This document shows, piece after piece, positions 1 through 64,000 of a stretch of 64,000 bases of DNA; within the stretch, counting starts at the first letter, position 1; every line of letters begins with the position of its first letter. The position numbers and the translations under genes were made by a program. The stretch is from an uncultured Solirubrobacterales bacterium (GTDB lineage: Bacteria; Actinomycetota; Thermoleophilia; Solirubrobacterales; Solirubrobacteraceae). The DNA is taken from positions 298,947 through 362,946 of the forward strand of contig CAWJYE010000008.1 of NCBI GenBank assembly GCA_963847055.1, in the 5' to 3' direction. The notes under the pieces are model-generated. The model was given only the letters and a program-made list of their open reading frames with translations, searched no databases and had not been told where the DNA came from.

Positions 1-60
1 ACCGTGCCGCCCTGACTGGGATCCCGGCGCCGACACCGGCGACCCCGGCGGTGGTTTGAG

Positions 61-1203
61 GTGACCGAGGAGTCGACTCCAGACCTGCAACGCACCGCGT
101 TCGATACCGCGCAGCGAGACGCGGGTGCGACCTGGACCGACTGGGAGGGCTGGGCTTGGGCGGCCGATTTCGGCGATCCCGTGGCTGAGCACAACGCGAC
201 GCGGACGGCGTGCAGCCTGTGGGACGAGTCACCGCTTCGGAAGTGGGATCTGCGCGGACGCGACGCCGTCGCGCTGACCGACGCCCTGTTCACCAACGAC
301 ATGGCCGGGCTCGAGGTGGGCCAGGTCCGCTACGGCGCGCTGTGCGACGAGCAGGGCAAGATGATCATGGACGGCACCGTCTTCCGACTCGCCGACGACC
401 ACTGCATGTCGATCACCAGCTACGACTCAGACCTGGCCTGGTTTGAGCAGGTCGCCTCTGACCGGGGGCTCGAGGTGCAGATCGAGGATCACACGCCGCA
501 GATGCCCCACCTGCAGATCCAGGGCCCCAACGCCCGCAAGGTGCTCGGGCCGATCACCGAGGGCGTCGACGTCGACGCGCTGCGCTATTTCCGCTTCGTC
601 CACGAGGGCGTGCGCGTGGGCGGCGTCCCGGCCTGGGTGTCACGCACGGGGTATTCGGGCGAGCTCGGCTTCGAGGTCTACTGCTCCGTCGATGACGCGC
701 CCGAACTGTGGGATGCCGTGGTGCGCGCGGGCCAGCCTCACGGCCTGCGCCCGATCGGCCTGTCGGCGATCGAGATCCTGCGGATCGAGTCCGGCCTGCT
801 GTTCCCCGACATCGACTACTTCCCCCGTCAGACCGACCCTTACGAGGTCCGGCTTGACAACGTCATCAAGCTCGACAAGGCGGGCGACTTCGTGGGTCGC
901 GACGCACTGCGAGCGATCGCGGCTCAGGGCACTCCGCGGCTGCTGACGACCTTGCGGATCGAGGGGGACCAGCTGCCCGAGTACGGCGCTGCCGTCACCA
1001 GCGACGGTCGCGAGGTGGGGGTCGTCCGGAGTCCGTGCCAGAGCCCGACCTTTGATATGCAGGTGATCGGGATGACAACGCTGGAGCGCGACCTGGTGCA
1101 CGACGGCCAGCGGGTCGAGGTGACGGTTGGCGACGGTGTGGTCGGCGCCACGGTGGCGCCATTTCCCATCTACGACACGCAGAAGCGGCGTCCGCGCAGC
1201 TAA
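61..1203 (+). CDS. Aminomethyltransferase (GcvT/T-protein) family, THF-dependent demethylase-like
   Basis: 380 aa ORF with T-protein motifs (GQVRYGALCDEQGKMIMDG, QIQGPNAR, SRTGYSGELGFEVY, LRIESGL, PFPIYD). No gcvH/gcvP in window. Confidence 0.85.
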   Translation: MTEESTPDLQRTAFDTAQRDAGATWTDWEGWAWAADFGDPVAEHNATRTACSLWDESPLRKWDLRGRDAVALTDALFTNDMAGLEVGQVRYGALCDEQGKMIMDGTVFRLADDHCMSITSYDSDLAWFEQVASDRGLEVQIEDHTPQMPHLQIQGPNARKVLGPITEGVDVDALRYFRFVHEGVRVGGVPAWVSRTGYSGELGFEVYCSVDDAPELWDAVVRAGQPHGLRPIGLSAIEILRIESGLLFPDIDYFPRQTDPYEVRLDNVIKLDKAGDFVGRDALRAIAAQGTPRLLTTLRIEGDQLPEYGAAVTSDGREVGVVRSPCQSPTFDMQVIGMTTLERDLVHDGQRVEVTVGDGVVGATVAPFPIYDTQKRRPRS

Positions 1204-1976
1204 GCGTCCGCGACGTGGTCATGCGCCCGGGCCTGGTAGGCCTCGGCGGCGGCCACAAACCACTCGAACACGGCCGCGAAGCGAGCGTCGATCCGGCACT
1301 CCTCCTGCAGCTCCCATTGCACCCCGAGGACCGGGCTGCCGTCTAGCTCGATCGCCTCGACCACGCCATCCGGCGCCGTGGCCGTCGCGCGCAGCCCCGC
1401 GCCCAGCTCGTCCAACGCCTGGTGATGGAAGGAGTTGACGCTCGCGGCCGCGCCGCCGAGCGCGGCCCCGAGGATGCTCGATTCCTCCACGGCGATCGGG
1501 TGACGCGGATGGGGCGGGATCCGAGCGCCGTCCAAGGCCGCGCTCTCCATCCCCTTCCAGGCTTTCCAGCCCGGGTCTGAGGGGTGCTCGCGCGAGCGCG
1601 CGAGCAGGCGTACGTCCTGGTGCAGCGTCCCGCCGCGAGCCACGTTGAGGACCTGCATCCCGCGACAGACGCCGAGCACCGGCAATCCGCGATCCAGGGC
1701 GGCGGCCACGAGCGCAAACTCGAACTCGTCTCGGCGAGGCTCGGTCGCGGCCAGCAGCGGGCCGGGCGCCTGGCCGTAGCGGCCCGGGTCGATGTCGCGT
1801 CCGGGCGCGAGCACCACCCCGGCCAGGGGCTCGAGCGTGCCCGGCAGCGCCTCGGGGAGCTGGGCCAGCGTGACCGGCAGCCCACCGGCGGCGAGCAGCG
1901 GCCGCTGGATGCCCACCCCTCCGTAGTCGCCGAAGTCGTGCAGGCTCGCCGAGACGCCGATCAGGGCTCGCGCCAT
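1200..1976 (-). CDS. Gamma-glutamyl-amide hydrolase family (peptidase C26, PuuD-like class I glutamine amidotransferase)
   Basis: GRDIDP, EPRRDEFE, LGVCRGMQ (nucleophile Cys), VNSFHHQ, GVQWELQE. ATG at 1976 overlaps the upstream stop (TGATG). The usual HPE triad motif reads ELQE here. Confidence 0.8.
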   Translation of the reverse strand: MARALIGVSASLHDFGDYGGVGIQRPLLAAGGLPVTLAQLPEALPGTLEPLAGVVLAPGRDIDPGRYGQAPGPLLAATEPRRDEFEFALVAAALDRGLPVLGVCRGMQVLNVARGGTLHQDVRLLARSREHPSDPGWKAWKGMESAALDGARIPPHPRHPIAVEESSILGAALGGAAASVNSFHHQALDELGAGLRATATAPDGVVEAIELDGSPVLGVQWELQEECRIDARFAAVFEWFVAAAEAYQARAHDHVADA

Positions 1977-4129
1977 CAGGCGCCAACCTGCTCGGTGCTC
2001 GGCACCAGCGCTTCCTCGATCAATTCGGTCAGCTCGCGCAGCTCGATTCGCTCGGCGTTGCCCGAGGTCTTGATCGCGTCCTCGTACATGGTCACGTCCT
2101 TCGGGCACGAGACCACGAACAGCTCGACCTCGGGAAGGTCGACCGCCTCGCGGATGCGGTTCTCTGAGGGCCGCTCCTGACCGGGCTGATCGGTGATCCA
2201 GATTCGTCCGCCGCCCGCGCCGCAGCAGAACGAGTTGTCGCGGTTGCGCGGCATCTCGACCAGCCCGCAGCCCAGTAGTTCGAGAATCCTTCGCGGAGCT
2301 TCGTACTCACCCTGAAACCGGCCCAGATGGCACGGGTCGTGATAGGTCACCCGATAGGAGAGGCGGTCGCGCACCTGCAGACGACCGGCCTCGATCAGCT
2401 CGAGCAGCAGCGCCGTGTGGTGGCTAACCCTCCAGCTGCCGCCGAGCTCGGGATACTCGTTTCGCAACGTGTTGAGCGAATGGGGATCGCTGGTGACGAT
2501 CCGCTGAAACTCGCAGTCGTCGATCGTGGCGATGTTCTGCTCGGCCAGGGACTCGAACAGACCCTCCTCGCCGACCCTCCTCACGTCATTGCCCGAGTTG
2601 CGCTCGCCGTCGTAGAGGATCCCGAAGTCGACCCCGGCGGCGTGCAGAAGCCGCGCCAGCGAACGGGTCACCTGTTGGGAGCGCGGATCGAACGATGCGT
2701 AGTCCCCCACGAACCACAGCACATCGACCGGGTGCTTGCGGGCATCGGGGACATCGAAGTGCAGCTCCCGAGTCCAGCGACCGCGCTTGCGCCGGTTCTC
2801 GCCGAACGAGTTACCGGACTTGTGGATCACCTCGAGGGTCGACTGCAGGTTTGAATCGAGCTCGCCCTCCTCGACCAATCGCCGGCGCAGCTGGTTGATG
2901 ATTGGCGCCTGCTCGATCCCCACCGGACAGATCTCGACGCAGGCGTTGCACTGCATGCACGACCACAACGTCTCGGTCCTCACGCCGTCGGCTCCGATCA
3001 CGCCGGCGGTGAAGCCTCCACCGTCGGCGTCTCCGTCGAGCAGGGAACCGAGCAGGCCGCCGATGCCCGCGCCGGCCGCGGCGTGGTTGGACTGCTCGCG
3101 CAGCTCCAGGATCACGTCCCGGGGCGAGAGCGGGCGCCCGGTCGCGTTGGCCGGACACGCCTCATGGCACTTGCCGCACTTGGTGCAGGCATCGAGCTGG
3201 AGCAGGTGCAGGGGGCTGAAGTCGGCCAGAGCGCCGTAGCCGGCCGGCTCGTCGGCGCGCCCGGGAGCGATCGGGCGCAACCGCTTGCCCGCCATCGGAT
3301 CACGCAGCGCCAGCGAGAAGAAGCTGGTCAGCATGTGCGCGGCCTTGGTGTAGGGGATGCTGGCCACGAAGGAGATCGCCAGCAGCCCGTGAAACCACCA
3401 CAGCCCGTGACGGAGCCCCGCCAGCGTGCCACGGCCCAGCCCGCCCAGCGCCTGGGCCACGACCCAACCCCCGAACTGGGTAGCGCCGTAGCCGGGATGG
3501 TCCATCGCGATCCGCACCCCCTCGAGCACGAAGCCGGTCAGCGCGATCACCAGCAGCGCAATCACAAACCACCAGTCCCCGATCCTGTACACCCGGCGGT
3601 CGTACTGGGGATCGTCGCGGGCACGGTCGGGTCGCGAGTAGTCAAGCTTGGCGGGACGACCGATCGCGCGGCGGGCCATCATCACCAGCACGCCCGCGAC
3701 CAGGGCCGTGCCGAGGAGGTTGAGCACTTCCTTGTAGACGAGATAAAAGCCGCCCCGGAAGTAGTCCCAGCCGAACACCGGTGAGGTGAAGTCGGTATCG
3801 AAACCGAGGATCACCGTCCCGGCAAACAGCGTCAGAAAGCCGTAGAAGATGCCGCGGTGCGCCCAGCCGGCGGTCCGGTCACGACGCTCGATCGTCGCGT
3901 GGGAAAACAGCAACCGCGCACCCGTGGCCAGCCGCGGTGGCAGCTCGCGCCAGGGACACGGCGGCCAGGCGCCGCCCTGGCCGCGCCGGTACTTGACGAT
4001 CGGCCGCAGCACTCCGTAGACGAACACCGCCACCGAGGCCACCGCCAGCAGGTACCAGAGAACCTTGAGGACGGTGGCGAAGTGCCAGAAGACCGGGCGT
4101 GTCTCGGTGGCCGCGAGCAGGAGCGCCAT
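1976..4129 (-). CDS. Membrane Fe-S oxidoreductase, FadF/EtfD-like (NarI-like TM domain, 2x[4Fe-4S], CCG domains); probable ETF:quinone oxidoreductase
   Basis: N-terminal TM helices with His residues, CTKCGKCHEACP and CMQCNACVEICP, HDPCHLGR, CCGAGGG. Start reset to ATG 4129 (MALLLAATETRPVFW). Directly downstream of etfBA. Confidence 0.8.
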   Translation of the reverse strand: MALLLAATETRPVFWHFATVLKVLWYLLAVASVAVFVYGVLRPIVKYRRGQGGAWPPCPWRELPPRLATGARLLFSHATIERRDRTAGWAHRGIFYGFLTLFAGTVILGFDTDFTSPVFGWDYFRGGFYLVYKEVLNLLGTALVAGVLVMMARRAIGRPAKLDYSRPDRARDDPQYDRRVYRIGDWWFVIALLVIALTGFVLEGVRIAMDHPGYGATQFGGWVVAQALGGLGRGTLAGLRHGLWWFHGLLAISFVASIPYTKAAHMLTSFFSLALRDPMAGKRLRPIAPGRADEPAGYGALADFSPLHLLQLDACTKCGKCHEACPANATGRPLSPRDVILELREQSNHAAAGAGIGGLLGSLLDGDADGGGFTAGVIGADGVRTETLWSCMQCNACVEICPVGIEQAPIINQLRRRLVEEGELDSNLQSTLEVIHKSGNSFGENRRKRGRWTRELHFDVPDARKHPVDVLWFVGDYASFDPRSQQVTRSLARLLHAAGVDFGILYDGERNSGNDVRRVGEEGLFESLAEQNIATIDDCEFQRIVTSDPHSLNTLRNEYPELGGSWRVSHHTALLLELIEAGRLQVRDRLSYRVTYHDPCHLGRFQGEYEAPRRILELLGCGLVEMPRNRDNSFCCGAGGGRIWITDQPGQERPSENRIREAVDLPEVELFVVSCPKDVTMYEDAIKTSGNAERIELRELTELIEEALVPSTEQVGA

Positions 4130-4142
4130 GGCGGCTAGCGGC

Positions 4143-5105
4143 TCACGGGTCCAGCAGCCCCTCGAGCTCGTCGGCGATCTCGAACAGGTCCGCCACCGCT
4201 CCGTAATGCGCGACGCCGAAGATCGGCGCTTCCGGGTCGGTATTGACGGCGATGATCGTCTCCGCCGTGCGCATGCCCGCCAGGTGCTGGACGGCGCCGG
4301 AGATCCCGAGCGCCAGGTACACGCGCGGCTTGACCGTCTTCCCCGACTGACCAACCTGGCGCGCGCTCGGCATCCAACCGGCGTCCACGAGCGGACGCGA
4401 CACGCTGAGGGTCGCGCCCAGGCGCTCGGCCAGGGCCTCAAAGCGCGGAAGCTCGTCCTTGTCCTGGACGCCACGGCCGATCGAGACCAAGAACGGCGCC
4501 TTGGTGATGTCGACATCGCCCTCCTGCACCTCCTCAAAGCCCAGGTGCTCGGTGGCGGCCACCCCGTCGAGGGCCAGCTCCACCGTCCGGCTGGGTGGCG
4601 ATCCCCCGCCCGCGGCGGCCGGCTCGAAGGTCCCGGGACGAAGCAGCAGCAGCGTGCACGGCTTGCCCGGGAAGTCGAGCTCGAGGACGAGCTTGTCGCC
4701 GTAAGCGCCGCGCCCGGCGATGGGGCCGTCGTCGAAGGACAGCGAAGTGACGTCTGAGGCAAAACCCAGCCCTCGCCTGGCCGCCACGGCCGGCGCGCAA
4801 CCGAGCGCGTCGATCGTGTGACCGAGCAGCACCAGTCCGGGGCGCTCGGTCTCGATCAGCTCCTCCAGCGCCCGCTGGGCGACGTGGGCTTCGAAGTGCT
4901 CTTGGGGGGTCGCAACAAGCAGCAGCTCGTCCACCCCGTCGGCGGCCAGCGCCGCGGCGAAGCGCTCGGGCTGATGATCGATCACTGCCACCACCAGGCG
5001 GCCCCCGCACGACGGCTTGATCTGACGGGCGGCGCTGACGAGCTCCAGCGAGACGTCGCGCAGCTCTCCACGGCGGGTTTCGGCGACTACGAGCACGTCG
5101 CTCAT
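4143..5105 (-). CDS. etfA: Electron transfer flavoprotein alpha subunit
   Basis: VSIGRGV, SRPLVDAGW, QVGQSGKTVKP, ALGISGAVQHLAGM, AVNTDPEAPIF. Confidence 0.95.
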   Translation of the reverse strand: MSDVLVVAETRRGELRDVSLELVSAARQIKPSCGGRLVVAVIDHQPERFAAALAADGVDELLLVATPQEHFEAHVAQRALEELIETERPGLVLLGHTIDALGCAPAVAARRGLGFASDVTSLSFDDGPIAGRGAYGDKLVLELDFPGKPCTLLLLRPGTFEPAAAGGGSPPSRTVELALDGVAATEHLGFEEVQEGDVDITKAPFLVSIGRGVQDKDELPRFEALAERLGATLSVSRPLVDAGWMPSARQVGQSGKTVKPRVYLALGISGAVQHLAGMRTAETIIAVNTDPEAPIFGVAHYGAVADLFEIADELEGLLDP

Positions 5106-5905
5106 CCGGCTGCGCTCATCCGGTCGCGGACGATCTCGACGATCCGGCTGGCGAGCTGGTCAGGCGAACCGTCGAGCATCTCGGCGCCGCCTCCCCGCTC
5201 GGGCATTCTCAGCTCACGGCGCCGCGAGGCGGCCGCAGCGGCGAGCGCTCCCGCGTCGAGATCGAGCTGCTCGGGCGTGGTGACCTCGAGTGGCTTCTCA
5301 CGCGCCCGCTTGATCGCCCGCAGGTTGGCGTACCGAGGCTCGTTGATCCCGGTCTGGATCGTGAGCAGCGCCGGGGTGCGCACGCGCAGCACCTCTACCA
5401 GTCCGCCCTCGAGCTCGCGCTTGACAGTGGCGGTGGAGGCAGCGGCCGCGTACTCAAGATGCTTGACCACGGCCACGTGGGGCAGCTCGAGGTAGCCGGC
5501 CAGAGCCACGCCGGTAGCCCCGTTGACGGCATCCGAGGACTGCACGCCGCACAGCACGAGGTCGGGTGCCTCGCGCGCGACCGTGGCGGACAGAACACGC
5601 GCCACCGCGAGCGGATCGAGATCCCGGCAGTCATCGCTCCACACCCGGATGGCTCGGTCAGCGCCCATCGCCAGGCAGCCGAGCAGCGCCTCCTCGGACG
5701 GCTGGTCGCCGACGGTGATGACCACCACTTCGGAGTCGTCGCCCTCGGCCTGTTCGCGCAGGGCCAAAGCCGCCTCGAGCGAGAACGAGTCCCACTCGTT
5801 GAGCTCGGTTTGCACGAAGTCAGGGTCGACCCCCGAGCCGTCCTCGAGCAGCTCGAAGTCGTCGTCGAGCGCGGCGACCTGCTTGACCGGGACGACGACC
5901 TTCAC
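5102..5905 (-). CDS. etfB: Electron transfer flavoprotein beta subunit
   Basis: VPVKQV, LNEWDSFSLE, MGADRA, CGVQSSD, RELEGG, GINEPRY. Resembles the Methylophilus TMADH-partner ETF as I remember it. Confidence 0.95.
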   Translation of the reverse strand: MKVVVPVKQVAALDDDFELLEDGSGVDPDFVQTELNEWDSFSLEAALALREQAEGDDSEVVVITVGDQPSEEALLGCLAMGADRAIRVWSDDCRDLDPLAVARVLSATVAREAPDLVLCGVQSSDAVNGATGVALAGYLELPHVAVVKHLEYAAAASTATVKRELEGGLVEVLRVRTPALLTIQTGINEPRYANLRAIKRAREKPLEVTTPEQLDLDAGALAAAAASRRRELRMPERGGGAEMLDGSPDQLASRIVEIVRDRMSAAG

Positions 5906-5941
5906 GCGGGCTTCACCCGCTCCGGATCAGGGTCCGGACGC

Positions 5942-8134
5942 TTAGGCGACATCTACCGTGTTGAGCAGCTGAGCGCGGTAGTCGTCGTTGCTGCTCTCGC
6001 CCCACAGGCGCCGCTCGCGGATGAACGGAAGCGGCATCTCCGGATGCGGCGAGTCAATTTCCCTCGCCAGGCGATGGCCGTCGAAGACCGAGTCGACGAT
6101 CATCCGCGGCGCCGAAGCGTCGCCGATCACGTACAGCGCCTCGATCCCCTCCTGGGCCAGCCGCGCCGGGTCTGACTTGAGCTCGCGGTACAGCTCGTCG
6201 TCGGAGATTCGGGCCGTGCACAGCACCACGGTGTCGACCTCGAAGACCTCCTTGTGGGCCGGATTCCAGACGTTGTAGGCATGGCAGGCGCCCGGCTCGA
6301 TCCGCTCGAGCATCGTGTACGGGTGGATGCCGACGTTGAGCCGATGCAGATCGCGGTGCAGCATGGGAGCCTCGAGCGTGTACTCCATGTAGCCCGCGAT
6401 GTCCCCGGCCTGGGTGAGGAGCTGAACTTCGTGGCCCTCGCCGGCCAGCTTCTGGGCGACCGAGGCGCCCATGAAGTACCCCTCGTTCTCAAGCACGAGC
6501 ACGCGCTTACCGATCGTCTTGTTCCCAGAGACCACCTGATCGGGGGTCAGCTGCCAGTCCAGCGCCGCGTCGGCGCCCGGGATGGGCTCGTGCGTGGCCG
6601 CGTTGAGGCCGTCGGTGGCGTAATGACAGCCGGTCGCGACGATCACGATCTCAGCCCCGTAGTCGAGCACCTGCTCGGCGCTCAGGCGCGAGCCCGTATG
6701 CACCTCGACGTTTGACAGCTTGTCGAGCTGGATCTGGCGGTAGTTGACGATCCGGCTCCACTCGCCCAGGCCCCGGGCGGTACCGCGGAACAGGTTCTCC
6801 TTGCCGTCGGAATGCCCGAGCTTGGAGATCCAGTTCACGCTGCCGCCGATCTCCTTGGCCCCCTCGACCAGGTGCACGGCCGACATTTCGCGCTTGCCCA
6901 GCACCATCGCGCACTCCATCCCCGCCGGGCCGGCGCCGATCACCAGCACGCCCTTGTCACGGTTGGCGGCCGGGTGGAACTTCTCAGGATGCCAGCCGCG
7001 GCGGTACTCCTCGCCCGCGGTCGCGTTCTGGGTGCAGACCATGGGCGGGCCGCCGATCTCCCAGCGCGAAATGCACTGGTTGCAGCCGATGCACTCACGG
7101 ATGTCCTCGAGCCGGCCCTCGTCGATCTTCTGGGGCAGGAACGGATCGGAGATCGAGGGTCGCGCGGCGCCGATGATGTCGTACTGGCCCGAGTTGATGA
7201 TCGCGATCATGGTGTCGGGGTTCGTGATCCGCCCGACGCCGACGACCGCCTTGTCGGTGTGGTTGCCGGCCTTGACCTGGCCCGTGAACGGCTTCTCGTG
7301 GTTTTCCTCAAAGAAGCGTGAGGGACCGGCATTCTGGCCCCACTCTGCGATATCGCCGACCGTGAAGTCCCACAGGTCGACGAGATCATTGCAGTGCTCC
7401 ACGAACCGGATCCCATCCTCGCCCACCTGAATCGACGACGGTCCCAGCAGGTGGTCGACGGCGAACCGCGATGCGATCGCGCAGTCATCTCCGACCGCCT
7501 CGCGGACCTTGTACAGCGACTCGCGCCAGAAGCGGGCGCGGTTCTCAAACGAGCCGCCGTACTCGTCGGTGCGGCGGTTGTAGAACGGCGAGAGGAACTG
7601 AAACGGCAGGTAGGCGTGGGCGCCGTAGACGTAGATGATGTCGAAGCCGGCGTCGCGAGCACGGAGCGCCGCGTCGACGTACATCTGCTGGACGGTCGCG
7701 ATGTCGTCCTTGTCCATGTGGCGCGGGAAGATGTTGAGCTCGAAGTCCGAGGCGATCTGCGAAGGGCCGCGCGGCGTGGCCCGCGTTTCCATGCACGGGG
7801 CGTGGGGACCGCCGTACCACAGCTCGATGCCCGCCAGGGCACCAAACTCATGCAGGCGGTCGCACATCGCGGCCAGGTTGCGGACATCGCCTTCATCCCA
7901 GATCCGAGCCGAGACACGGGATGTGTCATCGGATTCGGGATGAATCGAGCAGTATTCGGTGCAGCACGCGCCCCAGCCGCCTTCGGCCTTCATGCCGCGG
8001 TGATAGGCCTGCATCCCCGGCTTCTCTGACCCGGCGCCGATGCAGTGAGGGACCTGGTAGAAGCGATTCTTCAGGGTCTTCGGTCCGATCTGGATCGGCT
8101 CGAAGAGGATGTCGTACTTCGGGTCGCGCGGCAC
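5942..8134 (-). CDS. tmd: Trimethylamine dehydrogenase (6-S-cysteinyl-FMN/[4Fe-4S] flavoprotein)
   Basis: N-terminus PRDPKYDILFEPIQIGPKTLKNRFYQVPHCIGAG is nearly identical to remembered Methylophilus TMADH. VPHC covalent-FMN Cys, VYGAHAY, AEWG, CIGCNQCISRWEIGGPPMVCTQNATAGEEYRRGWHPE are all present. Confidence 0.9.
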   Translation of the reverse strand: MPRDPKYDILFEPIQIGPKTLKNRFYQVPHCIGAGSEKPGMQAYHRGMKAEGGWGACCTEYCSIHPESDDTSRVSARIWDEGDVRNLAAMCDRLHEFGALAGIELWYGGPHAPCMETRATPRGPSQIASDFELNIFPRHMDKDDIATVQQMYVDAALRARDAGFDIIYVYGAHAYLPFQFLSPFYNRRTDEYGGSFENRARFWRESLYKVREAVGDDCAIASRFAVDHLLGPSSIQVGEDGIRFVEHCNDLVDLWDFTVGDIAEWGQNAGPSRFFEENHEKPFTGQVKAGNHTDKAVVGVGRITNPDTMIAIINSGQYDIIGAARPSISDPFLPQKIDEGRLEDIRECIGCNQCISRWEIGGPPMVCTQNATAGEEYRRGWHPEKFHPAANRDKGVLVIGAGPAGMECAMVLGKREMSAVHLVEGAKEIGGSVNWISKLGHSDGKENLFRGTARGLGEWSRIVNYRQIQLDKLSNVEVHTGSRLSAEQVLDYGAEIVIVATGCHYATDGLNAATHEPIPGADAALDWQLTPDQVVSGNKTIGKRVLVLENEGYFMGASVAQKLAGEGHEVQLLTQAGDIAGYMEYTLEAPMLHRDLHRLNVGIHPYTMLERIEPGACHAYNVWNPAHKEVFEVDTVVLCTARISDDELYRELKSDPARLAQEGIEALYVIGDASAPRMIVDSVFDGHRLAREIDSPHPEMPLPFIRERRLWGESSNDDYRAQLLNTVDVA

Positions 8135-8161
8135 GGTCTCTCCCTCCCTCAGCTCCCTCGA

Positions 8162-8177
8162 TGAACAAATAGGTTCA
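8162..8177. promoter_or_regulatory. Palindromic candidate operator upstream of tmd
   Basis: TGAAC-AAATAG-GTTCA in the short AT-rich gap about 28-43 bp upstream of the tmd start. Confidence 0.45.
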
Positions 8178-8187
8178 GGCCAAAGTT

Positions 8188-8673
8188 CTACCGGATCCGG
8201 TCGGCGCTGTCCACCGCTTCGGCCCTGTCGGGGGGGACCCTATCCGGCTCGAGCTCCCAGGTCGGCAGGTCGGCCAGCGCCTGGCGGTAGCGGCGTTTGT
8301 AGACCGGACGCAAGAACATCGACCAGGTCGTCGCGCCCAAGGCGACCACGACGAGACCGCCGAAGGCGCGCCCGGCGATGATGAACGCGACCACGCACAC
8401 GAGCGCCACAAGGCTGATCGCGATCGGCACCCGCCGGAAGCGCAGCTGCGTCCGGCGAATCTCGGCGTATTGCTCGATCGGAATCCGCGCCGTGTTCCAG
8501 ATCCGCCCACATTGCTCGCACGCCCAGCGCTCGCCGTAGTGAAGGTATCGGCGCTCACCGCACTCACAGGTGATCGTGATCGGAGGCCCGCGCCGAACCG
8601 ACCTGGGAACCGCCACCGGGTCGTCGTCCCTGGCGAGGGAGCCCAGAGCGCCGTCGGGGCTGCCGGCGCGCAT
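8188..8673 (-). CDS. Hypothetical protein: zinc-ribbon-like CxC...CxxC followed by two TM helices
   Basis: TCECGERR...WACEQCGRIW, then two hydrophobic segments. ATG at 8673 overlaps the upstream TAA (TAATG). Confidence 0.7.
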   Translation of the reverse strand: MRAGSPDGALGSLARDDDPVAVPRSVRRGPPITITCECGERRYLHYGERWACEQCGRIWNTARIPIEQYAEIRRTQLRFRRVPIAISLVALVCVVAFIIAGRAFGGLVVVALGATTWSMFLRPVYKRRYRQALADLPTWELEPDRVPPDRAEAVDSADRIR

Positions 8674-9119
8674 TAGTGCGCCGGGGGCTCCCAGCCCTCG
8701 AGCACGCTGCGCTGATAATCGGTCCCCACGGTCCGTGAGTCTTGCACCCACGGCCCGAGCTCGGGCTGCGGGAACTTGCAGTGCTGCTCTTTCAACGCGA
8801 TCCCGTAGGAGTTGCCCGACTGCAGGTGGCAGATCAAGACCTTGCGGGCGATCTCGTCCTCGCGCCCCGCCGGGATCGCGAAGTAGATCTTGATGAACGC
8901 GTTTGAGTAGCGGTCAAACACCGCCGGCACCCCGTCCTCGCTCAGCAGAACCACGTCCTCGAGCCAGTTGAGGTCGGCCCCCGGGGTAGCCGCGTTGAGG
9001 TCGATGTCCGACACCAGGCCCAGGTCTTCCTGGTAGGGAAAGCGCTTGCCCGACAGATATTCGGCGTCGATCGAGAACACCTTCTCGGGCTCAGAGAGAA
9101 CACGTCTCACCTCAGTCAT
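8673..9119 (-). CDS. Hypothetical soluble protein (148 aa), translationally coupled to mgsC
   Basis: Non-repetitive, globular-looking composition. ATG overlaps the mgsC stop (ATGACTGA). No motif recognised. Confidence 0.75.
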   Translation of the reverse strand: MTEVRRVLSEPEKVFSIDAEYLSGKRFPYQEDLGLVSDIDLNAATPGADLNWLEDVVLLSEDGVPAVFDRYSNAFIKIYFAIPAGREDEIARKVLICHLQSGNSYGIALKEQHCKFPQPELGPWVQDSRTVGTDYQRSVLEGWEPPAH

Positions 9120-10569
9120 GGACGCGCGCCCCGTCGCCCGCGCGCTGCGCGTCAGGCTCTAGATAGTCGATCGGGTTCTCGATGTGGCGCTCGAGCAGAC
9201 GCTCGATCCGGGCCAGGGTGCGCTCCTCCGAGACGCCGGGGATGTAGTCGGTGCCGGCCAGCGGGACGCGGGCCATGGCCGACGCCTCGACGGTCAGCGC
9301 GCACAGATCTTCGGGCTCGAGGCTGTGCACATCGGTCTTGCCGCACGCTCGGGCGAGCATCTGGCACTCCAGGGTCAGCGTGTGGAGGAAGTTGTAGACC
9401 CGGTCGGCGGCCTCGTCGACCACCAGCCGCCGGCGCAACTCGGGGTCCTGGGTGGTGATCCCCACCGGGCAACGCCCGGTATGGCAGTGGTAGCACTGGC
9501 CCGCGGGCACGCCGATTGTCCCCTCGTAGTCGGTGACGCCGGGGATCTCCTTATTGCAGTTCAGGGCCATCAGCGCCGAGTGCCCGATCGCGATAGCGTC
9601 GGCGCCGAGCGCCAGGCACTTGGCCACGTCGCCACCGTTGCGGATCCCCCCGGCCACCACGAGGTCGATCTCATCGACCAGCCCTACGTCTTCCAGCGCC
9701 CGGCGGGCTTCCGGGATCGCCGCCATGAGCGGAATCCCGGTCTCCTCGGCCGCAGTATGAGGGCCGGCGCCGGTCCCGCCCTCGGCGCCATCGAGGTAGA
9801 TGACATCGGGGCCGCACTTGGCGGCCATCCGCACATCGTCGTAGACCCGCGCCGCCCCCAGCTTGAGCTGGATCGGGATCTCATAGTTGGTCGCTTCCCG
9901 GACCTCTTGGATTTTCAGCGAGAGATCGTCCGGACCGAGCCAATCCGGGTGGCGGGCGGGCGAGCGCTGATCGATTCCGGCCGGTAGCGAGCGCATCTCG
10001 GCCACCTGCTCGGTCACCTTCTGGCCCATCAGGTGGCCGCCCAGGCCAACCTTGCAGCCCTGACCGATGAAGAACTCACACGCGTCCGCGAGCATCAGGT
10101 GATGAGGGTTGAAGCCGTAGCGGCTCTGGATCACCTGGTAGTACCACTTGGTCGAGAGCTCGCGCTCGGGAGGGATCATCCCGCCCTCGCCCGAGCAGGT
10201 GGCGGTACCGGCCATCGAAGCGCCCTTCGCCAGCGCCATCTTGGCCTCCAGCGAGAGCGCGCCGAACGACATACCGGTGATGTAGATCGGGATGTCGAGC
10301 TCGATCGGCTTGGCGGCAAACCGGCCGCCGAGCACGGTCTTGGTTTCGCATTTCTCGCGGTAGCCCTCGATCACGAACCGCGTCAGGGTGCCGGGCATGA
10401 ACATCAGCTCGTCCCAGTGGGGAATCTTCTTGAACATCGAGAAACCGCGCATCCGATAACGGCCAAGCTGTGACTTGACGTGGATGTCATCGATGACCTC
10501 AGGCGTGAAGATCCGGGAGTGTCCGAGGACGTTGTGGGCGCTCGGTGCGTTCTCGTCGGCAGTTGGCAT
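9112..10569 (-). CDS. mgsC: N-methylglutamate synthase subunit C (FMN-binding glutamate synthase family, GlxD-like)
   Basis: ITGMSFGALS, CSGEGG, GQGCKVGLGGHL, DQRSPARHPD, DGAEGGTGA, CYHCHTGRCPVGITTQDP. GGAGG RBS before ATG 10569. Follows mgsAB. Confidence 0.88.
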   Translation of the reverse strand: MPTADENAPSAHNVLGHSRIFTPEVIDDIHVKSQLGRYRMRGFSMFKKIPHWDELMFMPGTLTRFVIEGYREKCETKTVLGGRFAAKPIELDIPIYITGMSFGALSLEAKMALAKGASMAGTATCSGEGGMIPPERELSTKWYYQVIQSRYGFNPHHLMLADACEFFIGQGCKVGLGGHLMGQKVTEQVAEMRSLPAGIDQRSPARHPDWLGPDDLSLKIQEVREATNYEIPIQLKLGAARVYDDVRMAAKCGPDVIYLDGAEGGTGAGPHTAAEETGIPLMAAIPEARRALEDVGLVDEIDLVVAGGIRNGGDVAKCLALGADAIAIGHSALMALNCNKEIPGVTDYEGTIGVPAGQCYHCHTGRCPVGITTQDPELRRRLVVDEAADRVYNFLHTLTLECQMLARACGKTDVHSLEPEDLCALTVEASAMARVPLAGTDYIPGVSEERTLARIERLLERHIENPIDYLEPDAQRAGDGARVHD

Positions 10570-10580
10570 TTTCTGACCTC

Positions 10581-11402
10581 CTAGAGGACGAGCTTGCGCT
10601 CGGAGGGTTCGAGCGAGTCGTAGTTGTAGAGCTTCTTGCCGCACACGAACTTGGTGAAATGGGGCGGGGAGCCGAGCTCGTAAATGGAGAACTTGCGCTC
10701 GATCAGCTCGGTGTCGGCGTCCGTCCACTCCCCTTCGACGCAGTCGACGCCCAGTGACTTGACCTGGCCGGCGACGTAGATCTCGCCGTCGTACATCGAG
10801 TCGCCCAGCCCCGGTCCCACGTCGCCACACAGGATCTGGCGTCCGCGCTGCATCATGAAACCGGTCATCGAGCCGGCATCGCCGAGGGCGATGATCGTCC
10901 CGCCCTTCTGATCGATTCCGGTTCGGGCCCCGACCCGGCCCTTGATCACGAGGTCGCCACCGCGGATCGCGGCCCCGGTGAGCGAGCCGGCGTTGGAGTC
11001 GATCACCACGACCCCCGACATCATGTTTTCGCACGCCGACCACCCGACGCGGCCGGCGATGTGGACCTCAGGCCCGTCGATCATCCCGAGGGCAAAGTAG
11101 CCCAGGCTTCCTTCGAAGTTCAGCCGGCAGCGTGTGAGCAGGCCGGCGCCCAGCGAATGGCGGGCCCCTGGATTGCTGACCGTCACCTCGCGCACGCCCT
11201 GCTCATAGAGGAGCCAGCGCAGCTCGAGGTTGATCTGCCTGGTGGTGAGCTCGCGGGCGTCGAAGGTTGCCGAGGCGCCGTCGATCTGCGCCACGCGCGG
11301 AACGCGGGCGTCGAGCTCGACCAGCCCGCGGGCATCGAAGCGGGGCTCCTCGGGTGACGGGTACGAGTTCGGGGACGGGGTCCCCGTGGTCACCGGGTCC
11401 AT
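10581..11402 (-). CDS. mgsB: N-methylglutamate synthase subunit B (GXGXG/FwdC-like domain, GlxC-like)
   Basis: Repeated GxGxG beta-helix motifs (GRVGWSACENMMSG, GRVGARTGIDQKGG, GFMMQRG, GDSMYDGEIYV). Lies between mgsA and mgsC. Confidence 0.88.
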   Translation of the reverse strand: MDPVTTGTPSPNSYPSPEEPRFDARGLVELDARVPRVAQIDGASATFDARELTTRQINLELRWLLYEQGVREVTVSNPGARHSLGAGLLTRCRLNFEGSLGYFALGMIDGPEVHIAGRVGWSACENMMSGVVVIDSNAGSLTGAAIRGGDLVIKGRVGARTGIDQKGGTIIALGDAGSMTGFMMQRGRQILCGDVGPGLGDSMYDGEIYVAGQVKSLGVDCVEGEWTDADTELIERKFSIYELGSPPHFTKFVCGKKLYNYDSLEPSERKLVL

Positions 11403-12370
11403 ACCATCACCGTGCTCTCATAGGGGTCATAGGTCTCGATCTCGCGATCGATCACGGCTCGAATCGCCATCTCCTCGGAGGCCAGCGCGACCATGTCGTC
11501 GCCCTCGTAGAGAACCAGCGGCTTGGCGGCGAGCTCGTCCTTGGCCACGCCCAGCGCGTCCTGCGAGACACAGATGTAGGTGAAGACCCCGTCCAGGTCC
11601 TCGAGGCTGTGATGCATCGCGTCCTCCAGCGATTCTCCCGCGGCCATCCGGTCGGCCAGGTAGACGGCGATGATCTCCGAATCGCACATCGATGCGAAGC
11701 GGTGGCCGCGGGCCTCCAGACGCCGGCGCCACTGGTGGTAATTGGTCAGCTGGCCGTTGTGGACGACGGCGACGTCGGAGAACGGGTACGCCCAGTAGGG
11801 ATGCGCGTTGGCGATGTCAACATCCGATTCAGTGGCCATGCGCACATGGCCGATGCCGTGCGAGCCGAGGTAACCGTCGAGCTGGTAGGCGCTCGAGACC
11901 GTCCGCGCGTCCCCGAGATCCTTGACGATCTCGAGCGAGTGACCGAGTGACAGCACCTCGGTGTGCGGGACTGACTCGACGTGGTCAGCGAGCGTCTTGA
12001 GGTCACCCGCGTAGGCGACGGTGGCCGTGAAGGTGTAGTCGTTGGCGTCCTCGGTGCGCATGATCTCCGCTCCCGCCGCCCTCAGTCGCGCCTGCACCTC
12101 GTGGCGCCGGCGCCGGACGTCACCGGCGAAGTCCAGATCGCGGGCTGCGGTCGACTCGGCCAGGTTGATACGTACGGTCAGCTCCTCGCTGGGAGCGTGG
12201 TAGAGCGCGAACCCGGTCGAGTCCGGTCCGCGATGCTTCATCGACTGCAACATGCTGGTCATGTCACGGCCGATCCGGTGGGGTGTCTGAGCTGGCTCCG
12301 GCCGGTGGGACGGATGGGAACCAATTTCACCACTGCCGTTGCGGTAGATGATCCCGGCGATTCCGCACAT
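11390..12370 (-). CDS. mgsA: N-methylglutamate synthase subunit A (class II glutamine amidotransferase, GlxB-like)
   Basis: N-terminal MCGIAG, HRGPDSTG, GHVRMATES, AHPYW, VHNGQLTN, CDSE, DGVFTY. AGGAG RBS. Confidence 0.88.
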   Translation of the reverse strand: MCGIAGIIYRNGSGEIGSHPSHRPEPAQTPHRIGRDMTSMLQSMKHRGPDSTGFALYHAPSEELTVRINLAESTAARDLDFAGDVRRRRHEVQARLRAAGAEIMRTEDANDYTFTATVAYAGDLKTLADHVESVPHTEVLSLGHSLEIVKDLGDARTVSSAYQLDGYLGSHGIGHVRMATESDVDIANAHPYWAYPFSDVAVVHNGQLTNYHQWRRRLEARGHRFASMCDSEIIAVYLADRMAAGESLEDAMHHSLEDLDGVFTYICVSQDALGVAKDELAAKPLVLYEGDDMVALASEEMAIRAVIDREIETYDPYESTVMVWTR

Positions 12371-12400
12371 GCTCGTTCTCCTTTACGGCCGCGCCGGCCG

Positions 12401-13858
12401 TTAGGGCAGCACCTCGAGGTACTCGTCGCGTTCCCAGTCGGTCACGGCGGCGAGGTAGCGCTCCCATTCATCCCGCTTGTAATGGTTGAAGACCTTGTAG
12501 AGGCGACCCGGCATCGCGCTGCGGATGACCTCGTCGGCAGCCAGCGCCTCGAGCGCCGCGCCCAGGCTGTCGGGCACCTTTTCGATCTTCGCCCCCTGCT
12601 GGAGCAGGTCATAGGTGTTGCCCTGCTGTGGCGGCCCGGGATCAAGCTCACGGCGGACGCCGTCCAGACCGGCCCGGAGGAGCGTCGCCACGGTCAGATA
12701 CGGATTGCAGGACGAGTCGACGCCGCGATACTCAAATCGGCCGCCCGAGGCTACGCGCACCGTGGTGGTGCGGTTCTGCCAGCCCCAATTCTTGTAGATC
12801 GGAGCCCAGAAGCCGGTGTCCCACATCCGGCAGTAGGAGTTCACGGTCGGGTTGCCGACGCACATCAGGGCGGGGAAGTGCTCGAGCATGCCGCCGAGGA
12901 AGTGGCGCGCGAACTGAGACAGCTGGGCCGGACCCTCGGGATCGTGAAAGACGTTGTGTCCGTCCTCGTCCATGAGCGTGAAATGGTGATGGTGCCCATT
13001 GGCCGATACGCCGGTGAACGGCTTGGGCATGAACGAGGCCAGCAGGTCGTGCTTGCGAGCCACCGCCGCGCACACCTGGCGGTAGGTGGTGATGTTGTCG
13101 GCCGTGCGGAGCGGACGATCGAAGCGGAAGTTGAGCTCGAGCTGACCGGGGGCGTCCTCGTGGTCGCCGTAGCTCATGTCGAGGCCGAGCGCCTGTCCGT
13201 ATTGCACCACGTCGAGGAGCACGGGGCGAAGCTCCTCGAACTGGTGGATGTGGTAGCAGTAGGGCTTGGTCACGCCCTGCGGGATCTCGCCTGCCTCGGG
13301 TCGCTTGAGCCACATCATCTCGGGCTCGATCCCGATCAGGAACTGGCATCCGAGCTCCTGCTCGAAGTCGTGGGCGACCGCCTTGAGGTTCTGGCGCGGG
13401 TCGGCGTCCAGCAGCTCGCCGGTCTCGGTGTCGTAGCAGTCGCAATAGACGCGCGCGACCCGGCTGTCCCACGGCAGCACCGCGAAGGTGTCCAGGTCGG
13501 CGACCGCGGCCAGCTCTGATTCCTCGGGGCCGAAGCCGATGTAGTTGCCGTAGCGGTCGGTGAACAGGTTCGCGGTCGCGCCGTAGACGAGCTGGTAGCC
13601 CTTCTCCGCCACCTGTGCAAAGAAGGTCGACACAACGCCCTTGCCCATCACGCGCCCGGTGATCGAAACCTGCTGAAAGAAGACGTAGCGGATGCCCTCG
13701 GCCTCGATTCGCCGAGTCAGCTCCTCGATCTTGGCCGCTCGCCCCGGGGCGTTGCGGGCTTGCTCGAGCGTCGCGGGGGCCGGCTCAATCCGCGGCGAGG
13801 CGAGCACCGTCTGGACGTCGCCTCCGAACACAACCTCGTCTTGCCCAGCTGTCTGCAT
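12401..13858 (-). CDS. gmaS: Gamma-glutamylmethylamide synthetase (glutamine-synthetase-like amine ligase)
   Basis: GIEPEM, HEDAPGQLE, MPKPF..NGHHHH, NRTTTVR, RFEYRGVDSSCNPY. The flap motif is GFWAP (Trp instead of the Glu of GYEAP), typical of amine ligases. First gene of the mgsABC operon, with a GAGGAG RBS. Confidence 0.78.
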   Translation of the reverse strand: MQTAGQDEVVFGGDVQTVLASPRIEPAPATLEQARNAPGRAAKIEELTRRIEAEGIRYVFFQQVSITGRVMGKGVVSTFFAQVAEKGYQLVYGATANLFTDRYGNYIGFGPEESELAAVADLDTFAVLPWDSRVARVYCDCYDTETGELLDADPRQNLKAVAHDFEQELGCQFLIGIEPEMMWLKRPEAGEIPQGVTKPYCYHIHQFEELRPVLLDVVQYGQALGLDMSYGDHEDAPGQLELNFRFDRPLRTADNITTYRQVCAAVARKHDLLASFMPKPFTGVSANGHHHHFTLMDEDGHNVFHDPEGPAQLSQFARHFLGGMLEHFPALMCVGNPTVNSYCRMWDTGFWAPIYKNWGWQNRTTTVRVASGGRFEYRGVDSSCNPYLTVATLLRAGLDGVRRELDPGPPQQGNTYDLLQQGAKIEKVPDSLGAALEALAADEVIRSAMPGRLYKVFNHYKRDEWERYLAAVTDWERDEYLEVLP

Positions 13859-13880
13859 CCCCACTCCTCGCCTCGCACGC

Positions 13881-14011
13881 TTGACTGGACAAATTGGTAC
13901 ACGTGGCGTTATACCAAGCGCTCGTCGCGACCGCAAGCGGCGAGCTTGACCCCAGGCAGGGGACGGGCTACGCTATTGCGCTGTCCCCAATTCCGTTGCA
14001 CTATAGGCAAC
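13881..14011. promoter_or_regulatory. Divergent gmaS/mgdA control region with inverted repeats
   Basis: TTGGTA-N12-TACCAA (13894-13917), imperfect palindrome TGGACAAATTGGTACA (13886-13901), GTTGC-ACTATAG-GCAAC (13995-14011). Confidence 0.5.
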
Positions 14012-14027
14012 AAGAGGAGCACTGCCA

Positions 14028-15320
14028 GTGACCGCCCGCCTCCCCTCCTCCGTTCGCACCCTCGTCATCGGCGCCGGCGTTCACGGCCTCTCGACGGCCT
14101 GGCACCTGGCCCGCGACGGCGAGCCCGTGCTGGTGCTCGACAAGACCGATGTGGCGGCCGGCGCCTCGGGAATCGCCTGCGGGATTGTGCGCAACAACTA
14201 CTACCAGCCGGCCATGCAGGAGCTGATGGCGGCCTGCGTCGAGGTCTGGGAGTCCGAGGCCGAGGCCCTGCACTACCACCCCACCGGCTACATCGCCCTT
14301 GGGCCGTCCGCGCAGGAGGGTGACCTGTCAGAGGTGTTCGCCCGCCAGCAGCGGATCGGATATCCCTCGGAGCTGCACCTCGGCGAGGAGGAGGTCGCCC
14401 GCCACATGCGCGCGCTATATGACGACTGGCGCGCGCCCGGCCTCAGCGTGTGCCTGCACGAGCAGGCGGGTGGCTACGCCTTCAACCGGGAGTCGATGCT
14501 CGGGCTCGCCGGCCTCGCTCGCGGCGCCGGTGCGCAGATCGAGACCGGCGTGGAGGTGACCGGCTTTTCCTTTGACGGCGCCGGCGCGGTGCAGCGGGTC
14601 AGCACGAGCGCCGGCGAGATCGCCGTGGAGCAGGTTGTGGTCGCGGTTGGCCCCTGGATAGCCGCGCTGTGGTCGATGCTCGGTCTTCCCGACCGGCTCG
14701 ACGTCCGTCATCCCGACGGTCGCGTCGTGACCGACCAGCCGATGTGGACCTACTGGTACCTGCAGGAAGGTGAGGTCGACTTCCCGCCCGGGATCTTCGT
14801 GACCAACGATGGCCACGCCTCGCCGGTGCTGCACGTCGATTCTGATCAGCCCCTCCACGCCGACGATGGCGAGCTGATCACCAGCGAGCCCTGGGGGGTG
14901 TACTTCAAGCCCGACCGCGACAGCATTCAGGGCGGTGCCCAGCCGCTCGAGCTCGGCCACACCTTCGCAGTTGACCCCTATCCGACGGGGACGGTGGATG
15001 CCGGTTTCCCCGAGCTGTGGTCGGCCTCGCTGTCGCACTGCCTAAAGCGCTTCGAGGGCGCGCGAGGCCGCTACCGGCAGGCCCGCTCGGGCGGCGTGGG
15101 CGCGTTCACGGTGGACAACTTCCCGGTGTTTGACTTCCTGCGCCCCAACGTATTCGTGGCCGCCGACTCCAACCACGGCTACAAGATGATCGCCGTGGGC
15201 CGCGAGATCGCCCGCATGCTGGGCGGTGAGCACTCGTCATTGCTGCACCCGTTTCGCTACCAGCGTTTCGCCACCGGCGAGCTGCACCCGGTCTCCCACA
15301 GCCCCTACCCCTGGAGTTAG
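14028..15320 (+). CDS. mgdA: N-methylglutamate dehydrogenase subunit A (FAD oxidoreductase, SoxB-like family)
   Basis: GAGVHGLSTAWHL, GASGIACGIVRNNYYQPAM, ADSNHGYKM and C-terminal LHPVSHSPYPWS match remembered MgdA of NMG-pathway methylotrophs. Divergent from gmaS. Confidence 0.8.
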   Translation: MTARLPSSVRTLVIGAGVHGLSTAWHLARDGEPVLVLDKTDVAAGASGIACGIVRNNYYQPAMQELMAACVEVWESEAEALHYHPTGYIALGPSAQEGDLSEVFARQQRIGYPSELHLGEEEVARHMRALYDDWRAPGLSVCLHEQAGGYAFNRESMLGLAGLARGAGAQIETGVEVTGFSFDGAGAVQRVSTSAGEIAVEQVVVAVGPWIAALWSMLGLPDRLDVRHPDGRVVTDQPMWTYWYLQEGEVDFPPGIFVTNDGHASPVLHVDSDQPLHADDGELITSEPWGVYFKPDRDSIQGGAQPLELGHTFAVDPYPTGTVDAGFPELWSASLSHCLKRFEGARGRYRQARSGGVGAFTVDNFPVFDFLRPNVFVAADSNHGYKMIAVGREIARMLGGEHSSLLHPFRYQRFATGELHPVSHSPYPWS

Positions 15321-15402
15321 TGGTCGCTCGAGGTGCCGCTCGTCCGATCGCACCCACAAACCACGGTTGCGCCCGGGCCGTGCGGTCGCGTCCAGCCAGC
15401 TG

Positions 15403-16206
15403 CTAAGCCGGGCCGCAGGCCCCGCCCAGCGCCCGGCTGAGCTCAGAGGCGGCTTCGAGCAGAGGCTGACGGAGAGCCTTGCGGGCCGCCGAGGGCAGGC
15501 GAGCGGCCGGGCCCTGGATGCCGAGGATCGCGGCCAGCTCCCCGGCGCGGCCGAACACTGGGGCCGCGACCGCTCCCAGGTCCGGCTCACGCTCGCCGAC
15601 TGCCTCGGCCCAGCCCTGCTCGCGGACGCTCGCGAGCTCAGCCGCGAGCACGGCCGGATCGATGATCGTGCGCTCGGTGTAGGCAACCAGCGGGCGGCCC
15701 GGTGCGCGCGCAGACCCGGAGCCGTCGAAGGCGAGCATCACCTTGCCGGTGGCGGTCGCGTGCGGGACGCTGGGGCGTCCGACGCGCGCCATGCTGACCA
15801 CGCTGGACGACGAGGGGACGAAGTCGACCGTGATCGCCTCGCCATCGCCGGGGACCGACAGCGTAGCCGTCTCACCGGTGTCGGCGACCAGCTGCGCGAG
15901 CAGCGGCCGGGCCCGCCCGCGCAGGTCCAGCTGGGTGAGCACGCGATCCGAGAGCGCGACCAACTTGAGGCCGAGGCGGTAGGGGCCGCCGGGCGCCCGC
16001 TCGACCAGCCGCCCTTGCTCCAGCGTGGCGAGCAGCCGCGACGCGGTGCTCGCGTTGACGCCGATCTGCCGGGCGAGCTCGTTGACGCCCAGTCCCGCCT
16101 CGCTGGCCCCGAGCGCGTCGAGCAGCGCGATGGCGCGAGCCACCGAGCCCACGGGCCGGCGCGGCGAAGGGCGGTCACCGCCGTCCACCGGCGCCTGGCT
16201 GCCCAC
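15403..16206 (-). CDS. IclR-family transcriptional regulator
   Basis: GSVARAIALLDAL HTH, HATATGKVMLA, AVAAPVF. Confidence 0.92.
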   Translation of the reverse strand: MGSQAPVDGGDRPSPRRPVGSVARAIALLDALGASEAGLGVNELARQIGVNASTASRLLATLEQGRLVERAPGGPYRLGLKLVALSDRVLTQLDLRGRARPLLAQLVADTGETATLSVPGDGEAITVDFVPSSSSVVSMARVGRPSVPHATATGKVMLAFDGSGSARAPGRPLVAYTERTIIDPAVLAAELASVREQGWAEAVGEREPDLGAVAAPVFGRAGELAAILGIQGPAARLPSAARKALRQPLLEAASELSRALGGACGPA

Positions 16207-17060
16207 TAGCGGAGCTCGCGACGCGGAGGCGAGCCGTGGCTCCTGCCCGCGCGGAGACCACTTCGCTGGCCCGCTATGCGGGCTGGGGTGGGCGAGTCGA
16301 GCGAACGCATCACCATCACCTCGATCCCGCCGGGGGCGAAGAGATCACGGGAGAGCGCGACGCGCTCGTCGCGGCCGGCGAAGATCAGCTCCTCGAGCTC
16401 CAGGCCCGCGGTCGTCCGGCGGATCTCAAGCCGCTTCCCGGCTCGGTCCCGCGGCGTCAGCAGCGCCGGCATGACGCGGGTCCGCGCGTAGGCGATCGGG
16501 ACACCGGCGGCGATCAGCACGTCAAGCACCATCTCCCCGCGCTCCATGGCCGCGCGTACCAGCTCCAGCGAGGGGAGCTTGATCTCCGGGTGCACGACAT
16601 CAAACATCACCGCCGCCGGGGTGCCGCCGGCCAGCAGCGTGCGGGCCACGGTCACTGCCAGGGTATCCGGCTGCAGGCCCAGGACGCTACCCACTTCGCT
16701 GCCGACGGCGCGCCGCTGCACCCGGACGGCGGCAGCGGAGAGCACGACCCCCCGGCGTCGAGCTACCGACGAGTACGGCTCCAGGCGCTCGAGCCGCTCG
16801 TCAAAGGCGGCCGGCACGGCCATCCGTCCGACGAACGTCCCACTCCCCTGGCGGCGCACGATCTCGCCGCTCTCCTCGAGCCGCTGAAGCGCGCTGCGCA
16901 GCGTGCCGCGCGAGACGCCGAGCATCGCGGCGACCTCGTGCTCGGGTGGCAGCCGGTCGCCGAGCCGATAGCGCCCCGGGGCCAGCCAGTTGCGTAGCGC
17001 CCGTTCCGCTCCGTCAACAAGTGACGGGCGCCCGGCGGGTGCGGACACCGGTTGGTCCAC
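16206..17060 (-). CDS. GntR-family regulator (HutC/UTRA type)
   Basis: GDRLPPEHEVAAMLGVSRGTLRSAL...RRQGSGTFV plus a UTRA-like C-terminus. Start GTG 17060 (alternative ATG 17093). Confidence 0.88.
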   Translation of the reverse strand: MDQPVSAPAGRPSLVDGAERALRNWLAPGRYRLGDRLPPEHEVAAMLGVSRGTLRSALQRLEESGEIVRRQGSGTFVGRMAVPAAFDERLERLEPYSSVARRRGVVLSAAAVRVQRRAVGSEVGSVLGLQPDTLAVTVARTLLAGGTPAAVMFDVVHPEIKLPSLELVRAAMERGEMVLDVLIAAGVPIAYARTRVMPALLTPRDRAGKRLEIRRTTAGLELEELIFAGRDERVALSRDLFAPGGIEVMVMRSLDSPTPARIAGQRSGLRAGRSHGSPPRRELR

Positions 17061-17066
17061 AACCGG
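17048..17066. promoter_or_regulatory. Palindrome over the gntR start, probable autoregulatory operator
   Basis: CCGGTTG-GTCCA-CAACCGG. The core resembles HutC/DasR-type TGGTCTAGAC boxes. Confidence 0.5.
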
Positions 17067-17208
17067 CCGCCCTTTTGACGATCCCGTTGGCATCTGGTTC
17101 AGCGACTCCTACCACTCAGCGCGTCGCGGCAATCGTATTGGCAGGCACGGCGTCGGCGCGACTTTCAGGCCAGCTGGCTTCGGGCCGGCCGCGAGAAGCG
17201 AGCCGTCT

Positions 17209-17814
17209 CTACACCGATCCTCCGGTGGGTACGACGGCGGCCAGGGCCTGGCTGCGCGCCACCGCCGCGCGGCGAGCAAGGTCCTCGGCCTGGCGGCGGC
17301 GCAGGTCATCGCCGGCGTCGCCGAGGTTGAGCTCGACGAGCTCGACGGCGGATCGGCAGGCCGCCTCGGCGAGCAGGACCGCCGTAATGGCATCCCCGGT
17401 CAGGTGGGGGTTGCCGTGTCGGGCCAGCCCGGCTCCCAGCCCGGCCAACTCGGCGGCGGCGGCCGCGATCTCCAGCGGCGGGTCGGCGGCAGCCGAGCGC
17501 GCGGCCGCGATCTGCGCGGCGCGCGACTCGTCCCCGGCGGGCAGCGCGAAGGCCTCGAGCACCGGCGCGTAGGCCCGCAGGTCGCGATCGCCCAGTTCGA
17601 GCGCCTGGCAGCGCAGATCCGCGGCTCGCCGAGCGGTCTGCTGGGCGTCGGGGGCGAGATCGAAGCGGGCCGCCATCTGCACCAGCGCGGCGGCCAGTGC
17701 GCAGGCGGTGGCGGCGGCGCTGCCGCCCCCCGGCGCCGCCGTCCGCGCGGCGAAGCGCTCGAGCAGCTCGTTCAGCGGCAGCGCGGTCAGGCCGGGTGGA
17801 TCGCCGGCGCTCAC
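17209..17814 (-). CDS. fchA: Methenyl-THF cyclohydrolase / formiminotransferase-cyclodeaminase C-terminal family
   Basis: TAAPGGGSAAA, DRDLRAY, GNPHLTGDA. Abuts the fhs stop. Confidence 0.8.
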   Translation of the reverse strand: MSAGDPPGLTALPLNELLERFAARTAAPGGGSAAATACALAAALVQMAARFDLAPDAQQTARRAADLRCQALELGDRDLRAYAPVLEAFALPAGDESRAAQIAAARSAAADPPLEIAAAAAELAGLGAGLARHGNPHLTGDAITAVLLAEAACRSAVELVELNLGDAGDDLRRRQAEDLARRAAVARSQALAAVVPTGGSV

Positions 17815-19494
17815 CTAGAACAGCCCGACCGTGCGGCCGTCGGCGTCGATGTCGATGTTGAGAGCGGCGGGAGTCTTGCCCAACCCCGGCATCTGGGTGA
17901 TGTCGCCGCACAGCGGCACCAGCCACCCGGCGCCGGTGTAGGCGCGGATGTCGCGCACCGGGAGGGTGAAGTTCTCCGGGGCGTTGAGCAGCTGCGGGTC
18001 GGACGAGAGCGACAAGTGAGTCTTGGCCATGCAGACCGGGAAGTGACCGAGCCCTTCGCGGGTGAACTGGCCGATCTTGGCTTCGGCCTCGGGATAGAAG
18101 TAGACATCGCGGGCCCCATAGACACCCTTGGCGATCGCCTCGATCTTGTCCTGGATCGGCTCGTCGTCCCGGTAGAGCTGATGGAAGGTGTTGGGCTGCT
18201 CGCATGCCTCCACCACTGCCTCGGCCAGCTCGGCCGCGCCGGCACCGCCCTTGGTGAAGCCCTCGTTGGCCTCGGCCGCGAACGCCCCGTTCTCCATCGC
18301 CAGCCGCTTGACCAGCTCGACCTCTTCGTTGGTGTCACCGGGGCGGCGGTTGACCGCGACCACGGCGGGGACGCCAAAGGTCTTGATCGTCTTCAGGTGC
18401 CGGCGGACGTTGGCGAAGCCGACCTCGATCGCCTGCAGACTCGCGGCGCGGTCGACGCGCGGATCGTCCTCGATCCCGCTGTGATGCTTGATCGCGCGCA
18501 CGGTGGTGACCAGCACCGCCGCCGACGGGGTCAGCTTGCCGAAGCGGCAGACGATGTCAAAGAACTTCTCCATCCCCATGTCCGAGCCGAAACCCGACTC
18601 GGTGACGACATAGTCCCCGAGCTTCATCCCAACCATGTCGGCGATCAGCGAGTTGTTGCCATGGGCGATGTTGGCGAACGGCCCGCAGTGCATGAGGACC
18701 GGCTGACCCTCGAGCGTCTGCACGAGGTTGGGCTTGATCGCGTCCTTGAGGAGGACGGTCATCGCCCCCGCCGCGCCGAGATCCTCGGCCGTGATCGCGC
18801 GCGCGCCGTCAAACGAGTAGGCGGCCGTGATGTTGGCGATCCGCCGGCGCAGGTCCTGAAGGTCCCGGGACACCGCCATGATCGCCATCACCTCGGAGGC
18901 GGCGGTGATGTCGAAGCCGGTCTCCCGCGGGTAACCGTTGGCGCGGCCGCCGAGGCCGACGGCGATGTTGCGCAGGGCGCGGTCGTTCATATCCACCGCG
19001 CGCCGCCAGCCGACGCGCAGGGCGTCGATCTTGTGCGGGTTACCGTGCAGGATCGAGGCGTCGATCATCGCCGCCAGCAGGTTGTTGGCGGCCCCAATGG
19101 CGTGAATGTCGCCCGTGAAATGCAGGTTGAGGTCCTCCATCGGGACGACCTGGGTGAGGCCGCCACCAGCCGCGCCGCCCTTGATCCCGAACACCGGGCC
19201 GACCGATGCCTCACGCAGACAGGCCACCGGCTTGCGACCGATCACGCCCAGACCCTGGGTTAGGCCGACCAGCGTCGTGGTCTTGCCCTCGCCGGCCTTG
19301 GTGGGGGTCATGCCGGTGACACAGATGAGCTTTCCGTCCGGGCGGCTGGCGAGCCGGTCGAGCACCGAAAGGGCGATCTTGCCCTTGTAGCGCCCGTAAG
19401 GCTCGATCTCATCCGGCTCCAGGCCGGCGGCACTGGCGATCGACTCGATCGGCTGCAGTACCGCTTCCTGGGCGATTTCGAGGCTGCTCTTCAT
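17815..19494 (-). CDS. fhs: Formate--tetrahydrofolate ligase
   Basis: TPTKAGEGKTT, GPVFGIKGGAAGGG, NLHFTGDIHA, HCGPFANIAHGNNS, VTESGFG, CMAKTHLSLS, MPGLG. Confidence 0.97.
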   Translation of the reverse strand: MKSSLEIAQEAVLQPIESIASAAGLEPDEIEPYGRYKGKIALSVLDRLASRPDGKLICVTGMTPTKAGEGKTTTLVGLTQGLGVIGRKPVACLREASVGPVFGIKGGAAGGGLTQVVPMEDLNLHFTGDIHAIGAANNLLAAMIDASILHGNPHKIDALRVGWRRAVDMNDRALRNIAVGLGGRANGYPRETGFDITAASEVMAIMAVSRDLQDLRRRIANITAAYSFDGARAITAEDLGAAGAMTVLLKDAIKPNLVQTLEGQPVLMHCGPFANIAHGNNSLIADMVGMKLGDYVVTESGFGSDMGMEKFFDIVCRFGKLTPSAAVLVTTVRAIKHHSGIEDDPRVDRAASLQAIEVGFANVRRHLKTIKTFGVPAVVAVNRRPGDTNEEVELVKRLAMENGAFAAEANEGFTKGGAGAAELAEAVVEACEQPNTFHQLYRDDEPIQDKIEAIAKGVYGARDVYFYPEAEAKIGQFTREGLGHFPVCMAKTHLSLSSDPQLLNAPENFTLPVRDIRAYTGAGWLVPLCGDITQMPGLGKTPAALNIDIDADGRTVGLF

Positions 19495-19515
19495 CTCTCT
19501 CCTACCTCCACGGCG

Positions 19516-20730
19516 TTAGTGGCTGACAGCAGCGGCGGCGAGCTCAGAGACGAGCTTGTCCTCGTAGAAGCGCTCAAGGGCGAACGGTGCAATTAGGTCA
19601 GGCGTCCTACCGGTCGCCACGAGCTCCGCCAAGGTCTTGCCCACGATCGGGGCCGCTTTGAAGCCGTAAGTGCCCCAGCCGGCGCTGATGTGGAAGTTAT
19701 ATATCTCCGTTGTACCAAGGATCGGGCTGTAATCGGGAGACAGATCGCACAGACCGGCCCAACTGCGCAGCAGCCGAGCGCGCTCGAGCTGGGGAAAGAG
19801 CTCCATCGAATGGCGGCACACGTCCTGGAGGAAGTTGAGCGTGCCCTGCATCCGGTAGGTCGTCCAGGGTTCGATCTCGGCTCCCATCAGGAATTCGCCG
19901 CGATCGGTCTGGCTGATGTAAACGTGCATCTGGGAGGAGACGATGACCACATCGAGGAGCGGCTTGAGCGGCTCGGTCACGCACGCCTGGAGGATGTGGG
20001 TGGTGATCGGGAGCCCGACGCCGGCCATATCGGCGACCTGAGTGCTCCAGCCGGCGGTGCAGTTGAGGACCTGCCCGGCGGCCGTCGTTCCTTGGTTGGT
20101 CTCGACGTGAGTGATCCGGTTCCCGGTACGTCGCAACCCGGTGACGGTGGTGTTCTGGTGGATCTCTGCCCCGCCCGCGTCGGCGCTGCGGGCCAGGCCC
20201 CAGACCACGGCGTCGTGACGGATGATCCCGCCCGGGGGGTGATACAGCGCGCCCATGATCGGATGGATGGCGTGCGGGTTCTCGACCTGCATGGCCGGGG
20301 CGAGCTGCTTGATCTCATCGGGGTAGATCAGGCGCGAGTCGATGCCCTGGATGCGATTGACCTCGGCCCGGTTGGCCATCACGAACATCGCCCGGTCGGA
20401 GTGAGCGAGGGTCAGGTGGCCACACTGGGAGAACAAGAGGTTGAAGTCCAGCTCCTGTGAGAGTCCCTCGTAGAGCTTGACGCTGGCGTCGTAGAAGCGC
20501 GCGCCTTCGGGGGTTTTGTAGTTGGAGCGCAGGATCGTCGTGTTGCGCCCGGAGGCGCCTGACCCGATGTAGCGCTGCTCGAGGATGGCGACGTCAGTGA
20601 TCCCGTGATCGCGCAGGTAGTGCGCGGTGGCCAGCCCGTGGGAGCCGCCGCCGATGATGACCACGTCGTAGGAGCTCTTCAGCTGGGGCTGACGGCGCCA
20701 CATGCGGCGCTTGCGAAACAGGTCACGCAT
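19516..20730 (-). CDS. soxB: Heterotetrameric sarcosine oxidase family beta subunit
   Basis: GGGSHGLATA, GRNTTILRSNY, RHDAVVW (FMN-linked His position), GWGTYGFK, C-terminal AAAVSH. Confidence 0.88.
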   Translation of the reverse strand: MRDLFRKRRMWRRQPQLKSSYDVVIIGGGSHGLATAHYLRDHGITDVAILEQRYIGSGASGRNTTILRSNYKTPEGARFYDASVKLYEGLSQELDFNLLFSQCGHLTLAHSDRAMFVMANRAEVNRIQGIDSRLIYPDEIKQLAPAMQVENPHAIHPIMGALYHPPGGIIRHDAVVWGLARSADAGGAEIHQNTTVTGLRRTGNRITHVETNQGTTAAGQVLNCTAGWSTQVADMAGVGLPITTHILQACVTEPLKPLLDVVIVSSQMHVYISQTDRGEFLMGAEIEPWTTYRMQGTLNFLQDVCRHSMELFPQLERARLLRSWAGLCDLSPDYSPILGTTEIYNFHISAGWGTYGFKAAPIVGKTLAELVATGRTPDLIAPFALERFYEDKLVSELAAAAVSH

Positions 20731-21451
20731 GGCTGGACTCCGCGATCTCAGCCGGGGCCATGCTGGCCAGGGCGTCGGCTCCGATCGGCCGGGCGCCTAG
20801 ATGATGGCCGGCGTCGGCCACCACCGACCAGACGTACTCGGCGGTCGCCCAGCCGAACAGGAACAGGTAGCGTTGGGACGCCTCGCGGACCAGCACCGCT
20901 GGTTGGCGAGCGATCGAGCCGGGTCGCAGGGCCCCCACCGGAGTGCTCGAGGATCTCAGGTCCAGCGCGCTGAAGCGGGCGAAGACCTCGGTGGCCTGGG
21001 GGCCGACGATGGCCAGGGCCGCGAAGGTGGTGGACACGTCGACCACGCTCATGCCGGCGGCGCCCCGCTGCGCGCAGACCGCGGTCAGGCGCCCGCGCAG
21101 CGCCGCGGCCGGGGCCGGCTCGCCGATGACCAGTGCCCGGGTCGGGGTCAGCGGACACCACCAGGCGTCGTGCGCCCGGGTCGCGGTCCCAAGCTGCAGC
21201 GAGGAGCCCGCCAGCTCGGCGAGCTGCACAGCGGAACCCTGGAGTTCGAGCTTGCTCAGATGCGACACGTCGGCCCAGCCGGCCACGCGCTCGGCCGTCC
21301 GCCGCTCAGCCTCGGGGTCAGAGCCGTAGGCGGCGGCGACGTTCCAACCGGACCGGAGTTCGAAGCGAGCGCCCTCGTCGGCGGCGCTGGCCTCCATCGG
21401 CGAACGTGCCACCGCCGTGCTCGACGCGGGGACGAGAAAGTCGAGGCTCAT
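20723..21451 (-). CDS. soxG: Sarcosine oxidase family gamma subunit
   Basis: ADVSHLSKLELQG, VVDVSTTFAALAIVGP, AEYVWSVVADAG. Coupled to soxA and soxB. Confidence 0.75.
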   Translation of the reverse strand: MSLDFLVPASSTAVARSPMEASAADEGARFELRSGWNVAAAYGSDPEAERRTAERVAGWADVSHLSKLELQGSAVQLAELAGSSLQLGTATRAHDAWWCPLTPTRALVIGEPAPAAALRGRLTAVCAQRGAAGMSVVDVSTTFAALAIVGPQATEVFARFSALDLRSSSTPVGALRPGSIARQPAVLVREASQRYLFLFGWATAEYVWSVVADAGHHLGARPIGADALASMAPAEIAESSHA

Positions 21452-24330
21452 CACGAGCGCAGCACCTCCCCCTCGGGGTCATAGAAGGGCTTGGTCTGGA
21501 TCTCGGCCTCGAGCCTGCGCCCCTCGTCGGAGATCGCGATCCTGGCACCGTCCCGAGCCAGCGCGTCGGGCACCCAGGCGAGACCGATCGTGCGCCCGAG
21601 CACCGGGGAGTGGCGTGAGCTGGTGACCTGGCCGGCGGGCGTCCCGTGCTCATCCACGACCACGGCCCCCTCGGTGGGCACGTCGCCGCCGGGCAGCGTA
21701 AAGCCGACCAGTCGGGTGGACGGGGTCTGCTCTTCGTAGTGCTCCAGCGCCCAGCGTCCGATGAAATCCTGTTCCTTGTCGAGCTTGACGATCCAGGGCA
21801 TCGCGGCGCCGAACGGAGTTGATTCCGAGTCAGTGTCCTGGCCAACCAGGATGTGCATCTTCTGCAGGCGCAGGATCCGTTGGGGCTCAAGTCCGAACGG
21901 CCGCAGCCCGTGCGCGCGCCCGGCCTCCATCAGGGCATCCCAAATGTGCTCACCGTAGGCGGCTGGGAAGTGGATCTCGTAGCCGACCTCGCCGACGAAG
22001 CCGATGCGCAGGATCAGGCACGGCACGCCGGCGATCTCACCCTGCTGGCCATCGAGATAAGGAAAGGCGTCGTTGGACATGTCGAGGTCGCAGACGGCGC
22101 CCATGATCTCGCGGGCCCGGGGACCAGCCAGGTTGACGGCGGCCAGACCCTGGGTGACGTCGGTGAGGTGGACGCGGCTTTCCCAGTCGGCCAGCCACCA
22201 CGAGAACCACTCCTCGACGGCGCCGGCGCCGCTCGAAGTGGTCGTCACGTAGAACGTCTCTTCGTCGATCCGGCATACGGTGCCGTCGTCGACGATCCGG
22301 CCGGCGTCGGAGCTGATCACCCCGTAGCGGATCCGGCCTGGCTTCAGGTTCGAGAAACGGTTGGGATAGAGGCGATCGAGAAACTCGCCGGCGTCGGGAC
22401 CACGGACGATCAGCTTGCCGAGCGTCGAGACATCGATCAATCCCGCGGCCCGGTTGACGGCCAGCGCCTCACCCTCGGGATCGCCGTAGTCGTAGGCGCG
22501 CAGCCAGTCCCCAGCCCACTTCACGCTCGCGCCGAGCGCGCGATGGCGCCCGTGGAGAGAGGAGCGTTTGGCGGGCTCGACCGGCCGGCCCCCGAGGATC
22601 CCCATCGGCACCGACACCCAGGGCGGCCGCGCGGTCGTCGTTCCCACCGAGCTCAGGTCCTGGCCGGTCCCGGCCGCCATCAGGCGCACCGAGGGCAGCT
22701 GGCACATGCGCCCCTGGCACGGTCCCATGGTCACCGTCGTGTAGCGCTTGGCGAGCTCGATCGAGTCATAGCCCTCGGCGATCGCGTAGTCGACATCTTT
22801 GCTGGTGACGTCCTCGCACAGGCAGGCGAAGCACTTGCCGCGGTTCGAGCCGCTGACCGGCGGTGCCACCGCCAGGTCGGGGGCCTGCGCTCGGAGCGCG
22901 GCCAGGTCGTCGGCGAGCTGCCGGGCATCGGCGGGCGAGGCAGAGCTCTCGAGCCCCAACGCGTGCGCTGCCTGGAGACCGGCCAGCTGACCCGAACGCG
23001 CGATCTCGGCGTCACCCTGCACGCCGATCACCTCTCCGGCCGCGTAGACATCCTCGGGCAGCTGGTCAAGCGCAAAGTGACCCCGGGTGGGGTCGTAGAC
23101 GCTGGTCGCCCCCGCCTGGTGCAGCAGTGAGGTCGCCGGCGTGGTGCCGCCCGAGACGACGAGCAGATCACAGCCGAAGCGATGGCCCTCGGTGCTCCCC
23201 AGCGGAGCTATCACGACCTCGCGCACACCCTTGCTACCGCGCGCCTCGAGCACGGTGTGGCCGCTGAACACTGCGATCCCCTCACGCCGCAGGCCGCGGG
23301 CGAGCGCGCCCGCCTCGGGGCGCAGATCGGCGATGGCAGCGATCTCGACCCCCGCTTCGCGCAGTGCCCGGGCAGCGAGCAGACCGCGGTCCGAAGTGGT
23401 GGCGATCACCGCCCGCTTACCCGGCGCGACCGCGAACAGCGAGGCCAGGCGGCAAGCGCCACCGGCGAGCATCACGCCGGGAAGGTCGTTTCCGGCGAAC
23501 ACCAGCGGCTGCTCGATGACGCCGGTGGCGAACACCAGCTGCGCCGCCCGCACCTGATGCAGAGTGTCCTGTTGCCAGACCGCCACCAGCCCGTCGAAGC
23601 AGCCCAACGCGGAGCCACCGGCCAGGATCTCCACTCCCGCCCCGGCGACGCGCGCCGCCAGCTCGGCGGTGGCGGCGGCGGCCGCGGGCTCGAGCAGCTG
23701 CTGACCGCCCGGAGCGGGCCCCTCGTCAGCCAGCACGACGTCAGCTCCCAGCTCAGCGGCGGCGCGAGCTGCATTGAGTCCGGCCAGGCCCCCGCCGATG
23801 ACAAGCACATCGGCGTGACGGCGGCGGTACTCGGTCCGCCACTCGCGGTCGGCTTGCTCGTGGCGCAGGCGCCCGAGCCCGGCGGCATTGCGGAGGATCT
23901 TTTCGTACAGCGGCCACAGCCGGCGGGGACGAATGAAGGTCTTGTAGTAGAAGCCGGGGGGCATGAAGGGCCCGCCGACCAGGTCGGTGGCGCGCATCGC
24001 GTCGAACTCGAGTGCGGGCAATGCGTTGAGATGCTCGACCTTGATCCCCGGACGCACCGGCTCCACGCACGCGCGCGCTCCGGGGGCCCCGTCGATCGCC
24101 ACCAGGCAGTTGGGACACTGGCCGGCGCAGCACATGAGGCCACGACGGCGGTGGTACTTGAAGCTGCGCGAGAAGGTCCGCTGCCCGGCAGCGAACAGCG
24201 CCGAGCCGATCGTGTCGCCGGCGTAGGCCTCGACGCGCCGGCCGTCGAAGGTGAAGCTGACCGTCTGGGAGCGATCGATGCGCTGGCCGGCGCGGGCCGG
24301 TAGGCGCTCGCCGGGCGCGCGGGCGCTCAC
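21451..24330 (-). CDS. soxA: Sarcosine oxidase family alpha subunit with two Cys-rich [2Fe-2S]-type motifs
   Basis: FTFDGR, SRSFKYHR, GFYYKTF, IGGGLAGL, KRYTT, C-terminal GcvT-like THF domain (DVSTLGK, RIGFVGEVGYE, FYDPEG). GTG start at 24330 overlaps the soxD stop. Confidence 0.9.
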   Translation of the reverse strand: MSARAPGERLPARAGQRIDRSQTVSFTFDGRRVEAYAGDTIGSALFAAGQRTFSRSFKYHRRRGLMCCAGQCPNCLVAIDGAPGARACVEPVRPGIKVEHLNALPALEFDAMRATDLVGGPFMPPGFYYKTFIRPRRLWPLYEKILRNAAGLGRLRHEQADREWRTEYRRRHADVLVIGGGLAGLNAARAAAELGADVVLADEGPAPGGQQLLEPAAAAATAELAARVAGAGVEILAGGSALGCFDGLVAVWQQDTLHQVRAAQLVFATGVIEQPLVFAGNDLPGVMLAGGACRLASLFAVAPGKRAVIATTSDRGLLAARALREAGVEIAAIADLRPEAGALARGLRREGIAVFSGHTVLEARGSKGVREVVIAPLGSTEGHRFGCDLLVVSGGTTPATSLLHQAGATSVYDPTRGHFALDQLPEDVYAAGEVIGVQGDAEIARSGQLAGLQAAHALGLESSASPADARQLADDLAALRAQAPDLAVAPPVSGSNRGKCFACLCEDVTSKDVDYAIAEGYDSIELAKRYTTVTMGPCQGRMCQLPSVRLMAAGTGQDLSSVGTTTARPPWVSVPMGILGGRPVEPAKRSSLHGRHRALGASVKWAGDWLRAYDYGDPEGEALAVNRAAGLIDVSTLGKLIVRGPDAGEFLDRLYPNRFSNLKPGRIRYGVISSDAGRIVDDGTVCRIDEETFYVTTTSSGAGAVEEWFSWWLADWESRVHLTDVTQGLAAVNLAGPRAREIMGAVCDLDMSNDAFPYLDGQQGEIAGVPCLILRIGFVGEVGYEIHFPAAYGEHIWDALMEAGRAHGLRPFGLEPQRILRLQKMHILVGQDTDSESTPFGAAMPWIVKLDKEQDFIGRWALEHYEEQTPSTRLVGFTLPGGDVPTEGAVVVDEHGTPAGQVTSSRHSPVLGRTIGLAWVPDALARDGARIAISDEGRRLEAEIQTKPFYDPEGEVLRS

Positions 24331-24668
24331 CGGGTCGGCTCCGCAGCTCCGCCGACCGCGCCCGCTCCGTCGGATCCACCATTTGGCCCACCCGCCCGCG
24401 CGCCCGCCGCAGGCACCTCGGCCGGGCGGGCGGTGAAGAACACGTGGTTGGTGGTCGTGTCGCGCTCGGCGATGAACCAGGCGCGACACCCGGAGCGATG
24501 AAACCACCACTCGCGCTGGATCCCAGCCGTGTTGCGGCGGAAGTAGTTGTAGGCGCTGAGCTCGCGGAAGCTGGGACGAGCCGGGGGTCGAGGCGAGAGT
24601 TCGCCCCCGAAGGCGAAGTCAGTGACCTCGCGTGCGCCGCAGTTTGGGCACGTCAGGACGAACGACAC
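24327..24668 (-). CDS. soxD: Sarcosine oxidase family delta subunit
   Basis: CPNCGAR...EWWFHRSGCRAWFIAERDT Zn-binding pattern. Confidence 0.9.
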   Translation of the reverse strand: MSFVLTCPNCGAREVTDFAFGGELSPRPPARPSFRELSAYNYFRRNTAGIQREWWFHRSGCRAWFIAERDTTTNHVFFTARPAEVPAAGARAGGPNGGSDGAGAVGGAAEPTR

Positions 24669-24675
24669 CCCGCGG

Positions 24676-24743
24676 ACGCTACGACCGCGGACTGATCCTG
24701 TCCAATATCGATTCTGCGACTATTGATCTGCGTTTGCTATCAA
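24676..24743. promoter_or_regulatory. soxD leaderless -10 box and LysR-type operator
   Basis: Minus-strand TAGCGT (24676-24681) lies 7 nt upstream of the soxD GTG. TTGAT-N11-ATCAA (24723-24743) has T-N11-A geometry, next to the divergent lysR. Confidence 0.55.
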
Positions 24744-24755
24744 AGGACCCCAGCC

Positions 24756-25637
24756 GTGGAACTACGCCAGCTTCGCTATTTCGTCGCCGTCGCCGAGGAG
24801 CTTCACTTCCGTCGCGCGGCCGCGCGCCTGCATGTGTCCCAGCCGCCCATCAGCCAGCAGATCGCCCGTCTCGAGCGAGAGTTGGGCTGCCGCCTTCTCA
24901 ACCGCACCCAGCGACGGGTCGAGCTGACCGCGGCCGGCGAGGCGTTCCTGCGCGACGCCCGGGCGATGCTGGGCGAGCTCGAGGTCGCGGTGGCCACCGT
25001 GCGGCGGATCGACGTCGGCCAGGCGGGATTGCTGAGGATCAACTTCGTCGGCTCGGCGCTGCTATCGATCGTTCCCGGGATCGTCCAACGCTTCCGCCGC
25101 GGGCGGCCGAACGTCGAGATCGAGCTCCGCGAGCGCTCGACGCTCGCGCAGCTGCGGGCCCTGACCGCCGGGGTCGTCGACGTCGGGCTGGTGCGGCCCC
25201 CGATCGACCCCGACGATGGGCTCCGGACCGAGGTGGTGATGCGCGAGCGCACCGTGGCCGCGATCCCCGCCGGTCACCCGCTGGCCAAGCTGCGGCGGGT
25301 GCCGCTTGCGCGCCTGGCCGCCGAGCCGCTGGTCCTGTTTCCGCGCGAGCAGGCGCCCGGCTACCACGACCTCCTCACCGGCCGGCTCGCCGCTACCGGC
25401 ACCTCGCCACAGGTCGTCCAGTACGCGCCCGAGATGCTGACCATCATCGGCCTCGTCGCCGCCGGGATCGGCGTCTCCCCGGTTCCCGCCTCGGTCGCCC
25501 GGCTGGCGCTCGACGGGGTCACCTACCGCCCGCTGGTGGGCGCACCCGACACCGAGCTGCTGGCGCTCACGCGCGCCGGCGATGAGTCGCCGTTAGTGAG
25601 GGCTTTCCTCGCCGACGCCCGTGAGCACCGGGATTGA
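24756..25637 (+). CDS. LysR-family transcriptional regulator
   Basis: ELRQLRYFVAVAEELHFRRAAARLHVSQPPISQQIARLE. AAAGGA RBS before GTG 24756. Confidence 0.95.
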   Translation: MELRQLRYFVAVAEELHFRRAAARLHVSQPPISQQIARLERELGCRLLNRTQRRVELTAAGEAFLRDARAMLGELEVAVATVRRIDVGQAGLLRINFVGSALLSIVPGIVQRFRRGRPNVEIELRERSTLAQLRALTAGVVDVGLVRPPIDPDDGLRTEVVMRERTVAAIPAGHPLAKLRRVPLARLAAEPLVLFPREQAPGYHDLLTGRLAATGTSPQVVQYAPEMLTIIGLVAAGIGVSPVPASVARLALDGVTYRPLVGAPDTELLALTRAGDESPLVRAFLADAREHRD

Positions 25638-26615
25638 GTCCGGGCGCCGCCGGCGGGCCTCGATCTGCTCGAGCTTGGCCAGCAGGCTCTCGGCCATCCT
25701 GATCGAGGCGGCGTCGATCAGCCGGCCGTCGAGCGAGACGGCGCCCTTGCCCTGGGCCGCCGCCTCCTCCATCGCGGCGACGATCCGGCGGGTCTTCTCG
25801 ACGATCCGCTCACTGGGCGTGAACACCTCGTTGGCAAGCTCGATCTGGGACGGGTGGATAGCCCACTTGCCCTCGTAGCCAAGCACGGCCGCCCGGCGGG
25901 CGGAGGCGAGATAGCCGTCGGGATCGGTGAAGTCCCCGAACGGCCCATCGATCGGACGCAGCCCGTAGGCCCGGCAGACGACCGCGATCCGCGCCAGCGC
26001 GAAGTGCCACTGATCGCCCAGGTGGCGCTCGCGCTCGCTCGCGCCATCCGCGTCGGCGAGCATCGCATAGTCCGGGTTGGTGCCCCCGATCGAGGTCGTG
26101 TGGCTCTGGATCGAGGCGGCGTAGTCGGCGACCCCGAAAACCATCGCCTCCATCCGCTCCGGACATGCCCGCGCGATCTCCTCACAGTTGACCATTCCGA
26201 TGGCGGTCTCGATCAACACGCTGATCGCGATCCGGCCACCCAGTCCGATCGCGTCCTCGATCTGGCTGAGCAACGTCGCCACCAGGTGGATGTCGGCGCC
26301 GCAGCTCGCCTTGGGGATCATGATCGAGTCCAGGTGGCTGCCCGCCTGCTCAACGACGTCGACGAGGTCGCGATAGCAATAGCGCGTGTCGAGACCGTTG
26401 ATCCGCAACGAGACTGAGCAGCCCGACCAGTCCTGCTCGCGCAGCGCGTCGATCACGTTGCGCCGCGCCTGCTCCTTGTCATCGGGGGCGACCGCATCCT
26501 CGAGGTCGAGCATCACGATGTCGGCTCCGGCCCTCGGAGCCTTCTCCAGCATCCGGACGTTGCTGCCCGGAACAGCGAGCTCACTGCGATGAAGGCGCGT
26601 CGGCGTCGGGCTCAT
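25593..26615 (-). CDS. mcl: Malyl-CoA/beta-methylmalyl-CoA lyase (CitE-like superfamily)
   Basis: RLHRSELAVPGSN, LDLEDAVAPDDKEQAR, RINGLDT, FGVADYAAS, RAYGLRPIDGPFGDF, GKWAIHPSQI, AVSLDGRLIDAASIRMAE closely follow remembered Methylorubrum MclA. Confidence 0.87.
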   Translation of the reverse strand: MSPTPTRLHRSELAVPGSNVRMLEKAPRAGADIVMLDLEDAVAPDDKEQARRNVIDALREQDWSGCSVSLRINGLDTRYCYRDLVDVVEQAGSHLDSIMIPKASCGADIHLVATLLSQIEDAIGLGGRIAISVLIETAIGMVNCEEIARACPERMEAMVFGVADYAASIQSHTTSIGGTNPDYAMLADADGASERERHLGDQWHFALARIAVVCRAYGLRPIDGPFGDFTDPDGYLASARRAAVLGYEGKWAIHPSQIELANEVFTPSERIVEKTRRIVAAMEEAAAQGKGAVSLDGRLIDAASIRMAESLLAKLEQIEARRRRPDSIPVLTGVGEESPH

Positions 26616-26650
26616 GGGTCGGCGAAGTAGAGCGTCTGGTTACCGTGATT

Positions 26651-26678
26651 ACAAATTCAATTCTTTAGATGAATTTGT
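26651..26678. promoter_or_regulatory. Perfect 9-bp inverted repeat in the mcl/aminotransferase divergent promoter
   Basis: ACAAATTCA-N10-TGAATTTGT within a markedly AT-rich patch. Confidence 0.6.
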
Positions 26679-26729
26679 TCCAAACTTCGATGAATCAGCT
26701 CGGGCGGCTGGGGTAGACTCGCCTCGCCG

Positions 26730-27881
26730 ATGGCCGATCCCAACGCCTTTGCTCCCCTTGATCCGCCTGAGCGACTGCTCTGTGGACCCGGCCCGAGCAA
26801 CGTCACGCCAGTCGCGCTGGCGGCCATGCAGCGACCGCTGCTCGGGCACCTCGACCCCCATCTGCACGAGATCATGACCGAGTTGGTCGGCCTCTTGCGA
26901 GCGGCCTACCAGGCCGCGGGCGGCCTGGTGCTGCCACTTCAAGCGACCGGGACCTCCGGGATGGAGTGCGGTCTGGCCCACCTGCTCGAGCCGGGCGATA
27001 CCGCGATTATCGGCGTGAACGGTTTCTTCGGACGCCGGGTGGTCGAGATCGCCGGCCGGCTGGGCGCCAAGGTCGTGCCGGTGAACGCCGACTGGGGCTG
27101 CCATGTGTCCAACCAGCAGCTGCTTGAAGCCCTCGACGCGCACCCCGACGCGCGGCTGATGGCGGTCATCCACGCCGAGACCTCGACCGGGGTCCGGCAT
27201 CCCCTGGCCGAGCTCGGAGACGAGCTGCGCGACCGCGAGGTGATGCTGATGGCCGACTGCGTGACCTCGCTGGGTGGCGTCGAGCTCGACTTCGACGGTT
27301 GGGGAATCGACTTCGCCTACTCCTGCACGCAGAAGTGCCTTGGTGCCCCGCCCGGCATGTCTCCGGTGGCCGTGTCGGACCGCGCGCTGGAGCGGATCAA
27401 GGCGCGCACGCATCCAGTCTCCTACTCGCTCGACCTTGAGCTGCTCGAGCGTTTTTGGGTCAAGCGCCCCGCCGTCTACCACCACACTGCCCCGGTGCTC
27501 CACATCTATGCGCTCTACGAGGCCCTGCGCGAGGTGGCGAGCGAGGGCCTGCGGGCTCGCTGGGAGCGCCACAACCGGGCCGGCTCCTACCTCCAGGACG
27601 AGCTGAAGGCGCGGGGCCTCGAACTCCTCGCCGAGCCCGAGCACCAGCTGGCCCCGCTGACCGCGGTGCGCGTCCCCGAGGGGGTCGACGGCCCGCACGT
27701 GCAGGCGCGCCTGCTGCGCGAGCACCGGATCGAGGTCGGCGGCGGGCTTGGCCCGGCGGCGCCGGCGATGTGGCGGATCGGGTTGATGGGCTACAACGCC
27801 CGCATCGAGATCGCTGACCGGGTTCTGGCGGCGCTCGACGCCGTACTCGCTGACGAGCCCGCGCTGAGTCCCACCGCCTGA
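26730..27881 (+). CDS. Class V PLP aminotransferase, alanine/serine--glyoxylate aminotransferase type
   Basis: LLCGPGPSN, GHLDP, TGTSGME, IHAETSTGV, DCVTSLGG, YSCTQKCL (PLP Lys), YHHT, WRIGLMG. Confidence 0.88.
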   Translation: MADPNAFAPLDPPERLLCGPGPSNVTPVALAAMQRPLLGHLDPHLHEIMTELVGLLRAAYQAAGGLVLPLQATGTSGMECGLAHLLEPGDTAIIGVNGFFGRRVVEIAGRLGAKVVPVNADWGCHVSNQQLLEALDAHPDARLMAVIHAETSTGVRHPLAELGDELRDREVMLMADCVTSLGGVELDFDGWGIDFAYSCTQKCLGAPPGMSPVAVSDRALERIKARTHPVSYSLDLELLERFWVKRPAVYHHTAPVLHIYALYEALREVASEGLRARWERHNRAGSYLQDELKARGLELLAEPEHQLAPLTAVRVPEGVDGPHVQARLLREHRIEVGGGLGPAAPAMWRIGLMGYNARIEIADRVLAALDAVLADEPALSPTA

Positions 27882-27896
27882 CCGACCGCTCGCGCC

Positions 27897-28793
27897 CTAC
27901 GGGCTGGCCTGGGGAGGCGAGGCCTCAGCGGCCTCAGCGGACGCACTGCCTTGGGCGCGAGCCGCCGCGAGCGTGTTACCGAGCAGCATGGCGATCGTCA
28001 TCGGGCCGACCCCACCCGGCACCGGAGTGATCAACCCGGCGACCTCGACCGCCGAGGCGAACTCGACGTCACCCACCAGCCCCGCCCCGGTCCGGTTGAT
28101 GCCGACGTCGATCACCGTCGCGCCCGGCTTGATCCAGCTGCCCTTGACCATTTGCGGGCGCCCGACGGCAGCGATCAGCACGTCGGCCCGGCGGCAGACC
28201 TCGTCGAGATCCCGGGTGCGAGAGTGGCACGTGGTGACGGTGGCGTTCTCGGCCAGGAGGAGTGCGGCCACCGGCTTGCCGACCAGATCCGAGCGGCCCA
28301 CGATCACCGCCTCGGCTCCCTCGAGGGCCACCTGGTAGCGGCGCAGGAGCTCGATCACGCCCGCCGGCGTGCACGGCCGCAGGCCCGCAAGCCCCTTGGC
28401 GAGCAGGCCCGCGGACACGGGCGTGAGCCCATCGACGTCCTTGCCGGCGTCGATCAGAGTCGTCAGGAAGGAGCCGTCAATGTGTTCGGGAGTCGGCAGC
28501 TGCAGGAGGATGCCGGAGACGAGGTCGTCGCCGTTGAGCTCGTGTATGAGCGTCTGCACCTCGGCCTGCGTGGCGCTGGCGGGAAGATCGTGGGCGAATC
28601 CCTCGATCCCCACCTCCGTGCACGCCCGCTGCTTGCCGGCCACGTACACGGCCGAGGCGGGATCTTCTCCCACCAGTACGGTGGCGAGCCCGGGCCGGCG
28701 GCCACCTTGCGCGCACCATGCGTCAATCGCCGCGCGAACTTCCGCACGCACCTGGGCGGCGATCGCCTTGCCGTCGATTATCTGGGCGCTCAT
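27897..28793 (-). CDS. folD: Methylene-THF dehydrogenase/cyclohydrolase
   Basis: IIDGKAIA, YVAGK, GILLQLP, KDVDGL, PCTPAG, GRSDLVGKP, VIDVGIN, TPVPGGVGPMTIAML. Confidence 0.97.
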   Translation of the reverse strand: MSAQIIDGKAIAAQVRAEVRAAIDAWCAQGGRRPGLATVLVGEDPASAVYVAGKQRACTEVGIEGFAHDLPASATQAEVQTLIHELNGDDLVSGILLQLPTPEHIDGSFLTTLIDAGKDVDGLTPVSAGLLAKGLAGLRPCTPAGVIELLRRYQVALEGAEAVIVGRSDLVGKPVAALLLAENATVTTCHSRTRDLDEVCRRADVLIAAVGRPQMVKGSWIKPGATVIDVGINRTGAGLVGDVEFASAVEVAGLITPVPGGVGPMTIAMLLGNTLAAARAQGSASAEAAEASPPQASP

Positions 28794-28820
28794 GACAAGA
28801 ACTGGTAGATAAAGGTTGCC

Positions 28821-30233
28821 GTGCCGACGACGATCACCCTACCTGGCGCGTCCGGAATCCGGGGGGCGATCGACGTGCTGCGCGTTCCGCTGCCCGGGGC
28901 GCTGCCCGTGGCCGAGGCGTTGGCGCAGCTCAGCTGCGAGCGGCTGCCCTTCGCGCTCACCGGGAGCTGGGCGGGCGGAGGCGCGATCCTCGGTTCCGAA
29001 CCGATCGCGGTGGCCGCCGACGACGCCGATCCGCTCGTGACGCTTGATGACCTTCCCTCCTGGGCGGGCCCTGCGCCGAGCGGCGCCGTGGGCGGGGGCT
29101 GGTTTGGCTGGCTCGGCTATCGGCTTGGGCGCCGGATCGAGCGCGTACGCAGCGGTCCGCCGCGCCCGGTGGTGTTGCCCGAGTTTCACCTCGCCTTCTA
29201 CGACCACGTGCTGCGCCTCGACGCCGACGGGCAGTGGTGGTTCGAGGCTCTGATCAGCGACGCCCGGCGTGCCGCGCTCGATGCGCGCCTGGCGCAATTG
29301 CGTACTCTGGTGACTGGGCCGGCACTGGCGGGGCGACCCTATGTCGCACCGCCGCCGCTCACCCTCGCCCGAGCCGCCGCTCAGCACCATCTCGATGCGG
29401 TCAGCGACTGCCGGGCGCGAATCGCAGCCGGCGAGATCTTCCAGGCCAACCTGTGCGTGCGACTCGAGTCCCGATGGCAGAGACCGCCGACCGAGCTGTT
29501 GGCTCAGGCCCTGACCGGCACCACCCCGCCCTTCGGCGCCGCCTTTCACACCCCGCGGGGCGGGATCGCCAGCCTCTCGCCCGAGCTCTTCCTGCGCCGC
29601 CGCGGCGAGCATGTTGTCACCGCCCCGATCAAGGGCACAATCGTCCGCGAAGCCGGACCGGCGGCCGCGGGCGCCCGAGCCCGGCTACTCGCCTCGAGCA
29701 AGGATGCCGCCGAGCACGTGATGATCGTCGACCTGATGCGAAACGATCTCGGGCGCGTTTGTCGCTACGGCTCGATCGAGGCGCCCCGCGCCCCCACCGC
29801 CGAAGCCCTCCCCGGCCTCTGGCATCTCGTCTCCGAGGTCACCGGGCGACTGCGCCCAGCGACCGGCAACGCTGACCTGCTCCGGGCCACCTTCCCCCCC
29901 GGGTCGGTCACCGGCGCCCCCAAGGTCCAAGCACTGCAGGTGATCGCCGCGCTGGAGGGGAGCGAGCGAGAGGTGTACACGGGCGCGATCGGGTACGCCA
30001 GCCCGGTCGCTGGGCTCGAGCTCAGCGTGGCCATCCGGACCCTCGAGGTCCATGACGGCGCCCTGTGGCTGGGAGCCGGCGGGGGCATCGTCGCCGACTC
30101 CGATCCCCAGACCGAGCTCGAAGAGGCCCTCGCCAAGGCCCGGCCGGTGGCCGACGCGATCGGGACCACGGTGGCTGTGGAGCCCGCGCCCAGATCAGCC
30201 GCGACCCCGGCTCGTGGTGTCCCCGATGCCTGA
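28821..30233 (+). CDS. pabB: Aminodeoxychorismate synthase component I (chorismate-binding)
   Basis: GEIFQANL, SLSPELFL, APIKGT, KDAAEHVMIVDLMRNDLGR, FPPGSVTGAPK, GAGGGIVADS. Confidence 0.85.
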   Translation: MPTTITLPGASGIRGAIDVLRVPLPGALPVAEALAQLSCERLPFALTGSWAGGGAILGSEPIAVAADDADPLVTLDDLPSWAGPAPSGAVGGGWFGWLGYRLGRRIERVRSGPPRPVVLPEFHLAFYDHVLRLDADGQWWFEALISDARRAALDARLAQLRTLVTGPALAGRPYVAPPPLTLARAAAQHHLDAVSDCRARIAAGEIFQANLCVRLESRWQRPPTELLAQALTGTTPPFGAAFHTPRGGIASLSPELFLRRRGEHVVTAPIKGTIVREAGPAAAGARARLLASSKDAAEHVMIVDLMRNDLGRVCRYGSIEAPRAPTAEALPGLWHLVSEVTGRLRPATGNADLLRATFPPGSVTGAPKVQALQVIAALEGSEREVYTGAIGYASPVAGLELSVAIRTLEVHDGALWLGAGGGIVADSDPQTELEEALAKARPVADAIGTTVAVEPAPRSAATPARGVPDA

Positions 30234-30948
30234 CCGTCCCGATCCGGCGCTGGGCGTATTCGAGACGCTGCTGGTCAGCGAGGGACGGATCCACGACCTC
30301 GACGGTCACCTCCAGCGCATGGATAGTTCGCTGCGCCAGCTGTACGGCCTGGGCCGGCCGGCCCGGCACCGCGACGAGCTCGAGGCACGAGCGGCCACCC
30401 TTTCGGGGTGCAACCGGCTCCGGGTCGACGCCATCCCCCGCGACGGTGTGCTGGAAATCGAATTGACGTCGTCGCCGCTGGCGCCCGGGCGGGGGGCTGG
30501 GGTTGTCGGCACGCCCGTGCTCCTACCGGGCGGCCTGGGGGAGCACAAGTGGCGTGATCGCCGGTGGCTCGAGGCCGTGAGCACCAGGGACGACGTCCCG
30601 CTCTTGATGGACGCTGACGACTGCCTGCTCGAAGCGGCGTGGGGAAATCTCTGGCTGCGGGATGGGGATCGCCTGATCACGCCGGCCGCCGACGGACGAC
30701 TGCTGCCCGGAGTGACCCGCGCGGCGCTGATCGAGCTCGCACCGACGCTCGGCTTCACGGTCGCCGAGGAGCCCGTCTCGCTCGCATTCGCGGTCGAGGC
30801 GTGCGAGGCCTTCCTCACCTCCTCGCTGCGTCTGGCCGTGCCGGTGACCGTCGCGCCGGACGCCGTCCCGAGGCCGGTCCCGAGCTCGCCGAGCCCGGAA
30901 CTCGAGGGCATCCGCGAGGCGCTCCGTCGCAAGCCCAGTGAGCCATGA
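30226..30948 (+). CDS. pabC: Class IV aminotransferase, probable 4-amino-4-deoxychorismate lyase
   Basis: GVFETLL, HLQRM, GEHKW, LEAAWGNLW, LLPGVTR, FLTSSLR. Overlaps the pabB stop. Confidence 0.7.
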   Translation: MPDRPDPALGVFETLLVSEGRIHDLDGHLQRMDSSLRQLYGLGRPARHRDELEARAATLSGCNRLRVDAIPRDGVLEIELTSSPLAPGRGAGVVGTPVLLPGGLGEHKWRDRRWLEAVSTRDDVPLLMDADDCLLEAAWGNLWLRDGDRLITPAADGRLLPGVTRAALIELAPTLGFTVAEEPVSLAFAVEACEAFLTSSLRLAVPVTVAPDAVPRPVPSSPSPELEGIREALRRKPSEP

Positions 30949-31150
30949 CTGCTGTTCAGAGCCCGATCGTCGGTCAGAACCGGGACGGCTGAGCCGGGCG
31001 ATGTCGCCCGCCATGCCCGAGCGCCTGCGGATCGTCGGACCCACCCACCTTCGTGTGCGCCGCGCCGCGATCGCCTGCGGTCCGCTCGCTGACGCGGCCG
31101 AGGCGCGAATCGTCGCGCCCCCGAGCGCGCGCTGACCGTACAGTCCTGGC

Positions 31151-31702
31151 GTGCTGATCCGCCACGCCGATCCCGCTGCCGACGCCACCGCCTGCGCCGC
31201 GATCTACGCCCCATCGGTACTCGAGGGCGTCGCCTCGCTGGAGGAGCGCGCGCCCAGCCCGGAGGAGATGGCCGCGCGGATCGAGACCACCTCGGCGGCC
31301 TACCCGTGGCTGCTTGCCGAGCTCGAGGGCGAGCCGGCCGGGTACGCCTACGCGACCGGGCACCGCTCGCGATCGGCCTACCGCTGGAGTGCCGACACGA
31401 CGGTTTACGTTTCTCCCCGCCATCATCGGCGGGGCGTCGGACGGGCGCTCTACCAGGCCCTGTTCGAGCTCCTCACGGCCCAGGGTCTGTACGTGGCGTG
31501 CGCCGGGATCACGCTGCCCAACGACGCCAGTGTCGGGCTCCACCAAGCGATGGGCTTTGAGCTGATCGGCGTCTACCGCGCGATCGGCTACAAGCGCGGA
31601 CAGTGGCGCTCGGTGGGCTGGTGGCAGGCTCAGTTACGCGTGCCGCGCGCCGGTGACACGCCCGCCGAGCCCGGGCCGCCGGCCCGGCTTGACGCGCCGT
31701 AG
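31151..31702 (+). CDS. GNAT N-acetyltransferase, phosphinothricin acetyltransferase (YncA/Pat) family
   Basis: IYAPSV, SLEERAP, HRSRSAYRWS, TVYV, RRGVGRALY, ITLPNDASVGLH, GYKRG. TACAGT-N6-GTG suggests a leaderless start. Confidence 0.9.
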   Translation: MLIRHADPAADATACAAIYAPSVLEGVASLEERAPSPEEMAARIETTSAAYPWLLAELEGEPAGYAYATGHRSRSAYRWSADTTVYVSPRHHRRGVGRALYQALFELLTAQGLYVACAGITLPNDASVGLHQAMGFELIGVYRAIGYKRGQWRSVGWWQAQLRVPRAGDTPAEPGPPARLDAP

Positions 31703-31704
31703 CG

Positions 31705-33195
31705 CTACTCCGTCTCGGTCAGGACCGGCTCGCCGGCAACTCGGTCGGCTCGGTCGGGGCTACTCGCGGCGAGGGTGGGAGTTCGCGGCATCGCGGTCTC
31801 GGCGAGCGGGGTGGTGGCCTCCGATCCCGAGCCGGTGGCCTCGATTCGGCGGTCAGATCGGCGCCGGCCGGCGGGGCGGCCGTCGGGGCGGCCGTCGGGG
31901 GCAACCACTCGTATCAGGGCTTGCACGATCTCGGGATCAAACTGGGATCCGGCGTTCGCCAGCAGCTCGGCCAGCGCCTGGTCGTGCGAGCGGGCCTTCC
32001 GGTAGGAGCGATCGGTTCGCATCGCATTCCAGGTGTCACAGCAGGAGATGATGCGGGCCTCGAGCGGGATCTGGTTGCCGGCCAGTCGATCGGGATAACC
32101 CTCGCCGTCCCATCGCTCGTGGTGAGAGCGGACGATCTGGCCTACCTCGAGCATGAATCCGCCGACGCGCCGGAGCATCTTCTCGCCTTCCAGCGTGTGC
32201 GTCTTGATGAGCCGCCACTCGTTTGGATCAAGCTTGCCGGGCTTGTTGATGATCTCCTTGGGAATCGCGATCTTGCCGACATCGTGCAGCAGCGCGCCAA
32301 ACTCGAGGTTGCGCCGGCTCTCGGCGCCGAGACCAAGCTGATCGGCCACTGCCAGCGTCAGCCCGACGACCCCCTGGGTGTGCTCGCCGGTATAGCCATC
32401 GTCGGCCGCGATCACGTCCCCGAGCAGGAGGGCCGTCCCGCGATAGGTGTCATTGAGCTCCAGCAGGCTCTTGAGGCGGCGCTGGCGCTCGTGGGCGAAC
32501 ATCGCCATCAGCCCGAGGAGGGGAACCACGGCGATCACTGCGGCCGGGGCCGCATGAAGCTCCTCGGCCACGACCAGCCCCACGCCCGAGAGCGCGGCGT
32601 CGATGAAGTAGACCCAGCTCTCGCTCAGCTGCGAGCGGATGCGAGCGCCCCGAGCGATTTTGAAGTACACCGCTGAGGCCGCGAAGTCGCCGAGGAACTG
32701 CGCCGCGAGCGCGGCGATCAGCAGCCCCGGGCCCGCGTCGCGCGGCTCGACGTTGGCGAGCGCGAAGACCACCACAGGCCCGATCACAAACCACGCGTTG
32801 CTCGGCGTCCGCAGGAGCTTGCTGAGGCCGATCCGGCCCGCGACGACGTCGGGCAGACGAGCGGCCGCCAGGGCCACGACCACGGCGAGCGGTACCAGCG
32901 CGACCGGCGCGGCGAACAGCAGCGGGACGAACGCCAGCTGGGTTACGACCGTAAAGCCGAACGGGGTGTCAAAGCGCACCCGCGACGCGAGCGCCAACAC
33001 GGCCATGCAACCCACCGCGACCGCGGGCGCAAAGCCGTGCGGTGGTTGCAGCCACCACACGCCGAACACCGCAGTAGCGAACAGGACCCCAACCAGGGTC
33101 TCAGCCAGCAGCTCACGTCGCGTCATATCCGAAGACGCCCGGCGGAGAGTGTCGGCGAGGAGCTCCTGCTCCTCGAAGCTTGGATCCAGCGCCAT
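31705..33195 (-). CDS. Membrane-anchored HD-GYP cyclic-dinucleotide phosphodiesterase
   Basis: N-terminal multi-TM region, then YTGEHT, LLHDVGK, HHERWDGEGYPDRL, RIISCCDTWNAM. Confidence 0.9.
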   Translation of the reverse strand: MALDPSFEEQELLADTLRRASSDMTRRELLAETLVGVLFATAVFGVWWLQPPHGFAPAVAVGCMAVLALASRVRFDTPFGFTVVTQLAFVPLLFAAPVALVPLAVVVALAAARLPDVVAGRIGLSKLLRTPSNAWFVIGPVVVFALANVEPRDAGPGLLIAALAAQFLGDFAASAVYFKIARGARIRSQLSESWVYFIDAALSGVGLVVAEELHAAPAAVIAVVPLLGLMAMFAHERQRRLKSLLELNDTYRGTALLLGDVIAADDGYTGEHTQGVVGLTLAVADQLGLGAESRRNLEFGALLHDVGKIAIPKEIINKPGKLDPNEWRLIKTHTLEGEKMLRRVGGFMLEVGQIVRSHHERWDGEGYPDRLAGNQIPLEARIISCCDTWNAMRTDRSYRKARSHDQALAELLANAGSQFDPEIVQALIRVVAPDGRPDGRPAGRRRSDRRIEATGSGSEATTPLAETAMPRTPTLAASSPDRADRVAGEPVLTETE

Positions 33196-33335
33196 TCTGA
33201 GGCCAGTTATCGGCACGGCGCCGGGCAGTCTTAAAGATCGCGCCGGCGGCGGCGGCCCGCTCGAACATATGTCGAGTTTTCAGCTAACCCCCCTTTAGGC
33301 CTTGCCGCCGGGGCCGATGAGCCAGCTAAATCAAA

Positions 33336-33416
33336 ACTGAAAAGGGCAAACCTGGCGCGAGCCAGGGACGCAAAGCTAGAGGTCTCGGCAAGGGCTGAGA
33401 TAGCTCGGCCGCCAGT
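33336..33416 (+). ncRNA. c-di-GMP-I (GEMM) riboswitch aptamer
   Basis: GGGCAAA, P2 CCTGGC-GCGA-GCCAGG (GNRA loop), GACGCAAAGC, AGCTA/TAGCT and TCTCGGC-AAGG-GCTGAGA P3, ACTG/CAGT closing. Lies in sense just upstream of the RBS of the 33442 gene. Confidence 0.88.
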
Positions 33417-33441
33417 GCACACCACGGAAGGTGCGTACAGA

Positions 33442-34074
33442 ATGAAGCTGTACCTTTTCAGCCGTCGCCCCCGGGTCCTGGGGGCAGTAATCGCTGGGGC
33501 CGGCCTGGTGTCCGTACTCGCCTCCGGGGCCCCGGCTCAAGCAGCGTTGATCTCGACCAGCGCCTGCGACAACTCAGCGCTCACCCAGCCGTTTCAGCGC
33601 TGGGGCGACACGTCGTCCTACAAGTTGATCGCGGGTGGGTCATTCGAAAGCGGTGCCCCCGGTTGGACGCTTAGCAACGGCGCCCGGGTCGTCGCCGGTA
33701 GCGAGCCCTACGGTGTCACCGGCTCGGTCGGGAAAGCCTCGCTCTACCTACCCGCGGGGGCATCGGCGCAGTCGCCGCTCACCTGCGTCAACGCCGCCTA
33801 CCCCACCTTCCGCTTCCTGGCGCGCAACGACTGGACGCTCTCGGCCGTGCTCGTCCAGGTGGTCTACAGCGTGCCGCTGGTCGGGCCCGTCGCGGTTCCG
33901 GTCGGCGGGGTCGCCCTGAGCGGCACATGGCAGCCCACGATCCCGATGCTCACCGCGTCGGCGGTCCCGGGCTTGCTCGACGGCGGAACGACGCCGGTGG
34001 CGCTGCGGTTCACCGCTCTGCTCGGCGCGTCACACATCGATGACGTGTTCGTCGACCCACGCATGCACTACTGA
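33442..34074 (+). CDS. Secreted hypothetical protein, CBM/galactose-binding-like jelly-roll suspected
   Basis: Signal peptide ending in APAQA, GGSFE..GW motif, two Cys, C-terminal HIDDVFVDP. GGAAGG RBS. Confidence 0.7.
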   Translation: MKLYLFSRRPRVLGAVIAGAGLVSVLASGAPAQAALISTSACDNSALTQPFQRWGDTSSYKLIAGGSFESGAPGWTLSNGARVVAGSEPYGVTGSVGKASLYLPAGASAQSPLTCVNAAYPTFRFLARNDWTLSAVLVQVVYSVPLVGPVAVPVGGVALSGTWQPTIPMLTASAVPGLLDGGTTPVALRFTALLGASHIDDVFVDPRMHY

Positions 34075-34096
34075 GCCAGTGACACACGACAAGCCA

Positions 34097-34133
34097 CGAC
34101 GGGCCTCGCCGCTTTCCGGCGCGGGGCCCGTCG
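34097..34133. terminator. GC-rich stem-loop between convergent genes
   Basis: CGACGGGCC...CTTTC loop...GGCCCGTCG. No poly-U tract. Confidence 0.6.
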
Positions 34134-34160
34134 CGCGTTAAGCCACCGGACCCTCCGCCC

Positions 34161-34367
34161 CTAGCGGCGGCGTTCCTCGAGTATCAGGGCCAGCGTCGGA
34201 CAGGCGTCAACGGCCCGACGGGCGAGACCGAGGAGCTCGGAGGGGACCGCAGACTCGTCGAGTATCGGGTAGCCCCAGTCGTCGAGGCGGATCAGCTCGG
34301 GGAGGAGCTCCGCGCACAGGCCATGGGCGTCGCACATGATCGCGTTGACACGCAGGTGGGCACTCAT
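34161..34367 (-). CDS. Small ferredoxin ([3Fe-4S]-type)
   Basis: CDAHGLC...AVDACPTLAL. Confidence 0.85.
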   Translation of the reverse strand: MSAHLRVNAIMCDAHGLCAELLPELIRLDDWGYPILDESAVPSELLGLARRAVDACPTLALILEERRR

Positions 34368-35683
34368 CGGGCCGCCGCCCGACCGACCGCGGTCTTCGGG
34401 CGCGCCGACCGAGCGCCGACCACGGCACCGCTGAGCGGGAGCCCGGCTGGCCGGGCGACGCAGCGTTCCCGGCGGTGATGCTCGAGCTGATGGCCGAACA
34501 CGCTCAGCGCGCTCTCCACAAAGCGGGCGGCGCCGTCGGGGTGATGGCAGGCGCCGCGGCCCCGGATCTCGGCCGTCCAGCGGCGCAGACGCTCGATCTC
34601 CCGGGGCTCAGCCACGCCCTGCGCGAGCGCTTGGACAGAGTCGGCGATCGCGCGCAGGCCGAACACGCAGGGACCGCACTGTCCCGCCGACTGGTCGGCA
34701 AGGTAGCCGACGATGCGGGCTGACTCGTGCAGACCACAGGCACTTTCGCCCAGGGCGATCAGCACGCCGGAACCGAGGGCGCAGCCCACGCCCCGCAGTT
34801 CCTCGCGGGAAAGGCGAAGCCCGAGGGCGCGGTCGGCCTGCACCCAGGTGCCGAAGTAGCCGCCGACGAGAAGGGCTTGCAGAGGCTCGGTGGCGCCGCC
34901 GGCGGCCGCCAGCAGGTCGACCATCGGCGTGCCGAAGGCCAGCTCGTAAACCCCGGGCGTGTGAACCGCGCCCGAGATCGTGACCAGGGCCGAGCCGGGA
35001 TCGGCGTCGCTGCCGAGCTCGCGAAACCAGTCGGGACCGAAGCGGGCGATGAGAGCCATCTGCGCGCAGGTCTCGCAGTTCTGGACCAGGGTCGGGCGCC
35101 CCCCCAAGCCCCGCTCGTAGGGGCGCGGCGGGACGAAGGTCGGCTTGGCGATCCCCCGGGAGAGGAAGTTCAGAACGGCTGTCTCCTCACCCGTCACGTA
35201 GCCCTCGGGCCCGGCCACCACTGAGAAGGCGATCCTCTCGTCGTCGCGGACGGCCGCGGCCCCCTCGAGTGCCCTGATGACGGCCGGGGTGCCGTCGCCG
35301 ACCTTGATCATGACCTCGCGGGCGCCAACCGCACGGGCAGCCAGCACCGCCCCATCGAGGACGAGATGGGGTAGCCGAGCGAGCAGTAGGTGGTCCTTGG
35401 CACTGGCCGGCTCGGTCTCGGAGCCGTTGACGACCACGGTCGCCGCGCCGCGCCGCTCGGCGACCGAGCGCAGCTTGACCGCGGTCGGGAAGTCAGCTCC
35501 ACCGCGACCCCGCAGGCCGCTGCGGTGCACGAGATCGATCAGCTCGGGGACGGCGATTTGGGGCATCGGCCCGTGGACGGCGCGGTGATCGGCGAGGGTC
35601 ATGGTCGCCCCCGGCGGACCGAGGCCAGCGAGCAGGCGCGGGAGACCGGACGGGCCGCCAACGGCACGAGGAGGACGGCTCAT
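34364..35683 (-). CDS. Stand-alone NuoF/NqrF-like FMN/NADH-binding Fe-S flavoprotein
   Basis: GLRGRGGADFP, NGSETEP, YVTGEETA, NCET, SAGQCGPC...GACHHPDG. No other nuo genes nearby. Confidence 0.85.
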   Translation of the reverse strand: MSRPPRAVGGPSGLPRLLAGLGPPGATMTLADHRAVHGPMPQIAVPELIDLVHRSGLRGRGGADFPTAVKLRSVAERRGAATVVVNGSETEPASAKDHLLLARLPHLVLDGAVLAARAVGAREVMIKVGDGTPAVIRALEGAAAVRDDERIAFSVVAGPEGYVTGEETAVLNFLSRGIAKPTFVPPRPYERGLGGRPTLVQNCETCAQMALIARFGPDWFRELGSDADPGSALVTISGAVHTPGVYELAFGTPMVDLLAAAGGATEPLQALLVGGYFGTWVQADRALGLRLSREELRGVGCALGSGVLIALGESACGLHESARIVGYLADQSAGQCGPCVFGLRAIADSVQALAQGVAEPREIERLRRWTAEIRGRGACHHPDGAARFVESALSVFGHQLEHHRRERCVARPAGLPLSGAVVGARSARPKTAVGRAAAR

Positions 35684-36777
35684 TGGCTTCCCAGCGAAGC
35701 GGTGAGCGAGCCGGACACGGTACCTGTTTGCTGATCGATGTTGAGGCGCACCCTGAGGGTCAGGGCGCGACCGCCGCCCTTGACCTTGGCCACGAAGTCC
35801 TGACCCGCGAGTGAGCTGATCTGGCCGGTCAAAACCGGCGACAGACCGGTCTGGAGCAGGTCCACCTGGCTGCCGGTCATCGAGAGCCCGCCGCCGGGGA
35901 TCGGAGCCCCGGCCAGCCGGACCCGAAGCCGGCCGCGGGCGCCGCCGCTCACGCGCAGGTCGAGATCGACCAGGGCTCCGCCGGCCACGCTGTTCTGGAC
36001 GACGCTCCCCGACAGATTGGCCGTGAAGGGCCTGGGCGCCGCCGACCGCCCCGGGACCGGCGTGCTCGCGCGCACGACCCGCGCCGGCGTGGCCGTAGCG
36101 AGTAGGGTCGCGGGCGTCCCGGCGCGCTTGGCCCAGCCTTTCTCAAGCGGCCCGAGCAGGGTGAAGACGACGATGCCGACCGGCACGATCACAGTGAGCG
36201 CGATCGCGGAAGCACGGAGCCCGGTCGGGCTCCACTCGGCGCGGGCCAGGCGCAGGCCGGCCGCTGCGGAGACGAGCGCGACGCATGCCGCCGTGAGAGC
36301 GAGCATCCACCAGACCTTGGTGTCGCTGCCGGTGCCGAGGCCGTGCAGCACTGCCACTGGCCAGCTGGCGTAGGCGAACCAGTGAACGGCCCGCCAGCTC
36401 TGATACCCGAGCCGGCGCCGAGCCAGGCTGGTGACGGTCAGCGCCAGGATGAGGTCAAAGGAGAGCGCGCCGAGCCCGAGCCAGAGCGGACGGTAGCTGG
36501 CGCCGAAGGGGATCACGGCGGCCGTAAGCGAGATCGGCGCAAAGGTATCCAGCACGCTGGTGGCGATGTGGATGAGGAGAAAGACGACGACCATCAGCGA
36601 CACGTCACGGTGCACGGTCTCGACCGCGAACCGGGGCCAGCGGCCGCCGGAGACGCGCATCGAGCCGGCGATGCCGATCACCACGCTGGCCGTGAGCAGT
36701 ACCAGCGAAACGGCTCCTGACCCGCGGGTCAGGTACCAAGAGATGCTCGGGCCGGCCGTCGCCAGGGGGGTGATCAC
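35680..36777 (-). CDS. Ferric-reductase-like (MsrQ-type) diheme membrane protein with C-terminal soluble extension
   Basis: WYLTRGSG, four His (VHRDVS, IHIATS, VHWFAY, LHGLG), GTGSDT. GTG start overlaps the apbE stop. Confidence 0.82.
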   Translation of the reverse strand: MITPLATAGPSISWYLTRGSGAVSLVLLTASVVIGIAGSMRVSGGRWPRFAVETVHRDVSLMVVVFLLIHIATSVLDTFAPISLTAAVIPFGASYRPLWLGLGALSFDLILALTVTSLARRRLGYQSWRAVHWFAYASWPVAVLHGLGTGSDTKVWWMLALTAACVALVSAAAGLRLARAEWSPTGLRASAIALTVIVPVGIVVFTLLGPLEKGWAKRAGTPATLLATATPARVVRASTPVPGRSAAPRPFTANLSGSVVQNSVAGGALVDLDLRVSGGARGRLRVRLAGAPIPGGGLSMTGSQVDLLQTGLSPVLTGQISSLAGQDFVAKVKGGGRALTLRVRLNIDQQTGTVSGSLTASLGSQ

Positions 36778-37724
36778 GCCACTGCCCTGACAACTGCCGC
36801 GGCCGGCAGGTCGTCGCCAGCGGCGGGCCAGCCAGCCACGTGTCGCACGCGTCCGGCGGCGTCGACGAGGCGGCTCGGCAGCCCGACCGCCTCGAGCCAA
36901 CCGGGGGCGCGCTCGCCGCGGATGATGGCGGCGGTGCTGGCGATATTGGCATCGAGGCAGCTCGCCGCGGCGACGCTGACCGTCTGCCAGCCAGCGGACA
37001 CGGGACGCCCGCTGGCCGGGTCGAGCAGGTGATGGCGGGCCTCGCCCTGAGTGTGCCAGCGGCGTGTGGTGGTGCTCGAGGTAGCCAGGCCGCCGGACGC
37101 GATCGTGATCGTCTGGCCGGGGGCATCGAGCCCGGAGCGGTGATCGGCCGTCACACGGATCAGCCAGCCGGGGGTGGGCGCGGGACCGGCGGTGGCCATA
37201 TCGCCGCCGAAGCTGATCAGGACACTGCTGCCGGTGGCCTCGTGCACCGCGGCGGCAGCCTGGTCGGCGGCCAGTGCCTTGGCGGTCGCGCCGAGGTCGA
37301 GGATCACGCGCTCGGGCAGCGAGATGGTGCTCGCGACCGGGTCTATCCGGATCGCCCGCCAGCCCGGTAGCGAGGCGAAACGCAGCGAGCCGCCCCGACC
37401 ATCCAGACCCAAGTCAAAGTCGCGGTCGTAGCCGAGCGCGATCAGCGCCGCGCCCAGCGAGGGATCGACGTCACCGTCGGTGAGCGAGGCGGCGCGCAGC
37501 GCGGCCTGCACGGCCTCCAGGAGCAGCGGCGATACGCGCGTCGGGCGCCCCCCGGCCCGGTTGAGCGCGCTGATCTCCGAGTCGTCGCGAAACCGCGAGC
37601 AGGCGTGGTCAAAGGCGTCCACGATTCGCTGCACGACCGCGACCACTGCTGTGAGCTGCTCGCAATCGGACGTCACCACCGATGCCGTGCTTCCGAACGC
37701 CGGAAAGCTGGCAGACGCGCTCAA
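36774..37724 (-). CDS. apbE: FAD:protein FMN transferase
   Basis: CSRFRDDSEIS, TDGDVDPSLG, LDLGATAKA, GGDM, LATSST, HHLLDPASG, ANIASTAA. Confidence 0.9.
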   Translation of the reverse strand: MSASASFPAFGSTASVVTSDCEQLTAVVAVVQRIVDAFDHACSRFRDDSEISALNRAGGRPTRVSPLLLEAVQAALRAASLTDGDVDPSLGAALIALGYDRDFDLGLDGRGGSLRFASLPGWRAIRIDPVASTISLPERVILDLGATAKALAADQAAAAVHEATGSSVLISFGGDMATAGPAPTPGWLIRVTADHRSGLDAPGQTITIASGGLATSSTTTRRWHTQGEARHHLLDPASGRPVSAGWQTVSVAAASCLDANIASTAAIIRGERAPGWLEAVGLPSRLVDAAGRVRHVAGWPAAGDDLPAAAVVRAVA

Positions 37725-38125
37725 GAGCCTCCGGACACCGCGGGTGCGGGCGCCGACTGCGCGGGCACGGAGTGGGGCGTCGCGGCCTGCGTCTGGGGTT
37801 GGGCGGGGGGGGCCGGCTGCGGCGCGCTTGCGGGGGCACCCAGACCGAGTTGTCCGGCGCTGGCCAGGGGGGGCATCGTGGCCTGGGAGCTGCCCGCGTT
37901 ACCGGAGACAGTGGCCACCGACGCCGACGCCCGGAGGTAGTGCTTGGCGCCGAGCGTCCGGCCAGAGGCGGCACTGACCACGCCGGCGACGGCGACCGTC
38001 AACGCGCCCGCGCCAATCACCGTCACGCCGCGAACGCGGGCGAGCCGGGCAAGCGCAGCCTCACGCTTACGCTGGGCGCTGGCCCGGTCGGGCCGCGGGC
38101 CTGGATACATGCCGGTGGACACCAC
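37721..38125 (-). CDS. Small exported Pro/Ala/Gln-rich protein ending in VSGGS
   Basis: Arg-rich N-region, one TM/signal helix, low-complexity linker, C-terminal AVSGGS. Its stop overlaps the apbE TTG. Confidence 0.7.
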   Translation of the reverse strand: MVSTGMYPGPRPDRASAQRKREAALARLARVRGVTVIGAGALTVAVAGVVSAASGRTLGAKHYLRASASVATVSGNAGSSQATMPPLASAGQLGLGAPASAPQPAPPAQPQTQAATPHSVPAQSAPAPAVSGGS

Positions 38126-38174
38126 TAAACCTTGACTGGAGTCGATCAGATCAGGCTAAGAGAAGTATGAGAGT

Positions 38175-39539
38175 TCAGGCACTGCGGTGGGAAGACACCG
38201 GCAAGCGGATGGTGAACTGAGAGCCGGTGACCGAGATCGTGCCGCCATGGCCTTTGACAGTGGCCGCCACGATTGACAGCCCGAGCCCCGATCCGGGGCG
38301 CTCGGAGGCCTCCGGGGCCCGCCAGAAGCGTTCAAAGACGCGGTCACGGTAGCTCGGATCGGGACCGGGACCCTGATCAGATACCGACAGGATGGCCTCC
38401 GTGGCGGTGGCAGCGAGCGCGACCGTGACCAGGCCTGCGGCTGGACCATGACCGAGACCGTTTTCGATCAAGTTGGCCAGCGAGCGGCGTAATGCCGCCT
38501 CGTCGCCAGTGACAGTCACCTCGGCGAGCGGGCCGGCATGTACGCGTTCGGGGTCCTGGTCGTCGAGCACCGAGCGCACCAGTGGCGCCAGGTGCACAGG
38601 GGTGGCTTCCAGCGCGGTGGCGGCGGCCCGCTCGAGGGTCAAGAGCGCATCGACCAGGCGCGCCAGGCGGCTGGCATCCAGGCGCAGCTCCTCGAGCACC
38701 TCGGGTTCCGCACCGTGGCGGGCGGCGTACTCGACGTTGCCCAGCAGCGAGGTCACGGGCGTGCGCAGCTCGTGCGAGGCGTCGGCCAAGAAGCGCCGCT
38801 CACCCGTGCGGGCGTCCTGGAGCGAGGACAGCATCCGGTTCAGGACTCCGGTCAGGCGCCCGATCTCGTCCAGGGTGGTCGGCTCGGGCAAGCGTCTTGC
38901 GGGGTCAGCGGTGCGCTCGATCTCGCCTGCGGCGGCGGCCAGGCGCCGCAATGGCCCCAAGCCCCGGCGGGTGAGCAGCGCCGCGGCCAGCGCAGCGAGG
39001 ACAACGACGCCGGCGCCGCTGAGGGCGACCACGGCACCGAGGTTGGAGAGCGTGTGGGCGATGTCCGCGGTGTCGGCGCCGACTACGACCGCTCCGCCGG
39101 AAGCCGATCCGGTGACGTCGGCGATGGGCGCGGCGTAGACGCGGAAGGGGCGATTGCCGAGGTGGATGTCCTCGAAGCCTGTGCGACCCTGGAGCAGCGC
39201 CGCCCGGACCAGCCGGTCCTGGGGCAGCAGCCGGGCACCGAGGGCCAGCGAACGGGCCAGGATGCGTCCCCGGGCGTCGATCACCTCGACTGCGAGCTGG
39301 CGTCCGGAGGCGGTGCTTTCGAGCGCCCCGGGCTCAGTCAGGACCGCCGGGGCCGAGACCGCGAGCTGGGCAACGTCCTCGGCGCGCTGGCGCAATGACG
39401 TGTCCAGGGAGCCCCGCAGCTCGTCACCGACCACCACCACGGTGATGATCGCGAACACGGCCACGGCGGCCAGGATCGTCGCTGCGGTGGCCGCTGCGAG
39501 GCGCGCGCGGAGCGTCCGGAACGGCCTCAGGGCCGACAC
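38175..39539 (-). CDS. HAMP-domain sensor histidine kinase (MprB-like)
   Basis: Two TMs, DEIGRL..VLNRML HAMP, DASHELRTP, NLIENG, VSDQGPG, GSGLGLSI. Confidence 0.92.
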   Translation of the reverse strand: MSALRPFRTLRARLAAATAATILAAVAVFAIITVVVVGDELRGSLDTSLRQRAEDVAQLAVSAPAVLTEPGALESTASGRQLAVEVIDARGRILARSLALGARLLPQDRLVRAALLQGRTGFEDIHLGNRPFRVYAAPIADVTGSASGGAVVVGADTADIAHTLSNLGAVVALSGAGVVVLAALAAALLTRRGLGPLRRLAAAAGEIERTADPARRLPEPTTLDEIGRLTGVLNRMLSSLQDARTGERRFLADASHELRTPVTSLLGNVEYAARHGAEPEVLEELRLDASRLARLVDALLTLERAAATALEATPVHLAPLVRSVLDDQDPERVHAGPLAEVTVTGDEAALRRSLANLIENGLGHGPAAGLVTVALAATATEAILSVSDQGPGPDPSYRDRVFERFWRAPEASERPGSGLGLSIVAATVKGHGGTISVTGSQFTIRLPVSSHRSA

Positions 39540-39634
39540 GGGCCGCCAAAACGCATCAAAGTTGTGTTTTCATCATTAAGCGGGGCAGTTCCGAGTAAGA
39601 TCGTCTCCGGATCACACACCACGGATGGTTGCTG

Positions 39635-41353
39635 ATGTCTCCTGAACAGGCAGGGTCGGCGGCCTCGGCGCGCGTTCTGTTGATCGAAGACGATCCCCGC
39701 GCGGCGATGCTGATCGGCGAGATGCTCCGAGCGGCATGGGCTCAAGGGCTGGTCATCGCCCACGCCCAACGCTTCGCCGACGCCACCCAGGAGCTGATCG
39801 ATCACGGCGCCACCTGTGTCCTGCTCGACATTCCTGCCGATGATCCCGATCCGCTGCGCACGCTCGAGGCGCTGCGCAGCGCTGCTCCCGATGTCCCGGT
39901 GATCGTGCTCTCGGACCGGGCCGACGAGGACTTCGGCCTGGCCGCGGTCACAGCCGGCGCCCAGGATTTTCTGCGCACGGCAGAGCTGAACCCCGTCTTG
40001 CTGGCTCGCGCCGTGCGCTACGCGATCGAGCGCAAGCGCTCGGAGGTCGATCTCGCCCACCAGGCGCTGCACGACCCGCTCACCGGGCTGCCCAACCGCG
40101 CCTTGTTCATCGACCGCCTGACCGTGGCCCTGGATCGCTCGCGTCGCACCGGCGCGCCCGTCGCCGTGCTGTTCCTCGACGTGGACACCTTCAAGCAGAT
40201 CAACGACACGATGGGGCACGCGGCGGGGGATCAGCTCCTCACCGTGCTGGCCGATCGCTTCCACCCCATGCTGCGCCCGATGGACACCGTCGCGCGCTTC
40301 GGGGGCGACGAGTTCACGTTCCTGTTCGAGGAGCTCGAGTCCGAGCGCGAAGCGGTGCTGATCGCCGAGCGGATAACCCGCGCGGCGAGCCAGCCACTGA
40401 TGCTCGGCGACGGCGAGATGACGGTCGCGGTCAGCATCGGGATCGCGATCGTGAGCGATCCATCCGTCACCCCCGACTCGGTGATTCGTGACGCCGATAC
40501 GGCCATGTATCGCGCCAAGGAGCGAGGCGGGGCGCGCTTTGAGCTCTACGACGAGAACTCGCGCCACCGCGCCAGCGAGCGGCTCGAGTTCGAGGACGCG
40601 CTCCGTCAAGCCCTCGAGCGTTCCGAGCTGCGGGTGCACTATCAGCCCCAGGTCACCCTCAACGGCGAGACCGGACTGTCGGGCTTCGAAGCCCTGGTCC
40701 GCTGGGAACACCCCCAGCGCGGCTTGATCGACGCGGCGGAGTTCCTCGCCCTGGCCGAGTCGACCGGGCTGATCGTGCCGATCGGTTTGTGGGTGCTCGG
40801 ACAGGCGCTGCGCCAGGTCGCCCGGTGGCGCCAGTCGCGCCCGGGGATCACCGTCTCGGTCAACCTGTCGGCTCGCCAGCTCGCCGACCCGGGGCTGGTG
40901 GCGAGCCTGGCAACGGCGATCGACGACAGCGGGGCCGATCCCGGCGTGCTCTATCTCGAGGTCACCGAGGACACCGTGCAGAAGGATCCCGAGCTCGCCG
41001 AGCGGATGCTGGAAGCGTTCAGCCAGCTCGGCGTCAAGCTGGCGGTGGACGATTTCGGCACCGGTCACTCTTCCGTGCAGAGCCTGCGCCACCTGCCGCT
41101 GGAGGCGATCAAGATCGACCCTTCCTTTGTGGCCGGCCTGGGGGCCAATCCCGACGACGCCGCGCTGCTCGGGGCGCTGGTCGAGCTCGGGCATGCGCTG
41201 GGCGTAACGGTGGTCGCCGAGGGGGTCGAGACCGATACCCAGCTCGCTCACCTGCGAGACCTGGGCTGCGACGGCGCCCAGGGGTATCTGTTCAGCCGCC
41301 CGCTCCCCGAGGACGGCGTCCACGCCCTGCTCGGGCCGGGGGTCATGAATTGA
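39635..41353 (+). CDS. REC-GGDEF-EAL diguanylate cyclase/phosphodiesterase
   Basis: REC domain, HDPLTGLPNR, RPMD I-site, RFGGDEF, FEALVRW, SVNLS, LEVTE, DDFGTG, IKID, AEGVET, QGY. Confidence 0.95.
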   Translation: MSPEQAGSAASARVLLIEDDPRAAMLIGEMLRAAWAQGLVIAHAQRFADATQELIDHGATCVLLDIPADDPDPLRTLEALRSAAPDVPVIVLSDRADEDFGLAAVTAGAQDFLRTAELNPVLLARAVRYAIERKRSEVDLAHQALHDPLTGLPNRALFIDRLTVALDRSRRTGAPVAVLFLDVDTFKQINDTMGHAAGDQLLTVLADRFHPMLRPMDTVARFGGDEFTFLFEELESEREAVLIAERITRAASQPLMLGDGEMTVAVSIGIAIVSDPSVTPDSVIRDADTAMYRAKERGGARFELYDENSRHRASERLEFEDALRQALERSELRVHYQPQVTLNGETGLSGFEALVRWEHPQRGLIDAAEFLALAESTGLIVPIGLWVLGQALRQVARWRQSRPGITVSVNLSARQLADPGLVASLATAIDDSGADPGVLYLEVTEDTVQKDPELAERMLEAFSQLGVKLAVDDFGTGHSSVQSLRHLPLEAIKIDPSFVAGLGANPDDAALLGALVELGHALGVTVVAEGVETDTQLAHLRDLGCDGAQGYLFSRPLPEDGVHALLGPGVMN

Positions 41354-41378
41354 CGCGCAACCCCGCGCCTTGCAGGGC

Positions 41379-42047
41379 CTAAGCGCGAAGCACGAACCCC
41401 GCGCCTCGCAGGGTGCGGATCAGGGGTGGATCGCCCAGCTTGCGGCGCAGGCGGGTGACATAACGGTCGACAACGTTGGCTTCGGCGGCGCCGCCCCAGA
41501 TCTCGTCGATCGCCCGCTCGCGGGTCACGGTGCGCCCGGGCCGGCGCAGCAGCAGCTCGAGCAGCGCCGCCTCGCGGCCGGTCAGCTCGATCGTGCGAGG
41601 GCCGCGAGTGGCTGTGCGGGTGGCCAGATCGAGCCCCAGATCGGCGTAGGCGAGACGTTCCTCGGCCCCCTTGCCCCGGCGCGTGAGGGCCCGCAGGCGC
41701 GCGATCAGCTCGGGTACGGCGAACGGCTTGACCAGGTAATCATCGGCGCCCGCCTCGAGACCAGCGACACGATCAGCCACCCCGTCGCGGGCCGTCAGCA
41801 TCAGGATCGGGGTGGGCAGCCCGCGGCTGCGCAGCCGCCGACAGACCGAGAGGCCATCGATGGCGGGCATGGCGACGTCGAGGACGATGACATCCGGGGC
41901 GTTGCGCTCGGCGGCAAGCAGGGCGGCGCCGCCGTCACCGGCCACCGTGACGTCATAGCCCTCCGCGCTCAGCGTGCGGGCCAGCATCCGACGCAGGGGC
42001 GGGTCGTCATCGACGACCAGCACCCGCTCGCCCGGCTGGCTGGTCAT
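41379..42047 (-). CDS. OmpR/MprA-family response regulator
   Basis: VLVVDDD, VLDVAMP, LMLTARD, GADDYLVKPF, LIRTLRGAGF. ATG overlaps the permease stop. Confidence 0.95.
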   Translation of the reverse strand: MTSQPGERVLVVDDDPPLRRMLARTLSAEGYDVTVAGDGGAALLAAERNAPDVIVLDVAMPAIDGLSVCRRLRSRGLPTPILMLTARDGVADRVAGLEAGADDYLVKPFAVPELIARLRALTRRGKGAEERLAYADLGLDLATRTATRGPRTIELTGREAALLELLLRRPGRTVTRERAIDEIWGGAAEANVVDRYVTRLRRKLGDPPLIRTLRGAGFVLRA

Positions 42048-42868
42048 CCACCAGCCACGTCGCGGCGAATGAAGACCAGGAACGCGGCGCTGATGGCCGG
42101 CACCGCGTAGAGCAGGCATACCCAAACTGCCCGGATGATCGGCGCCCAGTCGATCGGGGTGCGCAGCAGTCCCTGCCAGGCGTTGAACTGGGTGCTCAGC
42201 AGGTAGGGCTGAAGGCCGGTCAGGCCGGGCAGGATCCCGATCAGCTGAAAGAGCAGCGAGACCATCAGCGTCCCGACCACGGCGGCAGCGCTGTTGCGCG
42301 TTATCGAGGAGAGCAGCAGGCCGATACAGACGATGGCGGCGATCGGGATCAGGTACACGAGTAGGCTCACATAGACGAGCTCGGTCGCCTTGGGCGCGGA
42401 GACGATCGTGCCCGAGAGGCTCTGCAGCGAGTGGTAGCCCGACTGGACGCTCCCGGCGATTACCGCCACCGTACCGGACAGCAGGATCGCGGTGATCGCG
42501 TAGGTGACGGCGGCGAGGGCTTTGCCGGCGAAGATCTGCCAGCGCTCGAGCGAGCGGGTGAAGATCGTCTTCAGAGTGCCGTTGTGGTCCTCGGAGGCGA
42601 AGATGTCTCCCGCGACCAACGCGGTGATGAGCGGGAACATCCACACCGCGCCGAACAGCAGCAGCACGAGCGGCACGGCGAGACCGCTGCGATCCAGGTA
42701 TGAGGAGAACGCGAAGTCACCGCCGCGGTCGGGCCCGTGGTGGCGGAAATGGATCGCGAGCACGAACAGGATCGGGACGATGATCGACGCCCCAAGACCG
42801 AGATAGGTCCGCTTCTGGTGACGGAGCTTGAACAGCTCCCAGCGGTAGACGGTCGCGGTGCCCGGCAT
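42044..42868 (-). CDS. ABC transporter permease
   Basis: Six hydrophobic segments, SEDHNGTLKTIFTRS EAA-like loop. Coupled to the ATPase. Confidence 0.88.
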   Translation of the reverse strand: MPGTATVYRWELFKLRHQKRTYLGLGASIIVPILFVLAIHFRHHGPDRGGDFAFSSYLDRSGLAVPLVLLLFGAVWMFPLITALVAGDIFASEDHNGTLKTIFTRSLERWQIFAGKALAAVTYAITAILLSGTVAVIAGSVQSGYHSLQSLSGTIVSAPKATELVYVSLLVYLIPIAAIVCIGLLLSSITRNSAAAVVGTLMVSLLFQLIGILPGLTGLQPYLLSTQFNAWQGLLRTPIDWAPIIRAVWVCLLYAVPAISAAFLVFIRRDVAGG

Positions 42869-43872
42869 CAGCTCGCCCCCTCACCGGCGTGGGCGGGCTG
42901 GAGCGCCGGCGCGTCCGGCGCGCCCGCTTCGCCCTCGGTGAACGAGAAGAACAGATCCTCGAGCGTTACGCTCTGCGGCGCCAGCGCGTGGATCAGGGCG
43001 CCGGCTTCGACCAGCGCGCCAGACAGTTCCGCCACCGCCGCTTCGTCGGCGGTGAAGAGAATCCGGCCGTGCTCGTCGACGTGCACGTCGGCGACCCCGC
43101 GTTGGGCGCGGCAGACGGCCACGGCGCGCTCGTCATCGGTCGTCTCGACGCGGTACGTGGTGCCGGCGGCGCCGCGCTGGAGCGCCGCGATCTCGCCCTC
43201 GTAGACGATCCGCCCCGAGCGGACGATAGCCACTCGGTTGCAGACGTCCTCGACTTCGGCCAGCAGGTGGCTGGAGAGCACAACGGTCATGCCCTGACCG
43301 GCCAGGCTGCGGATCAGCAGGCGCATGTCGCGCATGCCGGCGGGGTCAAGCCCAGTGGTGGGCTCGTCCAGGAGCAGGAGCTTGGGCTGACGCAGCAGCG
43401 CGGCGGCGATCCCGAGCCGTTGGCGCATGCCGTGGGAGTAGCCGCCGACCCGGTCCTTGGCGCGGCTGGCCAGCTCGACAGTGTCGAGGGCCTCGTCGAT
43501 TCGCTCGCCGGCGCCCCCGCCGTCGTAGGCGGCCAGCATCTCGAGGTTGCGCCGGGCACTGAGATACGGATAGAAGGTCGGTGCCTCGACGAAGCCGGCC
43601 ACACCCTCCAATGCCGCCACGCTCTGTAGCGGGTCGCGCCCGAACACGCGGACGCTGCCCTCGGTCGGGCGGATCAGGCCGAGCATCATACGCAGCGAAG
43701 TGGTCTTGCCGGCGCCGTTGGGGCCCAGGTAGCCATAGACGTCGCCGGTGTGGACGGTGATGTCCACACCGGCGACGGCGGTCAGCTCGCCGTAGCGCTT
43801 GACCAGGCCCCGGACCTCGAGCGGTGCCGGACCCGACGCGGGGGCCGAAACCGGGACCGGTTCGGAGCTCAC
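42868..43872 (-). CDS. ABC transporter ATP-binding protein
   Basis: GPNGAGKTT, YSHGMRQR, LLLDEPTTGLD, SSH. Confidence 0.95.
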   Translation of the reverse strand: MSSEPVPVSAPASGPAPLEVRGLVKRYGELTAVAGVDITVHTGDVYGYLGPNGAGKTTSLRMMLGLIRPTEGSVRVFGRDPLQSVAALEGVAGFVEAPTFYPYLSARRNLEMLAAYDGGGAGERIDEALDTVELASRAKDRVGGYSHGMRQRLGIAAALLRQPKLLLLDEPTTGLDPAGMRDMRLLIRSLAGQGMTVVLSSHLLAEVEDVCNRVAIVRSGRIVYEGEIAALQRGAAGTTYRVETTDDERAVAVCRAQRGVADVHVDEHGRILFTADEAAVAELSGALVEAGALIHALAPQSVTLEDLFFSFTEGEAGAPDAPALQPAHAGEGAS

Positions 43873-45095
43873 AGTGCCCGGGCGGCGGCGTCGGCGGCCG
43901 CCGAGGGCACCGAGCCGAGCACCGTGTAATCGACGCCGTTGCGACTGAAGTGGACCACCGTGCCCAGCGCCGTGTCGAGCTCGGTCCCGGTGGCCCCATT
44001 GATCGAGACGGTCGGCAGGCTGAGGCCGCCCTGGCTGCTCTGGCCGCTGCTGCCCTGGGGCGAGCTCGGGCTCTTGGTGGTGGTTGCCTTCTGCTCGATG
44101 ACCGCAATGGCGCCCAGGCCCTTCCCGTAGGTCACCACCGCGGCTGACTTGCCGCCCCAGTCCAGCAGCGTGGCGCTCTGGCGCGGTAGGCCAACCAGGC
44201 CGCTCGGTGCGACGAGCGAGAAGGGCAGCTTGGCCCGGACCGCAGCGACACCGTGGACAGCGCTGTGCTGGGCGTGGTTGCCGGCCTTGGCAGCCTTGCC
44301 GGCCCTGGCCGCGGCCTGCCCGGTGGCGATCTTGACCACCTTGGATCCGGCCGGGGGCGAGACGGCGAAGCTAGAAGCTGGCACGGCGCCGTAGGAGACG
44401 TTGGTCGCCTTGAGCTCAAGCACCGGGGTGGCGTTGCCGCGGGCGTAGACGGCGATCCGCAGCGGCACGCCGCGGACGGCATCCCAGGCCAGCTGGGCTG
44501 AGCCGAGCAGCCCTCCGGCGTGCTTGGGACCGATGCTGACGGTGTAGGCGGGTTGCCCGCCGACGTTGCTCGGGGTCGCCCCAGACACGCCAGCGTGCTG
44601 CATGAGCTTGCTCAGCTCGGTCTGGATCTGATCGATCGTGGGCAGGGCATCGGCGTTCTTGGCCCCAGCGCCCTTGGCCTTGCCCCAATCGGCCGGAAGG
44701 GTTCCCTGGTAGACGGTGTGCGAAGACGGCTCTGCGATCCAGAACGAGCGGCCGTTGACTACCACCTGGGCGTCCCCGCTGGCTGACTGCAGCTCGAGCC
44801 GGAGACGGTCCTTGGCCAGCCACAGACGCCCGGTGGCTCCCGTCAGGAGCGGGTCTGAGCCTTGCAGGCTGGAGGCGTCGATCAGGTGGTTGGTAAAGGT
44901 GATGTCAGCCGAGATGCCCCGGACAGCCGGCGCGGCCAGCGCCGCGCGGACGGCGGCGGCCAGCGGCTTGGGTCTGGGCACGGAACCGGAGCCCGAAGCG
45001 GCGACCGCGATCGCGCTTCCGGCGACGATTGCCGCGATCAGACCAGCAAGTGCGGCCAGTAGCCGCCGGGTCGAAGCTGTACGCAGAAAGCTCAT
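43869..45095 (-). CDS. Exported LolA/LppX-like lipid-carrier-fold protein
   Basis: Signal/anchor helix, GRLWL..RLRLEL, DAQVVVNG..FW, AWDAVRG.PLR, SFAVSPP: a LolA-like pattern. Confidence 0.6.
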   Translation of the reverse strand: MSFLRTASTRRLLAALAGLIAAIVAGSAIAVAASGSGSVPRPKPLAAAVRAALAAPAVRGISADITFTNHLIDASSLQGSDPLLTGATGRLWLAKDRLRLELQSASGDAQVVVNGRSFWIAEPSSHTVYQGTLPADWGKAKGAGAKNADALPTIDQIQTELSKLMQHAGVSGATPSNVGGQPAYTVSIGPKHAGGLLGSAQLAWDAVRGVPLRIAVYARGNATPVLELKATNVSYGAVPASSFAVSPPAGSKVVKIATGQAAARAGKAAKAGNHAQHSAVHGVAAVRAKLPFSLVAPSGLVGLPRQSATLLDWGGKSAAVVTYGKGLGAIAVIEQKATTTKSPSSPQGSSGQSSQGGLSLPTVSINGATGTELDTALGTVVHFSRNGVDYTVLGSVPSAAADAAARAL

Positions 45096-45202
45096 GATTC
45101 ACAACCGCCTTTCTTGAACGCCTCGTCCAAGATCGCAGACCAGCTTGAAATTACTCTGACAGACGGGCTGGGCCGGCCTCGGCGCGCTACCGTCGCACCA
45201 GC

Positions 45203-46078
45203 ATGTGCCGTCTGTTCGGGATGAGTGGCGGGCGCGAGCCCGTGTCGGCGACCTTCTGGCTGCTCGAGGCGCCCGATTCGCTGGCCGCTCAGAGCCGGCG
45301 CGAGCCCGACGGCACCGGGCTCGGCCGGTTTGACAGTCACAACCGGCCGGTGGTCGCCAAGCAGCCCCTGGCCGCTTACGAGGACCAGGACTTCGCCCGC
45401 CAGGCGCAGGAGGTCAAGTCGCGCACCTTCGTTGCCCACGTCCGTTACGCGTCCAACGGCGGCCTCACAATCCAGAACACGCACCCCTTCGAGCAGTCCG
45501 GGCGCCTGTTCGCGCACAATGGGGTGATCGGAGATGTGCCCGCCCTCGAGCGCGAGCTCGGCGACGCGATGTCCCTGGTCTTGGGTGACACCGACTCCGA
45601 GCGCTTCTTCGCCCTCGTTACGCGCGAAATCGCCCGGGGCGGGGACGTCGGCGAGGGAATCGCGGCCGCCTGCCGCTGGGTGGCTGAGCACCTGCCGGTG
45701 CTCTCGCTCAACTTCGTCCTCATCACGCCCCAGGAGCTGTGGGCGCTGCGCTATCCCGACACCCACGAGCTGCACGTGCTCGAGCGCGTCCCGGGGGGAC
45801 CGAGCGGGGGGCGACATCTCGAGCACGCCAGCGCGCGCGGCAGCATCCGCGTACGGTCCGGCGACCTGCGCCAGCGCGCCGCCATAATCGTGGCTTCGGA
45901 GTGCATGGACGAGGATGCGGGCTGGCGCGCAGTCATGCCCGGAGAGCTACTGCACGCCGGTCCCGACCTCGAGCTGACGTCGCAGCAGCTGTTCCACGGG
46001 CCTCCTGCTCATCTTCTGACCCTGGCCGACCTTGATCCCAAGGCGGCGGCGTCCCAACGAGCCTCCGAGCGAACATGA
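45203..46078 (+). CDS. Class II glutamine amidotransferase (EgtC/YafJ-like)
   Basis: MCRLFG, DGTG, AHVRYAS, NTHPF, FAHNG, GDTDSE, ASE. Confidence 0.88.
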   Translation: MCRLFGMSGGREPVSATFWLLEAPDSLAAQSRREPDGTGLGRFDSHNRPVVAKQPLAAYEDQDFARQAQEVKSRTFVAHVRYASNGGLTIQNTHPFEQSGRLFAHNGVIGDVPALERELGDAMSLVLGDTDSERFFALVTREIARGGDVGEGIAAACRWVAEHLPVLSLNFVLITPQELWALRYPDTHELHVLERVPGGPSGGRHLEHASARGSIRVRSGDLRQRAAIIVASECMDEDAGWRAVMPGELLHAGPDLELTSQQLFHGPPAHLLTLADLDPKAAASQRASERT

Positions 46079-46113
46079 TCGCGGCCAGGCCCGCGTTCTG
46101 GGACGGCTGAGCC

Positions 46114-46770
46114 GTGAGCGGCTCCACCAGCCTGGTCTACCGCAGCGCCCACGGCTATGAGCTCGTCATGCGCGTCCTCTACGGCCGCCATTACGGCGCC
46201 CGCCTGCGCGCCGTGGCAGAGCAGGTTCCGGGCGGCAGCTCGATCCTCGAGCTGTGCCCCGGTCCGGGGGCGCTCTACCGTCGCCACCTGCGCGGCCGCG
46301 CCTGCGCCTACACCGGAGCTGATGTCAATCCCGAATTCGTGGCCCGCCTGCGCCGTTTGGGAGCAAACGCCGTCGTGCTCGATCTCAGGGGCCCGGATCC
46401 GCTGCCCGAGGCCGATGTGATCATCATGCAGGCCAGCCTCTATCACTTCCTCCCCAGGGCTGACAGGATCGTTGAGCGGATGCTGGGCGCCGCGCGAGAG
46501 CGGGTGATCGTCGCCGAGCCAATCCGTAATCTCTCCAGCAGCCGGCTCCCCTGGCTCGCGGCGCTTGGGCGCCGGGGGACCGATCCCGGATCTGGCAGCG
46601 GTCACGAGCAGCGCTTTGACGAGCCGGCCCTAGACCAGCTGATGGCCGCCTACGGCGAGGCGATCGTGACGGCGTTCACGATTCCCGGGGGTCGGGAGAA
46701 GGTGTTTGTCCTCGACCCTCGGCGCCCGGGGTGCCCCGAGCCGCGGGCGCATCAGCCGAGGCCGAGCTGA
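46114..46770 (+). CDS. Class I SAM-dependent methyltransferase
   Basis: ILELCPGPG motif I, GADVN, ADVIIMQASLYHF, RVIVAEP. Confidence 0.75.
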   Translation: MSGSTSLVYRSAHGYELVMRVLYGRHYGARLRAVAEQVPGGSSILELCPGPGALYRRHLRGRACAYTGADVNPEFVARLRRLGANAVVLDLRGPDPLPEADVIIMQASLYHFLPRADRIVERMLGAARERVIVAEPIRNLSSSRLPWLAALGRRGTDPGSGSGHEQRFDEPALDQLMAAYGEAIVTAFTIPGGREKVFVLDPRRPGCPEPRAHQPRPS

Positions 46771-47752
46771 GAGCGGGGACCGACTCCTCGCGCAACTCGG
46801 GTCCCTCGGCTCGGGCATCGATCAAGAACAGCGGGCGATCCTTGACCTGGTCGAAGATCCGTCCCACGTACAGGCCGACCACCCCCACGCTGACCAGAAT
46901 CAGCCCGGCCAGCACCAGGAGGAGGACGGCCAGGCTCGTGTATCCGGGAACCGTCTGGTTGGGCGCGGCGAAGTAATCCGCCACCTCGAACAGGGCCAGC
47001 CCGATGCCCACGGCCGCGACCACGAAGCCGACCAGCACGACCATCCGCAGCAGCACCGTGCTGCGAAAGAACATCCCGTCCAGCGCGACGTGAACCAAGC
47101 GGCCAGGTGTGTAGGCGCTCTTGCCGGCATGTCGGGCCGAGTGCTCGATCTCGACCGTGGTGGAGTCAAAGCCGAGCCAGTCCAGCGCGATCATGTACTC
47201 GCGGTCTTTGTCGCGCAGGCGCAGGAAGGCCTGGACGACGCGCTCCGAGATGAGGCTCAGGGTGCTGTAGTCAGGCGAAGTCTCGGTCTCAAGCGTGAGC
47301 CGGCGGTAGAGCCGACTCCCCCATCGCTTGAGGGCAGGGTGATGCCGGTCGCGCCGGACCGTGCGAACCACGTCGAAGCCCTCGTGGGCCGCGGCCCATA
47401 AGCGGGGGATGTCCTCTGGCGCCTCCTGTAGATCGCAGTCCATCACGGCGACCCAGCGGCCGCGAGCCTCCGAGAGACCGGCGGTGATCGCCGCGTGCTG
47501 ACCGAAGTTGCGGCTCAGGCGCAGCGCCTTGACGTGGCTGTCGGTCCGGGCCAGGCGCTGCAGGACGCTCCAGCCGTCGTCCAGGCTGCGGTCGTCGACG
47601 AACACCAACTCGTAGCCGCTGGTGATGCCGGCCACACTCCTGGTCAGCCGCTCGTGGAGCGCGTCCAGGCAGCCCGCGCAGGCGTAGACCGGGACGACCA
47701 CGCTGAGCTGCACTTCGCCCGTGCGCGGGGGGGTGCCCATGGTGTGCGCCAT
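46676..47752 (-). CDS. GT2 polyprenyl-phosphate glycosyltransferase (ArnC/GtrB-like)
   Basis: SVVVPVY, VFVDDRSLD, LSRNFGQHAA, MDCDLQ, two C-terminal TMs with GYTSL. Confidence 0.9.
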   Translation of the reverse strand: MAHTMGTPPRTGEVQLSVVVPVYACAGCLDALHERLTRSVAGITSGYELVFVDDRSLDDGWSVLQRLARTDSHVKALRLSRNFGQHAAITAGLSEARGRWVAVMDCDLQEAPEDIPRLWAAAHEGFDVVRTVRRDRHHPALKRWGSRLYRRLTLETETSPDYSTLSLISERVVQAFLRLRDKDREYMIALDWLGFDSTTVEIEHSARHAGKSAYTPGRLVHVALDGMFFRSTVLLRMVVLVGFVVAAVGIGLALFEVADYFAAPNQTVPGYTSLAVLLLVLAGLILVSVGVVGLYVGRIFDQVKDRPLFLIDARAEGPELREESVPALSSASADAPAARGTPGAEGRGQTPSPDPRES

Positions 47753-47818
47753 CTTGGCAGCGACGATGACGTGCGTCCAGTGGCGAATGGGTTGCGCTTG
47801 TGTGAGCGCTGGGTTGGA

Positions 47819-48985
47819 TCAGCGCTTGCCTGCGACTGTGAAGCGCAGCTGGCGATAGTTAAAGCCGTAGGCTCCGGAGCAATCGAGATGGGGAGCGCAG
47901 CCGGCGAAGTTGGCCGCCCACTTGAGCCACAGCGAGCGGCCGTTCCGGCTGATCCACTGAAGCGGAAAGCCGGCACCGTAGCCGTTGGTGGGACCGAAGT
48001 AGGGCTCGCGGGCCACGAACGAGAATGGTCCCCACGGGTGCGGGGCGCTCAGGATCACCAGTTCGGAGCCGTTGCGCCACACGCCAGGCGGCGTGGCCCC
48101 GTAGGACCAGGTGAAGGTGAGCAGGTACTGGTGCAGCGGCGAGTCATATGCCATCTGCGGGTAGGTGATGTGCCCCGGCCAGCTCGCGATCGGCGCGGCG
48201 GCGGTCACGTCGGAGCCGAACTGGGGCACGCCGCCCGGCATGGCCGAGATCCACTGCCACTTGCTGGGGTCGGTCATGGCGGCCACGTCGGGCCGGCTGC
48301 GCCCCATGATCAGCCCGCTGGCGTTGAACTCGCGATCGGTGGCGAGCGCGTACACCCAGCCGTCGGCGTAATAGCCGCCTCGGCCCCTGATCACCCAGCT
48401 GAGGTTGCCCAGCGGGGCCGGAAACCGGTGTCCCCCCGCCTGCCAGCTCTCGCCGAAATTGGACGAGTAGGCGATGCCGGCCAGGCCCGTGAACGGGCCG
48501 TTGGTCCCCCAGCTCCAATCGTTCTCCTGGGTAGCGAAGAGGATCTTCTGAGCTTCGACGAGACCACTCGAGTAGTAGGGCCCGAGCGGACCGGCCCAGA
48601 GCGAGGGGTTCTTGCGGATCTCGGGAAACGTGTGGGGAGCCGGCTTGGTCGGATCACCGACGTGGGCGATGCGGATGTGGGGCGGCCTCCCCATCACCCG
48701 GGCCAGAGACTGCTTCCACACCTCAGTCGAGCCGGAGTCGCTCTCCCCGTCGTTGATCATCGTGTACTGATTGCCATCGCTGGACCAGACGGTGGGCAGG
48801 ATGTCTCCGACCTGGTTGGTCGGCGGCGCGTAGCGCGGGCCCGTCCACTTGGCGCCGAGGATCAGCGAGCTCGAGGGAAAGGGCGAGTCGTTGCTGCGCA
48901 GCAGCGTGCCGCGGGCCAGCGCAGGCACCAGCAGCAGCCCCAGCAGGGCCACAGCCAGGACAGAGATTTGGGAAGCGCGGGGCAA
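47819..48985 (-). CDS. Secreted beta-propeller-like protein (DUF4185-like, tentative)
   Basis: Signal peptide, GDILPTVWSSDG, YSSNFGESW (Asp-box-like), APHPWGPF, Trp-rich. Confidence 0.55.
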   Translation of the reverse strand: MPRASQISVLAVALLGLLLVPALARGTLLRSNDSPFPSSSLILGAKWTGPRYAPPTNQVGDILPTVWSSDGNQYTMINDGESDSGSTEVWKQSLARVMGRPPHIRIAHVGDPTKPAPHTFPEIRKNPSLWAGPLGPYYSSGLVEAQKILFATQENDWSWGTNGPFTGLAGIAYSSNFGESWQAGGHRFPAPLGNLSWVIRGRGGYYADGWVYALATDREFNASGLIMGRSRPDVAAMTDPSKWQWISAMPGGVPQFGSDVTAAAPIASWPGHITYPQMAYDSPLHQYLLTFTWSYGATPPGVWRNGSELVILSAPHPWGPFSFVAREPYFGPTNGYGAGFPLQWISRNGRSLWLKWAANFAGCAPHLDCSGAYGFNYRQLRFTVAGKR

Positions 48986-49062
48986 GCACGGCGAATTAAA
49001 GCGGCGCGGCGGTCAGATCGGCGTCAGTAGGGCGCCGCGGCTGTCGGATGGTGGGCGCTGGC

Positions 49063-50691
49063 TCAGCGTCCGCGCGGCTGCGTGAAGATGAGCAACGCGC
49101 GCGGTGTGTGCAGGAAGTAGCGCGGGGCTGACCGGGCCAGCGCGGCGATGCTCACCCACCGGGGACGATCAAGCAGGAAACGAGCCACGATGAAGTTGGC
49201 GACCCGCATCCGTGACAGCAGCCGGGCCCCTGGGGGGGCGACGGTTCGGGGTACCGCGGGCCCCCGTCGACGCCGGCTCGCGTCCCGGCGGTCACCGGGT
49301 GGGTTGGTGGCCTCCACTGCCGCGCCGCCCCCGCTGGGATGCTCGCTGGCCAGAGCGATGTGCTTGGTTGCGCCGACGATGTCCACCTCGCTGATCAGGA
49401 CACGCCGCCCCCGGGGCTGGGCCCAGCTCACCCCCGGCAGGTAGATCTTCAGGGGCTGCGCGGTGGTCCCGTCGGCAGCCAGAACTGCCCGCGGGCGCAG
49501 CGCCGGACCCAGCGCGCGAGCCACGTTGCGCCAATTGGCACGCTGGAGGAAGGGATGGGTCTGCACCTCGATGGCCGCGGCGGCGAAGCCGGCCAGTAGG
49601 AGTACTGCCACGATTGCTCCAAACCGCGCCAGCCGAGGCGCCGTGCACGCCGCGCCGAGGACGGTCATGACCGGCACCAGGGCCGGAATCTCGTTGCGCG
49701 ACAGGAAGTAGTCCTGACCGACGGCACCGAGGATCAGGGGGCCGATGAACACGCAGGCTGCCACCACGAAGGCAATGAGCGCACCCTCCCGCCGCTCGCC
49801 CTTGGCGCTGCCCAGCCAGACCAGCAGCGAGGTGACAACGAGCAGGACCGCCCCCAGGGCAAGCCCCTGGTCCAGCGTGGTTCGCCGGTACAGATTGCTG
49901 CCCACCCATTCAACGGCGGCCATCGAGATCCGGGAGGTGAGCGGAACCCTCGCGATCCATGCCGTGCCGTGGCTCGCCGAAGTGTCGGCGATCGCGAACG
50001 GGAGCATGGCCAGCTGCGCCACTGCGACCACGGCCACCGCCCCGGCGGTGCCCCGGGTGCGATGGCGCCAGAGAAGCAAGAGCGCCTGCGGCGCGATCGC
50101 GAAACCGGCGAAGAAATGGGTCATCACGGCCAGGACCGAGAACGCGGTCCACGCGAGCAGGTTGCGTCGCGACGGAGCCCGGAGGGTCCGCGCAAAGAAC
50201 ACGAAGCCGGCACCCGTGAGGGCGGCCAGCAGCATGTAGGAACGGGCTTCCTGGCCGAACCAGATGGCGAACGGGTTGACGGTAATCAGGGCCGCGGCCA
50301 CCAGGCCGGCCCGGCGCGAGACGAGCTCGCGCGTCGCCGCGTAGGCGATCGGCACCAGCGCCACGCTGGCGATCGCCGACACGGCCCGCAAGGCCACCGG
50401 GCCCGTCCCGAACAGCTTCGCCCACACCCAGAGCACGACGAAGTAGAACGGCGGCGTTACCTCGACGGTGGTCACCGTGTGGAACATGGCTCCGAACGGC
50501 AGCCGCATCTCGTAGGCCGTCAGCGCTTCGTCGGCCCACAGGCTCTGGTTGTTGATGACCACGATCCGAATCACGGCCGCGAGCGCGACCAGCGCGCCGA
50601 GGATCACCGACTCGGTGCTCAGCACCCGACCCCCGACGGTTATCCTCTGACGCCGGCTGACCCCCGAGACCGGGTACTCCGAGGTGCTCAC
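49063..50691 (-). CDS. GT-C fold membrane glycosyltransferase (GT39/ArnT/PMT-like)
   Basis: SLWADEA, PPFYF, QEARSY, THFFA, about 11 TMs, periplasmic tail with NWR. Confidence 0.85.
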   Translation of the reverse strand: MSTSEYPVSGVSRRQRITVGGRVLSTESVILGALVALAAVIRIVVINNQSLWADEALTAYEMRLPFGAMFHTVTTVEVTPPFYFVVLWVWAKLFGTGPVALRAVSAIASVALVPIAYAATRELVSRRAGLVAAALITVNPFAIWFGQEARSYMLLAALTGAGFVFFARTLRAPSRRNLLAWTAFSVLAVMTHFFAGFAIAPQALLLLWRHRTRGTAGAVAVVAVAQLAMLPFAIADTSASHGTAWIARVPLTSRISMAAVEWVGSNLYRRTTLDQGLALGAVLLVVTSLLVWLGSAKGERREGALIAFVVAACVFIGPLILGAVGQDYFLSRNEIPALVPVMTVLGAACTAPRLARFGAIVAVLLLAGFAAAAIEVQTHPFLQRANWRNVARALGPALRPRAVLAADGTTAQPLKIYLPGVSWAQPRGRRVLISEVDIVGATKHIALASEHPSGGGAAVEATNPPGDRRDASRRRRGPAVPRTVAPPGARLLSRMRVANFIVARFLLDRPRWVSIAALARSAPRYFLHTPRALLIFTQPRGR

Positions 50692-51836
50692 CGAGCCAGC
50701 AGCTCCCGCAGCGCCGCGACCACGTCGTCCTGGTCGGCCGCGGTGATCTTGGGATCCAGCGGCAGGCTCAGCGTGCGCTCGGAGATCGAGGTGGCGACGG
50801 GAAAATCCTCCGGGGCCAGGCCGTAGCGGTCACGATAGTAGGGATGCAGGTGCACGCCGCGGTAATGCACTCCGGTCCCGATCCGCCGTGCATGGAGCCC
50901 GCCCAGGAGCGCGTCGCGGTCCAGAGGGGCGTCCGGCGCGACCATGATCTGGTAGAGGTGGCGGGCGTGGCGGGTGTTGGGCTCGGCCGGGGGCGGCGTG
51001 GTCAAGGGCAGGCCGGCGAGCAACTGGTCATAGCGCTCCCAGAGGGCGGCCCGGCGATCGATCCAGCCATCGAGCTGGGGCAGCTGGTGCAGTCCCAGGG
51101 CGGCCTGCACGTCGGTCATGTTGTATTTGTAGCCTGGTCGGACGACCTCGTAGTGCTTGAAGCCCGCGTCTGAGAAGCGCTGCCAGGCCCCGAGGCTGAG
51201 GCCGTGCAGGGCGAGACGCTCCACCTCCTCAGCGAGCTCGGCGCTGGCGGTGAGCAGGGCTCCGCCCTCGATTGTGGAGATGTTCTTGGTGACGTAGAAC
51301 GAGAACGCGGTGACGTTCCCGAACGCCCCAATGCGACGGCCGTGCCACTCGGCGCCGATGGCGTGCGCAGCATCCTCGACGATCCGCAGGTCGTGGCGTT
51401 GCGCCAGGCCAGCGAGGCGATCCATGTCGATCGGGCGCCCGGCCAGGTGCACGGGCATGATCGCGCGAGTCCGCTCGGTGATTGCCGCTTCGGCGGCCTC
51501 GAGGTCCATCAGCCCCGTGCCCGGCTCGCTGTCGACCAGCACCGGAGTCGCTCCGGCGTGCTCGACGGCGTTGGCGGAGGCGACGAAAGTCATAGCCGGT
51601 ACCAGGACCTCGTCGCCGGCCCCGAGCCCGAGAACCTCAAGGGCGAGGATCAGCGCGGCAGTGCACGAGGAGACACAGCGGGCGTGCGGGGCGCCTACGT
51701 ATTCGGTTAGCATGGTTTCGAAGCGTCCGACCTTGGGTCCGGTCCCGATCCAGCCAGAGCGCAGGGACGCGACGACCTCGGCGATCTCGTCCTCGCCGAT
51801 CGTCGGACTCCCGAATATCAAGAAGTTCTCCCGCAT
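50688..51836 (-). CDS. DegT/DnrJ/EryC1/StrS sugar aminotransferase (ArnB-like)
   Basis: SGWIGTGP, SSCTAAL, VEDAAHA, FSFYVTKNISTIEGG (PLP Lys), GYKYNMTD, LSLPL. Confidence 0.93.
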   Translation of the reverse strand: MRENFLIFGSPTIGEDEIAEVVASLRSGWIGTGPKVGRFETMLTEYVGAPHARCVSSCTAALILALEVLGLGAGDEVLVPAMTFVASANAVEHAGATPVLVDSEPGTGLMDLEAAEAAITERTRAIMPVHLAGRPIDMDRLAGLAQRHDLRIVEDAAHAIGAEWHGRRIGAFGNVTAFSFYVTKNISTIEGGALLTASAELAEEVERLALHGLSLGAWQRFSDAGFKHYEVVRPGYKYNMTDVQAALGLHQLPQLDGWIDRRAALWERYDQLLAGLPLTTPPPAEPNTRHARHLYQIMVAPDAPLDRDALLGGLHARRIGTGVHYRGVHLHPYYRDRYGLAPEDFPVATSISERTLSLPLDPKITAADQDDVVAALRELLAR

Positions 51837-52027
51837 ACATGTACGGTGGCCAGGATGGCCCGGGACCGACCCGGGCGCTGTGCGCGCGCCCGATTCCTCG
51901 CCCCCTGGTGACCGTACCCGGCACGCAAGCGGGCCGGTCTAAGGGGCGGATAAACGCGGGGCGGCGATCCGGTTAGCCCCATGTGTGCGTCTTCCCGGCC
52001 GGCCGCGGTGTGGCAGGATCGGACGCG

Positions 52028-53380
52028 ATGACAACCGCGCCCCTCCCCCCCGGCCCCCGCCTGCCCCGGCTGCTGCAGACGGTCGGCTTTGTGGTCGGCG
52101 GGGCCCGCTTCTTGGAATTCTGCCGGCGGCGCTACGGCGACGCCGTCACGTTCGGGACGCTGTTTGACGAGCGCTTCGTGATGGTCTTCGATCCCGAGCT
52201 GGTCAAGCAGATCTTCCAGGGGTCAAATGCTCAGCTGCACGCCGGCGAGGCCAACGCTCTGCTCGGCCCGATCCTCGGCGAGCGCTCGGTGCTGCTGCTC
52301 GACGGGGCCGAGCACCTGCGCCACCGCAAGCTGATGCTGCCCGCTTTCCACGGTCGCCAGCTGGCCGCCCACGCCGAGATCATGCGGGCCGCCACCGACC
52401 TCGAGATCGACAGCTGGCCGGTGGGTCAGCCCTTCCCGCTGCTGCCGAGCATGCAGTCGCTGACCTTGCGGATCATCCTGCGCGCGGTATTCGGGTACGA
52501 GCCCGGAGCCGCCGAAGCGCAGCTGCGCGGCCGGCTGCGCGCCATGGTCGAACCCCTGGCCCGGCCCCGCGGGATGCTGATGGTCTCGGCGCTGCTGCGC
52601 GGCCGCGGCGATCGGCGGGGCGCGCTCGAGTTCGAGGCCCGCAAGCGGACCGTGGACGAGATCCTCTATGAGGAAATTGCCCGCCGACGCCAGGAGCCCG
52701 ACCTGGCCGAGCGCGACGATGTCTTCTCAGCTCTGCTCCTCGCCCGCGACGAGGACGGGACCGCGCTCGACGATCAAGAGGTCCGCGACGAGCTGCTCAC
52801 CCTGCTGCTGGCCGGCCACGAGACGACCGCTACCGGACTGGCCTGGACGCTTGACCTCCTGCTGCACGACGAGCGGGTGCTCAGAGTCGCCCGCGGCGGG
52901 GAGGAGCGCTACCTGGACGCCACGGTGAAGGAGGCTTTGCGGATCCGCCCGGTGATTCCCGGGGTGGGAAGAGTCGTGCGCGGTCAGCCTTTCCATCTCG
53001 GCCCGTACGAGGTTCCGCCGGGAATCGAGATCAACCCGTCGATCCGGACCATCCACCGCCGCGGCGAGCTCTACCCCGAGCCGACCCGCTTCCGGCCCGA
53101 GCGGTTCCTGGGGGTGGGCGGGTCTCCGGTCCCCGACACCTATACCTGGATTCCGTTCGGGGGCGGGACCCGGCGCTGCCTTGGCGCGAGCTTCGCGCTG
53201 ATGGAGATGCGGATCATCCTCGGCCGGGTGCTGGAGCGGACCCAGCTCACCGCCGTCGACGACCGGCTGGCCAAAGCCCAATTCCGCGCCATCACCCTGT
53301 CGCCCAAAGGCGGGGTCCGTGTCTGTCAGTCCCGCGCCCCGCTACCGGCGCTCGTCCCCGAGCGCGAGCCGGTCGCCTGA
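52028..53380 (+). CDS. Cytochrome P450
   Basis: LLLAGHETT (I-helix), EALR, PERF, PFGGGTRRCLG (heme Cys). Confidence 0.96.
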   Translation: MTTAPLPPGPRLPRLLQTVGFVVGGARFLEFCRRRYGDAVTFGTLFDERFVMVFDPELVKQIFQGSNAQLHAGEANALLGPILGERSVLLLDGAEHLRHRKLMLPAFHGRQLAAHAEIMRAATDLEIDSWPVGQPFPLLPSMQSLTLRIILRAVFGYEPGAAEAQLRGRLRAMVEPLARPRGMLMVSALLRGRGDRRGALEFEARKRTVDEILYEEIARRRQEPDLAERDDVFSALLLARDEDGTALDDQEVRDELLTLLLAGHETTATGLAWTLDLLLHDERVLRVARGGEERYLDATVKEALRIRPVIPGVGRVVRGQPFHLGPYEVPPGIEINPSIRTIHRRGELYPEPTRFRPERFLGVGGSPVPDTYTWIPFGGGTRRCLGASFALMEMRIILGRVLERTQLTAVDDRLAKAQFRAITLSPKGGVRVCQSRAPLPALVPEREPVA

Positions 53381-53383
53381 CGC

Positions 53384-54940
53384 TCAGCGAGAACCGGTCG
53401 CGTAGCGGATGATCGAGAGGTCGGTCAGCCACTCCACGGGGGAGACATCGTCGGTGTAGACCGTCCCGCCCGACAGCGCCGGGCGCAGGCGGGCGCTGAC
53501 TGCGGCGAGCAGCGAGCGCAGGCCGACGGGGACCCCTGCGTGCGCGGCCAGCATCCGGGCGCTCGAGAGGGGACGCCGTCTGGCCAGCACGAGTGAGTTG
53601 TCGGGACTGAAGCGATCGCGGACTACGACCGGAAAGGCCGCGTGCAGCGTGGCCGAGACGACCTTCTCCAGCGCATCGGAACCCGGCAGGTGCCCGACGT
53701 TGATAATCAGCACCCCGCCCGGATTCAGGTGCGTGCGAACCACGGAGAAGAACTCGCGCGTGAGGAGATAGAACGGGATGTAGGGCTGGCGGTAGGCATC
53801 GAGGAAGATCGCGTCGTAGCGGACGCGGCTGGCCTGTAGCCAGGGCCGGGCGTCGGCGGTGTAGAGATGCAGGCGCGGGCCGCTGAGATGAAAGAGACGG
53901 CGCCCGAGCTTCGAGAGCTCACCATCGAGCTCGACCGCGTCGACCCGCGTCCACGGGAAGTAGTGCCCGTAGGCGCGGGCGATGGTCCCGGCGGCATCCC
54001 CGAGGATGGCGATTCGCCGCGGGGGGGCCACGCCGCCCGCCCCGGGCAAGACCAGGAAGTCGTCCCAGTAGCCGCCGGTGAGAAAGCTCCCCGGCTGATA
54101 GAGGGAGTGGATCGCCACTCCTTCGTTGAGCTGAAGCCAGCGCACGCCGCTTGGAAACTGGACCACCCGGGCGTACTGGTATGCGGTCTCGGTCTCATAG
54201 ATGACGCGTCCGCCATTGACATCGGCGCCGATCGCCGCCGGCGGTATGGCCAGCGCCCCCGCCAGCGCCAGCGGCACGAGCAGATAGCGGCGCGCGCCCA
54301 GGCCGACCGCGGCCACCAGCGCGAGGGCGAGCGCAAAGACAAGGAAGGTCCGGTGGGTGCCGATCAGGGGGATCAGCAGCAACGCCGCCAGGAACGTCCC
54401 GGCGAGCGAACCGACAGTCGAAATCGCGTACAGGCCGCCCGTCGTGCGCCCGGTATCGGCCAGGCTGGCCACGCTCAAGCGGTTGGCGTAGGGCGCCACC
54501 GTACCCAGCAGCATCACCGGCACGGCCACCAGCACGAGCACCGCCGCCAGCGAACCCAGGAAGGCCCCGACCGAAAGCGAGCCCAGCGCGGCGACCGAGA
54601 GGCGCAAGAACGGTCCCGAGACGAAGGGAACGATGGCGAGCAGGACGCCCGCCAGCAGCACGACCGCGCACAGCCCGCCCAGGGTGGGACGACGATCGGC
54701 GATCCGGCCGCCGATCGCGTAGCCGGCCGAGAGGGCGATCAGCACGGTGGCAATCGTGTTGGCCCAGATGATCGTCGACGCCCCAAAGTAGGGCGCGAGC
54801 AGGCGGGCGGCCGAGATCTCCGCGCCCAGACTGGATGCCCCCACGGTGAACACGACCGCCCGTAGGAGCAGCGGACGGTGTCGGGGTGGCACGGCGCGGG
54901 GCGCAGGAGTGGTGGCGGCGACCTCGCCGGCCGGGAGCAT
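53384..54940 (-). CDS. Fused MFS-like membrane domain / spermidine-synthase-like methyltransferase
   Basis: EISAARLLAPYFG, TM region, ETAYQY, LGDAAGT, VELD, DARPWL, FLDAY, VYTDD. Confidence 0.85.
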   Translation of the reverse strand: MLPAGEVAATTPAPRAVPPRHRPLLLRAVVFTVGASSLGAEISAARLLAPYFGASTIIWANTIATVLIALSAGYAIGGRIADRRPTLGGLCAVVLLAGVLLAIVPFVSGPFLRLSVAALGSLSVGAFLGSLAAVLVLVAVPVMLLGTVAPYANRLSVASLADTGRTTGGLYAISTVGSLAGTFLAALLLIPLIGTHRTFLVFALALALVAAVGLGARRYLLVPLALAGALAIPPAAIGADVNGGRVIYETETAYQYARVVQFPSGVRWLQLNEGVAIHSLYQPGSFLTGGYWDDFLVLPGAGGVAPPRRIAILGDAAGTIARAYGHYFPWTRVDAVELDGELSKLGRRLFHLSGPRLHLYTADARPWLQASRVRYDAIFLDAYRQPYIPFYLLTREFFSVVRTHLNPGGVLIINVGHLPGSDALEKVVSATLHAAFPVVVRDRFSPDNSLVLARRRPLSSARMLAAHAGVPVGLRSLLAAVSARLRPALSGGTVYTDDVSPVEWLTDLSIIRYATGSR

Positions 54941-54946
54941 CGAAGC

Positions 54947-54956
54947 AGATTAGGCT
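54947..54956. promoter_or_regulatory. Overlapping back-to-back -10 elements
   Basis: AGATTAGGCT contains TAATCT on minus (6 nt before ATG 54940) and TAGGCT on plus (11 nt before ATG 54968). Confidence 0.5.
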
Positions 54957-54967
54957 CTCGGCCCACG

Positions 54968-55291
54968 ATGCTGCTCTACAACAACGCCCTGTCGGGCAAC
55001 TGCTACAAGGTTCGCCTGCTGCTCGCTCACCTCGGGCTCGAGTACCAACGCCGTGAGCTGGACGTGTTTGACCGCTCCAATCGGCCCGACGTGCTAGGCG
55101 ACCGGAACCCGGCGCTGCGGGTCCCGACGCTTGTTTTCGACGACGGTCGCGCCCTGGCCGAGTCCGGCGCCATCCTGTGGCACCTCGCCGAGGGCAGTGA
55201 GTACCTCCCCGAGGACAGCTTCGAGCGCGCCCAAGCCCTGCAGTGGATGTTCTTCGAGCAATTCCCCGGACCTAGGCGGCGAGCCCGATAA
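54968..55291 (+). pseudogene. Glutathione S-transferase family, C-terminally truncated
   Basis: SGNCYKVRL, NPALRVPTL, LAESGAILWHL, QWMFFEQ, then similarity stops (FPGPRRRAR*). The all-helical C-domain is absent and I found no continuation before 55365. Confidence 0.75.
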
Positions 55292-55364
55292 CCCCGCGGT
55301 GCCCACCTGGGGTGGCGGCAGCTCGCCGAGCTCCGAGCTCGTCCCCGGGTAAGCTGGCCGAGTC

Positions 55365-56579
55365 ATGCGTGAGGCGCTGATCTGCGAGCCGCTCCGCACT
55401 CCGGTCGGCCGCTTCGGCGGCGTGTTTCGTGACGTGCCGGTGACCGACCTGGCGGTGACGGTCATCAAGGCGGTCATCGAGCGGACCGGGCTGCCCGTGA
55501 AGCAAGTTGACGACGTCCTGCTCGGTCAGGCCTACGCCAACGGCGAAGCCCCGGCACTGGGCCGGATCGCCGCCCTGGATGCGGGGCTGCCGGTCGAGGT
55601 CCCGGGGCTGCAGATCGACCGCCGCTGTGGATCGGGGCTGCAGGCCGTGATCGAGGCCGGCATGCAGGTCCAGACCGGGGCCGCCGACCTCGTTCTGGCC
55701 GGAGGTGCCGAGAGCATGAGCCAGACCGAGCTCTACTCGACGGCGCTACGCTGGGGCGCGCGTTCGGGCGGTGCCATGCTCGAGGACCGCCTCGTCCGGG
55801 GGCGGGTGACGGCGGGGGGCGCGAACTACCCCGTGCCTGGAGGCATGATCGAAACGGCAGAAAACCTGCGGCGGGAGTATTCGATCCCGCGCCAGGAGCA
55901 GGACGAGCTCGCCCTGCGCTCCCACCGGCGCGCGGTGGAGGCCCAGAGTCGCGGGGACTTCGCCCAGGAGATCGTGCCCGTCGAGGTCAGAGATCGCAAG
56001 AACGCAACCCGGACCGTTGAGCACGACGAGCACCCCCGGGCCGATGCCACGCTCGAGGGCCTGGGCGCCCTGCGGCCGGTCATGAGCCGCAAGGACCCCG
56101 AGGCAACCGTCACCGCCGGCAATGCCAGCGGCCAGAACGACGGCGCGGCCGTGTGCGTGGTAACCCACGCGGGGCGGGCGGCTGAGCTCGGCCTGCGACC
56201 CCTGGCCCGGCTGGTCGGCTGGGCGGTGGCGGGTGTGGCTCCCAAGACGATGGGGATCGGCCCGGTCCCAGCCACGGCGAAGCTGCTTGGCCGCACCGGA
56301 CTGACGCTGGCCGACATGGACCTGATCGAGCTCAACGAGGCGTTCGCCGCGCAGGCGCTCGCCGTCCTGCGCGAATGGGATCTCCCCGACGGCCTGAAGC
56401 GCGTCAACGTCAACGGCTCGGGAATCTCGCTCGGCCACCCGATCGGCGCCACTGGCGGTCGGATCCTGGCCACCCTGCTGCGTGAGCTCAATCGTCGCGA
56501 GGGCCGCTATGGCCTGGAGACGATGTGCATCGGCGGCGGTCAGGGCCTGGCGGCGATCTTCGAACGCGTGCCTGCGTGA
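55365..56579 (+). CDS. Acetyl-CoA C-acyltransferase (thiolase)
   Basis: RRCGSGLQA, GGAESMS, VTAGNASGQNDGAA, ELNEAFA, GHPIGATG, MCIGGGQG. Confidence 0.96.
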   Translation: MREALICEPLRTPVGRFGGVFRDVPVTDLAVTVIKAVIERTGLPVKQVDDVLLGQAYANGEAPALGRIAALDAGLPVEVPGLQIDRRCGSGLQAVIEAGMQVQTGAADLVLAGGAESMSQTELYSTALRWGARSGGAMLEDRLVRGRVTAGGANYPVPGGMIETAENLRREYSIPRQEQDELALRSHRRAVEAQSRGDFAQEIVPVEVRDRKNATRTVEHDEHPRADATLEGLGALRPVMSRKDPEATVTAGNASGQNDGAAVCVVTHAGRAAELGLRPLARLVGWAVAGVAPKTMGIGPVPATAKLLGRTGLTLADMDLIELNEAFAAQALAVLREWDLPDGLKRVNVNGSGISLGHPIGATGGRILATLLRELNRREGRYGLETMCIGGGQGLAAIFERVPA

Positions 56580-57817
56580 GCACGGGCCCAGGAGCGCCTG
56601 GCAACGCAGGGCATCTCGACGCCGACCGCGACGGCGCGACGCTGCGCGAAGTGATCGAGGCGCTGGCGCCGATCGAGCGTCGCGCCGGTGCGCCGGGCGA
56701 GCGCCAAGCAGCCGAGTGGATCGCGCAGCGCCTGGCTGACGCCGGGTGCCGGGCGGCGATCGAGGAGGAGCAGTTCCTGGACGGCTACGCCCGCGTGATC
56801 GGACGCCTGGCCGCGGCCAGCACCGCGGCGGGCGCGAGCGCCCTGGTGAGCCGGCGCGCGCGACGACTGGCCAGCGCCGCGGCCACCGCGGTGACGCTCG
56901 CCGTCGCCGATGACATCTCCAACGGCCCCCGGGTGTTCCGGCGGGCCACCTCGCCCCGCAAGACGACCTGGAACGTGGTCGGGTGCTGCGGCGACGAGCG
57001 CGCGCAGCGCACCCTGGTCCTGCTCGCCCACCATGACGCGGCACCGACCGGGAAGATCTTCGACGATCGCTTGCAGACCTGGTTCGGAGAGCGGTTTCCC
57101 GGAATCCTGGAACGGATCGACACCTCGCTGCCGCTGTGGTGGACGATGCTCGCTGCCCCGGCGCTGGTCGCGGTGGGCGCCGCGCGCGGGCGGCGGGGAA
57201 TGCTCGGCGCCGGTCTCGCCACCTCGGCGCTCAGCGTGGCCGCCCTCGAGGACATCGCGCGCAGCCCGATCGTCCCGGGCGCCAGCGACAACCTGACCGC
57301 GGTGGCGATTCTGGTCGCGATCGCCGAGCGGCTGCGGAGCAATCCGATCCCAGGCCTGCGTGTGATGCTGGCCTCGTGCGGCGCCGAAGAGGTCGTCCAG
57401 GGTGGGATCTACGGTTTTGCCCGCCGCCACTTCCCCGAGCTCGACCGTGAGCGAACCTGGTTTCTGAACTTGGAGACGCTCGGCTCTCCGAAGCTGATCC
57501 TGCTCGAGGGCGAAGGGCCGGTGGTGATGGAGGATTACCACGACCGTGACTTCCGCGACCTGATCGGCCGGGTAGCGCAGCGCGCCGACGTACCGTTGCG
57601 GCGCGGGATGCGGGCGCGCAACTCAACCGACGCCGTACTCCCCAGCCGTGCTGGCTACCCGACCGCGACCCTGGCCTCGATGACCCGTTACAAGACCCTC
57701 GCCCACTACCACCAGATGTCTGACACGCCCGAGAACGTCGACTACCGCACCGTCGTCCAGGCGCTGGTCGTTACTGAGGCGGTCGCGTGGGAGCTCGCCA
57801 CCAGTCCCTGGCTCTGA
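56576..57817 (+). CDS. M28-family Zn peptidase with membrane insertions
   Basis: AHHDA, GASDN, GAEE, NLETLG, YHQMSDT. GTG overlaps the thiolase stop. Confidence 0.8.
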   Translation: MSTGPGAPGNAGHLDADRDGATLREVIEALAPIERRAGAPGERQAAEWIAQRLADAGCRAAIEEEQFLDGYARVIGRLAAASTAAGASALVSRRARRLASAAATAVTLAVADDISNGPRVFRRATSPRKTTWNVVGCCGDERAQRTLVLLAHHDAAPTGKIFDDRLQTWFGERFPGILERIDTSLPLWWTMLAAPALVAVGAARGRRGMLGAGLATSALSVAALEDIARSPIVPGASDNLTAVAILVAIAERLRSNPIPGLRVMLASCGAEEVVQGGIYGFARRHFPELDRERTWFLNLETLGSPKLILLEGEGPVVMEDYHDRDFRDLIGRVAQRADVPLRRGMRARNSTDAVLPSRAGYPTATLASMTRYKTLAHYHQMSDTPENVDYRTVVQALVVTEAVAWELATSPWL

Positions 57818-57880
57818 GCTCCCGCCGCGGCCGGCGCGCCTAACCCGCGCGCCGGCGCGCTGCCCGCGTCCGGGACCGGC

Positions 57881-60499
57881 TCAGCCCACCCTCGAGCCTG
57901 CCCCGCGAACGTACGCCTGGCGAGGCACCGGCATCCGCGCCCGGCGCCCGCGCACCGACTCCCAGATGGCTCGGTTCAGCGCTGACTGCGGAGCGGAGTC
58001 CTGTTGATTGAAGTTCCAGTGCGCCGACTGCTTGGCCATCGGCGAGCTGGCAGTGTTGACCGGCGAGCCTGGGTCGCCGAACGGGGTGACCGTCGGTTTC
58101 AGGGCCTCGTAGGGCGCGAACCTCGGATGCTCGGTGAACGATCCCCACAGCTTCGCGGCGCGGGCATCGAAGATGCTCATCGGCGGCAATCCGAGGACCC
58201 CCTCGATCGTCGCCACCATCGACGCGGTGTCGTAGTGCGTGGAGTCGACGCGCCCAGTCTGGGTGTAGGGGCTGATCGCCAGCGCCTCCGTGCGGTGGGC
58301 ATCCACGTGATCGGGACCGTCCTGGGCATCGTCTTCGGTGACCACGATCAGCGTGTTCTTCCAGTAGCGGCTGTGGGACACGACCTGGACCATGCGTCCG
58401 AGCGCGGCGTCGTTGTCGGCCACCGTCGCCACGGGGGTCGGCGCGCCCGGCCCGGTGCCGGCGGTGTGGTCGTTGGGCAAGCGCACGATCGACAGCGACG
58501 GCAGGTTGCCGTTTTGCGCGAAGGCCCGGAACTCGCGTTCCCACTCGGGCTCGCGCTGGGTGTGATCGGAGCACTTCATGTTGAACCCCGGATAGGAACC
58601 GTCCACGTGGTCGCCGAAGCGCGGGTCGAGGTGAGTCGTGGTCGACGTGTTGCCAGTGCCAGTGCAGAAGCCGGGCACCGGCGTCGACTCCCCGTAGACA
58701 CGGAAGCTGACGCCGTGCGCGTAGGCGTTGTCCCACAGGTAGCCGACGGTCTGGGCCGCCGGTCCGCGGGGCACGGTCGGATCCGAGGCCAGTGGCTCGG
58801 ACGCGAACAGCTCCGACGGCGGGGTCAGCTCGAAGTCGTAGCTGCGCTGGCCTGACCGCGGCGATGGCGAGTAGTTGATCGGCCAGCCCGCCTGGACGTA
58901 GTCAGGCGCGTTGGCCTGATCGGTCCAGTTGTGGCCGTCGGCCGACACCTCGGCATTGGCGTAGAAGTTGTCCAGCGTCGTGAAGCGCCGCGCCAGGGCG
59001 CGCGTGTTGGGGGCCGAGTTGTCGCCGAACAGGTTCAGGGCCGGATCGCCGTTGCCCTTTCCGAGGCTGCCGAAGATCTGGTCATACGTCCGGTTCTCCT
59101 TGATGATGTAGATCACGTGCTTGATCTGTTGCGCCCCGGCCGGCTTGGGGACCGCGCGGGCGTACACCTGGTTGTTGGCGAACACGCGACGGGTGAGGTG
59201 CTGGAGCTTTTCGCGCGTGGGCACCTTGGTGACCTGGACCGTGGCCTTGATCATCGAGCCGGTGTACTGGGGGTCAGAAGCCCCGTCCTTGCCCTTGGGG
59301 ACCTGATCGCGCGCCGGATCCAGGGGTGGGCAGGCAGGCGTGCCCTGCAGGGGTGACAGCGGCCCGCACCGGTTGGCTCCCGCGCCGGCGCCGCGATCGT
59401 TGACCACCGCGAGGTGCCTGCCGTCCGGGGTGATCGAGACCGAGGTCGGATACCAGCCGGCGGGGATGAAGCCCTCGACGCGGCGCTCGTTGAGGTCGAC
59501 AACAGCCACCGCGTTCTCGCCCGCCTCTGCCACGTACAGAGTCTTGCCATCGGGGCTGACCGCGAGCCCGTCGGGCATCGCTCCCTTGGGGCCGTGCACG
59601 AGCGAAACGTCAATCGTGGCCGCAAGCGTGTCGGTCTTGGTGTCGATCACCGAAACCGTGTCACTGTTGGCGTTGGCGGTGTACATCTCGTCGCGCTTAG
59701 GGTTGGCGGCGATCGCGCCGGGATGGTCGGCCTGGAGGGGATTGGTGAGCGGCGACAGCGTGATGTCTGTCGTCTTGTGCTGGGTGGCGGTATCGATCAC
59801 CGACACCGAGCGCCCCATCCAATCGGTGACGTACGCCTTGTCACCCTGGCGGTCGAAGGCCACGCCGAGCGGATACAGCGCCGGGCCAAGGTCGACCGGC
59901 GGCCCGGTGACCTGGTTGGTCGCGGGGTCGATCACGGTGACCTGGTGCCCAGGAGGATTGAGGTTGTTGGCGGCCGGCGCGGCCAGGTTGTTGGCCACGT
60001 ACAGGCGGTCGCCGAGCGGCGTGTGGCCGTAGGCCAGCCCGGCCGGGAAGTTGGGAACCGGGATGTCGGCGGTCGGCTGCAGGTGCCCTGCGACCACGTT
60101 GTAGGTATGAACAACGTTCTGGCCGCCACCCGCCACCCACGCCCGGGTCCCGTTGGGGGAGAAGACGACGCCGTAGAAGGTCGCCTGGCCCTGATAGCCA
60201 TCGTAAGGGACGTAGTCGCCGCGCTGGCGCGAGGACAGATCGAACAGATCGGCTGACTGAATCCGCGCCGCGCCGCTGGAGGCGGCGAGAAGCTGGCTGC
60301 CGTCGGGGGACAGGGCCGCGCCGAGCGGACCGACGAACCCGGGGTCGGTCTGCGAGACGCCGAACTCGTGGCCGGCGGGATCGATCGTCCACCCGGTGGG
60401 AATCAGCGGACTCGAGTGACTGGACTCCGCCAGCGCCGAGCCGGGGGCGAGAAATAGAGCAAAAGCGCAGCACAAAGCCACGGCGAAAACGCGACGCAT
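57881..60499 (-). CDS. Secreted YncE-like beta-propeller / alkaline-phosphatase-superfamily phosphoesterase
   Basis: Signal peptide, repeated SVSVID/PDGK.LYV blades, IIKENRTYD, DNFY..AEVSADGH, LPNDHT, EDDAQDGPDHVDAHR. Confidence 0.88.
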   Translation of the reverse strand: MRRVFAVALCCAFALFLAPGSALAESSHSSPLIPTGWTIDPAGHEFGVSQTDPGFVGPLGAALSPDGSQLLAASSGAARIQSADLFDLSSRQRGDYVPYDGYQGQATFYGVVFSPNGTRAWVAGGGQNVVHTYNVVAGHLQPTADIPVPNFPAGLAYGHTPLGDRLYVANNLAAPAANNLNPPGHQVTVIDPATNQVTGPPVDLGPALYPLGVAFDRQGDKAYVTDWMGRSVSVIDTATQHKTTDITLSPLTNPLQADHPGAIAANPKRDEMYTANANSDTVSVIDTKTDTLAATIDVSLVHGPKGAMPDGLAVSPDGKTLYVAEAGENAVAVVDLNERRVEGFIPAGWYPTSVSITPDGRHLAVVNDRGAGAGANRCGPLSPLQGTPACPPLDPARDQVPKGKDGASDPQYTGSMIKATVQVTKVPTREKLQHLTRRVFANNQVYARAVPKPAGAQQIKHVIYIIKENRTYDQIFGSLGKGNGDPALNLFGDNSAPNTRALARRFTTLDNFYANAEVSADGHNWTDQANAPDYVQAGWPINYSPSPRSGQRSYDFELTPPSELFASEPLASDPTVPRGPAAQTVGYLWDNAYAHGVSFRVYGESTPVPGFCTGTGNTSTTTHLDPRFGDHVDGSYPGFNMKCSDHTQREPEWEREFRAFAQNGNLPSLSIVRLPNDHTAGTGPGAPTPVATVADNDAALGRMVQVVSHSRYWKNTLIVVTEDDAQDGPDHVDAHRTEALAISPYTQTGRVDSTHYDTASMVATIEGVLGLPPMSIFDARAAKLWGSFTEHPRFAPYEALKPTVTPFGDPGSPVNTASSPMAKQSAHWNFNQQDSAPQSALNRAIWESVRGRRARMPVPRQAYVRGAGSRVG

Positions 60500-60618
60500 C
60501 GGCAACCTCCCTGCCTGGAACGTGGACCCAGACCGAAATCTAAGAACCGCGCCGTCCGGAGCGTGTTACCGGCTTGTGGGTCAATTGCGAACTTCTCGTG
60601 ACCGCGTGCGCGGACGGC

Positions 60619-61116
60619 TCAGGACTCGCTTTGCAGCTGACCGGCCAGGGCCAGCCGCTGACCCCACGCAAAGACGTTCTTCTCGGTGTGGAGGTGCATG
60701 AATGTCTCGGTGTCACGAACGTCGGCGTCGGAGCGGATCGTGTCGCTGATGATTGCCACCAAATCGGCTTCGCTTCGACAGACGATCTCCACCAGGAGGT
60801 CAAACGACCCGGCGGTGATCACGACCCATTCGATCGCTTCCTCCCGGGCCAGGCGAGCGGCGACGAGGCGAGGATCGCCGCTGACACGGACGCCCACGGT
60901 AGCCACCACGGCTCGGCCCAAGCGCAGGGGATCACTAATCGCGACGATCCGCATGAGGCCGGACTCGCGCAGCCGGTTGACGCGTTGGCGAGCGGCGGCT
61001 TCCGACAGGCCGACGGCTCGACCGAGCTCGCCGTAGGAGCGTCGGCCATCGGCTTCCAGGAGGGCGATGATCGTTTCATCGACGGCGTCGATCGAGGCCG
61101 GCTGTTTAGACGACAT
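60619..61116 (-). CDS. Lrp/AsnC-family regulator
   Basis: DGRRSYGELGRAVGLSEAAARQRV, ITAGSFDLL. GGAGG RBS. Confidence 0.93.
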   Translation of the reverse strand: MSSKQPASIDAVDETIIALLEADGRRSYGELGRAVGLSEAAARQRVNRLRESGLMRIVAISDPLRLGRAVVATVGVRVSGDPRLVAARLAREEAIEWVVITAGSFDLLVEIVCRSEADLVAIISDTIRSDADVRDTETFMHLHTEKNVFAWGQRLALAGQLQSES

Positions 61117-61213
61117 CTGCACCTCCCGAAACCAGCTCTACGATTTTAGTTGCATTCATGATGTTATGCCACTAATCTAGTCGATACCATGTACTCGAGC
61201 AAAGGATAGCTTC

Positions 61214-62791
61214 ATGGAAGCAACCCGTGCCACGCTCCCCGCCCAGGCCCCGCCGCCCGCGCCGGCCACCCGCCCCGGCAAAGGACTGAAGTCGGGAGCG
61301 ATCGGCGCCGTATCCAACGTCGTCATCGGCGTGTCGTCCACCGCGCCGGCCTACAGTCTCGCTGCGACGCTGGGGGCGATCGTGGCGATCAAGGGCATCG
61401 GGCTGTTCGCCCCCGCTGTGCTGGTCGTGTCGTTCCTGCCGATGCTGTGCATAGCACTCGGTTACTACTACATGAACCGGGCCGACCCGGACTGCGGGAC
61501 GACGTTCGCCTGGGTGACGCGGGCGATGGGGCCCCGCTTGGGCTGGCTCAACGGATGGGTGATCGTGGCGGCCGACATCGTGGTCATGGCAAGCCTGTCT
61601 CAGATCGCGGGGACTTACACGTTTCTGCTCTTTGGCGCCGATTCCCTCGCCAGTTCGACGCTCGCCGTCACCGCCGTCGGCGTGGTGTGGATTTTCGGGA
61701 TGGTGGCCATATGCCTGCTCGGGGTCGAGCTGAACGCCAAGACCCAGGCGATTGCGCTCGGTGCCGAGGTGACCATCCTGGCCGTGTTTGCCGTCGTGGC
61801 GTTCGTCAAGGGGGCCACCACGTCGCCGCCTGGCTACGTCGCGCCGGCGCTCGCCTGGATCGACCCCTTTCACATCCCCACCTTCAGCGCCCTGATCAAC
61901 GGGGTCCTGCTCGGCCTGTTCATCTACTGGGGCTGGGACGCCGGCGTGGCGGTAAACGAGGAGTCACACGACTCGGCCTCGGGACCCGGCCGCTCAGCGG
62001 TGATCAGCACGCTGCTGCTGGTGGCCGTGTTCGTGGTCGTCTCCTTCGCGGCCCAGTCCTACTCCGGCCCGCAGTTCCTGGTCAGTCACTCACGCGACGT
62101 CCTCAGCGCTCTCGGGGCCCGGACGTTCGGCTCGGGCTGGGACAAACTGCTGATCCTCGCCGTGCTCACGTCGGCGGCGGCGTCCACACAGACGACAATC
62201 CTGCCGACCGCTCGCACCACCCTGTCGATGGCTCGGTGGGGTGCGATACCGGAGGCGTTCGGCAAGGTCCATCCGCGCTTTCAGACGCCGTGGGTGTCGA
62301 CGATCAGCTTCGGGATCGTCTCGATTGCCTGGTTTGTGGGCCTCGAGGCGTTGAGCAAGAACGTCCTCGTGGATTCGGTCACGGGGCTGGGGTTCCTGAT
62401 TGCCTTCTACTACGGCTTCACCGGGCTGGCGTGCACGATCTACTACCGGCGCACGCTGCTGCGCAGCGTCAAGAACTTCTGGTTCGCCGGCGTCATGCCG
62501 CTGCTCGGATTCCTGGCCCTGGGGTTTGTGTTCGTGCGCGCGTATCTCAACTACAGCCAGAGCGGCGCGGGCGCGTCGCCGCCGCTCTTGGGCGTCGAGA
62601 TTCCGATCGTGATCGGAATTGGGTCCGTGCTGCTCGGGCTCGTGCTGATGATCCCATCCGCCGCCGCCTACCGCGGTGGGTACTTCCGGCGCCGCCCCGA
62701 GGTCGCGGCGCCCAACGCCCTGGAGCTCGCCCCCGACCACCAGCCCCACCTGTCCAAGGACCCCCATCCCAACCACACCCGCCATCGGTGA
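61214..62791 (+). CDS. APC-family amino acid/polyamine permease
   Basis: STAPAYS, PDCGTTFAWV, FIYWGWD, NEES, ARWGAIP..FGKVHPRFQTP, about 12 TMs. Confidence 0.92.
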   Translation: MEATRATLPAQAPPPAPATRPGKGLKSGAIGAVSNVVIGVSSTAPAYSLAATLGAIVAIKGIGLFAPAVLVVSFLPMLCIALGYYYMNRADPDCGTTFAWVTRAMGPRLGWLNGWVIVAADIVVMASLSQIAGTYTFLLFGADSLASSTLAVTAVGVVWIFGMVAICLLGVELNAKTQAIALGAEVTILAVFAVVAFVKGATTSPPGYVAPALAWIDPFHIPTFSALINGVLLGLFIYWGWDAGVAVNEESHDSASGPGRSAVISTLLLVAVFVVVSFAAQSYSGPQFLVSHSRDVLSALGARTFGSGWDKLLILAVLTSAAASTQTTILPTARTTLSMARWGAIPEAFGKVHPRFQTPWVSTISFGIVSIAWFVGLEALSKNVLVDSVTGLGFLIAFYYGFTGLACTIYYRRTLLRSVKNFWFAGVMPLLGFLALGFVFVRAYLNYSQSGAGASPPLLGVEIPIVIGIGSVLLGLVLMIPSAAAYRGGYFRRRPEVAAPNALELAPDHQPHLSKDPHPNHTRHR

Positions 62792-62819
62792 CCGCACCGA
62801 GAACTGCTCGGAGGAGCCC

Positions 62820-63860
62820 ATGATCAATCCCATGTCTCGCTGGGCGATGTTCGGCGAGAAGCCCGATTACGCCGGCCTGCTCACCTACTCAGCACTGCCG
62901 TACACCGAAGACCCGGCGGAACTCGCCGGCGTCGACGCGGCGATCGTAGGAGCACCCATGGACGACCTCGTCTCTGACCATCCCGGAACACGACTGGGAC
63001 CCCGGGCGATTCGCGGCGCCAGCATCCAGCCGGGCCGCCACCTCGAAGCCGGCCTTGACCCCTATGCCGTGTTGCGGGTCGTTGACTTCGGCGACGCAGC
63101 CGTGCTTCCGGGCGACCCGGTCCGCTCCCACGCTGCGATCCGGCAGACCGTGGAGCAGGTACTGGCGGCGGGAGCGATCCCGATCGTTCTCGGCGGCGAT
63201 CACTCGATCGCCGAACCGGACATCCGCGCCTGTGTCGCGCACCATGGGCCGGTCGGCCTGGTTCATTTCGACACCCACACAGACACGGGCAGCACGGTCT
63301 TTGGCGTCGCTGTGTCCCACGGCACCCCGATGTACCGGCTCGTGAGAGACGGCCAGGTCGACCCCGCTCACTACCTCCAGATCGGGCTGCGCGGCTACTG
63401 GCCCGGCGAGGAGGCCTTTCGCTGGCAGCGCCAACAGGGCATCACCTCGCTGTTCATGCACGACATTCGCGAGCGTGGGATCACCGATGTCGTGCAGCAG
63501 GTGATCATCACGATGGGCGACCGCCCGTGCTTTCTCTCCGTCGACGTAGACGTGCTCGACCCCGCCTTCGCGCCCGGTACCGGCACCCCCGAGCCCGGTG
63601 GCATGACCTCGGTCGATCTTCTGTGGGCGTGCCGGACCCTCGCCCAGGAGCTGAGACTCGTCGGAGTGGACGTCGTCGAGGTAATCCCGACTGGGGTTGG
63701 CTCAAGCGACATCACCGCCCTCGTCGCCTCCCGGATCGTCCACGAGACCCTGACCGGAATCGCCCAACGCCGAGAGTCCGAGCGGACGCCCGCGGGCAAC
63801 GGCGACGAGGTGACGTCTCACCGCCACGCGCGTGTAGGGAGGTGGCCGGCCTCCGGCTAG
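62820..63860 (+). CDS. Ureohydrolase (agmatinase/guanidinobutyrase family)
   Basis: GTRLGPRAIR, GGDHS, HFDTHTD, SHGTP, SVDVDVLDPAFAPGTGTPEPGG. GGAGGAG RBS before ATG 62820. Confidence 0.9.
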   Translation: MINPMSRWAMFGEKPDYAGLLTYSALPYTEDPAELAGVDAAIVGAPMDDLVSDHPGTRLGPRAIRGASIQPGRHLEAGLDPYAVLRVVDFGDAAVLPGDPVRSHAAIRQTVEQVLAAGAIPIVLGGDHSIAEPDIRACVAHHGPVGLVHFDTHTDTGSTVFGVAVSHGTPMYRLVRDGQVDPAHYLQIGLRGYWPGEEAFRWQRQQGITSLFMHDIRERGITDVVQQVIITMGDRPCFLSVDVDVLDPAFAPGTGTPEPGGMTSVDLLWACRTLAQELRLVGVDVVEVIPTGVGSSDITALVASRIVHETLTGIAQRRESERTPAGNGDEVTSHRHARVGRWPASG

Positions 63861-64000
63861 GCGGCGACCGCCGCGACCATCGCGGCCGGGCGCCATAGCG
63901 CATCGTCGCCCAAAGGTTCGCGAACGGCGCGGCCGCCGGCGACCAGTTCGATCAGCGCCGCCTCGGCTGCCTGGCGATCCGGGGCATCGTTGCCCTTCGC
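63857..64000 (-). CDS. C-terminal end of a gene running off the window (hypothetical, possibly DsbA-family-associated tail)
   Basis: Open frame AKGNDAPDRQAAEAALIELVAGGRAVREPLGDDALWRPAAMVAAVAA*, convergent with the ureohydrolase. Confidence 0.45.
   Translation of the reverse strand, partial: AKGNDAPDRQAAEAALIELVAGGRAVREPLGDDALWRPAAMVAAVAA

Follow-up and report, generated by a model that had tools for sequence, protein, structure and literature searches.

The window, by which we mean the whole 64 kb stretch of DNA that was analysed, contains a near-contiguous block of methylated-amine and C1 genes at positions 61-30948, as seen by GC3-guided ORF calling combined with Pfam, NCBIfam and PDB searches. 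All of the genes (27/27) were confirmed to be present, and the family assignments made in a preliminary description of this DNA were nearly all correct; to its list we add SoxD, a gene of the Peptidase_C26 family at 1200-1976 and two unannotated but conserved ORFs at 8188-8673 and 8673-9119, the last three being members of one gene string. The first half of the block comprises, in order, genes for a GcvT-like protein, a C26 hydrolase-like protein, an EtfD-like protein, EtfA, EtfB, trimethylamine dehydrogenase (TMADH), the two small conserved ORFs, MgsC-, MgsB- and MgsA-like subunits, a GS-like protein and a DAO flavoenzyme; the second half continues with IclR, GntR, FchA-like, Fhs, SoxB, SoxG, SoxA, SoxD, LysR, malyl-CoA lyase, class-V aminotransferase, FolD, PabB and PabC. 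The GS-like and Mgs-like genes (hereafter type-2), TMADH, ETF, EtfD and the C26 hydrolase form an uninterrupted, translationally coupled 12-gene string from 13858 to 1200. Neighbouring genes of the block overlap by 1-8 nt and a search for internal terminators in the block gave no convincing candidate, both of which would agree with a single long operon. Contigs from soil ‘RNA-Seq’ data (≥88% identity) span the block genes, with depth greatest over TMADH, mgsC, the GS-like gene and fhs; this is weak evidence, as conserved sequence or carried-over DNA could also produce such a depth pattern. Three regulators lie within the block: an IclR-family protein (15403..16206, minus strand; PF01614 and PF09339; 61-78% identity in the block of soil contigs), a GntR/UTRA-family protein (16206..17093, minus; PF00392 and PF07702) kept after fhs/fchA in soil contigs, and a LysR-family protein (24723..25637, plus; PF00126 and PF03466), which is divergent from soxD and retained upstream of it, with 65-92% identity, in about 30 contigs from soil.

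The 730 aa product of 5942..8134 (minus) matched the solved TMADH (1DJN/2TMD) at 910 bits, against 519 bits for histamine dehydrogenase, with 69% identity to the solved enzyme across residues 2-413. It retains C30, Y60, S74, W105, Y169, H172, R222, W264, W355 and C345/348/351/364, and Asn replaces D267 of the catalytic triad. With the cofactor and TMA-pocket residues all kept, we are certain, judging from its sequence, that this is a genuine TMADH. Its predicted electron-transfer partners, as the preliminary description had proposed, are encoded directly downstream. ETF alpha (4143..5105, minus; PF00766 and PF01012) is of the TMADH-dedicated type, since it most resembles the TMADH-partner ETF of Methylophilus (1O94/3CLU, 280 bits; every other ETF ≤163 bits), and ETF beta (5102..5905, minus; PF01012, 125 bits) overlaps etfA by 4 nt. 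The EtfD-type membrane Fe-S oxidoreductase (1976..4129, minus; 717 aa), which is ETF:menaquinone oxidoreductase-like, has two CCG domains and a 4Fe-4S dicluster domain; its sole PDB match was 9OJN (246 bits), an accession code that appears in the paper on the M. smegmatis EtfD structure (PMC13083937). Along its entire length it shares 52% identity with a gene adjoining TMADH in Paracoccus aminovorans, and an EtfD-like gene is present in 70 of 81 loci. At the edge of the block, a stand-alone GcvT-family, THF-binding protein (61..1203, plus; PF01571, 222 bits, and PF08669) of the DmmD/Tdm-C-terminal-like kind is nearest to the THF domain of TMAO demethylase, as its top NCBIfam match was the C-terminal half of Tdm (289 bits) and its top PDB match TMAO demethylase 9Q59 (201 bits). 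The gene is linked to the TMADH module in 39/80 genome loci, and free-standing THF traps have a precedent in DmmD (PMC5520151); we propose that the protein may be the formaldehyde-to-THF acceptor for demethylases.

Two further genes of the string accompany TMADH. The terminal gene of this long minus-strand string (1200..1976, minus; PF07722, 168 bits) encodes a Peptidase_C26/PuuD-like gamma-glutamyl-amide hydrolase that scored 93 bits with the PuuD model, under that model's cut-off; its start codon (ATG at 1976) and the stop of the Fe-S gene overlap by 1 nt, and it follows the Fe-S gene in 16/80 loci. Kept upstream of TMADH is a small zinc-ribbon (CxC...CxxC) membrane protein (8188..8673, minus) that matched no Pfam family and has homologues of 40-73% identity in 43 loci; its start codon, the ATG at 8673, overlaps the stop codon of the ORF before it. 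The 64 kb window lacks the APC permease and Usp genes that usually belong to the TMADH module.

The preliminary description had also read gmaS and mgsABC of the N-methylglutamate (NMG) pathway from this block, and that reading stands only at the level of catalytic residues and domain types. The GmaS-like gamma-glutamyl-alkylamide synthetase (12401..13858, minus; PF00120, 316 bits) fails the NCBIfam GmaS model (TIGR03105, 343 bits; cut-off 470) and scored 247 bits with 9QUR, 189 with 7CQL and 267 with archaeal GS in the PDB. It shares with characterised GmaS the residues K30', Y147, D177, E186, N188, W300 and R312 (residue assignments from PMC7948447) and differs from GS in having Trp in place of the flap Glu; the Asp50'-loop and flap are altered and the changes Y174S/Q175Y are present. 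All three Mgs-like domain types were found in the window by Pfam: a class-II (Ntn) amidotransferase subunit, MgsA-like (11390..12370, minus; PF13522 and PF13537), which retains the N-terminal MCGIAG nucleophile (Cys1) and is 32-34% identical to the canonical-type copy; a GXGXG subunit, MgsB-like (10581..11402, minus; PF01493, 46 bits), at 35-40% identity to its canonical-type counterpart; and an FMN (glutamate-synthase domain) subunit, MgsC-like (9112..10569, minus; PF01645, 307 bits), at 86-94% identity to Thermoleophilia orthologues and 50-54% to the mgsC preceding soxD in canonical-type clusters. That these genes are the canonical NMG set is ruled out by the overall identity of 31-54% to canonical gmaS-mgsABC, by the TIGR03105 score and by the coexistence of both sets on soil contigs L138 and L148. 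On these comparisons the window set is a divergent paralogue, a second version of the NMG pathway genes.

The type-2 set is always accompanied by two further proteins. One is a highly conserved 148-aa protein (8673..9119, minus), encoded always directly after type-2 mgsC, which had no match in Pfam or NCBIfam. Its 7,886 homologues are all unnamed or ‘hypothetical’, the best 120 listed being at least 65% identical, and are reduced to just 186 representatives at 50% clustering; the clustered homologue search found no remote homologues, and AF2 modelled the protein poorly (pLDDT 55). The other is a DAO-family FAD oxidoreductase of 430 aa (14028..15320, plus; PF01266, 137 bits), divergent from gmaS2 in the window; in contigs L055-L066, L122 and L148 its gene lies on the same strand as mgsC2 and the 148-aa gene, as their operon partner. 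This gene had been called mgdA, a label that JGI gives to certain homologues (‘methylglutamate dehydrogenase subunit A’), but the protein is distant from SoxB (64 bits with the SoxB model; ≤59 bits with PDB sarcosine oxidases), and no plasmid-borne relative exceeded 31% identity. Within the type-2 set, it is our candidate for an N-methyl amino acid dehydrogenase.

A heterotetrameric N-methyl amino acid dehydrogenase/oxidase of the Sox type is encoded separately by SoxB (beta, MgdA-equivalent; 19516..20730, minus; TIGR01373, 454 bits, cut-off 529; PF01266, 246 bits), SoxG (gamma; 20723..21454, minus; PF01571, 55 bits; TIGR01375, 46 bits), SoxA (alpha; 21451..24330, minus; TIGR01372, 776 bits, cut-off 1164) and SoxD (delta; 24327..24668, minus; PF04267, 85 bits; CPxCG...GC motifs). 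SoxA has Fer2_4, SO_alpha_A3, GCV_T and GCV_T_C domains, its C-terminal GcvT domain being THF-binding, and starts with GTG at 24330 in a GTGA overlap with the soxD stop. With SoxD, all four subunits of the tetramer are encoded, their genes running D-A-G-B. The subunits fall under the NCBIfam Sox cut-offs and the substrate is therefore not readable from sequence. Orthologues of the tetramer lie directly after canonical gmaS-mgsABC in 19 soil contigs, and nearby in four more, the canonical GmaS of those contigs scoring 593 bits with TIGR03105 (above cut-off) and 400-426 bits against solved GmaS; from this position, the tetramer is probably an NMG dehydrogenase.

The THF C1 and pABA-supply genes are present by family matches: formate-tetrahydrofolate ligase (Fhs; 17815..19494, minus; PF01268, 804 bits), an FTCD_C-type cyclodeaminase/methenyl-THF cyclohydrolase-like protein (FchA-like; 17209..17814, minus; PF04961, 106 bits; FchA equivalog 75 bits, far under the cut-off of 275), bifunctional methylene-THF dehydrogenase/cyclohydrolase (FolD; 27897..28793, minus; PF02882, 224 bits; PF00763, 126 bits), aminodeoxychorismate synthase component I (PabB; 28821..30233, plus; NF004530, 371 bits, cut-off 383; TIGR00553, 303 bits) and a class-IV aminotransferase fold, aminodeoxychorismate lyase-like protein (PabC; 30226..30948, plus; PF01063, 102 bits; PabC models 46-58 bits, under their cut-offs), the pabC ATG at 30226 overlapping the pabB stop. 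These matches strongly support the predicted families of Fhs, FolD and PabB. Also present are malyl-CoA/beta-methylmalyl-CoA lyase (Mcl; 25593..26615, minus; 5UGR, 411 bits; 4L9Y, 329 bits; CitE-type structures ≤119 bits) and a class-V alanine/serine:glyoxylate aminotransferase (26730..27881, plus), which is of the AGXT type (alanine-glyoxylate aminotransferase 1VJO, 360 bits; human AGXT, 275 bits; BhcA model 180 bits, under cut-off) and unlike the plant SGAT type (6PK1, 123 bits). The ‘serine-cycle-like’ set suggested previously thus has thin support from these two genes only, with glyA, hpr, gck, mtkAB and ppc found neither in the 64 kb window nor among conserved neighbours.

At least 127 species genomes carry relatives of the TMADH; the best 80 are without exception Actinomycetota MAGs, mostly of Thermoleophilia, and Solirubrobacterales/Thermoleophilia MAGs are the closest relatives. 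The view that an actinobacterium here carries a coherent set of methylated-amine/C1 genes is borne out. The tmd-etfBA-FeS(-gcvT) module is kept at almost every one of 80 loci in actinobacterial genomes and is likewise present in Paracoccus aminovorans. The block modules recur jointly at 80 loci from genomes and at another 80 from metagenomes, an association far beyond chance. The full block order is repeated in L084, L085, L094 and other soil contigs, some of which (e.g. L094 and L085) are collinear with the window from ~31700 to ~11000 or ~16200. The block is not the ‘island’ it had been called, being uniform in composition, lacking tRNA or mobility genes and conserved vertically across a clade; it is a chromosomal supercluster that has been conserved, and its host is a Solirubrobacterales-like actinobacterium from soil. 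Nor is it the first actinobacterial case of NMG-pathway genes, which had been thought unusual in Actinomycetota: gmaS-mgsABC-mgdABCD homologues were earlier described in methylotrophic Mycobacterium isolates (PMC5023230). The block is widespread in soil relatives, though we found no characterisation of it in the literature.

The observation of this gene set is therefore confirmed and its original interpretation partly supported. Our current working hypothesis, to which we assign a probability of about 0.7, is that the supercluster strips methyl groups from TMA and its breakdown products and passes them to tetrahydrofolate. TMADH would oxidize TMA to DMA and a formaldehyde equivalent, a step shown at sequence level, and the formaldehyde may be captured on THF by the stand-alone GcvT/DmmD-like protein. 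A search for an enzyme of the DMA-to-MMA step gave none: a second copy of the TMADH family was absent from the window and, to a distance of 10 kb, from each of the 80 loci, and the annotated genes held no further candidate domain. Family, residues and synteny suggest that a small alkylamine would then be gamma-glutamylated by the GmaS-like ligase and converted by the three-subunit MgsABC-like enzyme to an N-methylated glutamate, from which flavoenzymes (the SoxBDAG-type tetramer, interpreted as NMG dehydrogenase, together with the type-2 set's DAO-family enzyme) would release the methyl group as methylene-THF, regenerating glutamate and NH3. At the family level, FolD, the FchA-like protein and Fhs would take methylene-THF to formate with a gain of ATP, PabBC raising folate supply, and a putative role of malyl-CoA lyase and the AGXT-type aminotransferase is to link glyoxylate, glycine and acetyl-CoA. 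Electrons would leave the FMN and 4Fe-4S cluster of TMADH and travel through the dedicated ETF and the EtfD-type membrane Fe-S/haem oxidoreductase to menaquinone, and TMA would therefore feed respiration.

The 27 closely packed genes at positions 61-30948 of the window probably form a conserved supercluster by which amines derived from trimethylamine (TMA) would be demethylated in a respiratory, THF-linked manner, a reading to which we assign a probability of roughly 0.7. Because the G+C content of the window is ~70% throughout, genes were called from third-position GC together with start-codon context, and families were assigned by Pfam, NCBIfam and PDB sequence searches. Nearly all the gene families named in a preliminary description of this DNA were upheld by these searches, and four genes were added to them: the delta subunit SoxD (24327-24668; PF04267, 85 bits), which completes a tetramer encoded in the order D-A-G-B, a gamma-glutamyl-hydrolase-like Peptidase_C26 gene (1200-1976) and two conserved ORFs without a family. 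From 13858 to 1200 the minus strand carries a glutamine synthetase (GS)-like gene, mgsA, mgsB, mgsC, a gene for a 148-aa protein, a zinc-ribbon gene and then, without interruption, the trimethylamine dehydrogenase (TMADH) module of tmd, etfB, etfA, etfD and the C26 gene. The junctions of this string overlap by 1-8 nt, and a promoter and terminator scan found no convincing internal terminator in it; the scan performed at chance level and placed one promoter-like site in the divergent spacer between the gmaS-like gene and the gene for a DAO enzyme. Soil contigs designated ‘RNA-Seq’ cover the block at identities of at least 88% and are deepest on TMADH, mgsC, the GS-like gene and fhs, a depth confounded by sequence conservation and possible DNA carry-over. 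Between 31 and 64 kb the genes are unrelated to the block, and no serine-cycle or RuMP genes were found among them. In this part of the window an unusual trio (34364-37724, minus strand) combines a Nuo51-like FMN/4Fe-4S protein with a membrane protein of the ferric-reductase type and with an ApbE flavin transferase; adjoining it are genes for a histidine kinase and for a GGDEF-EAL protein of response-regulator type (38175-41353). At the far end of the window is a small separate amine or amino-acid unit (60619-63860), in which an AsnC-family regulator is grouped with an amino-acid permease and an enzyme of the arginase family.

The 730-aa tmd product scored 910 bits against the solved Methylophilus TMADH as opposed to 519 bits against histamine dehydrogenase, aligned at full length (3-713) with 1DJN, with 69% identity over residues 2-413, and combines an OYE-type FMN domain, a 4Fe-4S motif and ADP-binding domains in a single chain of ~730 aa. 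Cys30, the site of 6-S-cysteinyl-FMN, and the cluster ligands Cys345, Cys348, Cys351 and Cys364 are kept in this protein and in its relatives from genome loci L046, L068 and L080. The window enzyme also keeps the TMA-binding aromatic bowl (Tyr60/Trp264/Trp355) and the trio Tyr60/Ser74/Trp105, which we take, from the mutagenesis literature, to be the discriminator of TMADH from dimethylamine (DMA) dehydrogenase. Within the Tyr169-His172-Asp267 triad, Asp267 is replaced by Asn in the window enzyme and in the Thermoleophilia and Acidimicrobiales orthologues (L046 and L068); the residue is Asp in the enzyme of a Mycobacteriales MAG (L080) and in that of Paracoccus. Scores and residues together rule out a histamine dehydrogenase or a DMA dehydrogenase, and from its architecture, its residues and its ETF partner the enzyme is predicted to be a trimethylamine dehydrogenase (EC 1.5.8.2) active on TMA. 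That partner is represented by the adjacent EtfA, which scored 280 bits against the ETF of Methylophilus TMADH and no more than 163 bits against any other ETF. Encoded with etfBA is a 717-aa Fe-S protein (1976-4129, minus strand) with membrane helices, 4Fe-4S motifs and two CCG domains, the sole PDB relative of which is 9OJN (246 bits), a code that occurs in a paper on the structure of EtfD of M. smegmatis, dealing with ETF:menaquinone oxidoreductase (PMC13083937). Domains and gene context identify it as a predicted EtfD-type ETF:menaquinone oxidoreductase. Given the matches of TMADH, EtfA and the Fe-S protein, a path by which electrons would pass from TMADH to ETF, then to EtfD and menaquinone is well supported at the sequence level.

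The TMADH of Methylophilus methylotrophus W3A1 (1DJN, 2TMD, 1O94) is the same three-domain Fe-S flavoprotein with the same special type of ETF; the window enzyme differs in its actinobacterial host, in residue 267, in having genes for a menaquinone-linked oxidoreductase of the EtfD type and for a GcvT-like protein beside its own, and in sharing one gene string with glutamate-pathway genes. With mycobacterial EtfD (Rv0338c/MSMEG_0690) the Fe-S protein has in common a membrane domain, two 4Fe-4S motifs, two CCG domains and a gene directly after etfBA, but it is 717 aa in length compared with 1042 aa for the 9OJN chain, and its partner would be an amine dehydrogenase in place of the acyl-CoA dehydrogenases. 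The module is also present on plasmid IV of Paracoccus aminovorans, a classic amine-using proteobacterium (locus L161, NZ_LN832562.1: 215713-235857), and is thus cross-phylum. There the content is the same and the order different (hyp-TMADH-FeS-hyp-etfB-etfA-aminomethyltransferase-DMT transporter, all under generic names), identities to the window proteins are 58% for TMADH, 52% for the Fe-S protein and 30% for the GcvT-like protein and, unlike in the window, no glutamate-pathway genes are adjacent. The same plasmid holds a second TMADH-family match elsewhere.

Convergent to the TMADH module of the window is a stand-alone GcvT-family gene, the product of which is closest to the THF domain of trimethylamine N-oxide demethylase (Tdm). 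A functional precedent is DmmD, likewise a stand-alone protein of GcvT fold whose gene adjoins that of a methylamine demethylase, with a proposed role as a THF-binding formaldehyde trap (PMC5520151); relative to DmmD and the C-terminal THF domain of Tdm, the difference lies in the partner, which is TMADH in the window and a DMA monooxygenase for DmmD. The zinc-ribbon (CxC...CxxC) protein (8188-8673, minus strand) belongs to no family, is hydrophobic with likely membrane segments and is kept upstream of TMADH in 43 loci, with no counterpart in the P. aminovorans locus. In most related loci (L002-L066, e.g. L008, L018 and L036) the interval between TMADH and the upstream homologue of the zinc-ribbon ORF holds a permease of the APC family (~505 aa, PF13520) together with a pair of universal-stress-protein (Usp) genes, and these likely form an amine uptake or regulation unit. 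Homologues of the permease and Usp genes are absent from the 64 kb, where the position is a gap at 8134-8188, and from the closest relative, L001, with the result that glutamate-pathway and TMADH genes run as one unbroken minus-strand string in the window. Several relatives (L009, L012, L017, L018, L021 and others) have an EamA/DMT transporter downstream of gcvT and, by the TMADH module, a 3-hydroxyacyl-CoA-dehydrogenase/thioesterase fusion of carnitine-dehydrogenase-like architecture. As these genes adjoin the module, they hint at carnitine or other quaternary amines as a source of TMA.

Canonical gmaS-mgsABC genes of the N-methylglutamate (NMG) pathway were not found in the window. Its own ligase and synthase genes (gmaS-like, mgsA, mgsB and mgsC, contiguous at 13858-9112) are, on sequence criteria, a paralogue of the canonical set, here termed type-2, with two dedicated genes of its own, those for the DAO enzyme and the 148-aa protein. 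The comparison was made possible by metagenome contigs that were scanned with SoxA and onto which the window proteins were then mapped. In such soil contigs a GS-like gene upstream of soxD encodes what is predicted to be a bona fide GmaS: the protein beside soxD in contig L148 scored 593 bits against TIGR03105 (cut-off 469.6) whereas the window protein, at 343 bits, fell below it, and against the solved glutamate-methylamine ligases 9QUR and 7CQL canonical-position GmaS scored 426 and 400 bits, respectively, and the window protein 247 and 189. The latter scored 267 bits against an archaeal GS. Identities between the two sets are 31-36% for the GS-like protein, 32-34% for mgsA, 35-40% for mgsB and 50-54% for mgsC, and contigs L138 and L148 carry both; neither the identities nor this co-occurrence is consistent with orthology of the window MgsABC-like proteins to the set that shares an operon with GmaS and Mgd. 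In L148 and L122 (upstream end cut off) the window-type set is followed by the 148-aa gene and then the DAO gene.

The GS-like protein was aligned with 7CQL, 9QUR and archaeal GS, and its residues were mapped onto RhGmaS, with residue roles from PMC7948447. It keeps Lys30', Tyr147, Asp177, Glu186, Asn188, Trp300 and Arg312, and thereby shows the hallmarks of GmaS, namely catalytic Asp177, Glu186 and Arg312, Trp300 in place of the flap Glu of GS, and no Asp50'. Its Asp50'-loop, however, is lengthened by a 9-residue insertion and its flap is shorter, and the protein further carries the substitutions Tyr174Ser and Gln175Tyr and an N-terminal extension of 45 residues. From the kept residues and altered loops we therefore predict an amine-ligating relative of GmaS with a remodelled amine pocket. 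A plain glutamine synthetase was rejected, given the flap Glu to Trp replacement and the presence of GmaS-type Asp177 and Asn188. The NMG set of the preliminary description thus stands as regards gene families and GmaS catalytic residues, and falls as regards canonical orthology and the TIGR03105 cut-off. According to Pfam, the MgsABC-like products are three separate proteins, an Ntn amidotransferase, a GXGXG protein and an FMN glutamate-synthase domain protein, and the MgsA-like N-terminus reads MCGIAG, with the Cys1 nucleophile kept. The DAO enzyme (430 aa) is distant kin of SoxB (64 bits) and of solved sarcosine oxidases (at most 59 bits); some of its homologues are labelled ‘methylglutamate dehydrogenase subunit A’ by JGI, and none of its relatives on plasmids exceeds 31% identity. 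The 148-aa protein (8673-9119, minus strand) has a strong coding signal and directly follows type-2 mgsC in every case. Neither Pfam nor NCBIfam has a family for it, remote homologues are lacking, and it forms a narrow family of thousands of close homologues, unnamed or ‘hypothetical’, the best 120 listed being at least 65% identical; its AF2 model has a mean pLDDT of 55. Apparent mgsC/148-aa fusions in three library proteins (P0243, P0299 and P0250) were discarded as a Rosetta-stone link, their out-of-frame Arg/Pro-rich linkers marking them as frameshift or assembly artefacts. In public records the parts of the type-2 set go by the names ‘glutamine synthetase’, the only name given to the GS-like homologues, ‘FAD-dependent oxidoreductase’ and ‘hypothetical protein’.

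The tetramer encoded further along the block comprises homologues of SoxB, SoxD, SoxA and SoxG, all four of which fall below the NCBIfam Sox cut-offs (for example, SoxA 776 against 1164, SoxB 454 against 529 and SoxG 46 against 144 bits). Orthologous soxD-A-G-B-fhs(-fchA) operons have canonical gmaS-mgsABC directly upstream in 19 contigs and nearly so in four; in the window clade lysR precedes the sox operon and the type-2 set is the only one nearby. As the former arrangement places the tetramer in the mgdABCD position of canonical clusters, and the Sox scores are below cut-off, a predicted NMG dehydrogenase is a better reading of the tetramer than a sarcosine oxidase. Downstream of the sox genes lie those for Fhs (804 bits) and, alongside, an FchA-like protein, which together with FolD would constitute a THF oxidation branch to formate, PabB and PabC being predicted to provide an extra supply of folate. 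The families of these THF C1 enzymes and of pabB/pabC, already named in the preliminary description, were borne out by Pfam and NCBIfam. Compared with the canonical NMG pathway of Methyloversatilis, Methylocella, Methylobacterium and Ruegeria (PMC5023230, PMC7948447), enzyme families, logic and GmaS residues are shared, and in soil contigs canonical gmaS-mgsABC is followed by orthologues of the window tetramer; the window set differs in being only 31-54% identical, in adding the DAO and 148-aa genes and in being joined to TMADH. In the literature searched, the pathway is described mainly in Proteobacteria (PMC5023228). However, its occurrence in Actinomycetota is neither a first case nor the unusual one that had been supposed, since gmaS-mgsABC-mgdABCD homologues are present in methylotrophic Mycobacterium isolates, which use a TMA monooxygenase and the RuMP cycle (PMC5023230, the one actinobacterial report of the NMG pathway in the literature searched).

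Also in the block is an HpcH-family protein that scored 411 bits against malyl-CoA lyase 5UGR and 329 bits against 4L9Y, and is predicted to be a true malyl-CoA lyase (Mcl) of the serine-cycle/ethylmalonyl-CoA pathway type; with CitE types at 119 bits or less, assignment as a CitE or HMG-CoA lyase was rejected. The neighbouring class-V aminotransferase (agt), of the alanine/serine:glyoxylate (AGXT) type, is closest to the alanine:glyoxylate aminotransferase 1VJO (360 bits) and scored 123 bits against plant SGAT. The mcl-agt pair is near the TMADH module in nine of the 80 genome loci examined and beside lysR-soxD in five soil contigs, and is a variable insert, missing from the otherwise collinear L090 and L092. 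Some Thermoleophilaceae loci (L043, L056, L058, L061, L063 and L066) have, by the LysR-aminotransferase-malyl-CoA-lyase group, a phosphoribulokinase/uridine-kinase-family gene that is not in the window. In common with the serine cycle of Methylobacterium extorquens the window has the Mcl type, a glyoxylate aminotransferase and nearby THF enzymes; it differs in that the aminotransferase is AGXT-type and in having FolD instead of MtdA. Of the serine-cycle-like set proposed earlier, then, Mcl was confirmed and an AGXT-type aminotransferase is present, but the 64-kb window and the conserved neighbours lack glyA, hpr, gck, mtkAB and ppc.

When each species was represented by a single genome, scanning revealed TMADH relatives in 127 genomes, the best 80 of which are all Actinomycetota MAGs, with TMADH identities of 85-97% in Solirubrobacterales/Solirubrobacteraceae, 82-85% in Thermoleophilaceae and ~77% in Acidimicrobiales, and with single Nocardiopsaceae and Mycobacteriales MAGs among them; the organism of the window is accordingly Solirubrobacterales-like. 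An exact match to the window TMADH was found neither in the protein index nor in SRA, where runs share up to 46% of the sequence words, and all are soil or permafrost metagenomes. By tblastn and ORF clustering, tmd-etfB-etfA-FeS is present in nearly all of the 80 loci and gcvT in about 39. A recent genomic island of proteobacterial origin would be in keeping with the 58-69% identity of TMADH and ETF to proteobacterial enzymes and with the tmd-FeS-etfBA-gcvT module on the Paracoccus plasmid, yet GC stays at 65-74% along the block and matches that of the flanks, tRNA genes are lacking, no integrase or transposase is present among the annotated genes, and orthologues of 77-97% identity have conserved synteny across Solirubrobacterales, Thermoleophilaceae and Acidimicrobiales. 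Any transfer is therefore ancient, the recent event is highly improbable, and we have abandoned the earlier term ‘island’. The block is widespread in Thermoleophilia, but it is not an already characterised one as far as the full-text literature searched is concerned, which yielded nothing on TMADH or on this block in that group. With regard to DMA, no enzyme for its conversion to monomethylamine (MMA) could be identified, the window and the 10-kb surroundings of each of the 80 loci being devoid of a second TMADH paralogue, and the type-2 set is the best candidate for this missing step. The ligase might gamma-glutamylate DMA (or another alkylamine) rather than MMA to give N,N-dimethylglutamate, from which the DAO enzyme would take one methyl group, leaving NMG, and the Sox-type tetramer the second, leaving glutamate, so that the step would be filled without a DMA dehydrogenase or monooxygenase. 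The presence of type-2 and canonical sets on the same contigs (L138 and L148) argues for different jobs; the type-2 set is joined to TMADH, the producer of DMA, in some 25 loci of Thermoleophilia, the two sharing an operon in the window; in the window clade the type-2 set and the Sox tetramer occur and a canonical set is missing from their vicinity; and the amine-pocket loops of the ligase are remodelled. The order of DAO enzyme and stand-alone GcvT followed by Sox tetramer is, moreover, reminiscent of dimethylglycine oxidase followed by sarcosine oxidase, and in PDB searches the window GcvT-like protein resembles the GcvT domain of dimethylglycine oxidase. Nevertheless, we regard this route as distinctly unlikely: we know of no N,N-dimethylglutamate pathway, MMA is the simplest substrate because the catalytic residues are identical to those of GmaS, a canonical set or a DMA enzyme may be situated elsewhere in the genome, and GcvT follows TMADH across loci, not the DAO gene.

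In a further reading the right half of the block, with the tetramer, Fhs, FchA, FolD, Mcl and the aminotransferase, could serve the catabolism of sarcosine, glycine betaine or creatine, with sarcosine converted to glycine and methylene-THF, glycine to glyoxylate and the latter, with acetyl-CoA, to malate, the amine genes being adjacent merely because both systems need THF. The subunits are indeed of the Sox family, the combination of Sox and folate genes in an operon is classic for users of sarcosine, and a reversed AGXT-type enzyme with Mcl would dispose of the glycine carbon. We nevertheless consider this quite improbable: canonical gmaS-mgsABC directly before orthologous soxDAGB is the standard NMG layout, the Sox subunits score below the family cut-offs, and Pfam revealed no betaine, dimethylglycine or creatinase genes in the block. 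TMA carbon could alternatively be assimilated by a serine-cycle-like route, in which methylene-THF and glycine would give serine, Mcl would regenerate glyoxylate and the aminotransferase would convert this to glycine. The adjoining of an Mcl of the appropriate type by a glyoxylate-type aminotransferase, FolD and a LysR regulator, and the recurrence of mcl-agt by TMADH modules and by lysR-soxD, speak for such assimilation, which is possible in this organism. However, only two pathway-specific genes are present, the aminotransferase is AGXT-type with a plant SGAT score of just 123 bits, the pair is variable, and Mcl has further roles in the ethylmalonyl-CoA pathway and in assimilating glyoxylate; growth as a methylotroph in this strong sense seems unlikely, although less so than the sarcosine route. 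Mcl and the aminotransferase fit glycine/glyoxylate disposal or the ethylmalonyl-CoA pathway equally well. A tentative proposition to which we give appreciably more weight, short of even odds, is that methylated amines are scavenged for nitrogen and energy only, with C1 units leaving as formate or CO2 and with Mcl and the aminotransferase as unrelated housekeeping enzymes. A complete THF oxidation branch ending in Fhs lies within the block, and mcl and agt are the only assimilation genes in the window; use of the NMG pathway for nitrogen by non-methylotrophs also supports this proposition, to the extent that it is covered by references cited in PMC5023230 and PMC5520151. On the other hand, the linkage of mcl-agt with amine modules recurs across lineages, which is hard to explain if they are unrelated, and no formate dehydrogenase was found in the block.

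What is new in the demethylation supercluster is the type-2 paralogue with its two dedicated genes, its operonic joining to TMADH-ETF-EtfD and its wide spread in uncultured soil Thermoleophilia. Surveys based on gmaS with curated models would probably overlook this set, because the GS-like protein fails the TIGR03105 cut-off. Thermoleophilia (Solirubrobacterales and Thermoleophilaceae) count as some of the commonest Actinomycetota of soil and some of the least cultured, with little known physiology. Methylated amines, for their part, are rich in nitrogen, arise when choline, betaine and carnitine are broken down, and are climate-relevant volatiles. Our current reading is that these bacteria would respire TMA through TMADH, ETF, EtfD and menaquinone, with methyl groups passed to folate. 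If, in addition, DMA is processed through the type-2 set, then abundant uncultured soil Thermoleophilia would demethylate TMA fully without any known DMA enzyme, and this complete demethylation may feed a serine-cycle-like assimilation.

Follow-up and report, generated by a model that had tools for sequence, protein, structure and literature searches.

What can a C26-family protein do once it has kept its nucleophilic cysteine and lost its catalytic histidine, and why should its gene lie among genes for methylated-amine breakdown? The window analyzed here, a stretch of 64,000 nucleotides from an uncultured Solirubrobacterales bacterium, raises this question through a class-I GATase-like gene of family C26 at positions 1200..1976 on the minus strand (product P0001). 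The chemistry of C26 and class-I amidotransferase enzymes is textbook Cys-His-Glu, and the His is normally essential in both. E. coli PuuD (6vtv) and P. aeruginosa SpuA (7d4r), both C26 members, are gamma-glutamyl-GABA or gamma-glutamyl-polyamine hydrolases.

The reading frame gives a stop-free translation of 258 aa, and its codon usage fits a real gene (GC1/2/3 of 0.80/0.51/0.90; genome GC 69%). P0001 matches Pfam family PF07722 (Peptidase_C26) with an E-value of 1.5e-49 and 169 bits against a cut-off of 20.5, residues 27-221 aligning on profile positions 33-216 of 219. Its AF2 model (pLDDT 93.9, pTM 0.93) has its best Foldseek matches in 3fij, SpuA (7d53 and 7d50) and PuuD (6vtv), with E-values of about 1e-21 and TM scores of 0.75-0.88 for 3fij, 7d53 and 6vtv; the modelled fold is the alpha/beta fold of class-I glutamine amidotransferases. 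Against the PuuD equivalog NF008471 (NCBIfam) the protein scores 93.1 bits, well short of the cut-off of 266. The match to PF00117 (class-I glutamine amidotransferase) is weak but above its cut-off (32.4 vs 22.8 bits). We considered and rejected assignment as a class-I glutamine amidotransferase subunit, since the triad is incomplete and no conserved partner synthase gene lies nearby. No match to the DJ-1/PfpI family was present among the Pfam hits at E <= 0.01, and an ESM Atlas look-up returned generic C26 clusters only.

To place the active-site motif, we made pairwise HMMER alignments of P0001 with SpuA (7d4r), Lin1909 (3fij) and E. coli PuuD (6vtv). Cys104 of GVCRGMQ (codon 1665..1667, minus strand) aligns with the SpuA/PuuD nucleophile and is invariant in 41 clade and 99 canonical sequences. 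The segment LGVQW-E222-L223-Q224 lies opposite LGVQW-H-P-E with no indel, and the motif Q220-W-E222-L-Q224-E-E (1299..1319, minus strand) replaces canonical Q-W-H-P-E by changes of His to Glu, Pro to Leu and Glu to Gln. The triad His position is thus Glu222 in P0001 and His in 99/99 canonical representatives; the triad Glu position, two residues further on, is Gln224 in P0001 and Glu in 99/99. The preliminary description had recognized a PuuD-like C26 protein with its Cys kept and its His lost, and the QWELQE motif on which it relied is genuine, but it missed this second swap, by which the triad Glu has become Gln.

A lost His could also be an artefact or the private mutation of one genome. 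Neither an error in sequencing nor a frameshift accounts for the motif: HPE is absent from both shifted frames of the DNA at this site, and 120/120 near homologues carry the motif too. Specifically, Q[WCF]ELQEE occurs in all 120 of the closest homologues (65-97% identity), and the looser pattern E[LI][QH] persists in the same 120 and in representatives down to ~41% identity. A private mutation is rejected as well, given that the swap recurs in homologues and defines a whole branch: the ELQ-type proteins form one side of a single branch among HPE-type C26 proteins, with an SH-aLRT of 99. Judged from these sequences, the ELQ-type clade is of single origin, within Solirubrobacterales and Gaiellales-type Actinomycetota.

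The remodeling extends beyond the triad. The first Gly of canonical G-G-x-D, present in 99/99 canonical sequences, is Pro in 88% of the clade (Pro58 in P0001, codon 1803..1805, minus strand), and canonical Tyr23 is lost in favor of Val or Ile. Alignment also reveals two clade-specific segments. One is an 18-residue insertion (residues 136-153, G-W-x-x-W-K...E...L; 1518..1571, minus strand), which is a gap in 97-100% of canonical sequences and helical in the AF2 model (helix 138-149); the other is an N-terminal motif, S-x-S-x-H-D-F-G-D-Y-G-G-x-G-x-Q-R-P (residues 9-26; 1899..1952, minus strand). P0001 therefore resembles PuuD and SpuA in Pfam family, class-I GATase fold, G-x-C-R-G nucleophile elbow and the motifs N-S-x-H-H-Q, R-D-x-x-E, D-G-x-x-E-A-x-E and Q-W, and differs from them in reading E-L-Q for H-P-E and P-G-R-D for G-G-x-D, in the insertion and in the new N-terminal motif. 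Conserved residues common to the clade and canonical C26 are Asp61, Arg82, Asp83, Glu86, Cys104, Arg105, Gly106, Gln108, Asn111, Gly115/116, Gln120, Asp121, His131, His159, Asn181, Ser182, His184, His185, Gln186, Asp203, Glu207, Glu210 and Gln220; the sole conserved-residue switches in the clade are Gly58 to Pro, Tyr23 to Val/Ile and H-P-E to E-L-Q.

With the remaining pocket retained, P0001 might still work much as PuuD does, as an ordinary gamma-glutamyl-amide hydrolase or glutaminase, with another part of the protein contributing the missing His. We rejected His131, His159, His184 and His185 as compensating residues, as they are equally conserved in canonical C26 and hence not new. Two conserved His residues are new to the clade, His13 (93% of members) and His156 (98%), and either could be the substitute. 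We nevertheless hold this explanation to be improbable: the source genome already encodes a canonical, HPE-type C26 paralogue, and the ligase adjacency typical of PuuD-like genes is lost in the clade (see below).

Two known cases bear on how a C26 protein might act without this His. In SpuA H221N, a glutamyl-thioester or bound Glu is present according to the PDB entry titles (7d50, 7d53), and the trapped thioester shows that the Cys of a C26 protein can be acylated even where the His is missing. P0001 is likewise a C26 protein without its catalytic His; however, H221N is an engineered single substitution, whereas the clade carries a natural, conserved triple substitution together with further remodeling. 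The second case is an analogy: in enzymes of the DJ-1, PfpI and Hsp31 type, which have the class-I GATase-like superfold, the nucleophile-elbow Cys is paired with a carboxylate instead of an imidazole. Unlike these proteins, P0001 falls outside their family by Pfam, and the DJ-1 carboxylate comes from a different position.

A natural, conserved clade in which the Cys is kept and His and Glu have become Glu and Gln points to a new use of the fold or to a hydrolase turned ligand-binder. With both triad partners gone and the invariant Gly of G-G-x-D replaced, P0001 might be a catalytically dead pseudo-enzyme whose C26 fold and pocket survive solely for binding, with glutamine or a gamma-glutamyl compound as the ligand. 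We regard this as unlikely, because Cys104 and the C-R-G elbow stay invariant down to ~41% identity and the replacement residues E-L-Q-E-E are themselves strongly conserved. Instead, we tentatively favor a functional remodeled enzyme over a decaying pseudogene. Sequence features, their conservation, the single branch, the fold and the gene contexts are observed, whereas the type of ligand, the ability to catalyze and the role in the cell are inferred. In such an enzyme, the Cys-His-Glu triad would be rebuilt as Cys-Glu-Gln with the nucleophile elbow kept, and the gamma-glutamyl pocket presumably lies among the retained conserved residues. A gamma-glutamyl amide or glutamine-like ligand would be bound and attacked by Cys104, with Glu222, oriented by Gln224, serving as acid/base in place of His. 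The combined loss of His and Glu, plus the Gly-to-Pro change in the G-G-x-D strand, also fits a non-catalytic binding protein.

The window places the gene in an island that encodes the NMG pathway (GmaS, MgsABC, MgdABCD) and a TMADH-ETF system. Twelve same-strand genes with gaps of at most 53 bp run from a GS-like (GmaS-type) gene (12401-13936, minus strand; Pfam, NCBIfam) at the head of the string through the C26 gene, so the operon from gamma-glutamyl ligase to C26 gene that had been described earlier is real in this window. Also on the minus strand are mgsA (11390-12370), mgsB (10581-11402) and mgsC (9112 to about 10590), all called by Pfam and NCBIfam; an orthologue of trimethylamine/dimethylamine dehydrogenase (5942..8134), which by phmmer against the PDB scores 910 bits (E 8e-273) to 1djn/2tmd vs 519 bits to histamine dehydrogenase; and etfB (5102-5905) with etfA (4143-5105), together 4143..5905 (Pfam ETF, ETF_alpha). 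A further minus-strand gene encodes an EtfD-like Fe-S/CCG-domain oxidoreductase (1976..4150, start approximate; Pfam CCG, Fer4_8), presumably the protein that re-oxidizes ETF, whose orthologues in related loci have 707-728 aa. Convergent to the C26 gene, and overlapping it by 4 nt at its 3' end, is a gene for a stand-alone GcvT-like aminomethyltransferase (61..1203, plus strand; Pfam GCV_T, GCV_T_C). Scanning for promoters and terminators gave nothing above chance level: the promoter-like site at 14028-14000 (minus strand) is one consensus match of the kind expected by chance.

The stop of the Fe-S gene and the start of the C26 gene overlap in a TGATG (1974..1978, minus strand), an arrangement that recurs in six other loci (L003, L049, L050, L055, L057 and L061). 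In Gaiellales-type loci, the C26 gene again directly adjoins a CCG Fe-S gene, here in divergent orientation. Both arrangements speak for the pseudo-enzyme, which could then be a sensor, a buffer or a structural accessory, for example of the translationally coupled Fe-S/ETF oxidoreductase, and so does the dispensability of the gene in many otherwise identical clusters. An accessory role to the Fe-S protein is, on the other hand, at odds with loci of the Tdm (TMAO demethylase) type, from which the Fe-S partner gene is absent.

Does the C26 gene then pair with the gamma-glutamyl ligase as PuuD does with PuuA, as the preliminary description proposed? We compared 25 species-level clade loci with 55 canonical C26 loci within a 10-kb radius; carrier and locus counts were drawn from samples and related genomes. 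Of the clade loci, 0/25 have a GS-like gene inside this radius, vs 18/55 of the canonical loci, and a PuuA/PuuD-type pairing is thus not a feature of the clade. Its members, unlike PuuD and SpuA, have no adjacent GS-like ligase and are embedded in TMA/TMAO/MMA catabolic islands. The proposed co-occurrence with gmaS holds at the level of genomes: a GmaS orthologue is present in 16/17 carrier genomes, in 14 of them on the same contig, 9-49 kb away. The ligase gene of the window stands 10.4 kb upstream of the C26 gene, in one gene string; in 13 other carriers the distance is 9-49 kb. Within the order sample, 6/7 carriers have a GmaS orthologue vs 52/301 genomes overall, and in 10/10 further carriers GmaS is on the same contig, 15-49 kb off. 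What did not stand is adjacency; in the reverse direction, just 6/52 GmaS-positive genomes of the order sample have the C26 gene, and most GmaS- and TMADH-positive genomes are without it. Moreover, six complete gmaS-mgsABC-TMADH clusters (L041-L046), otherwise identical, have no C26 gene. This makes it improbable that the gene generally supplies the NMG pathway with its GMA-processing enzyme: ligase adjacency is missing, carriage is 6/52 and six clusters do without the gene. That most GmaS-/TMADH-positive genomes have no clade gene, and that clade loci have no GS-like gene within 10 kb, counts against the remodeled gamma-glutamyl enzyme favored above. So do two considerations of metabolism, namely that GMA hydrolysis combined with GmaS would be a futile, ATP-consuming cycle and that it would duplicate the class-II amidotransferase subunit MgsA.

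We rejected the idea that the TMADH/ETF/Fe-S system, or GmaS/Mgs, requires the protein as a subunit, since L041-L046 are complete without the gene and TMADH is absent from seven clade loci. The clade gene is an optional accessory in methylated-amine islands. Its place in methylated-amine metabolism, also suggested earlier, is borne out by its neighbors: TMADH is nearby in 14/25 clade loci vs 0/55 canonical loci, an Fe-S gene in 13/25 vs 0/55, and a GcvT-domain gene within 10 kb in 23/25 vs 0/55, while 7/25 clade loci have the Tdm-type arrangement. Direct neighbors are accordingly either a TMADH-etfBA-FeS operon or a TMAO demethylase operon, almost always with a GcvT-domain gene. A domain search of two Tdm-type loci, L035 and L037, found an ACAD-like gene and a DUF1989-GcvT gene, and the one Tdm-type locus tested passed the NCBIfam equivalog cut-off for TMAO demethylase (1148 vs 1100 bits). 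Gaiellales-type members and those at 59% identity stand beside GlcD/GlcF-like and luciferase-like genes, which counts against the favored enzyme as well.

The constancy of the GcvT-domain neighbor invites two explanations centered on tetrahydrofolate. TMADH and Tdm both release formaldehyde, and formaldehyde or an N-hydroxymethyl amide arising from TMADH, Tdm or flavin demethylases would be the substrate of a Cys-Glu pair, like that of DJ-1/glyoxalase III-type enzymes, that passes the C1 unit to the neighboring THF-binding GcvT-like protein. The Cys-Glu arrangement follows from the alignments, and no canonical C26 locus has this neighbor; still, the chemistry is argued by analogy alone, P0001 has no DJ-1/PfpI family match, and the near-complete retention of canonical C26 residues argues for a gamma-glutamyl-type ligand, all of which leaves formaldehyde or carbinolamide chemistry quite doubtful. 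Alternatively, the protein, which is distantly related to gamma-glutamyl hydrolase (GGH), the type enzyme of C26, might bind the polyglutamate chain on the THF of the GcvT-domain enzymes next door, or shorten it; PF07722 also covers folate gamma-glutamyl hydrolases. This we consider highly improbable despite the constant adjacency to THF-dependent genes, for the nearest relatives are bacterial PuuD/SpuA-type amine-conjugate hydrolases and not GGH.

The reading to which we lean, with reservations, links P0001 to dimethylamine-producing steps, as a remodeled Cys-Glu enzyme that has not lost its binding of a gamma-glutamyl amide. It would be co-expressed with the conversion of TMA or TMAO to dimethylamine and formaldehyde (TMADH-ETF-FeS or Tdm operon), next to the adjoining THF-binding GcvT-like protein and with no dedicated GmaS partnership. 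Its likeliest job would be hydrolysis or amine exchange of a GmaS-made gamma-glutamyl alkylamide (GMA, or the dimethylamide by-product), returning glutamate. The strict position of the gene beside TMA- and TMAO-demethylating modules suggests that methylated-amine turnover in uncultured soil Actinomycetota includes an accessory step not yet described. The island encodes the NMG pathway and a TMADH-ETF system like that of Methylophilus, and a C26 or GATase-I component of TMA/DMA/MMA pathways was not found in the open-access literature on them; a SAR11 paper has only an unrelated 'putative glutamine amidotransferase' adjoining fhs. P0001 is small, confidently modeled and directly testable in vitro.

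Finally, no route for handling dimethylamine is evident among the carrier-genome genes seen here, and we see a slim chance that the clade either supplies this unexplained step or guards the cell against it. Loss of the water-activating His might have turned a gamma-glutamyl hydrolase into an amine exchanger or a dedicated tertiary-amide hydrolase. The exchanger would convert Gln or GMA plus dimethylamine to gamma-glutamyl-dimethylamide; the hydrolase would clear gamma-glutamyl-dimethylamide, a dead-end by-product that GmaS would make under a surge of dimethylamine from TMADH or Tdm. Such a function would explain why the gene travels with two dimethylamine-producing modules, why it needs a GmaS-positive genome and why it is optional.

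The gene under study is an uninterrupted open reading frame of 258 codons on the minus strand (1200-1976, from translation), whose codon-position GC content (0.80/0.51/0.90) matches that of real genes in a genome of 69% GC. Its product, P0001, belongs to Pfam Peptidase_C26 (PF07722; E 1.5e-49), with a weaker match to class-I GATase; its best NCBIfam model, the PuuD equivalog, scored 93 bits, below the cut-off of 266. When PDB sequences were searched with phmmer, P0001 aligned to SpuA of P. aeruginosa (7d4r; H221N mutants 7d50 and 7d53), Lin1909 (3fij) and E. coli PuuD (6vtv). An AlphaFold2 model built with the alignment of its clade (see below) as input was confident (pLDDT 93.9), and its top Foldseek matches were Lin1909, SpuA and PuuD.

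In the phmmer alignments, GVC104RGMQ of P0001 falls on the nucleophile motif and LGVQW-E222-L-Q224 falls, without a gap, on LGVQW-H-P-E. Glu (E222) thus stands in place of the catalytic His and, in addition, Gln (Q224) in place of the triad Glu. The preliminary description had proposed a retained Cys nucleophile and a lost His, and the alignment to the three PDB proteins agrees with it. The model places E222 where the His loop usually sits, after strand 216-219 and before helix 223-229. HPE does not appear when the local DNA is read in either shifted frame, which rejects a frameshift as the source of ELQ.

The 120 best matches to P0001 in a collection of 5.8 billion proteins come from Solirubrobacteraceae and Conexibacteraceae MAGs at 65-97% identity, and every one has Q[WCF]ELQEE together with the G-x-C-R-G elbow. 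An exhaustive search among 50%-identity representatives gave 100 full-length matches with HPE and ~8 clusters with E-[LI]-[QH], the latter down to ~41-50% identity to P0001. A maximum-likelihood analysis (IQ-TREE quick, LG+G4) of 17 variant and 51 canonical sequences, 68 in all, kept the three motif columns (3 of 259) and put all variants on one side of a single branch (SH-aLRT 99). A private mutation, which the preliminary description had considered along with sequencing error, is therefore ruled out, and neither explanation holds for a motif conserved throughout one clade. The genome of the window also has one canonical HPE paralogue, on a different contig. The most divergent clade member (E-I-Q) is flanked by an aldehyde dehydrogenase gene and a canonical HPE C26 gene, a setting that hints at birth of the clade by duplication within a Puu-like cluster. 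At locus L048 (3-2953, a metagenome contig), aldehyde dehydrogenase, E-I-Q-type C26 and canonical HPE C26 genes run in tandem, their starts coupled; the contig may capture the founding duplication itself, or else encode a heteromeric pair.

A column-by-column comparison of 41 clade members with 99 canonical sequences found essentially all canonically conserved residues retained: D61, Y67, G68, R82, D83, E86, P99, C104, R105, G106, Q108, N111, G115, G116, Q120, D121, H131, H159, N181, S182, H184, H185, Q186, D203, G204, E207, E210 and Q220. Only a few positions have switched, and sharply: in the motif, H222 has become E, P223 L and E224 Q; the invariant first Gly of G-G-x-D has become Pro; and canonical Tyr23 is now Val or Ile. 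The clade has gained an N-terminal motif (S-x-H-D-F-G-D-Y-G-G), an 18-residue insertion (136-153) that folds as a helix in the model, and conserved histidines at two new positions, H13 and H156; even so, a PuuD-like hydrolase with its His relocated seems unlikely to us. Because the Cys and the rest of the site are kept, the replacement residues are invariant and the His/Glu to Glu/Gln change is charge-balanced, the active site looks rebuilt rather than decaying. A non-catalytic binding or accessory protein, that is, a ligand-binding pseudo-enzyme that has lost the His and triad Glu yet kept the Cys, is a possible but doubtful alternative.

In the window, twelve minus-strand genes are strung together with at most 53 bp between neighbours, from a GS-like (GmaS-type) gene through mgsA, mgsB, mgsC, two small ORFs, a trimethylamine dehydrogenase (TMADH)-type gene, etfB, etfA and an Fe-S/CCG oxidoreductase gene (720 aa) to the C26 gene, so an operon opened by a gamma-glutamyl ligase and closed by C26 was a fair account of this stretch. 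The dehydrogenase scores 910 bits to Methylophilus TMADH versus 519 to histamine dehydrogenase. The Fe-S stop codon and the C26 ATG share TGATG, and a convergent GcvT-like gene overlaps C26 by 4 nt. Beyond these, the island encodes a DAO-type flavoprotein, regulators of the IclR and GntR types, FTCD_C, formate-THF ligase and an enzyme of four subunits of the Sox/Mgd type.

Across 185,579 species genomes, 25 clade loci (55-74% identity) and 55 other C26 loci came up in a scan, and neighbours within 10 kb were scored by tblastn of the window proteins. The clade hosts are exclusively Solirubrobacterales, Conexibacteraceae, Gaiellales or unclassified Actinomycetes MAGs. A GcvT-domain gene lies near 23 of the 25 clade loci, TMADH near 14 and the Fe-S gene near 13, versus none of the 55 others in each case. 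The GS-like gene shows the reverse (0/25 versus 18/55, typically ~1.4 kb upstream of the other C26 genes), which removes, for the clade, the PuuA/PuuD-style pairing with GmaS that had been suggested. Canonical HPE-type C26 genes also lie within 10 kb of GS-like genes (31-38% to the window ligase) at L084, L091, L101 and L115 in Clostridia/Firmicutes MAGs, with glutamate-synthase-domain genes (30-36% to MgsC) in the same range at all but L084; this GS/GOGAT-like/C26 grouping is from another phylum.

Three arrangements recur. In arrangement A (13 clade loci), TMADH-etfB-etfA-FeS-C26 faces a GcvT-like gene; the Fe-S gene immediately precedes C26 in 11 of the 13, several with the TGATG coupling. 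One carrier, the unpublished genome G257 (locus L040), is an arrangement A duplicate, and the conclusions are independent of it. In arrangement B, without TMADH, C26 is divergent from an operon of an acyl-CoA-dehydrogenase (ACAD)-like flavoprotein and a DUF1989-GcvT protein; the one scored against NCBIfam passes the TMAO-demethylase (Tdm) equivalog cut-off (1148 versus 1100 bits). Solirubrobacterales examples are L035 10892-14191 (G287) and L037 10626-14240 (G143); L036, L051, L052, L054, L056, L059, L066 and L067 also hold the operon. To our knowledge, the ACAD-like partner lies outside the described tmm/tdm/dmm system; it might be an amine-oxidising flavoenzyme. In arrangement C, the divergent neighbours of C26 encode GlcF-like Fe-S, GlcD-like flavoprotein and luciferase-like proteins; it occurs in Gaiellales-type genomes (with a GcvT-like gene, IclR and a DAO flavoprotein nearby) and in a 59%-identity Solirubrobacterales subclade. 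This set (GlcF-like Fe-S/CCG, GlcD-like FAD oxidase, luciferase-like monooxygenase) occupies L039 5641-9647, L070 5876-10017 (with an amino-acid permease) and L038 1736-2911, and may be another amine-oxidising system. For one deep clade member, C26 and a DAO gene are translationally coupled.

Clade carriers are confined, nearly without exception, to genomes with GmaS: 6 of 7 carriers among 301 genomes sampled from the order (the seventh genome is 84% complete) and 10 of 10 further carriers, whose GmaS gene shares a contig with C26 at a distance of 15-49 kb. In three same-genus genomes the two genes are 9-18 kb apart. Conversely, only 6 of 52 GmaS-positive genomes in the sample carry the clade gene, as do 3 of 12 TMADH-positive genomes, adjoining TMADH in 2 of the 3; the genomes are related, so these counts serve as description and not as a test. 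C26 is missing altogether from six clusters whose layout is otherwise the same (gmaS-mgsABC-TMADH-etfBA-FeS and GcvT). There is a link at the genome level, but a loose and one-way one: co-occurrence with gmaS stands, adjacency does not. These C26-less clusters (L041-L046; G170, G054, G010, G180, G138, G135) belong to two further families of the order and share gmaS-mgsABC-orf148-(DAO)-orf8188-TMADH-etfBA-FeS facing the GcvT-like gene at 62-91% protein identity, several with a DAO flavoprotein between orf148 and orf8188.

Members of the clade are optional accessories to methylated-amine islands, tied most tightly to the TMADH and Tdm modules and the THF-binding GcvT-domain protein. The earlier methylated-amine link and altered chemistry survive; the GmaS partner in the PuuA/PuuD sense does not. 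TMADH and Tdm are alternative modules that make dimethylamine and formaldehyde. Formaldehyde or carbinolamide chemistry, by analogy with DJ-1-type Cys-Glu enzymes, would nevertheless be improbable for P0001, and a role in folylpolyglutamate beside the GcvT-domain protein very improbable. We favour, with modest confidence, a working Cys104/Glu222(/Gln224) enzyme still able to recognise a gamma-glutamyl amide. Plain hydrolysis of gamma-glutamylmethylamide is unattractive: set against GmaS it would be a futile reaction, and MgsA would make it redundant. The PDB titles of the SpuA H221N entries indicate that the family Cys can be acylated without the His, and loss of the water-activating base would be a plausible route from hydrolase to amine exchange. 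We found no mention of a C26 component of the TMA, DMA or MMA pathways in the open-access literature searched. The clade is of moderate interest as a familiar family in altered form, and its chemistry is a biochemical question open to direct testing.

The small ORFs between mgsC and TMADH, orf8188 (8188-8673, minus strand) and orf148 (8673-9119, minus strand), match no Pfam family. Since homologues are conserved in the same position at many related loci, they are likely real, undescribed parts of the island; orf8188 occurs at 11 of the 25 clade loci and orf148 at 4, and both at L041-L046. At L050 (10732-10765), L049 and L057, the C26 ORF extends ~30 nt into the convergent GcvT-like gene and gains a conserved C-terminal tail, Q-L-R-G-R-R-L-S-V-S, which simply reads the conserved GcvT-like C-terminus (D-T-x-K-R-R-P-R-S) in antisense. 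P0001, whose gene overlaps its neighbour by only 4 nt (1200-1203), lacks this tail.

Follow-up and report, generated by a model that had tools for sequence, protein, structure and literature searches.

A conserved 148-residue protein as a candidate fourth component of a divergent N-methylglutamate synthase-like enzyme

We analysed a 64,000-nucleotide stretch of DNA (the window) from an uncultured Solirubrobacterales bacterium. It encodes a 148-residue protein of an unnamed family, orf148, which is present wherever one of two clades of mgsC (clade A) is present and was not found where the only mgsABC set is of the canonical type. We favour, with a probability of about 0.55, the reading that orf148 forms the lineage-specific fourth component of an N-methylglutamate (NMG) synthase-like enzyme that is divergent and consists of four proteins. 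This enzyme would be made up of an MgsA-like amidotransferase, an MgsB-like GXGXG protein, an MgsC-like FMN protein with an Fe-S motif, and orf148, and would capture amines together with the GS-like ligase encoded next to it. We infer that orf148 would be a stoichiometric subunit on the Mgs core, where it might stabilise or gate the enzyme or take part in its chemistry; its candidate contacts are the C-terminal tail of MgsC, the Fe-S-cysteine face of MgsC, or MgsB, and the invariant C-terminal tail of orf148, with a His at its end, may insert into the partner.

The orf148 gene and its neighbours

The orf148 gene runs from 8673 to 9119 on the minus strand and, according to the ORF listing and translation, starts with ATG and encodes 148 aa. 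The protein is acidic (pI 4.7, 16.7 kDa), and its translation contains both of the strings quoted earlier, CHLQSGNSYG and HCKFPQPELGPW. The ATG (9119-9117) and the TGA of the mgsC-like gene (9114-9112) give an overlap of 8 nt (ATGACTGA), which confirms the overlap with the mgsC stop that had been described for this reading frame. Codon-position GC is 0.64/0.39/0.88 (GC1/2/3), and in comparisons with nine orthologs the differences at third positions are two to three times those at positions 1 and 2, with synonymous differences in excess. The third-position and synonymous excess, together with this composition, indicate a coding sequence under purifying selection, and judged by these signals orf148 is a real gene, more than a chance ORF.

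Four consecutive genes lie upstream on the same strand. The GS-like (gmaS-like) ligase (12401-13936, minus strand; PF00120, E 3e-94; start codon uncertain) is gene 1 of a conserved five-gene order. It is followed by an mgsA-like class-II (Ntn, MCG...) amidotransferase (11390-12370, minus; PF13522; 33% identical to Paracoccus MgsA), an mgsB-like GXGXG subunit (10581-11402, minus; PF01493; 37% identical to Paracoccus MgsB), and the clade A mgsC-like FMN subunit (9112-10569, minus; ~485 aa; PF01645, E 3e-91), whose ATG at 10569 lies 11 nt past the mgsB stop. The occurrence of PF00120, PF13522, PF01493 and PF01645 in consecutive genes matches the gene set of MgsABC plus a GS-like ligase. On the other side, a gene for a protein with a Zn-ribbon and two TM segments (8188-8675, minus) is coupled by its start to the orf148 stop, the TAA of orf148 and the ATG of this gene having one base in common (TAATG); the Zn-ribbon motif is CxC...CxxC. 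A TMADH-like flavoprotein, etfBA and an Fe-S oxidoreductase are also encoded downstream of orf148 in the window.

Synteny and the two mgsC clades

A scan of one genome per species gave at least 593 confirmed orf148 loci, the best 80 of which are all in Thermoleophilia-type MAGs (Solirubrobacterales, Gaiellales). We combined these best 80 of at least 593 with eight loci from genome samples, of which six belong to other families that lie outside the class of the window. The resulting set of 88 loci covers Solirubrobacterales, Gaiellales and three further families sampled from outside that class, and the locus counts that follow refer to this set of the best 80 plus 8. By tblastn with the window proteins, the order gmaS-mgsA-mgsB-mgsC-orf148 was found in every locus with upstream sequence (86/86). 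Likewise, orf148 comes directly after a clade A mgsC in 86 of the 88 loci, and the other two begin at contig ends. The gap from the mgsC stop to the orf148 start has a median of -4 nt and is mostly -4, -8 or -1. orf148 is always on the same transcript as mgsC and start-coupled to it.

The genes 3' of orf148 vary between loci, with a SoxB-like flavoprotein next in some. A homolog of the Zn-ribbon/2-TM gene is found directly 3' on the same strand in 27 of the 88 loci (best 80 plus 8) and elsewhere in the locus in others; this gene is a variable, looser companion and not a fixed part of the unit. In seven loci (L028, L029, L036, L038, L050, L083 and L085) mgsC and orf148 lie in one frame with stops of a single kind between them, one stop codon in six loci and two TGA in L038. 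Read-through of these stops would yield a natural MgsC-orf148 fusion.

We also used orf148 and the window MgsC as queries against two genome samples, one from the phylum (401 genomes) and one from the class (301 genomes). Across both samples, clade A mgsC with orf148 adjoining was found in 39 genomes, and clade A mgsC lacking orf148 in none; in one further genome, orf148 lies 367 nt from the contig start. Clade B mgsC alone, with orf148 absent, was found in 15 genomes of these samples (including one, G174, flagged unpublished), and clade B is the second mgsC copy in most orf148 genomes, that of the window included. Clade A MgsC proteins in the genome samples are 84-93% identical to the window MgsC and 84-96% identical within the clade; for clade B, identity to the window MgsC is 51-58%. 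No orf148 was detected among 72,556 plasmids, though 257 of them encode an MgsC homolog. The earlier note had made its case depend on co-occurrence with mgs or tmd genes: the link to mgs was borne out by these counts, and the link to tmd was not, with a TMADH-like gene (>55% identity) within 10 kb of orf148 in only 9 of the 88 loci (best 80 of at least 593, plus 8). All of the co-occurrence of orf148 with clade A may be traceable to one ancestral gain, in which case the counts are not independent events. Within the window's genus the orf148/clade A island is patchy, being carried by two of five genomes, which suggests gain and loss of the island.

The window genome carries a second mgsABC set ~22 kb past the window end (G000:C8:384837-387800, corresponding to L090 9347-12323), with its clade B mgsC at G000:C8:384837-386135 and without orf148. 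This set adjoins genes for a DUF294/CBS/cNMP protein, an amino-acid permease, a PucR-type regulator and another GS-like protein. Its MgsA, MgsB and MgsC are 54/62/76% identical to those of Paracoccus, compared with 33/37/55% for the window set against Paracoccus aminophilus pAMI6. This lower identity marks the window mgsABC as the more divergent paralog, and at these values the window set does not qualify as an ortholog of the proteobacterial mgsABC of known methylamine users. Most clade B sets are 45-54/55-64/67-76% identical to the Paracoccus aminophilus proteins; the exception is that of L094 (genome G133), which at 35/40/56% is no closer to Paracoccus than clade A. The label mgsC in the earlier note is thus right as to the FMN glutamate-synthase domain (PF01645) and needs qualifying as to orthology, the window protein being a divergent paralog (55% identical to Paracoccus MgsC, against 76% for the second copy in the same genome). 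Its proposal of a fourth NMG-synthase subunit or an assembly factor fits with the 86/88 adjacency, the coupling and the co-occurrence with one mgsC clade, provided that the enzyme itself is taken as a divergent paralog of NMG synthase.

Clade A MgsC differs from the canonical protein in two further features. It keeps the three cysteines of the glutamate synthase (GltS) [3Fe-4S] cluster, aligned to C1166/C1172/C1177 of the genome's own GltB, and has a fourth Cys in an 18-aa insertion, with the motif region ALNCN...QCYHCHTGRCPVG (window 9112-10569, minus strand). Cysteines at the GltS cluster positions were found neither in Paracoccus MgsC nor in three of the five copies compared from clade B; the remaining two, L094 (G133) and L091, have the full motif and part of it, respectively. 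Based on these ligands, clade A MgsC-like proteins probably bear an Fe-S cluster, whereas a redox-neutral NMG synthase should need none. In addition, clade A MgsC continues for 35-50 aa beyond the VPLAGTxxIPG motif at which canonical MgsC ends. This tail (window 9112-9260, minus strand) is conserved and predicted to be helical, and it is present in all clade A proteins and absent from Paracoccus and clade B; we consider it a candidate docking element for orf148. The MgsC-like protein of G133 (L094) has the Cys motif and neither the tail nor an accompanying orf148. Both features of clade A MgsC, the Fe-S ligands and the tail, could serve a partner. The clade A MgsA-like and MgsB-like proteins (window 10581-12370, minus strand) exceed Paracoccus MgsA and MgsB in length by ~30-45 aa, through an insertion past the N-terminal Cys region in the former and an N-terminal extension in the latter, so that with the MgsC additions all three core subunits carry lineage-specific extras.

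Conservation, structure models and alternative roles of orf148

A word-indexed search returned 7,886 protein homologs of orf148. The best 120 of these are 65-95% identical to it, all but one at 77% or more, and those that have names are all called 'hypothetical'. When 1.8 billion cluster representatives were searched exhaustively with phmmer, 186 matches were obtained, which form one tight family plus frameshift chimeras; inspection of the 186 revealed no distant relatives and no genuine fusions. Fused forms such as P0125, P0132, P0150, P0181 and P0195 were rejected as chimeras that arose by frameshift in error-prone assemblies. Identity is lowest for the member P0129, at about 65-69%, and the Neff of the family is 1.7 (hhalign). 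Searches of Pfam-A and NCBIfam gave no family for orf148 at E <= 0.01, and five members of the family gave only chance matches at E <= 10, UreE_N (0.18) and Lsr2 (0.099), each in one member. Nothing below E 0.47 was found in the PDB by sequence or profile (phmmer, hmmsearch), and the matches in the ESM Atlas were confined to unnamed or phage clusters (<= 0.90, with few shared features). The assignment to a known unrelated family that would have spoken against the earlier note was not found in the Pfam, NCBIfam and PDB profile searches.

orf148 is strongly constrained along its whole length. Among 205 unique sequences, conservation reaches 98% or more at 63 of the 148 positions; H98, D55, D69 and S104, the last within the invariant GNSYG, are conserved in all 205, and the C-terminal residue (H148) is His in 204. 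The invariant features comprise NWLED, AVFDRYSN, H98, GNSYG, QPxLGxW, GWE and the C-terminal His. The segment singled out earlier as distinctively rich in His and Cys is there, with its strings and an invariant H98, but its cysteines are not conserved: in the 205 sequences, C97 is Cys in 19, and C114 is Cys in 131 and otherwise Ala or Thr. Because C97 and C114 are not conserved, the idea of a His/Cys metal site in orf148 does not hold.

An AF2 model of the orf148 monomer from 19 sequences has a pLDDT of 62, with residues 20-105 reasonable and the C-terminal 43 below 50. In a comparison of this poor model with 48,161 PDB chains (VIA-align), the best match had a Z of 3.3. We also modelled MgsC and orf148 tethered to each other, as the read-through translation of L038 (TGA=W) with a 91-row alignment. 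In this fused model, residues 21-140 of orf148 form a block with pLDDT 77-96, while pTM is only 0.55. The last 40 residues of orf148 go from pLDDT 34-40 in the monomer to 81-88 in the fused model, but the fused run also had a deeper orf148 alignment, so contact with MgsC cannot be credited with the gain. In structural comparison, the MgsC part fits the FMN domain of GltS (Z 25 over 322 residues, rmsd 3.5 A), and fold searches that used the fused model as query (pdb, pdb_via, viral) are dominated by TIM-barrel matches to this part. The structural alignments to GltS end at residue 436-444, and because they stop near residue 440, orf148 does not take the place of any GltS domain. An 82-sequence orf148 alignment compared with the genome's own GltB gave a probability of 0.1% (hhalign), which speaks against the idea that orf148 is a split-off GltS domain.

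Distances between orf148 sequences over 63 loci correlate with those of MgsB (r 0.62), MgsA (0.56), MgsC (0.50) and GmaS (0.37), which gives weak support for association with Mgs, the loci being non-independent. The partial correlation with orf148 is highest for MgsB (0.38) and about zero for MgsC, and the latter counts against a fourth subunit. Covariation between the tail types of MgsC and orf148 was rejected as evidence of contact, as it follows lineage with no independent switches.

The co-occurrence and coupling data would also fit if orf148 were a dedicated assembly or maturation factor that acts transiently, for example in Fe-S or FMN loading of the MgsC-like protein or in assembly of the split subunits. 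orf148 is confined to the MgsC clade in which the Fe-S cysteines are retained, and like many chaperones it is small and acidic. We nonetheless think such a factor unlikely, as orf148 has no conserved Cys, no nucleotide-binding motif and no match to a known maturation family, the mgsC-like gene of G133 (L094) has the Cys motif yet no orf148, and the start-stop overlap speaks for synthesis in equal amounts, as is more typical of subunits. Many of the invariant residues (D55, D69, H98, S104 and H148) are polar and would also suit an active site, which again counts against the fourth-subunit reading. Such conserved polar residues are dense in orf148, and with the GxSxG-like G102-N-S104-Y-G106 they could belong to a small independent enzyme or ligand-binder for a pathway intermediate, for example a GNSYG-serine hydrolase with His and Asp, that is co-expressed with the Mgs proteins and not bound to them. 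At 148 aa, however, the protein is too small for an alpha/beta-hydrolase, GNSYG lies between two helices in both models with no strand-turn-helix elbow, and there was no match to a hydrolase or other family, nor a fold match better than the Z of 3.3. The window pathway also has no obvious gap for another enzyme, since gmaS-like, mgsABC-like and mgd-type genes are all there, and we regard this role as improbable, to much the same degree as that of a maturation factor.

A small, acidic protein encoded at the operon end beside variable neighbours might instead be a regulator or sensor of the operon or the enzyme, such as an inhibitor or activator responding to amine or nitrogen status. As orf148 has no DNA-binding or known signalling domain, and such regulators are not usually coupled in translation or so highly conserved over their whole length, we consider this distinctly less probable than either of the foregoing roles. 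The position of orf148 in the window, between mgsC and the TMADH-like gene, is what favours an accessory of TMADH/DMADH or a formaldehyde- or DMA-handling protein, the latter having been put forward in the earlier note. With mgsC always adjacent and a TMADH-like gene nearby in just the 9 loci, a TMADH-, DMA- or formaldehyde-handling role is not supported; orf148 is, furthermore, unlike Fae, Gfa or any other family, and we find this role very improbable indeed.

Returning to the reading of orf148 as a fourth component, a more specific and rather doubtful version would have it dock on the Fe-S face of MgsC with its His tail inserted. This would give a four-subunit, redox-gated amine:glutamate enzyme with a chemistry or substrate unlike that of classical NMG synthase, and a second amine-assimilation route that is widespread in soil Actinomycetota. 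If this docking were true, that route would be an unrecognised one.

Significance and comparison with known systems

Work on proteobacteria has led to NMG synthase being treated as an enzyme of three subunits, and to our knowledge there is no solved structure of it. Our literature search brought up no relevant work on a fourth Mgs subunit or on NMG genes in Thermoleophilia. Together with related Actinomycetota, Thermoleophilia rank among the most abundant bacteria of soils, and the turnover of methylated amines in soils is annotated by means of gmaS/mgs marker genes. Should orf148 be a true subunit, this annotation misses a component, and it may lump together two enzymes of different properties. 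About 7,900 sequences of the orf148 family exist without a database family name, and orf148 is a precise marker for telling the two types of mgsABC apart.

Canonical MgsABC with GmaS (the glnT-glxBCD type) is known, for example, from Paracoccus aminophilus pAMI6 and Methyloversatilis universalis FAM5 (PMC5023235). The window resembles these systems in gene set, domain order and amine-catabolism setting. The canonical sets, however, have three Mgs proteins and no orf148, both at the Paracoccus locus and at 257 plasmid loci, whereas the window set has orf148. Canonical MgsC is likewise without the Fe-S Cys ligands and the C-terminal tail, both of which clade A MgsC has.

With the alpha subunit of glutamate synthase (GltB/GlsF; PDB 1ea0, 1ofd), the MgsC-like protein shares the FMN domain and the three [3Fe-4S] cysteines. 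GltD or ferredoxin docks on glutamate synthase at the face of the Fe-S cluster, a precedent for a separate partner at this position. orf148 itself is unlike GltD and ferredoxin, in that it has no conserved Cys or nucleotide-binding motif, and it resembles no part of the GltB sequence (the 0.1% by hhalign) and, in the fused model, superposes on no GltS domain. The delta and gamma subunits of sarcosine oxidase and NMG dehydrogenase are likewise small, operon-encoded proteins that belong to multi-subunit amine enzymes and whose roles came to be recognised late. They have no sequence or profile similarity to orf148, which, in contrast to them, is tied to synthase and not to dehydrogenase genes.
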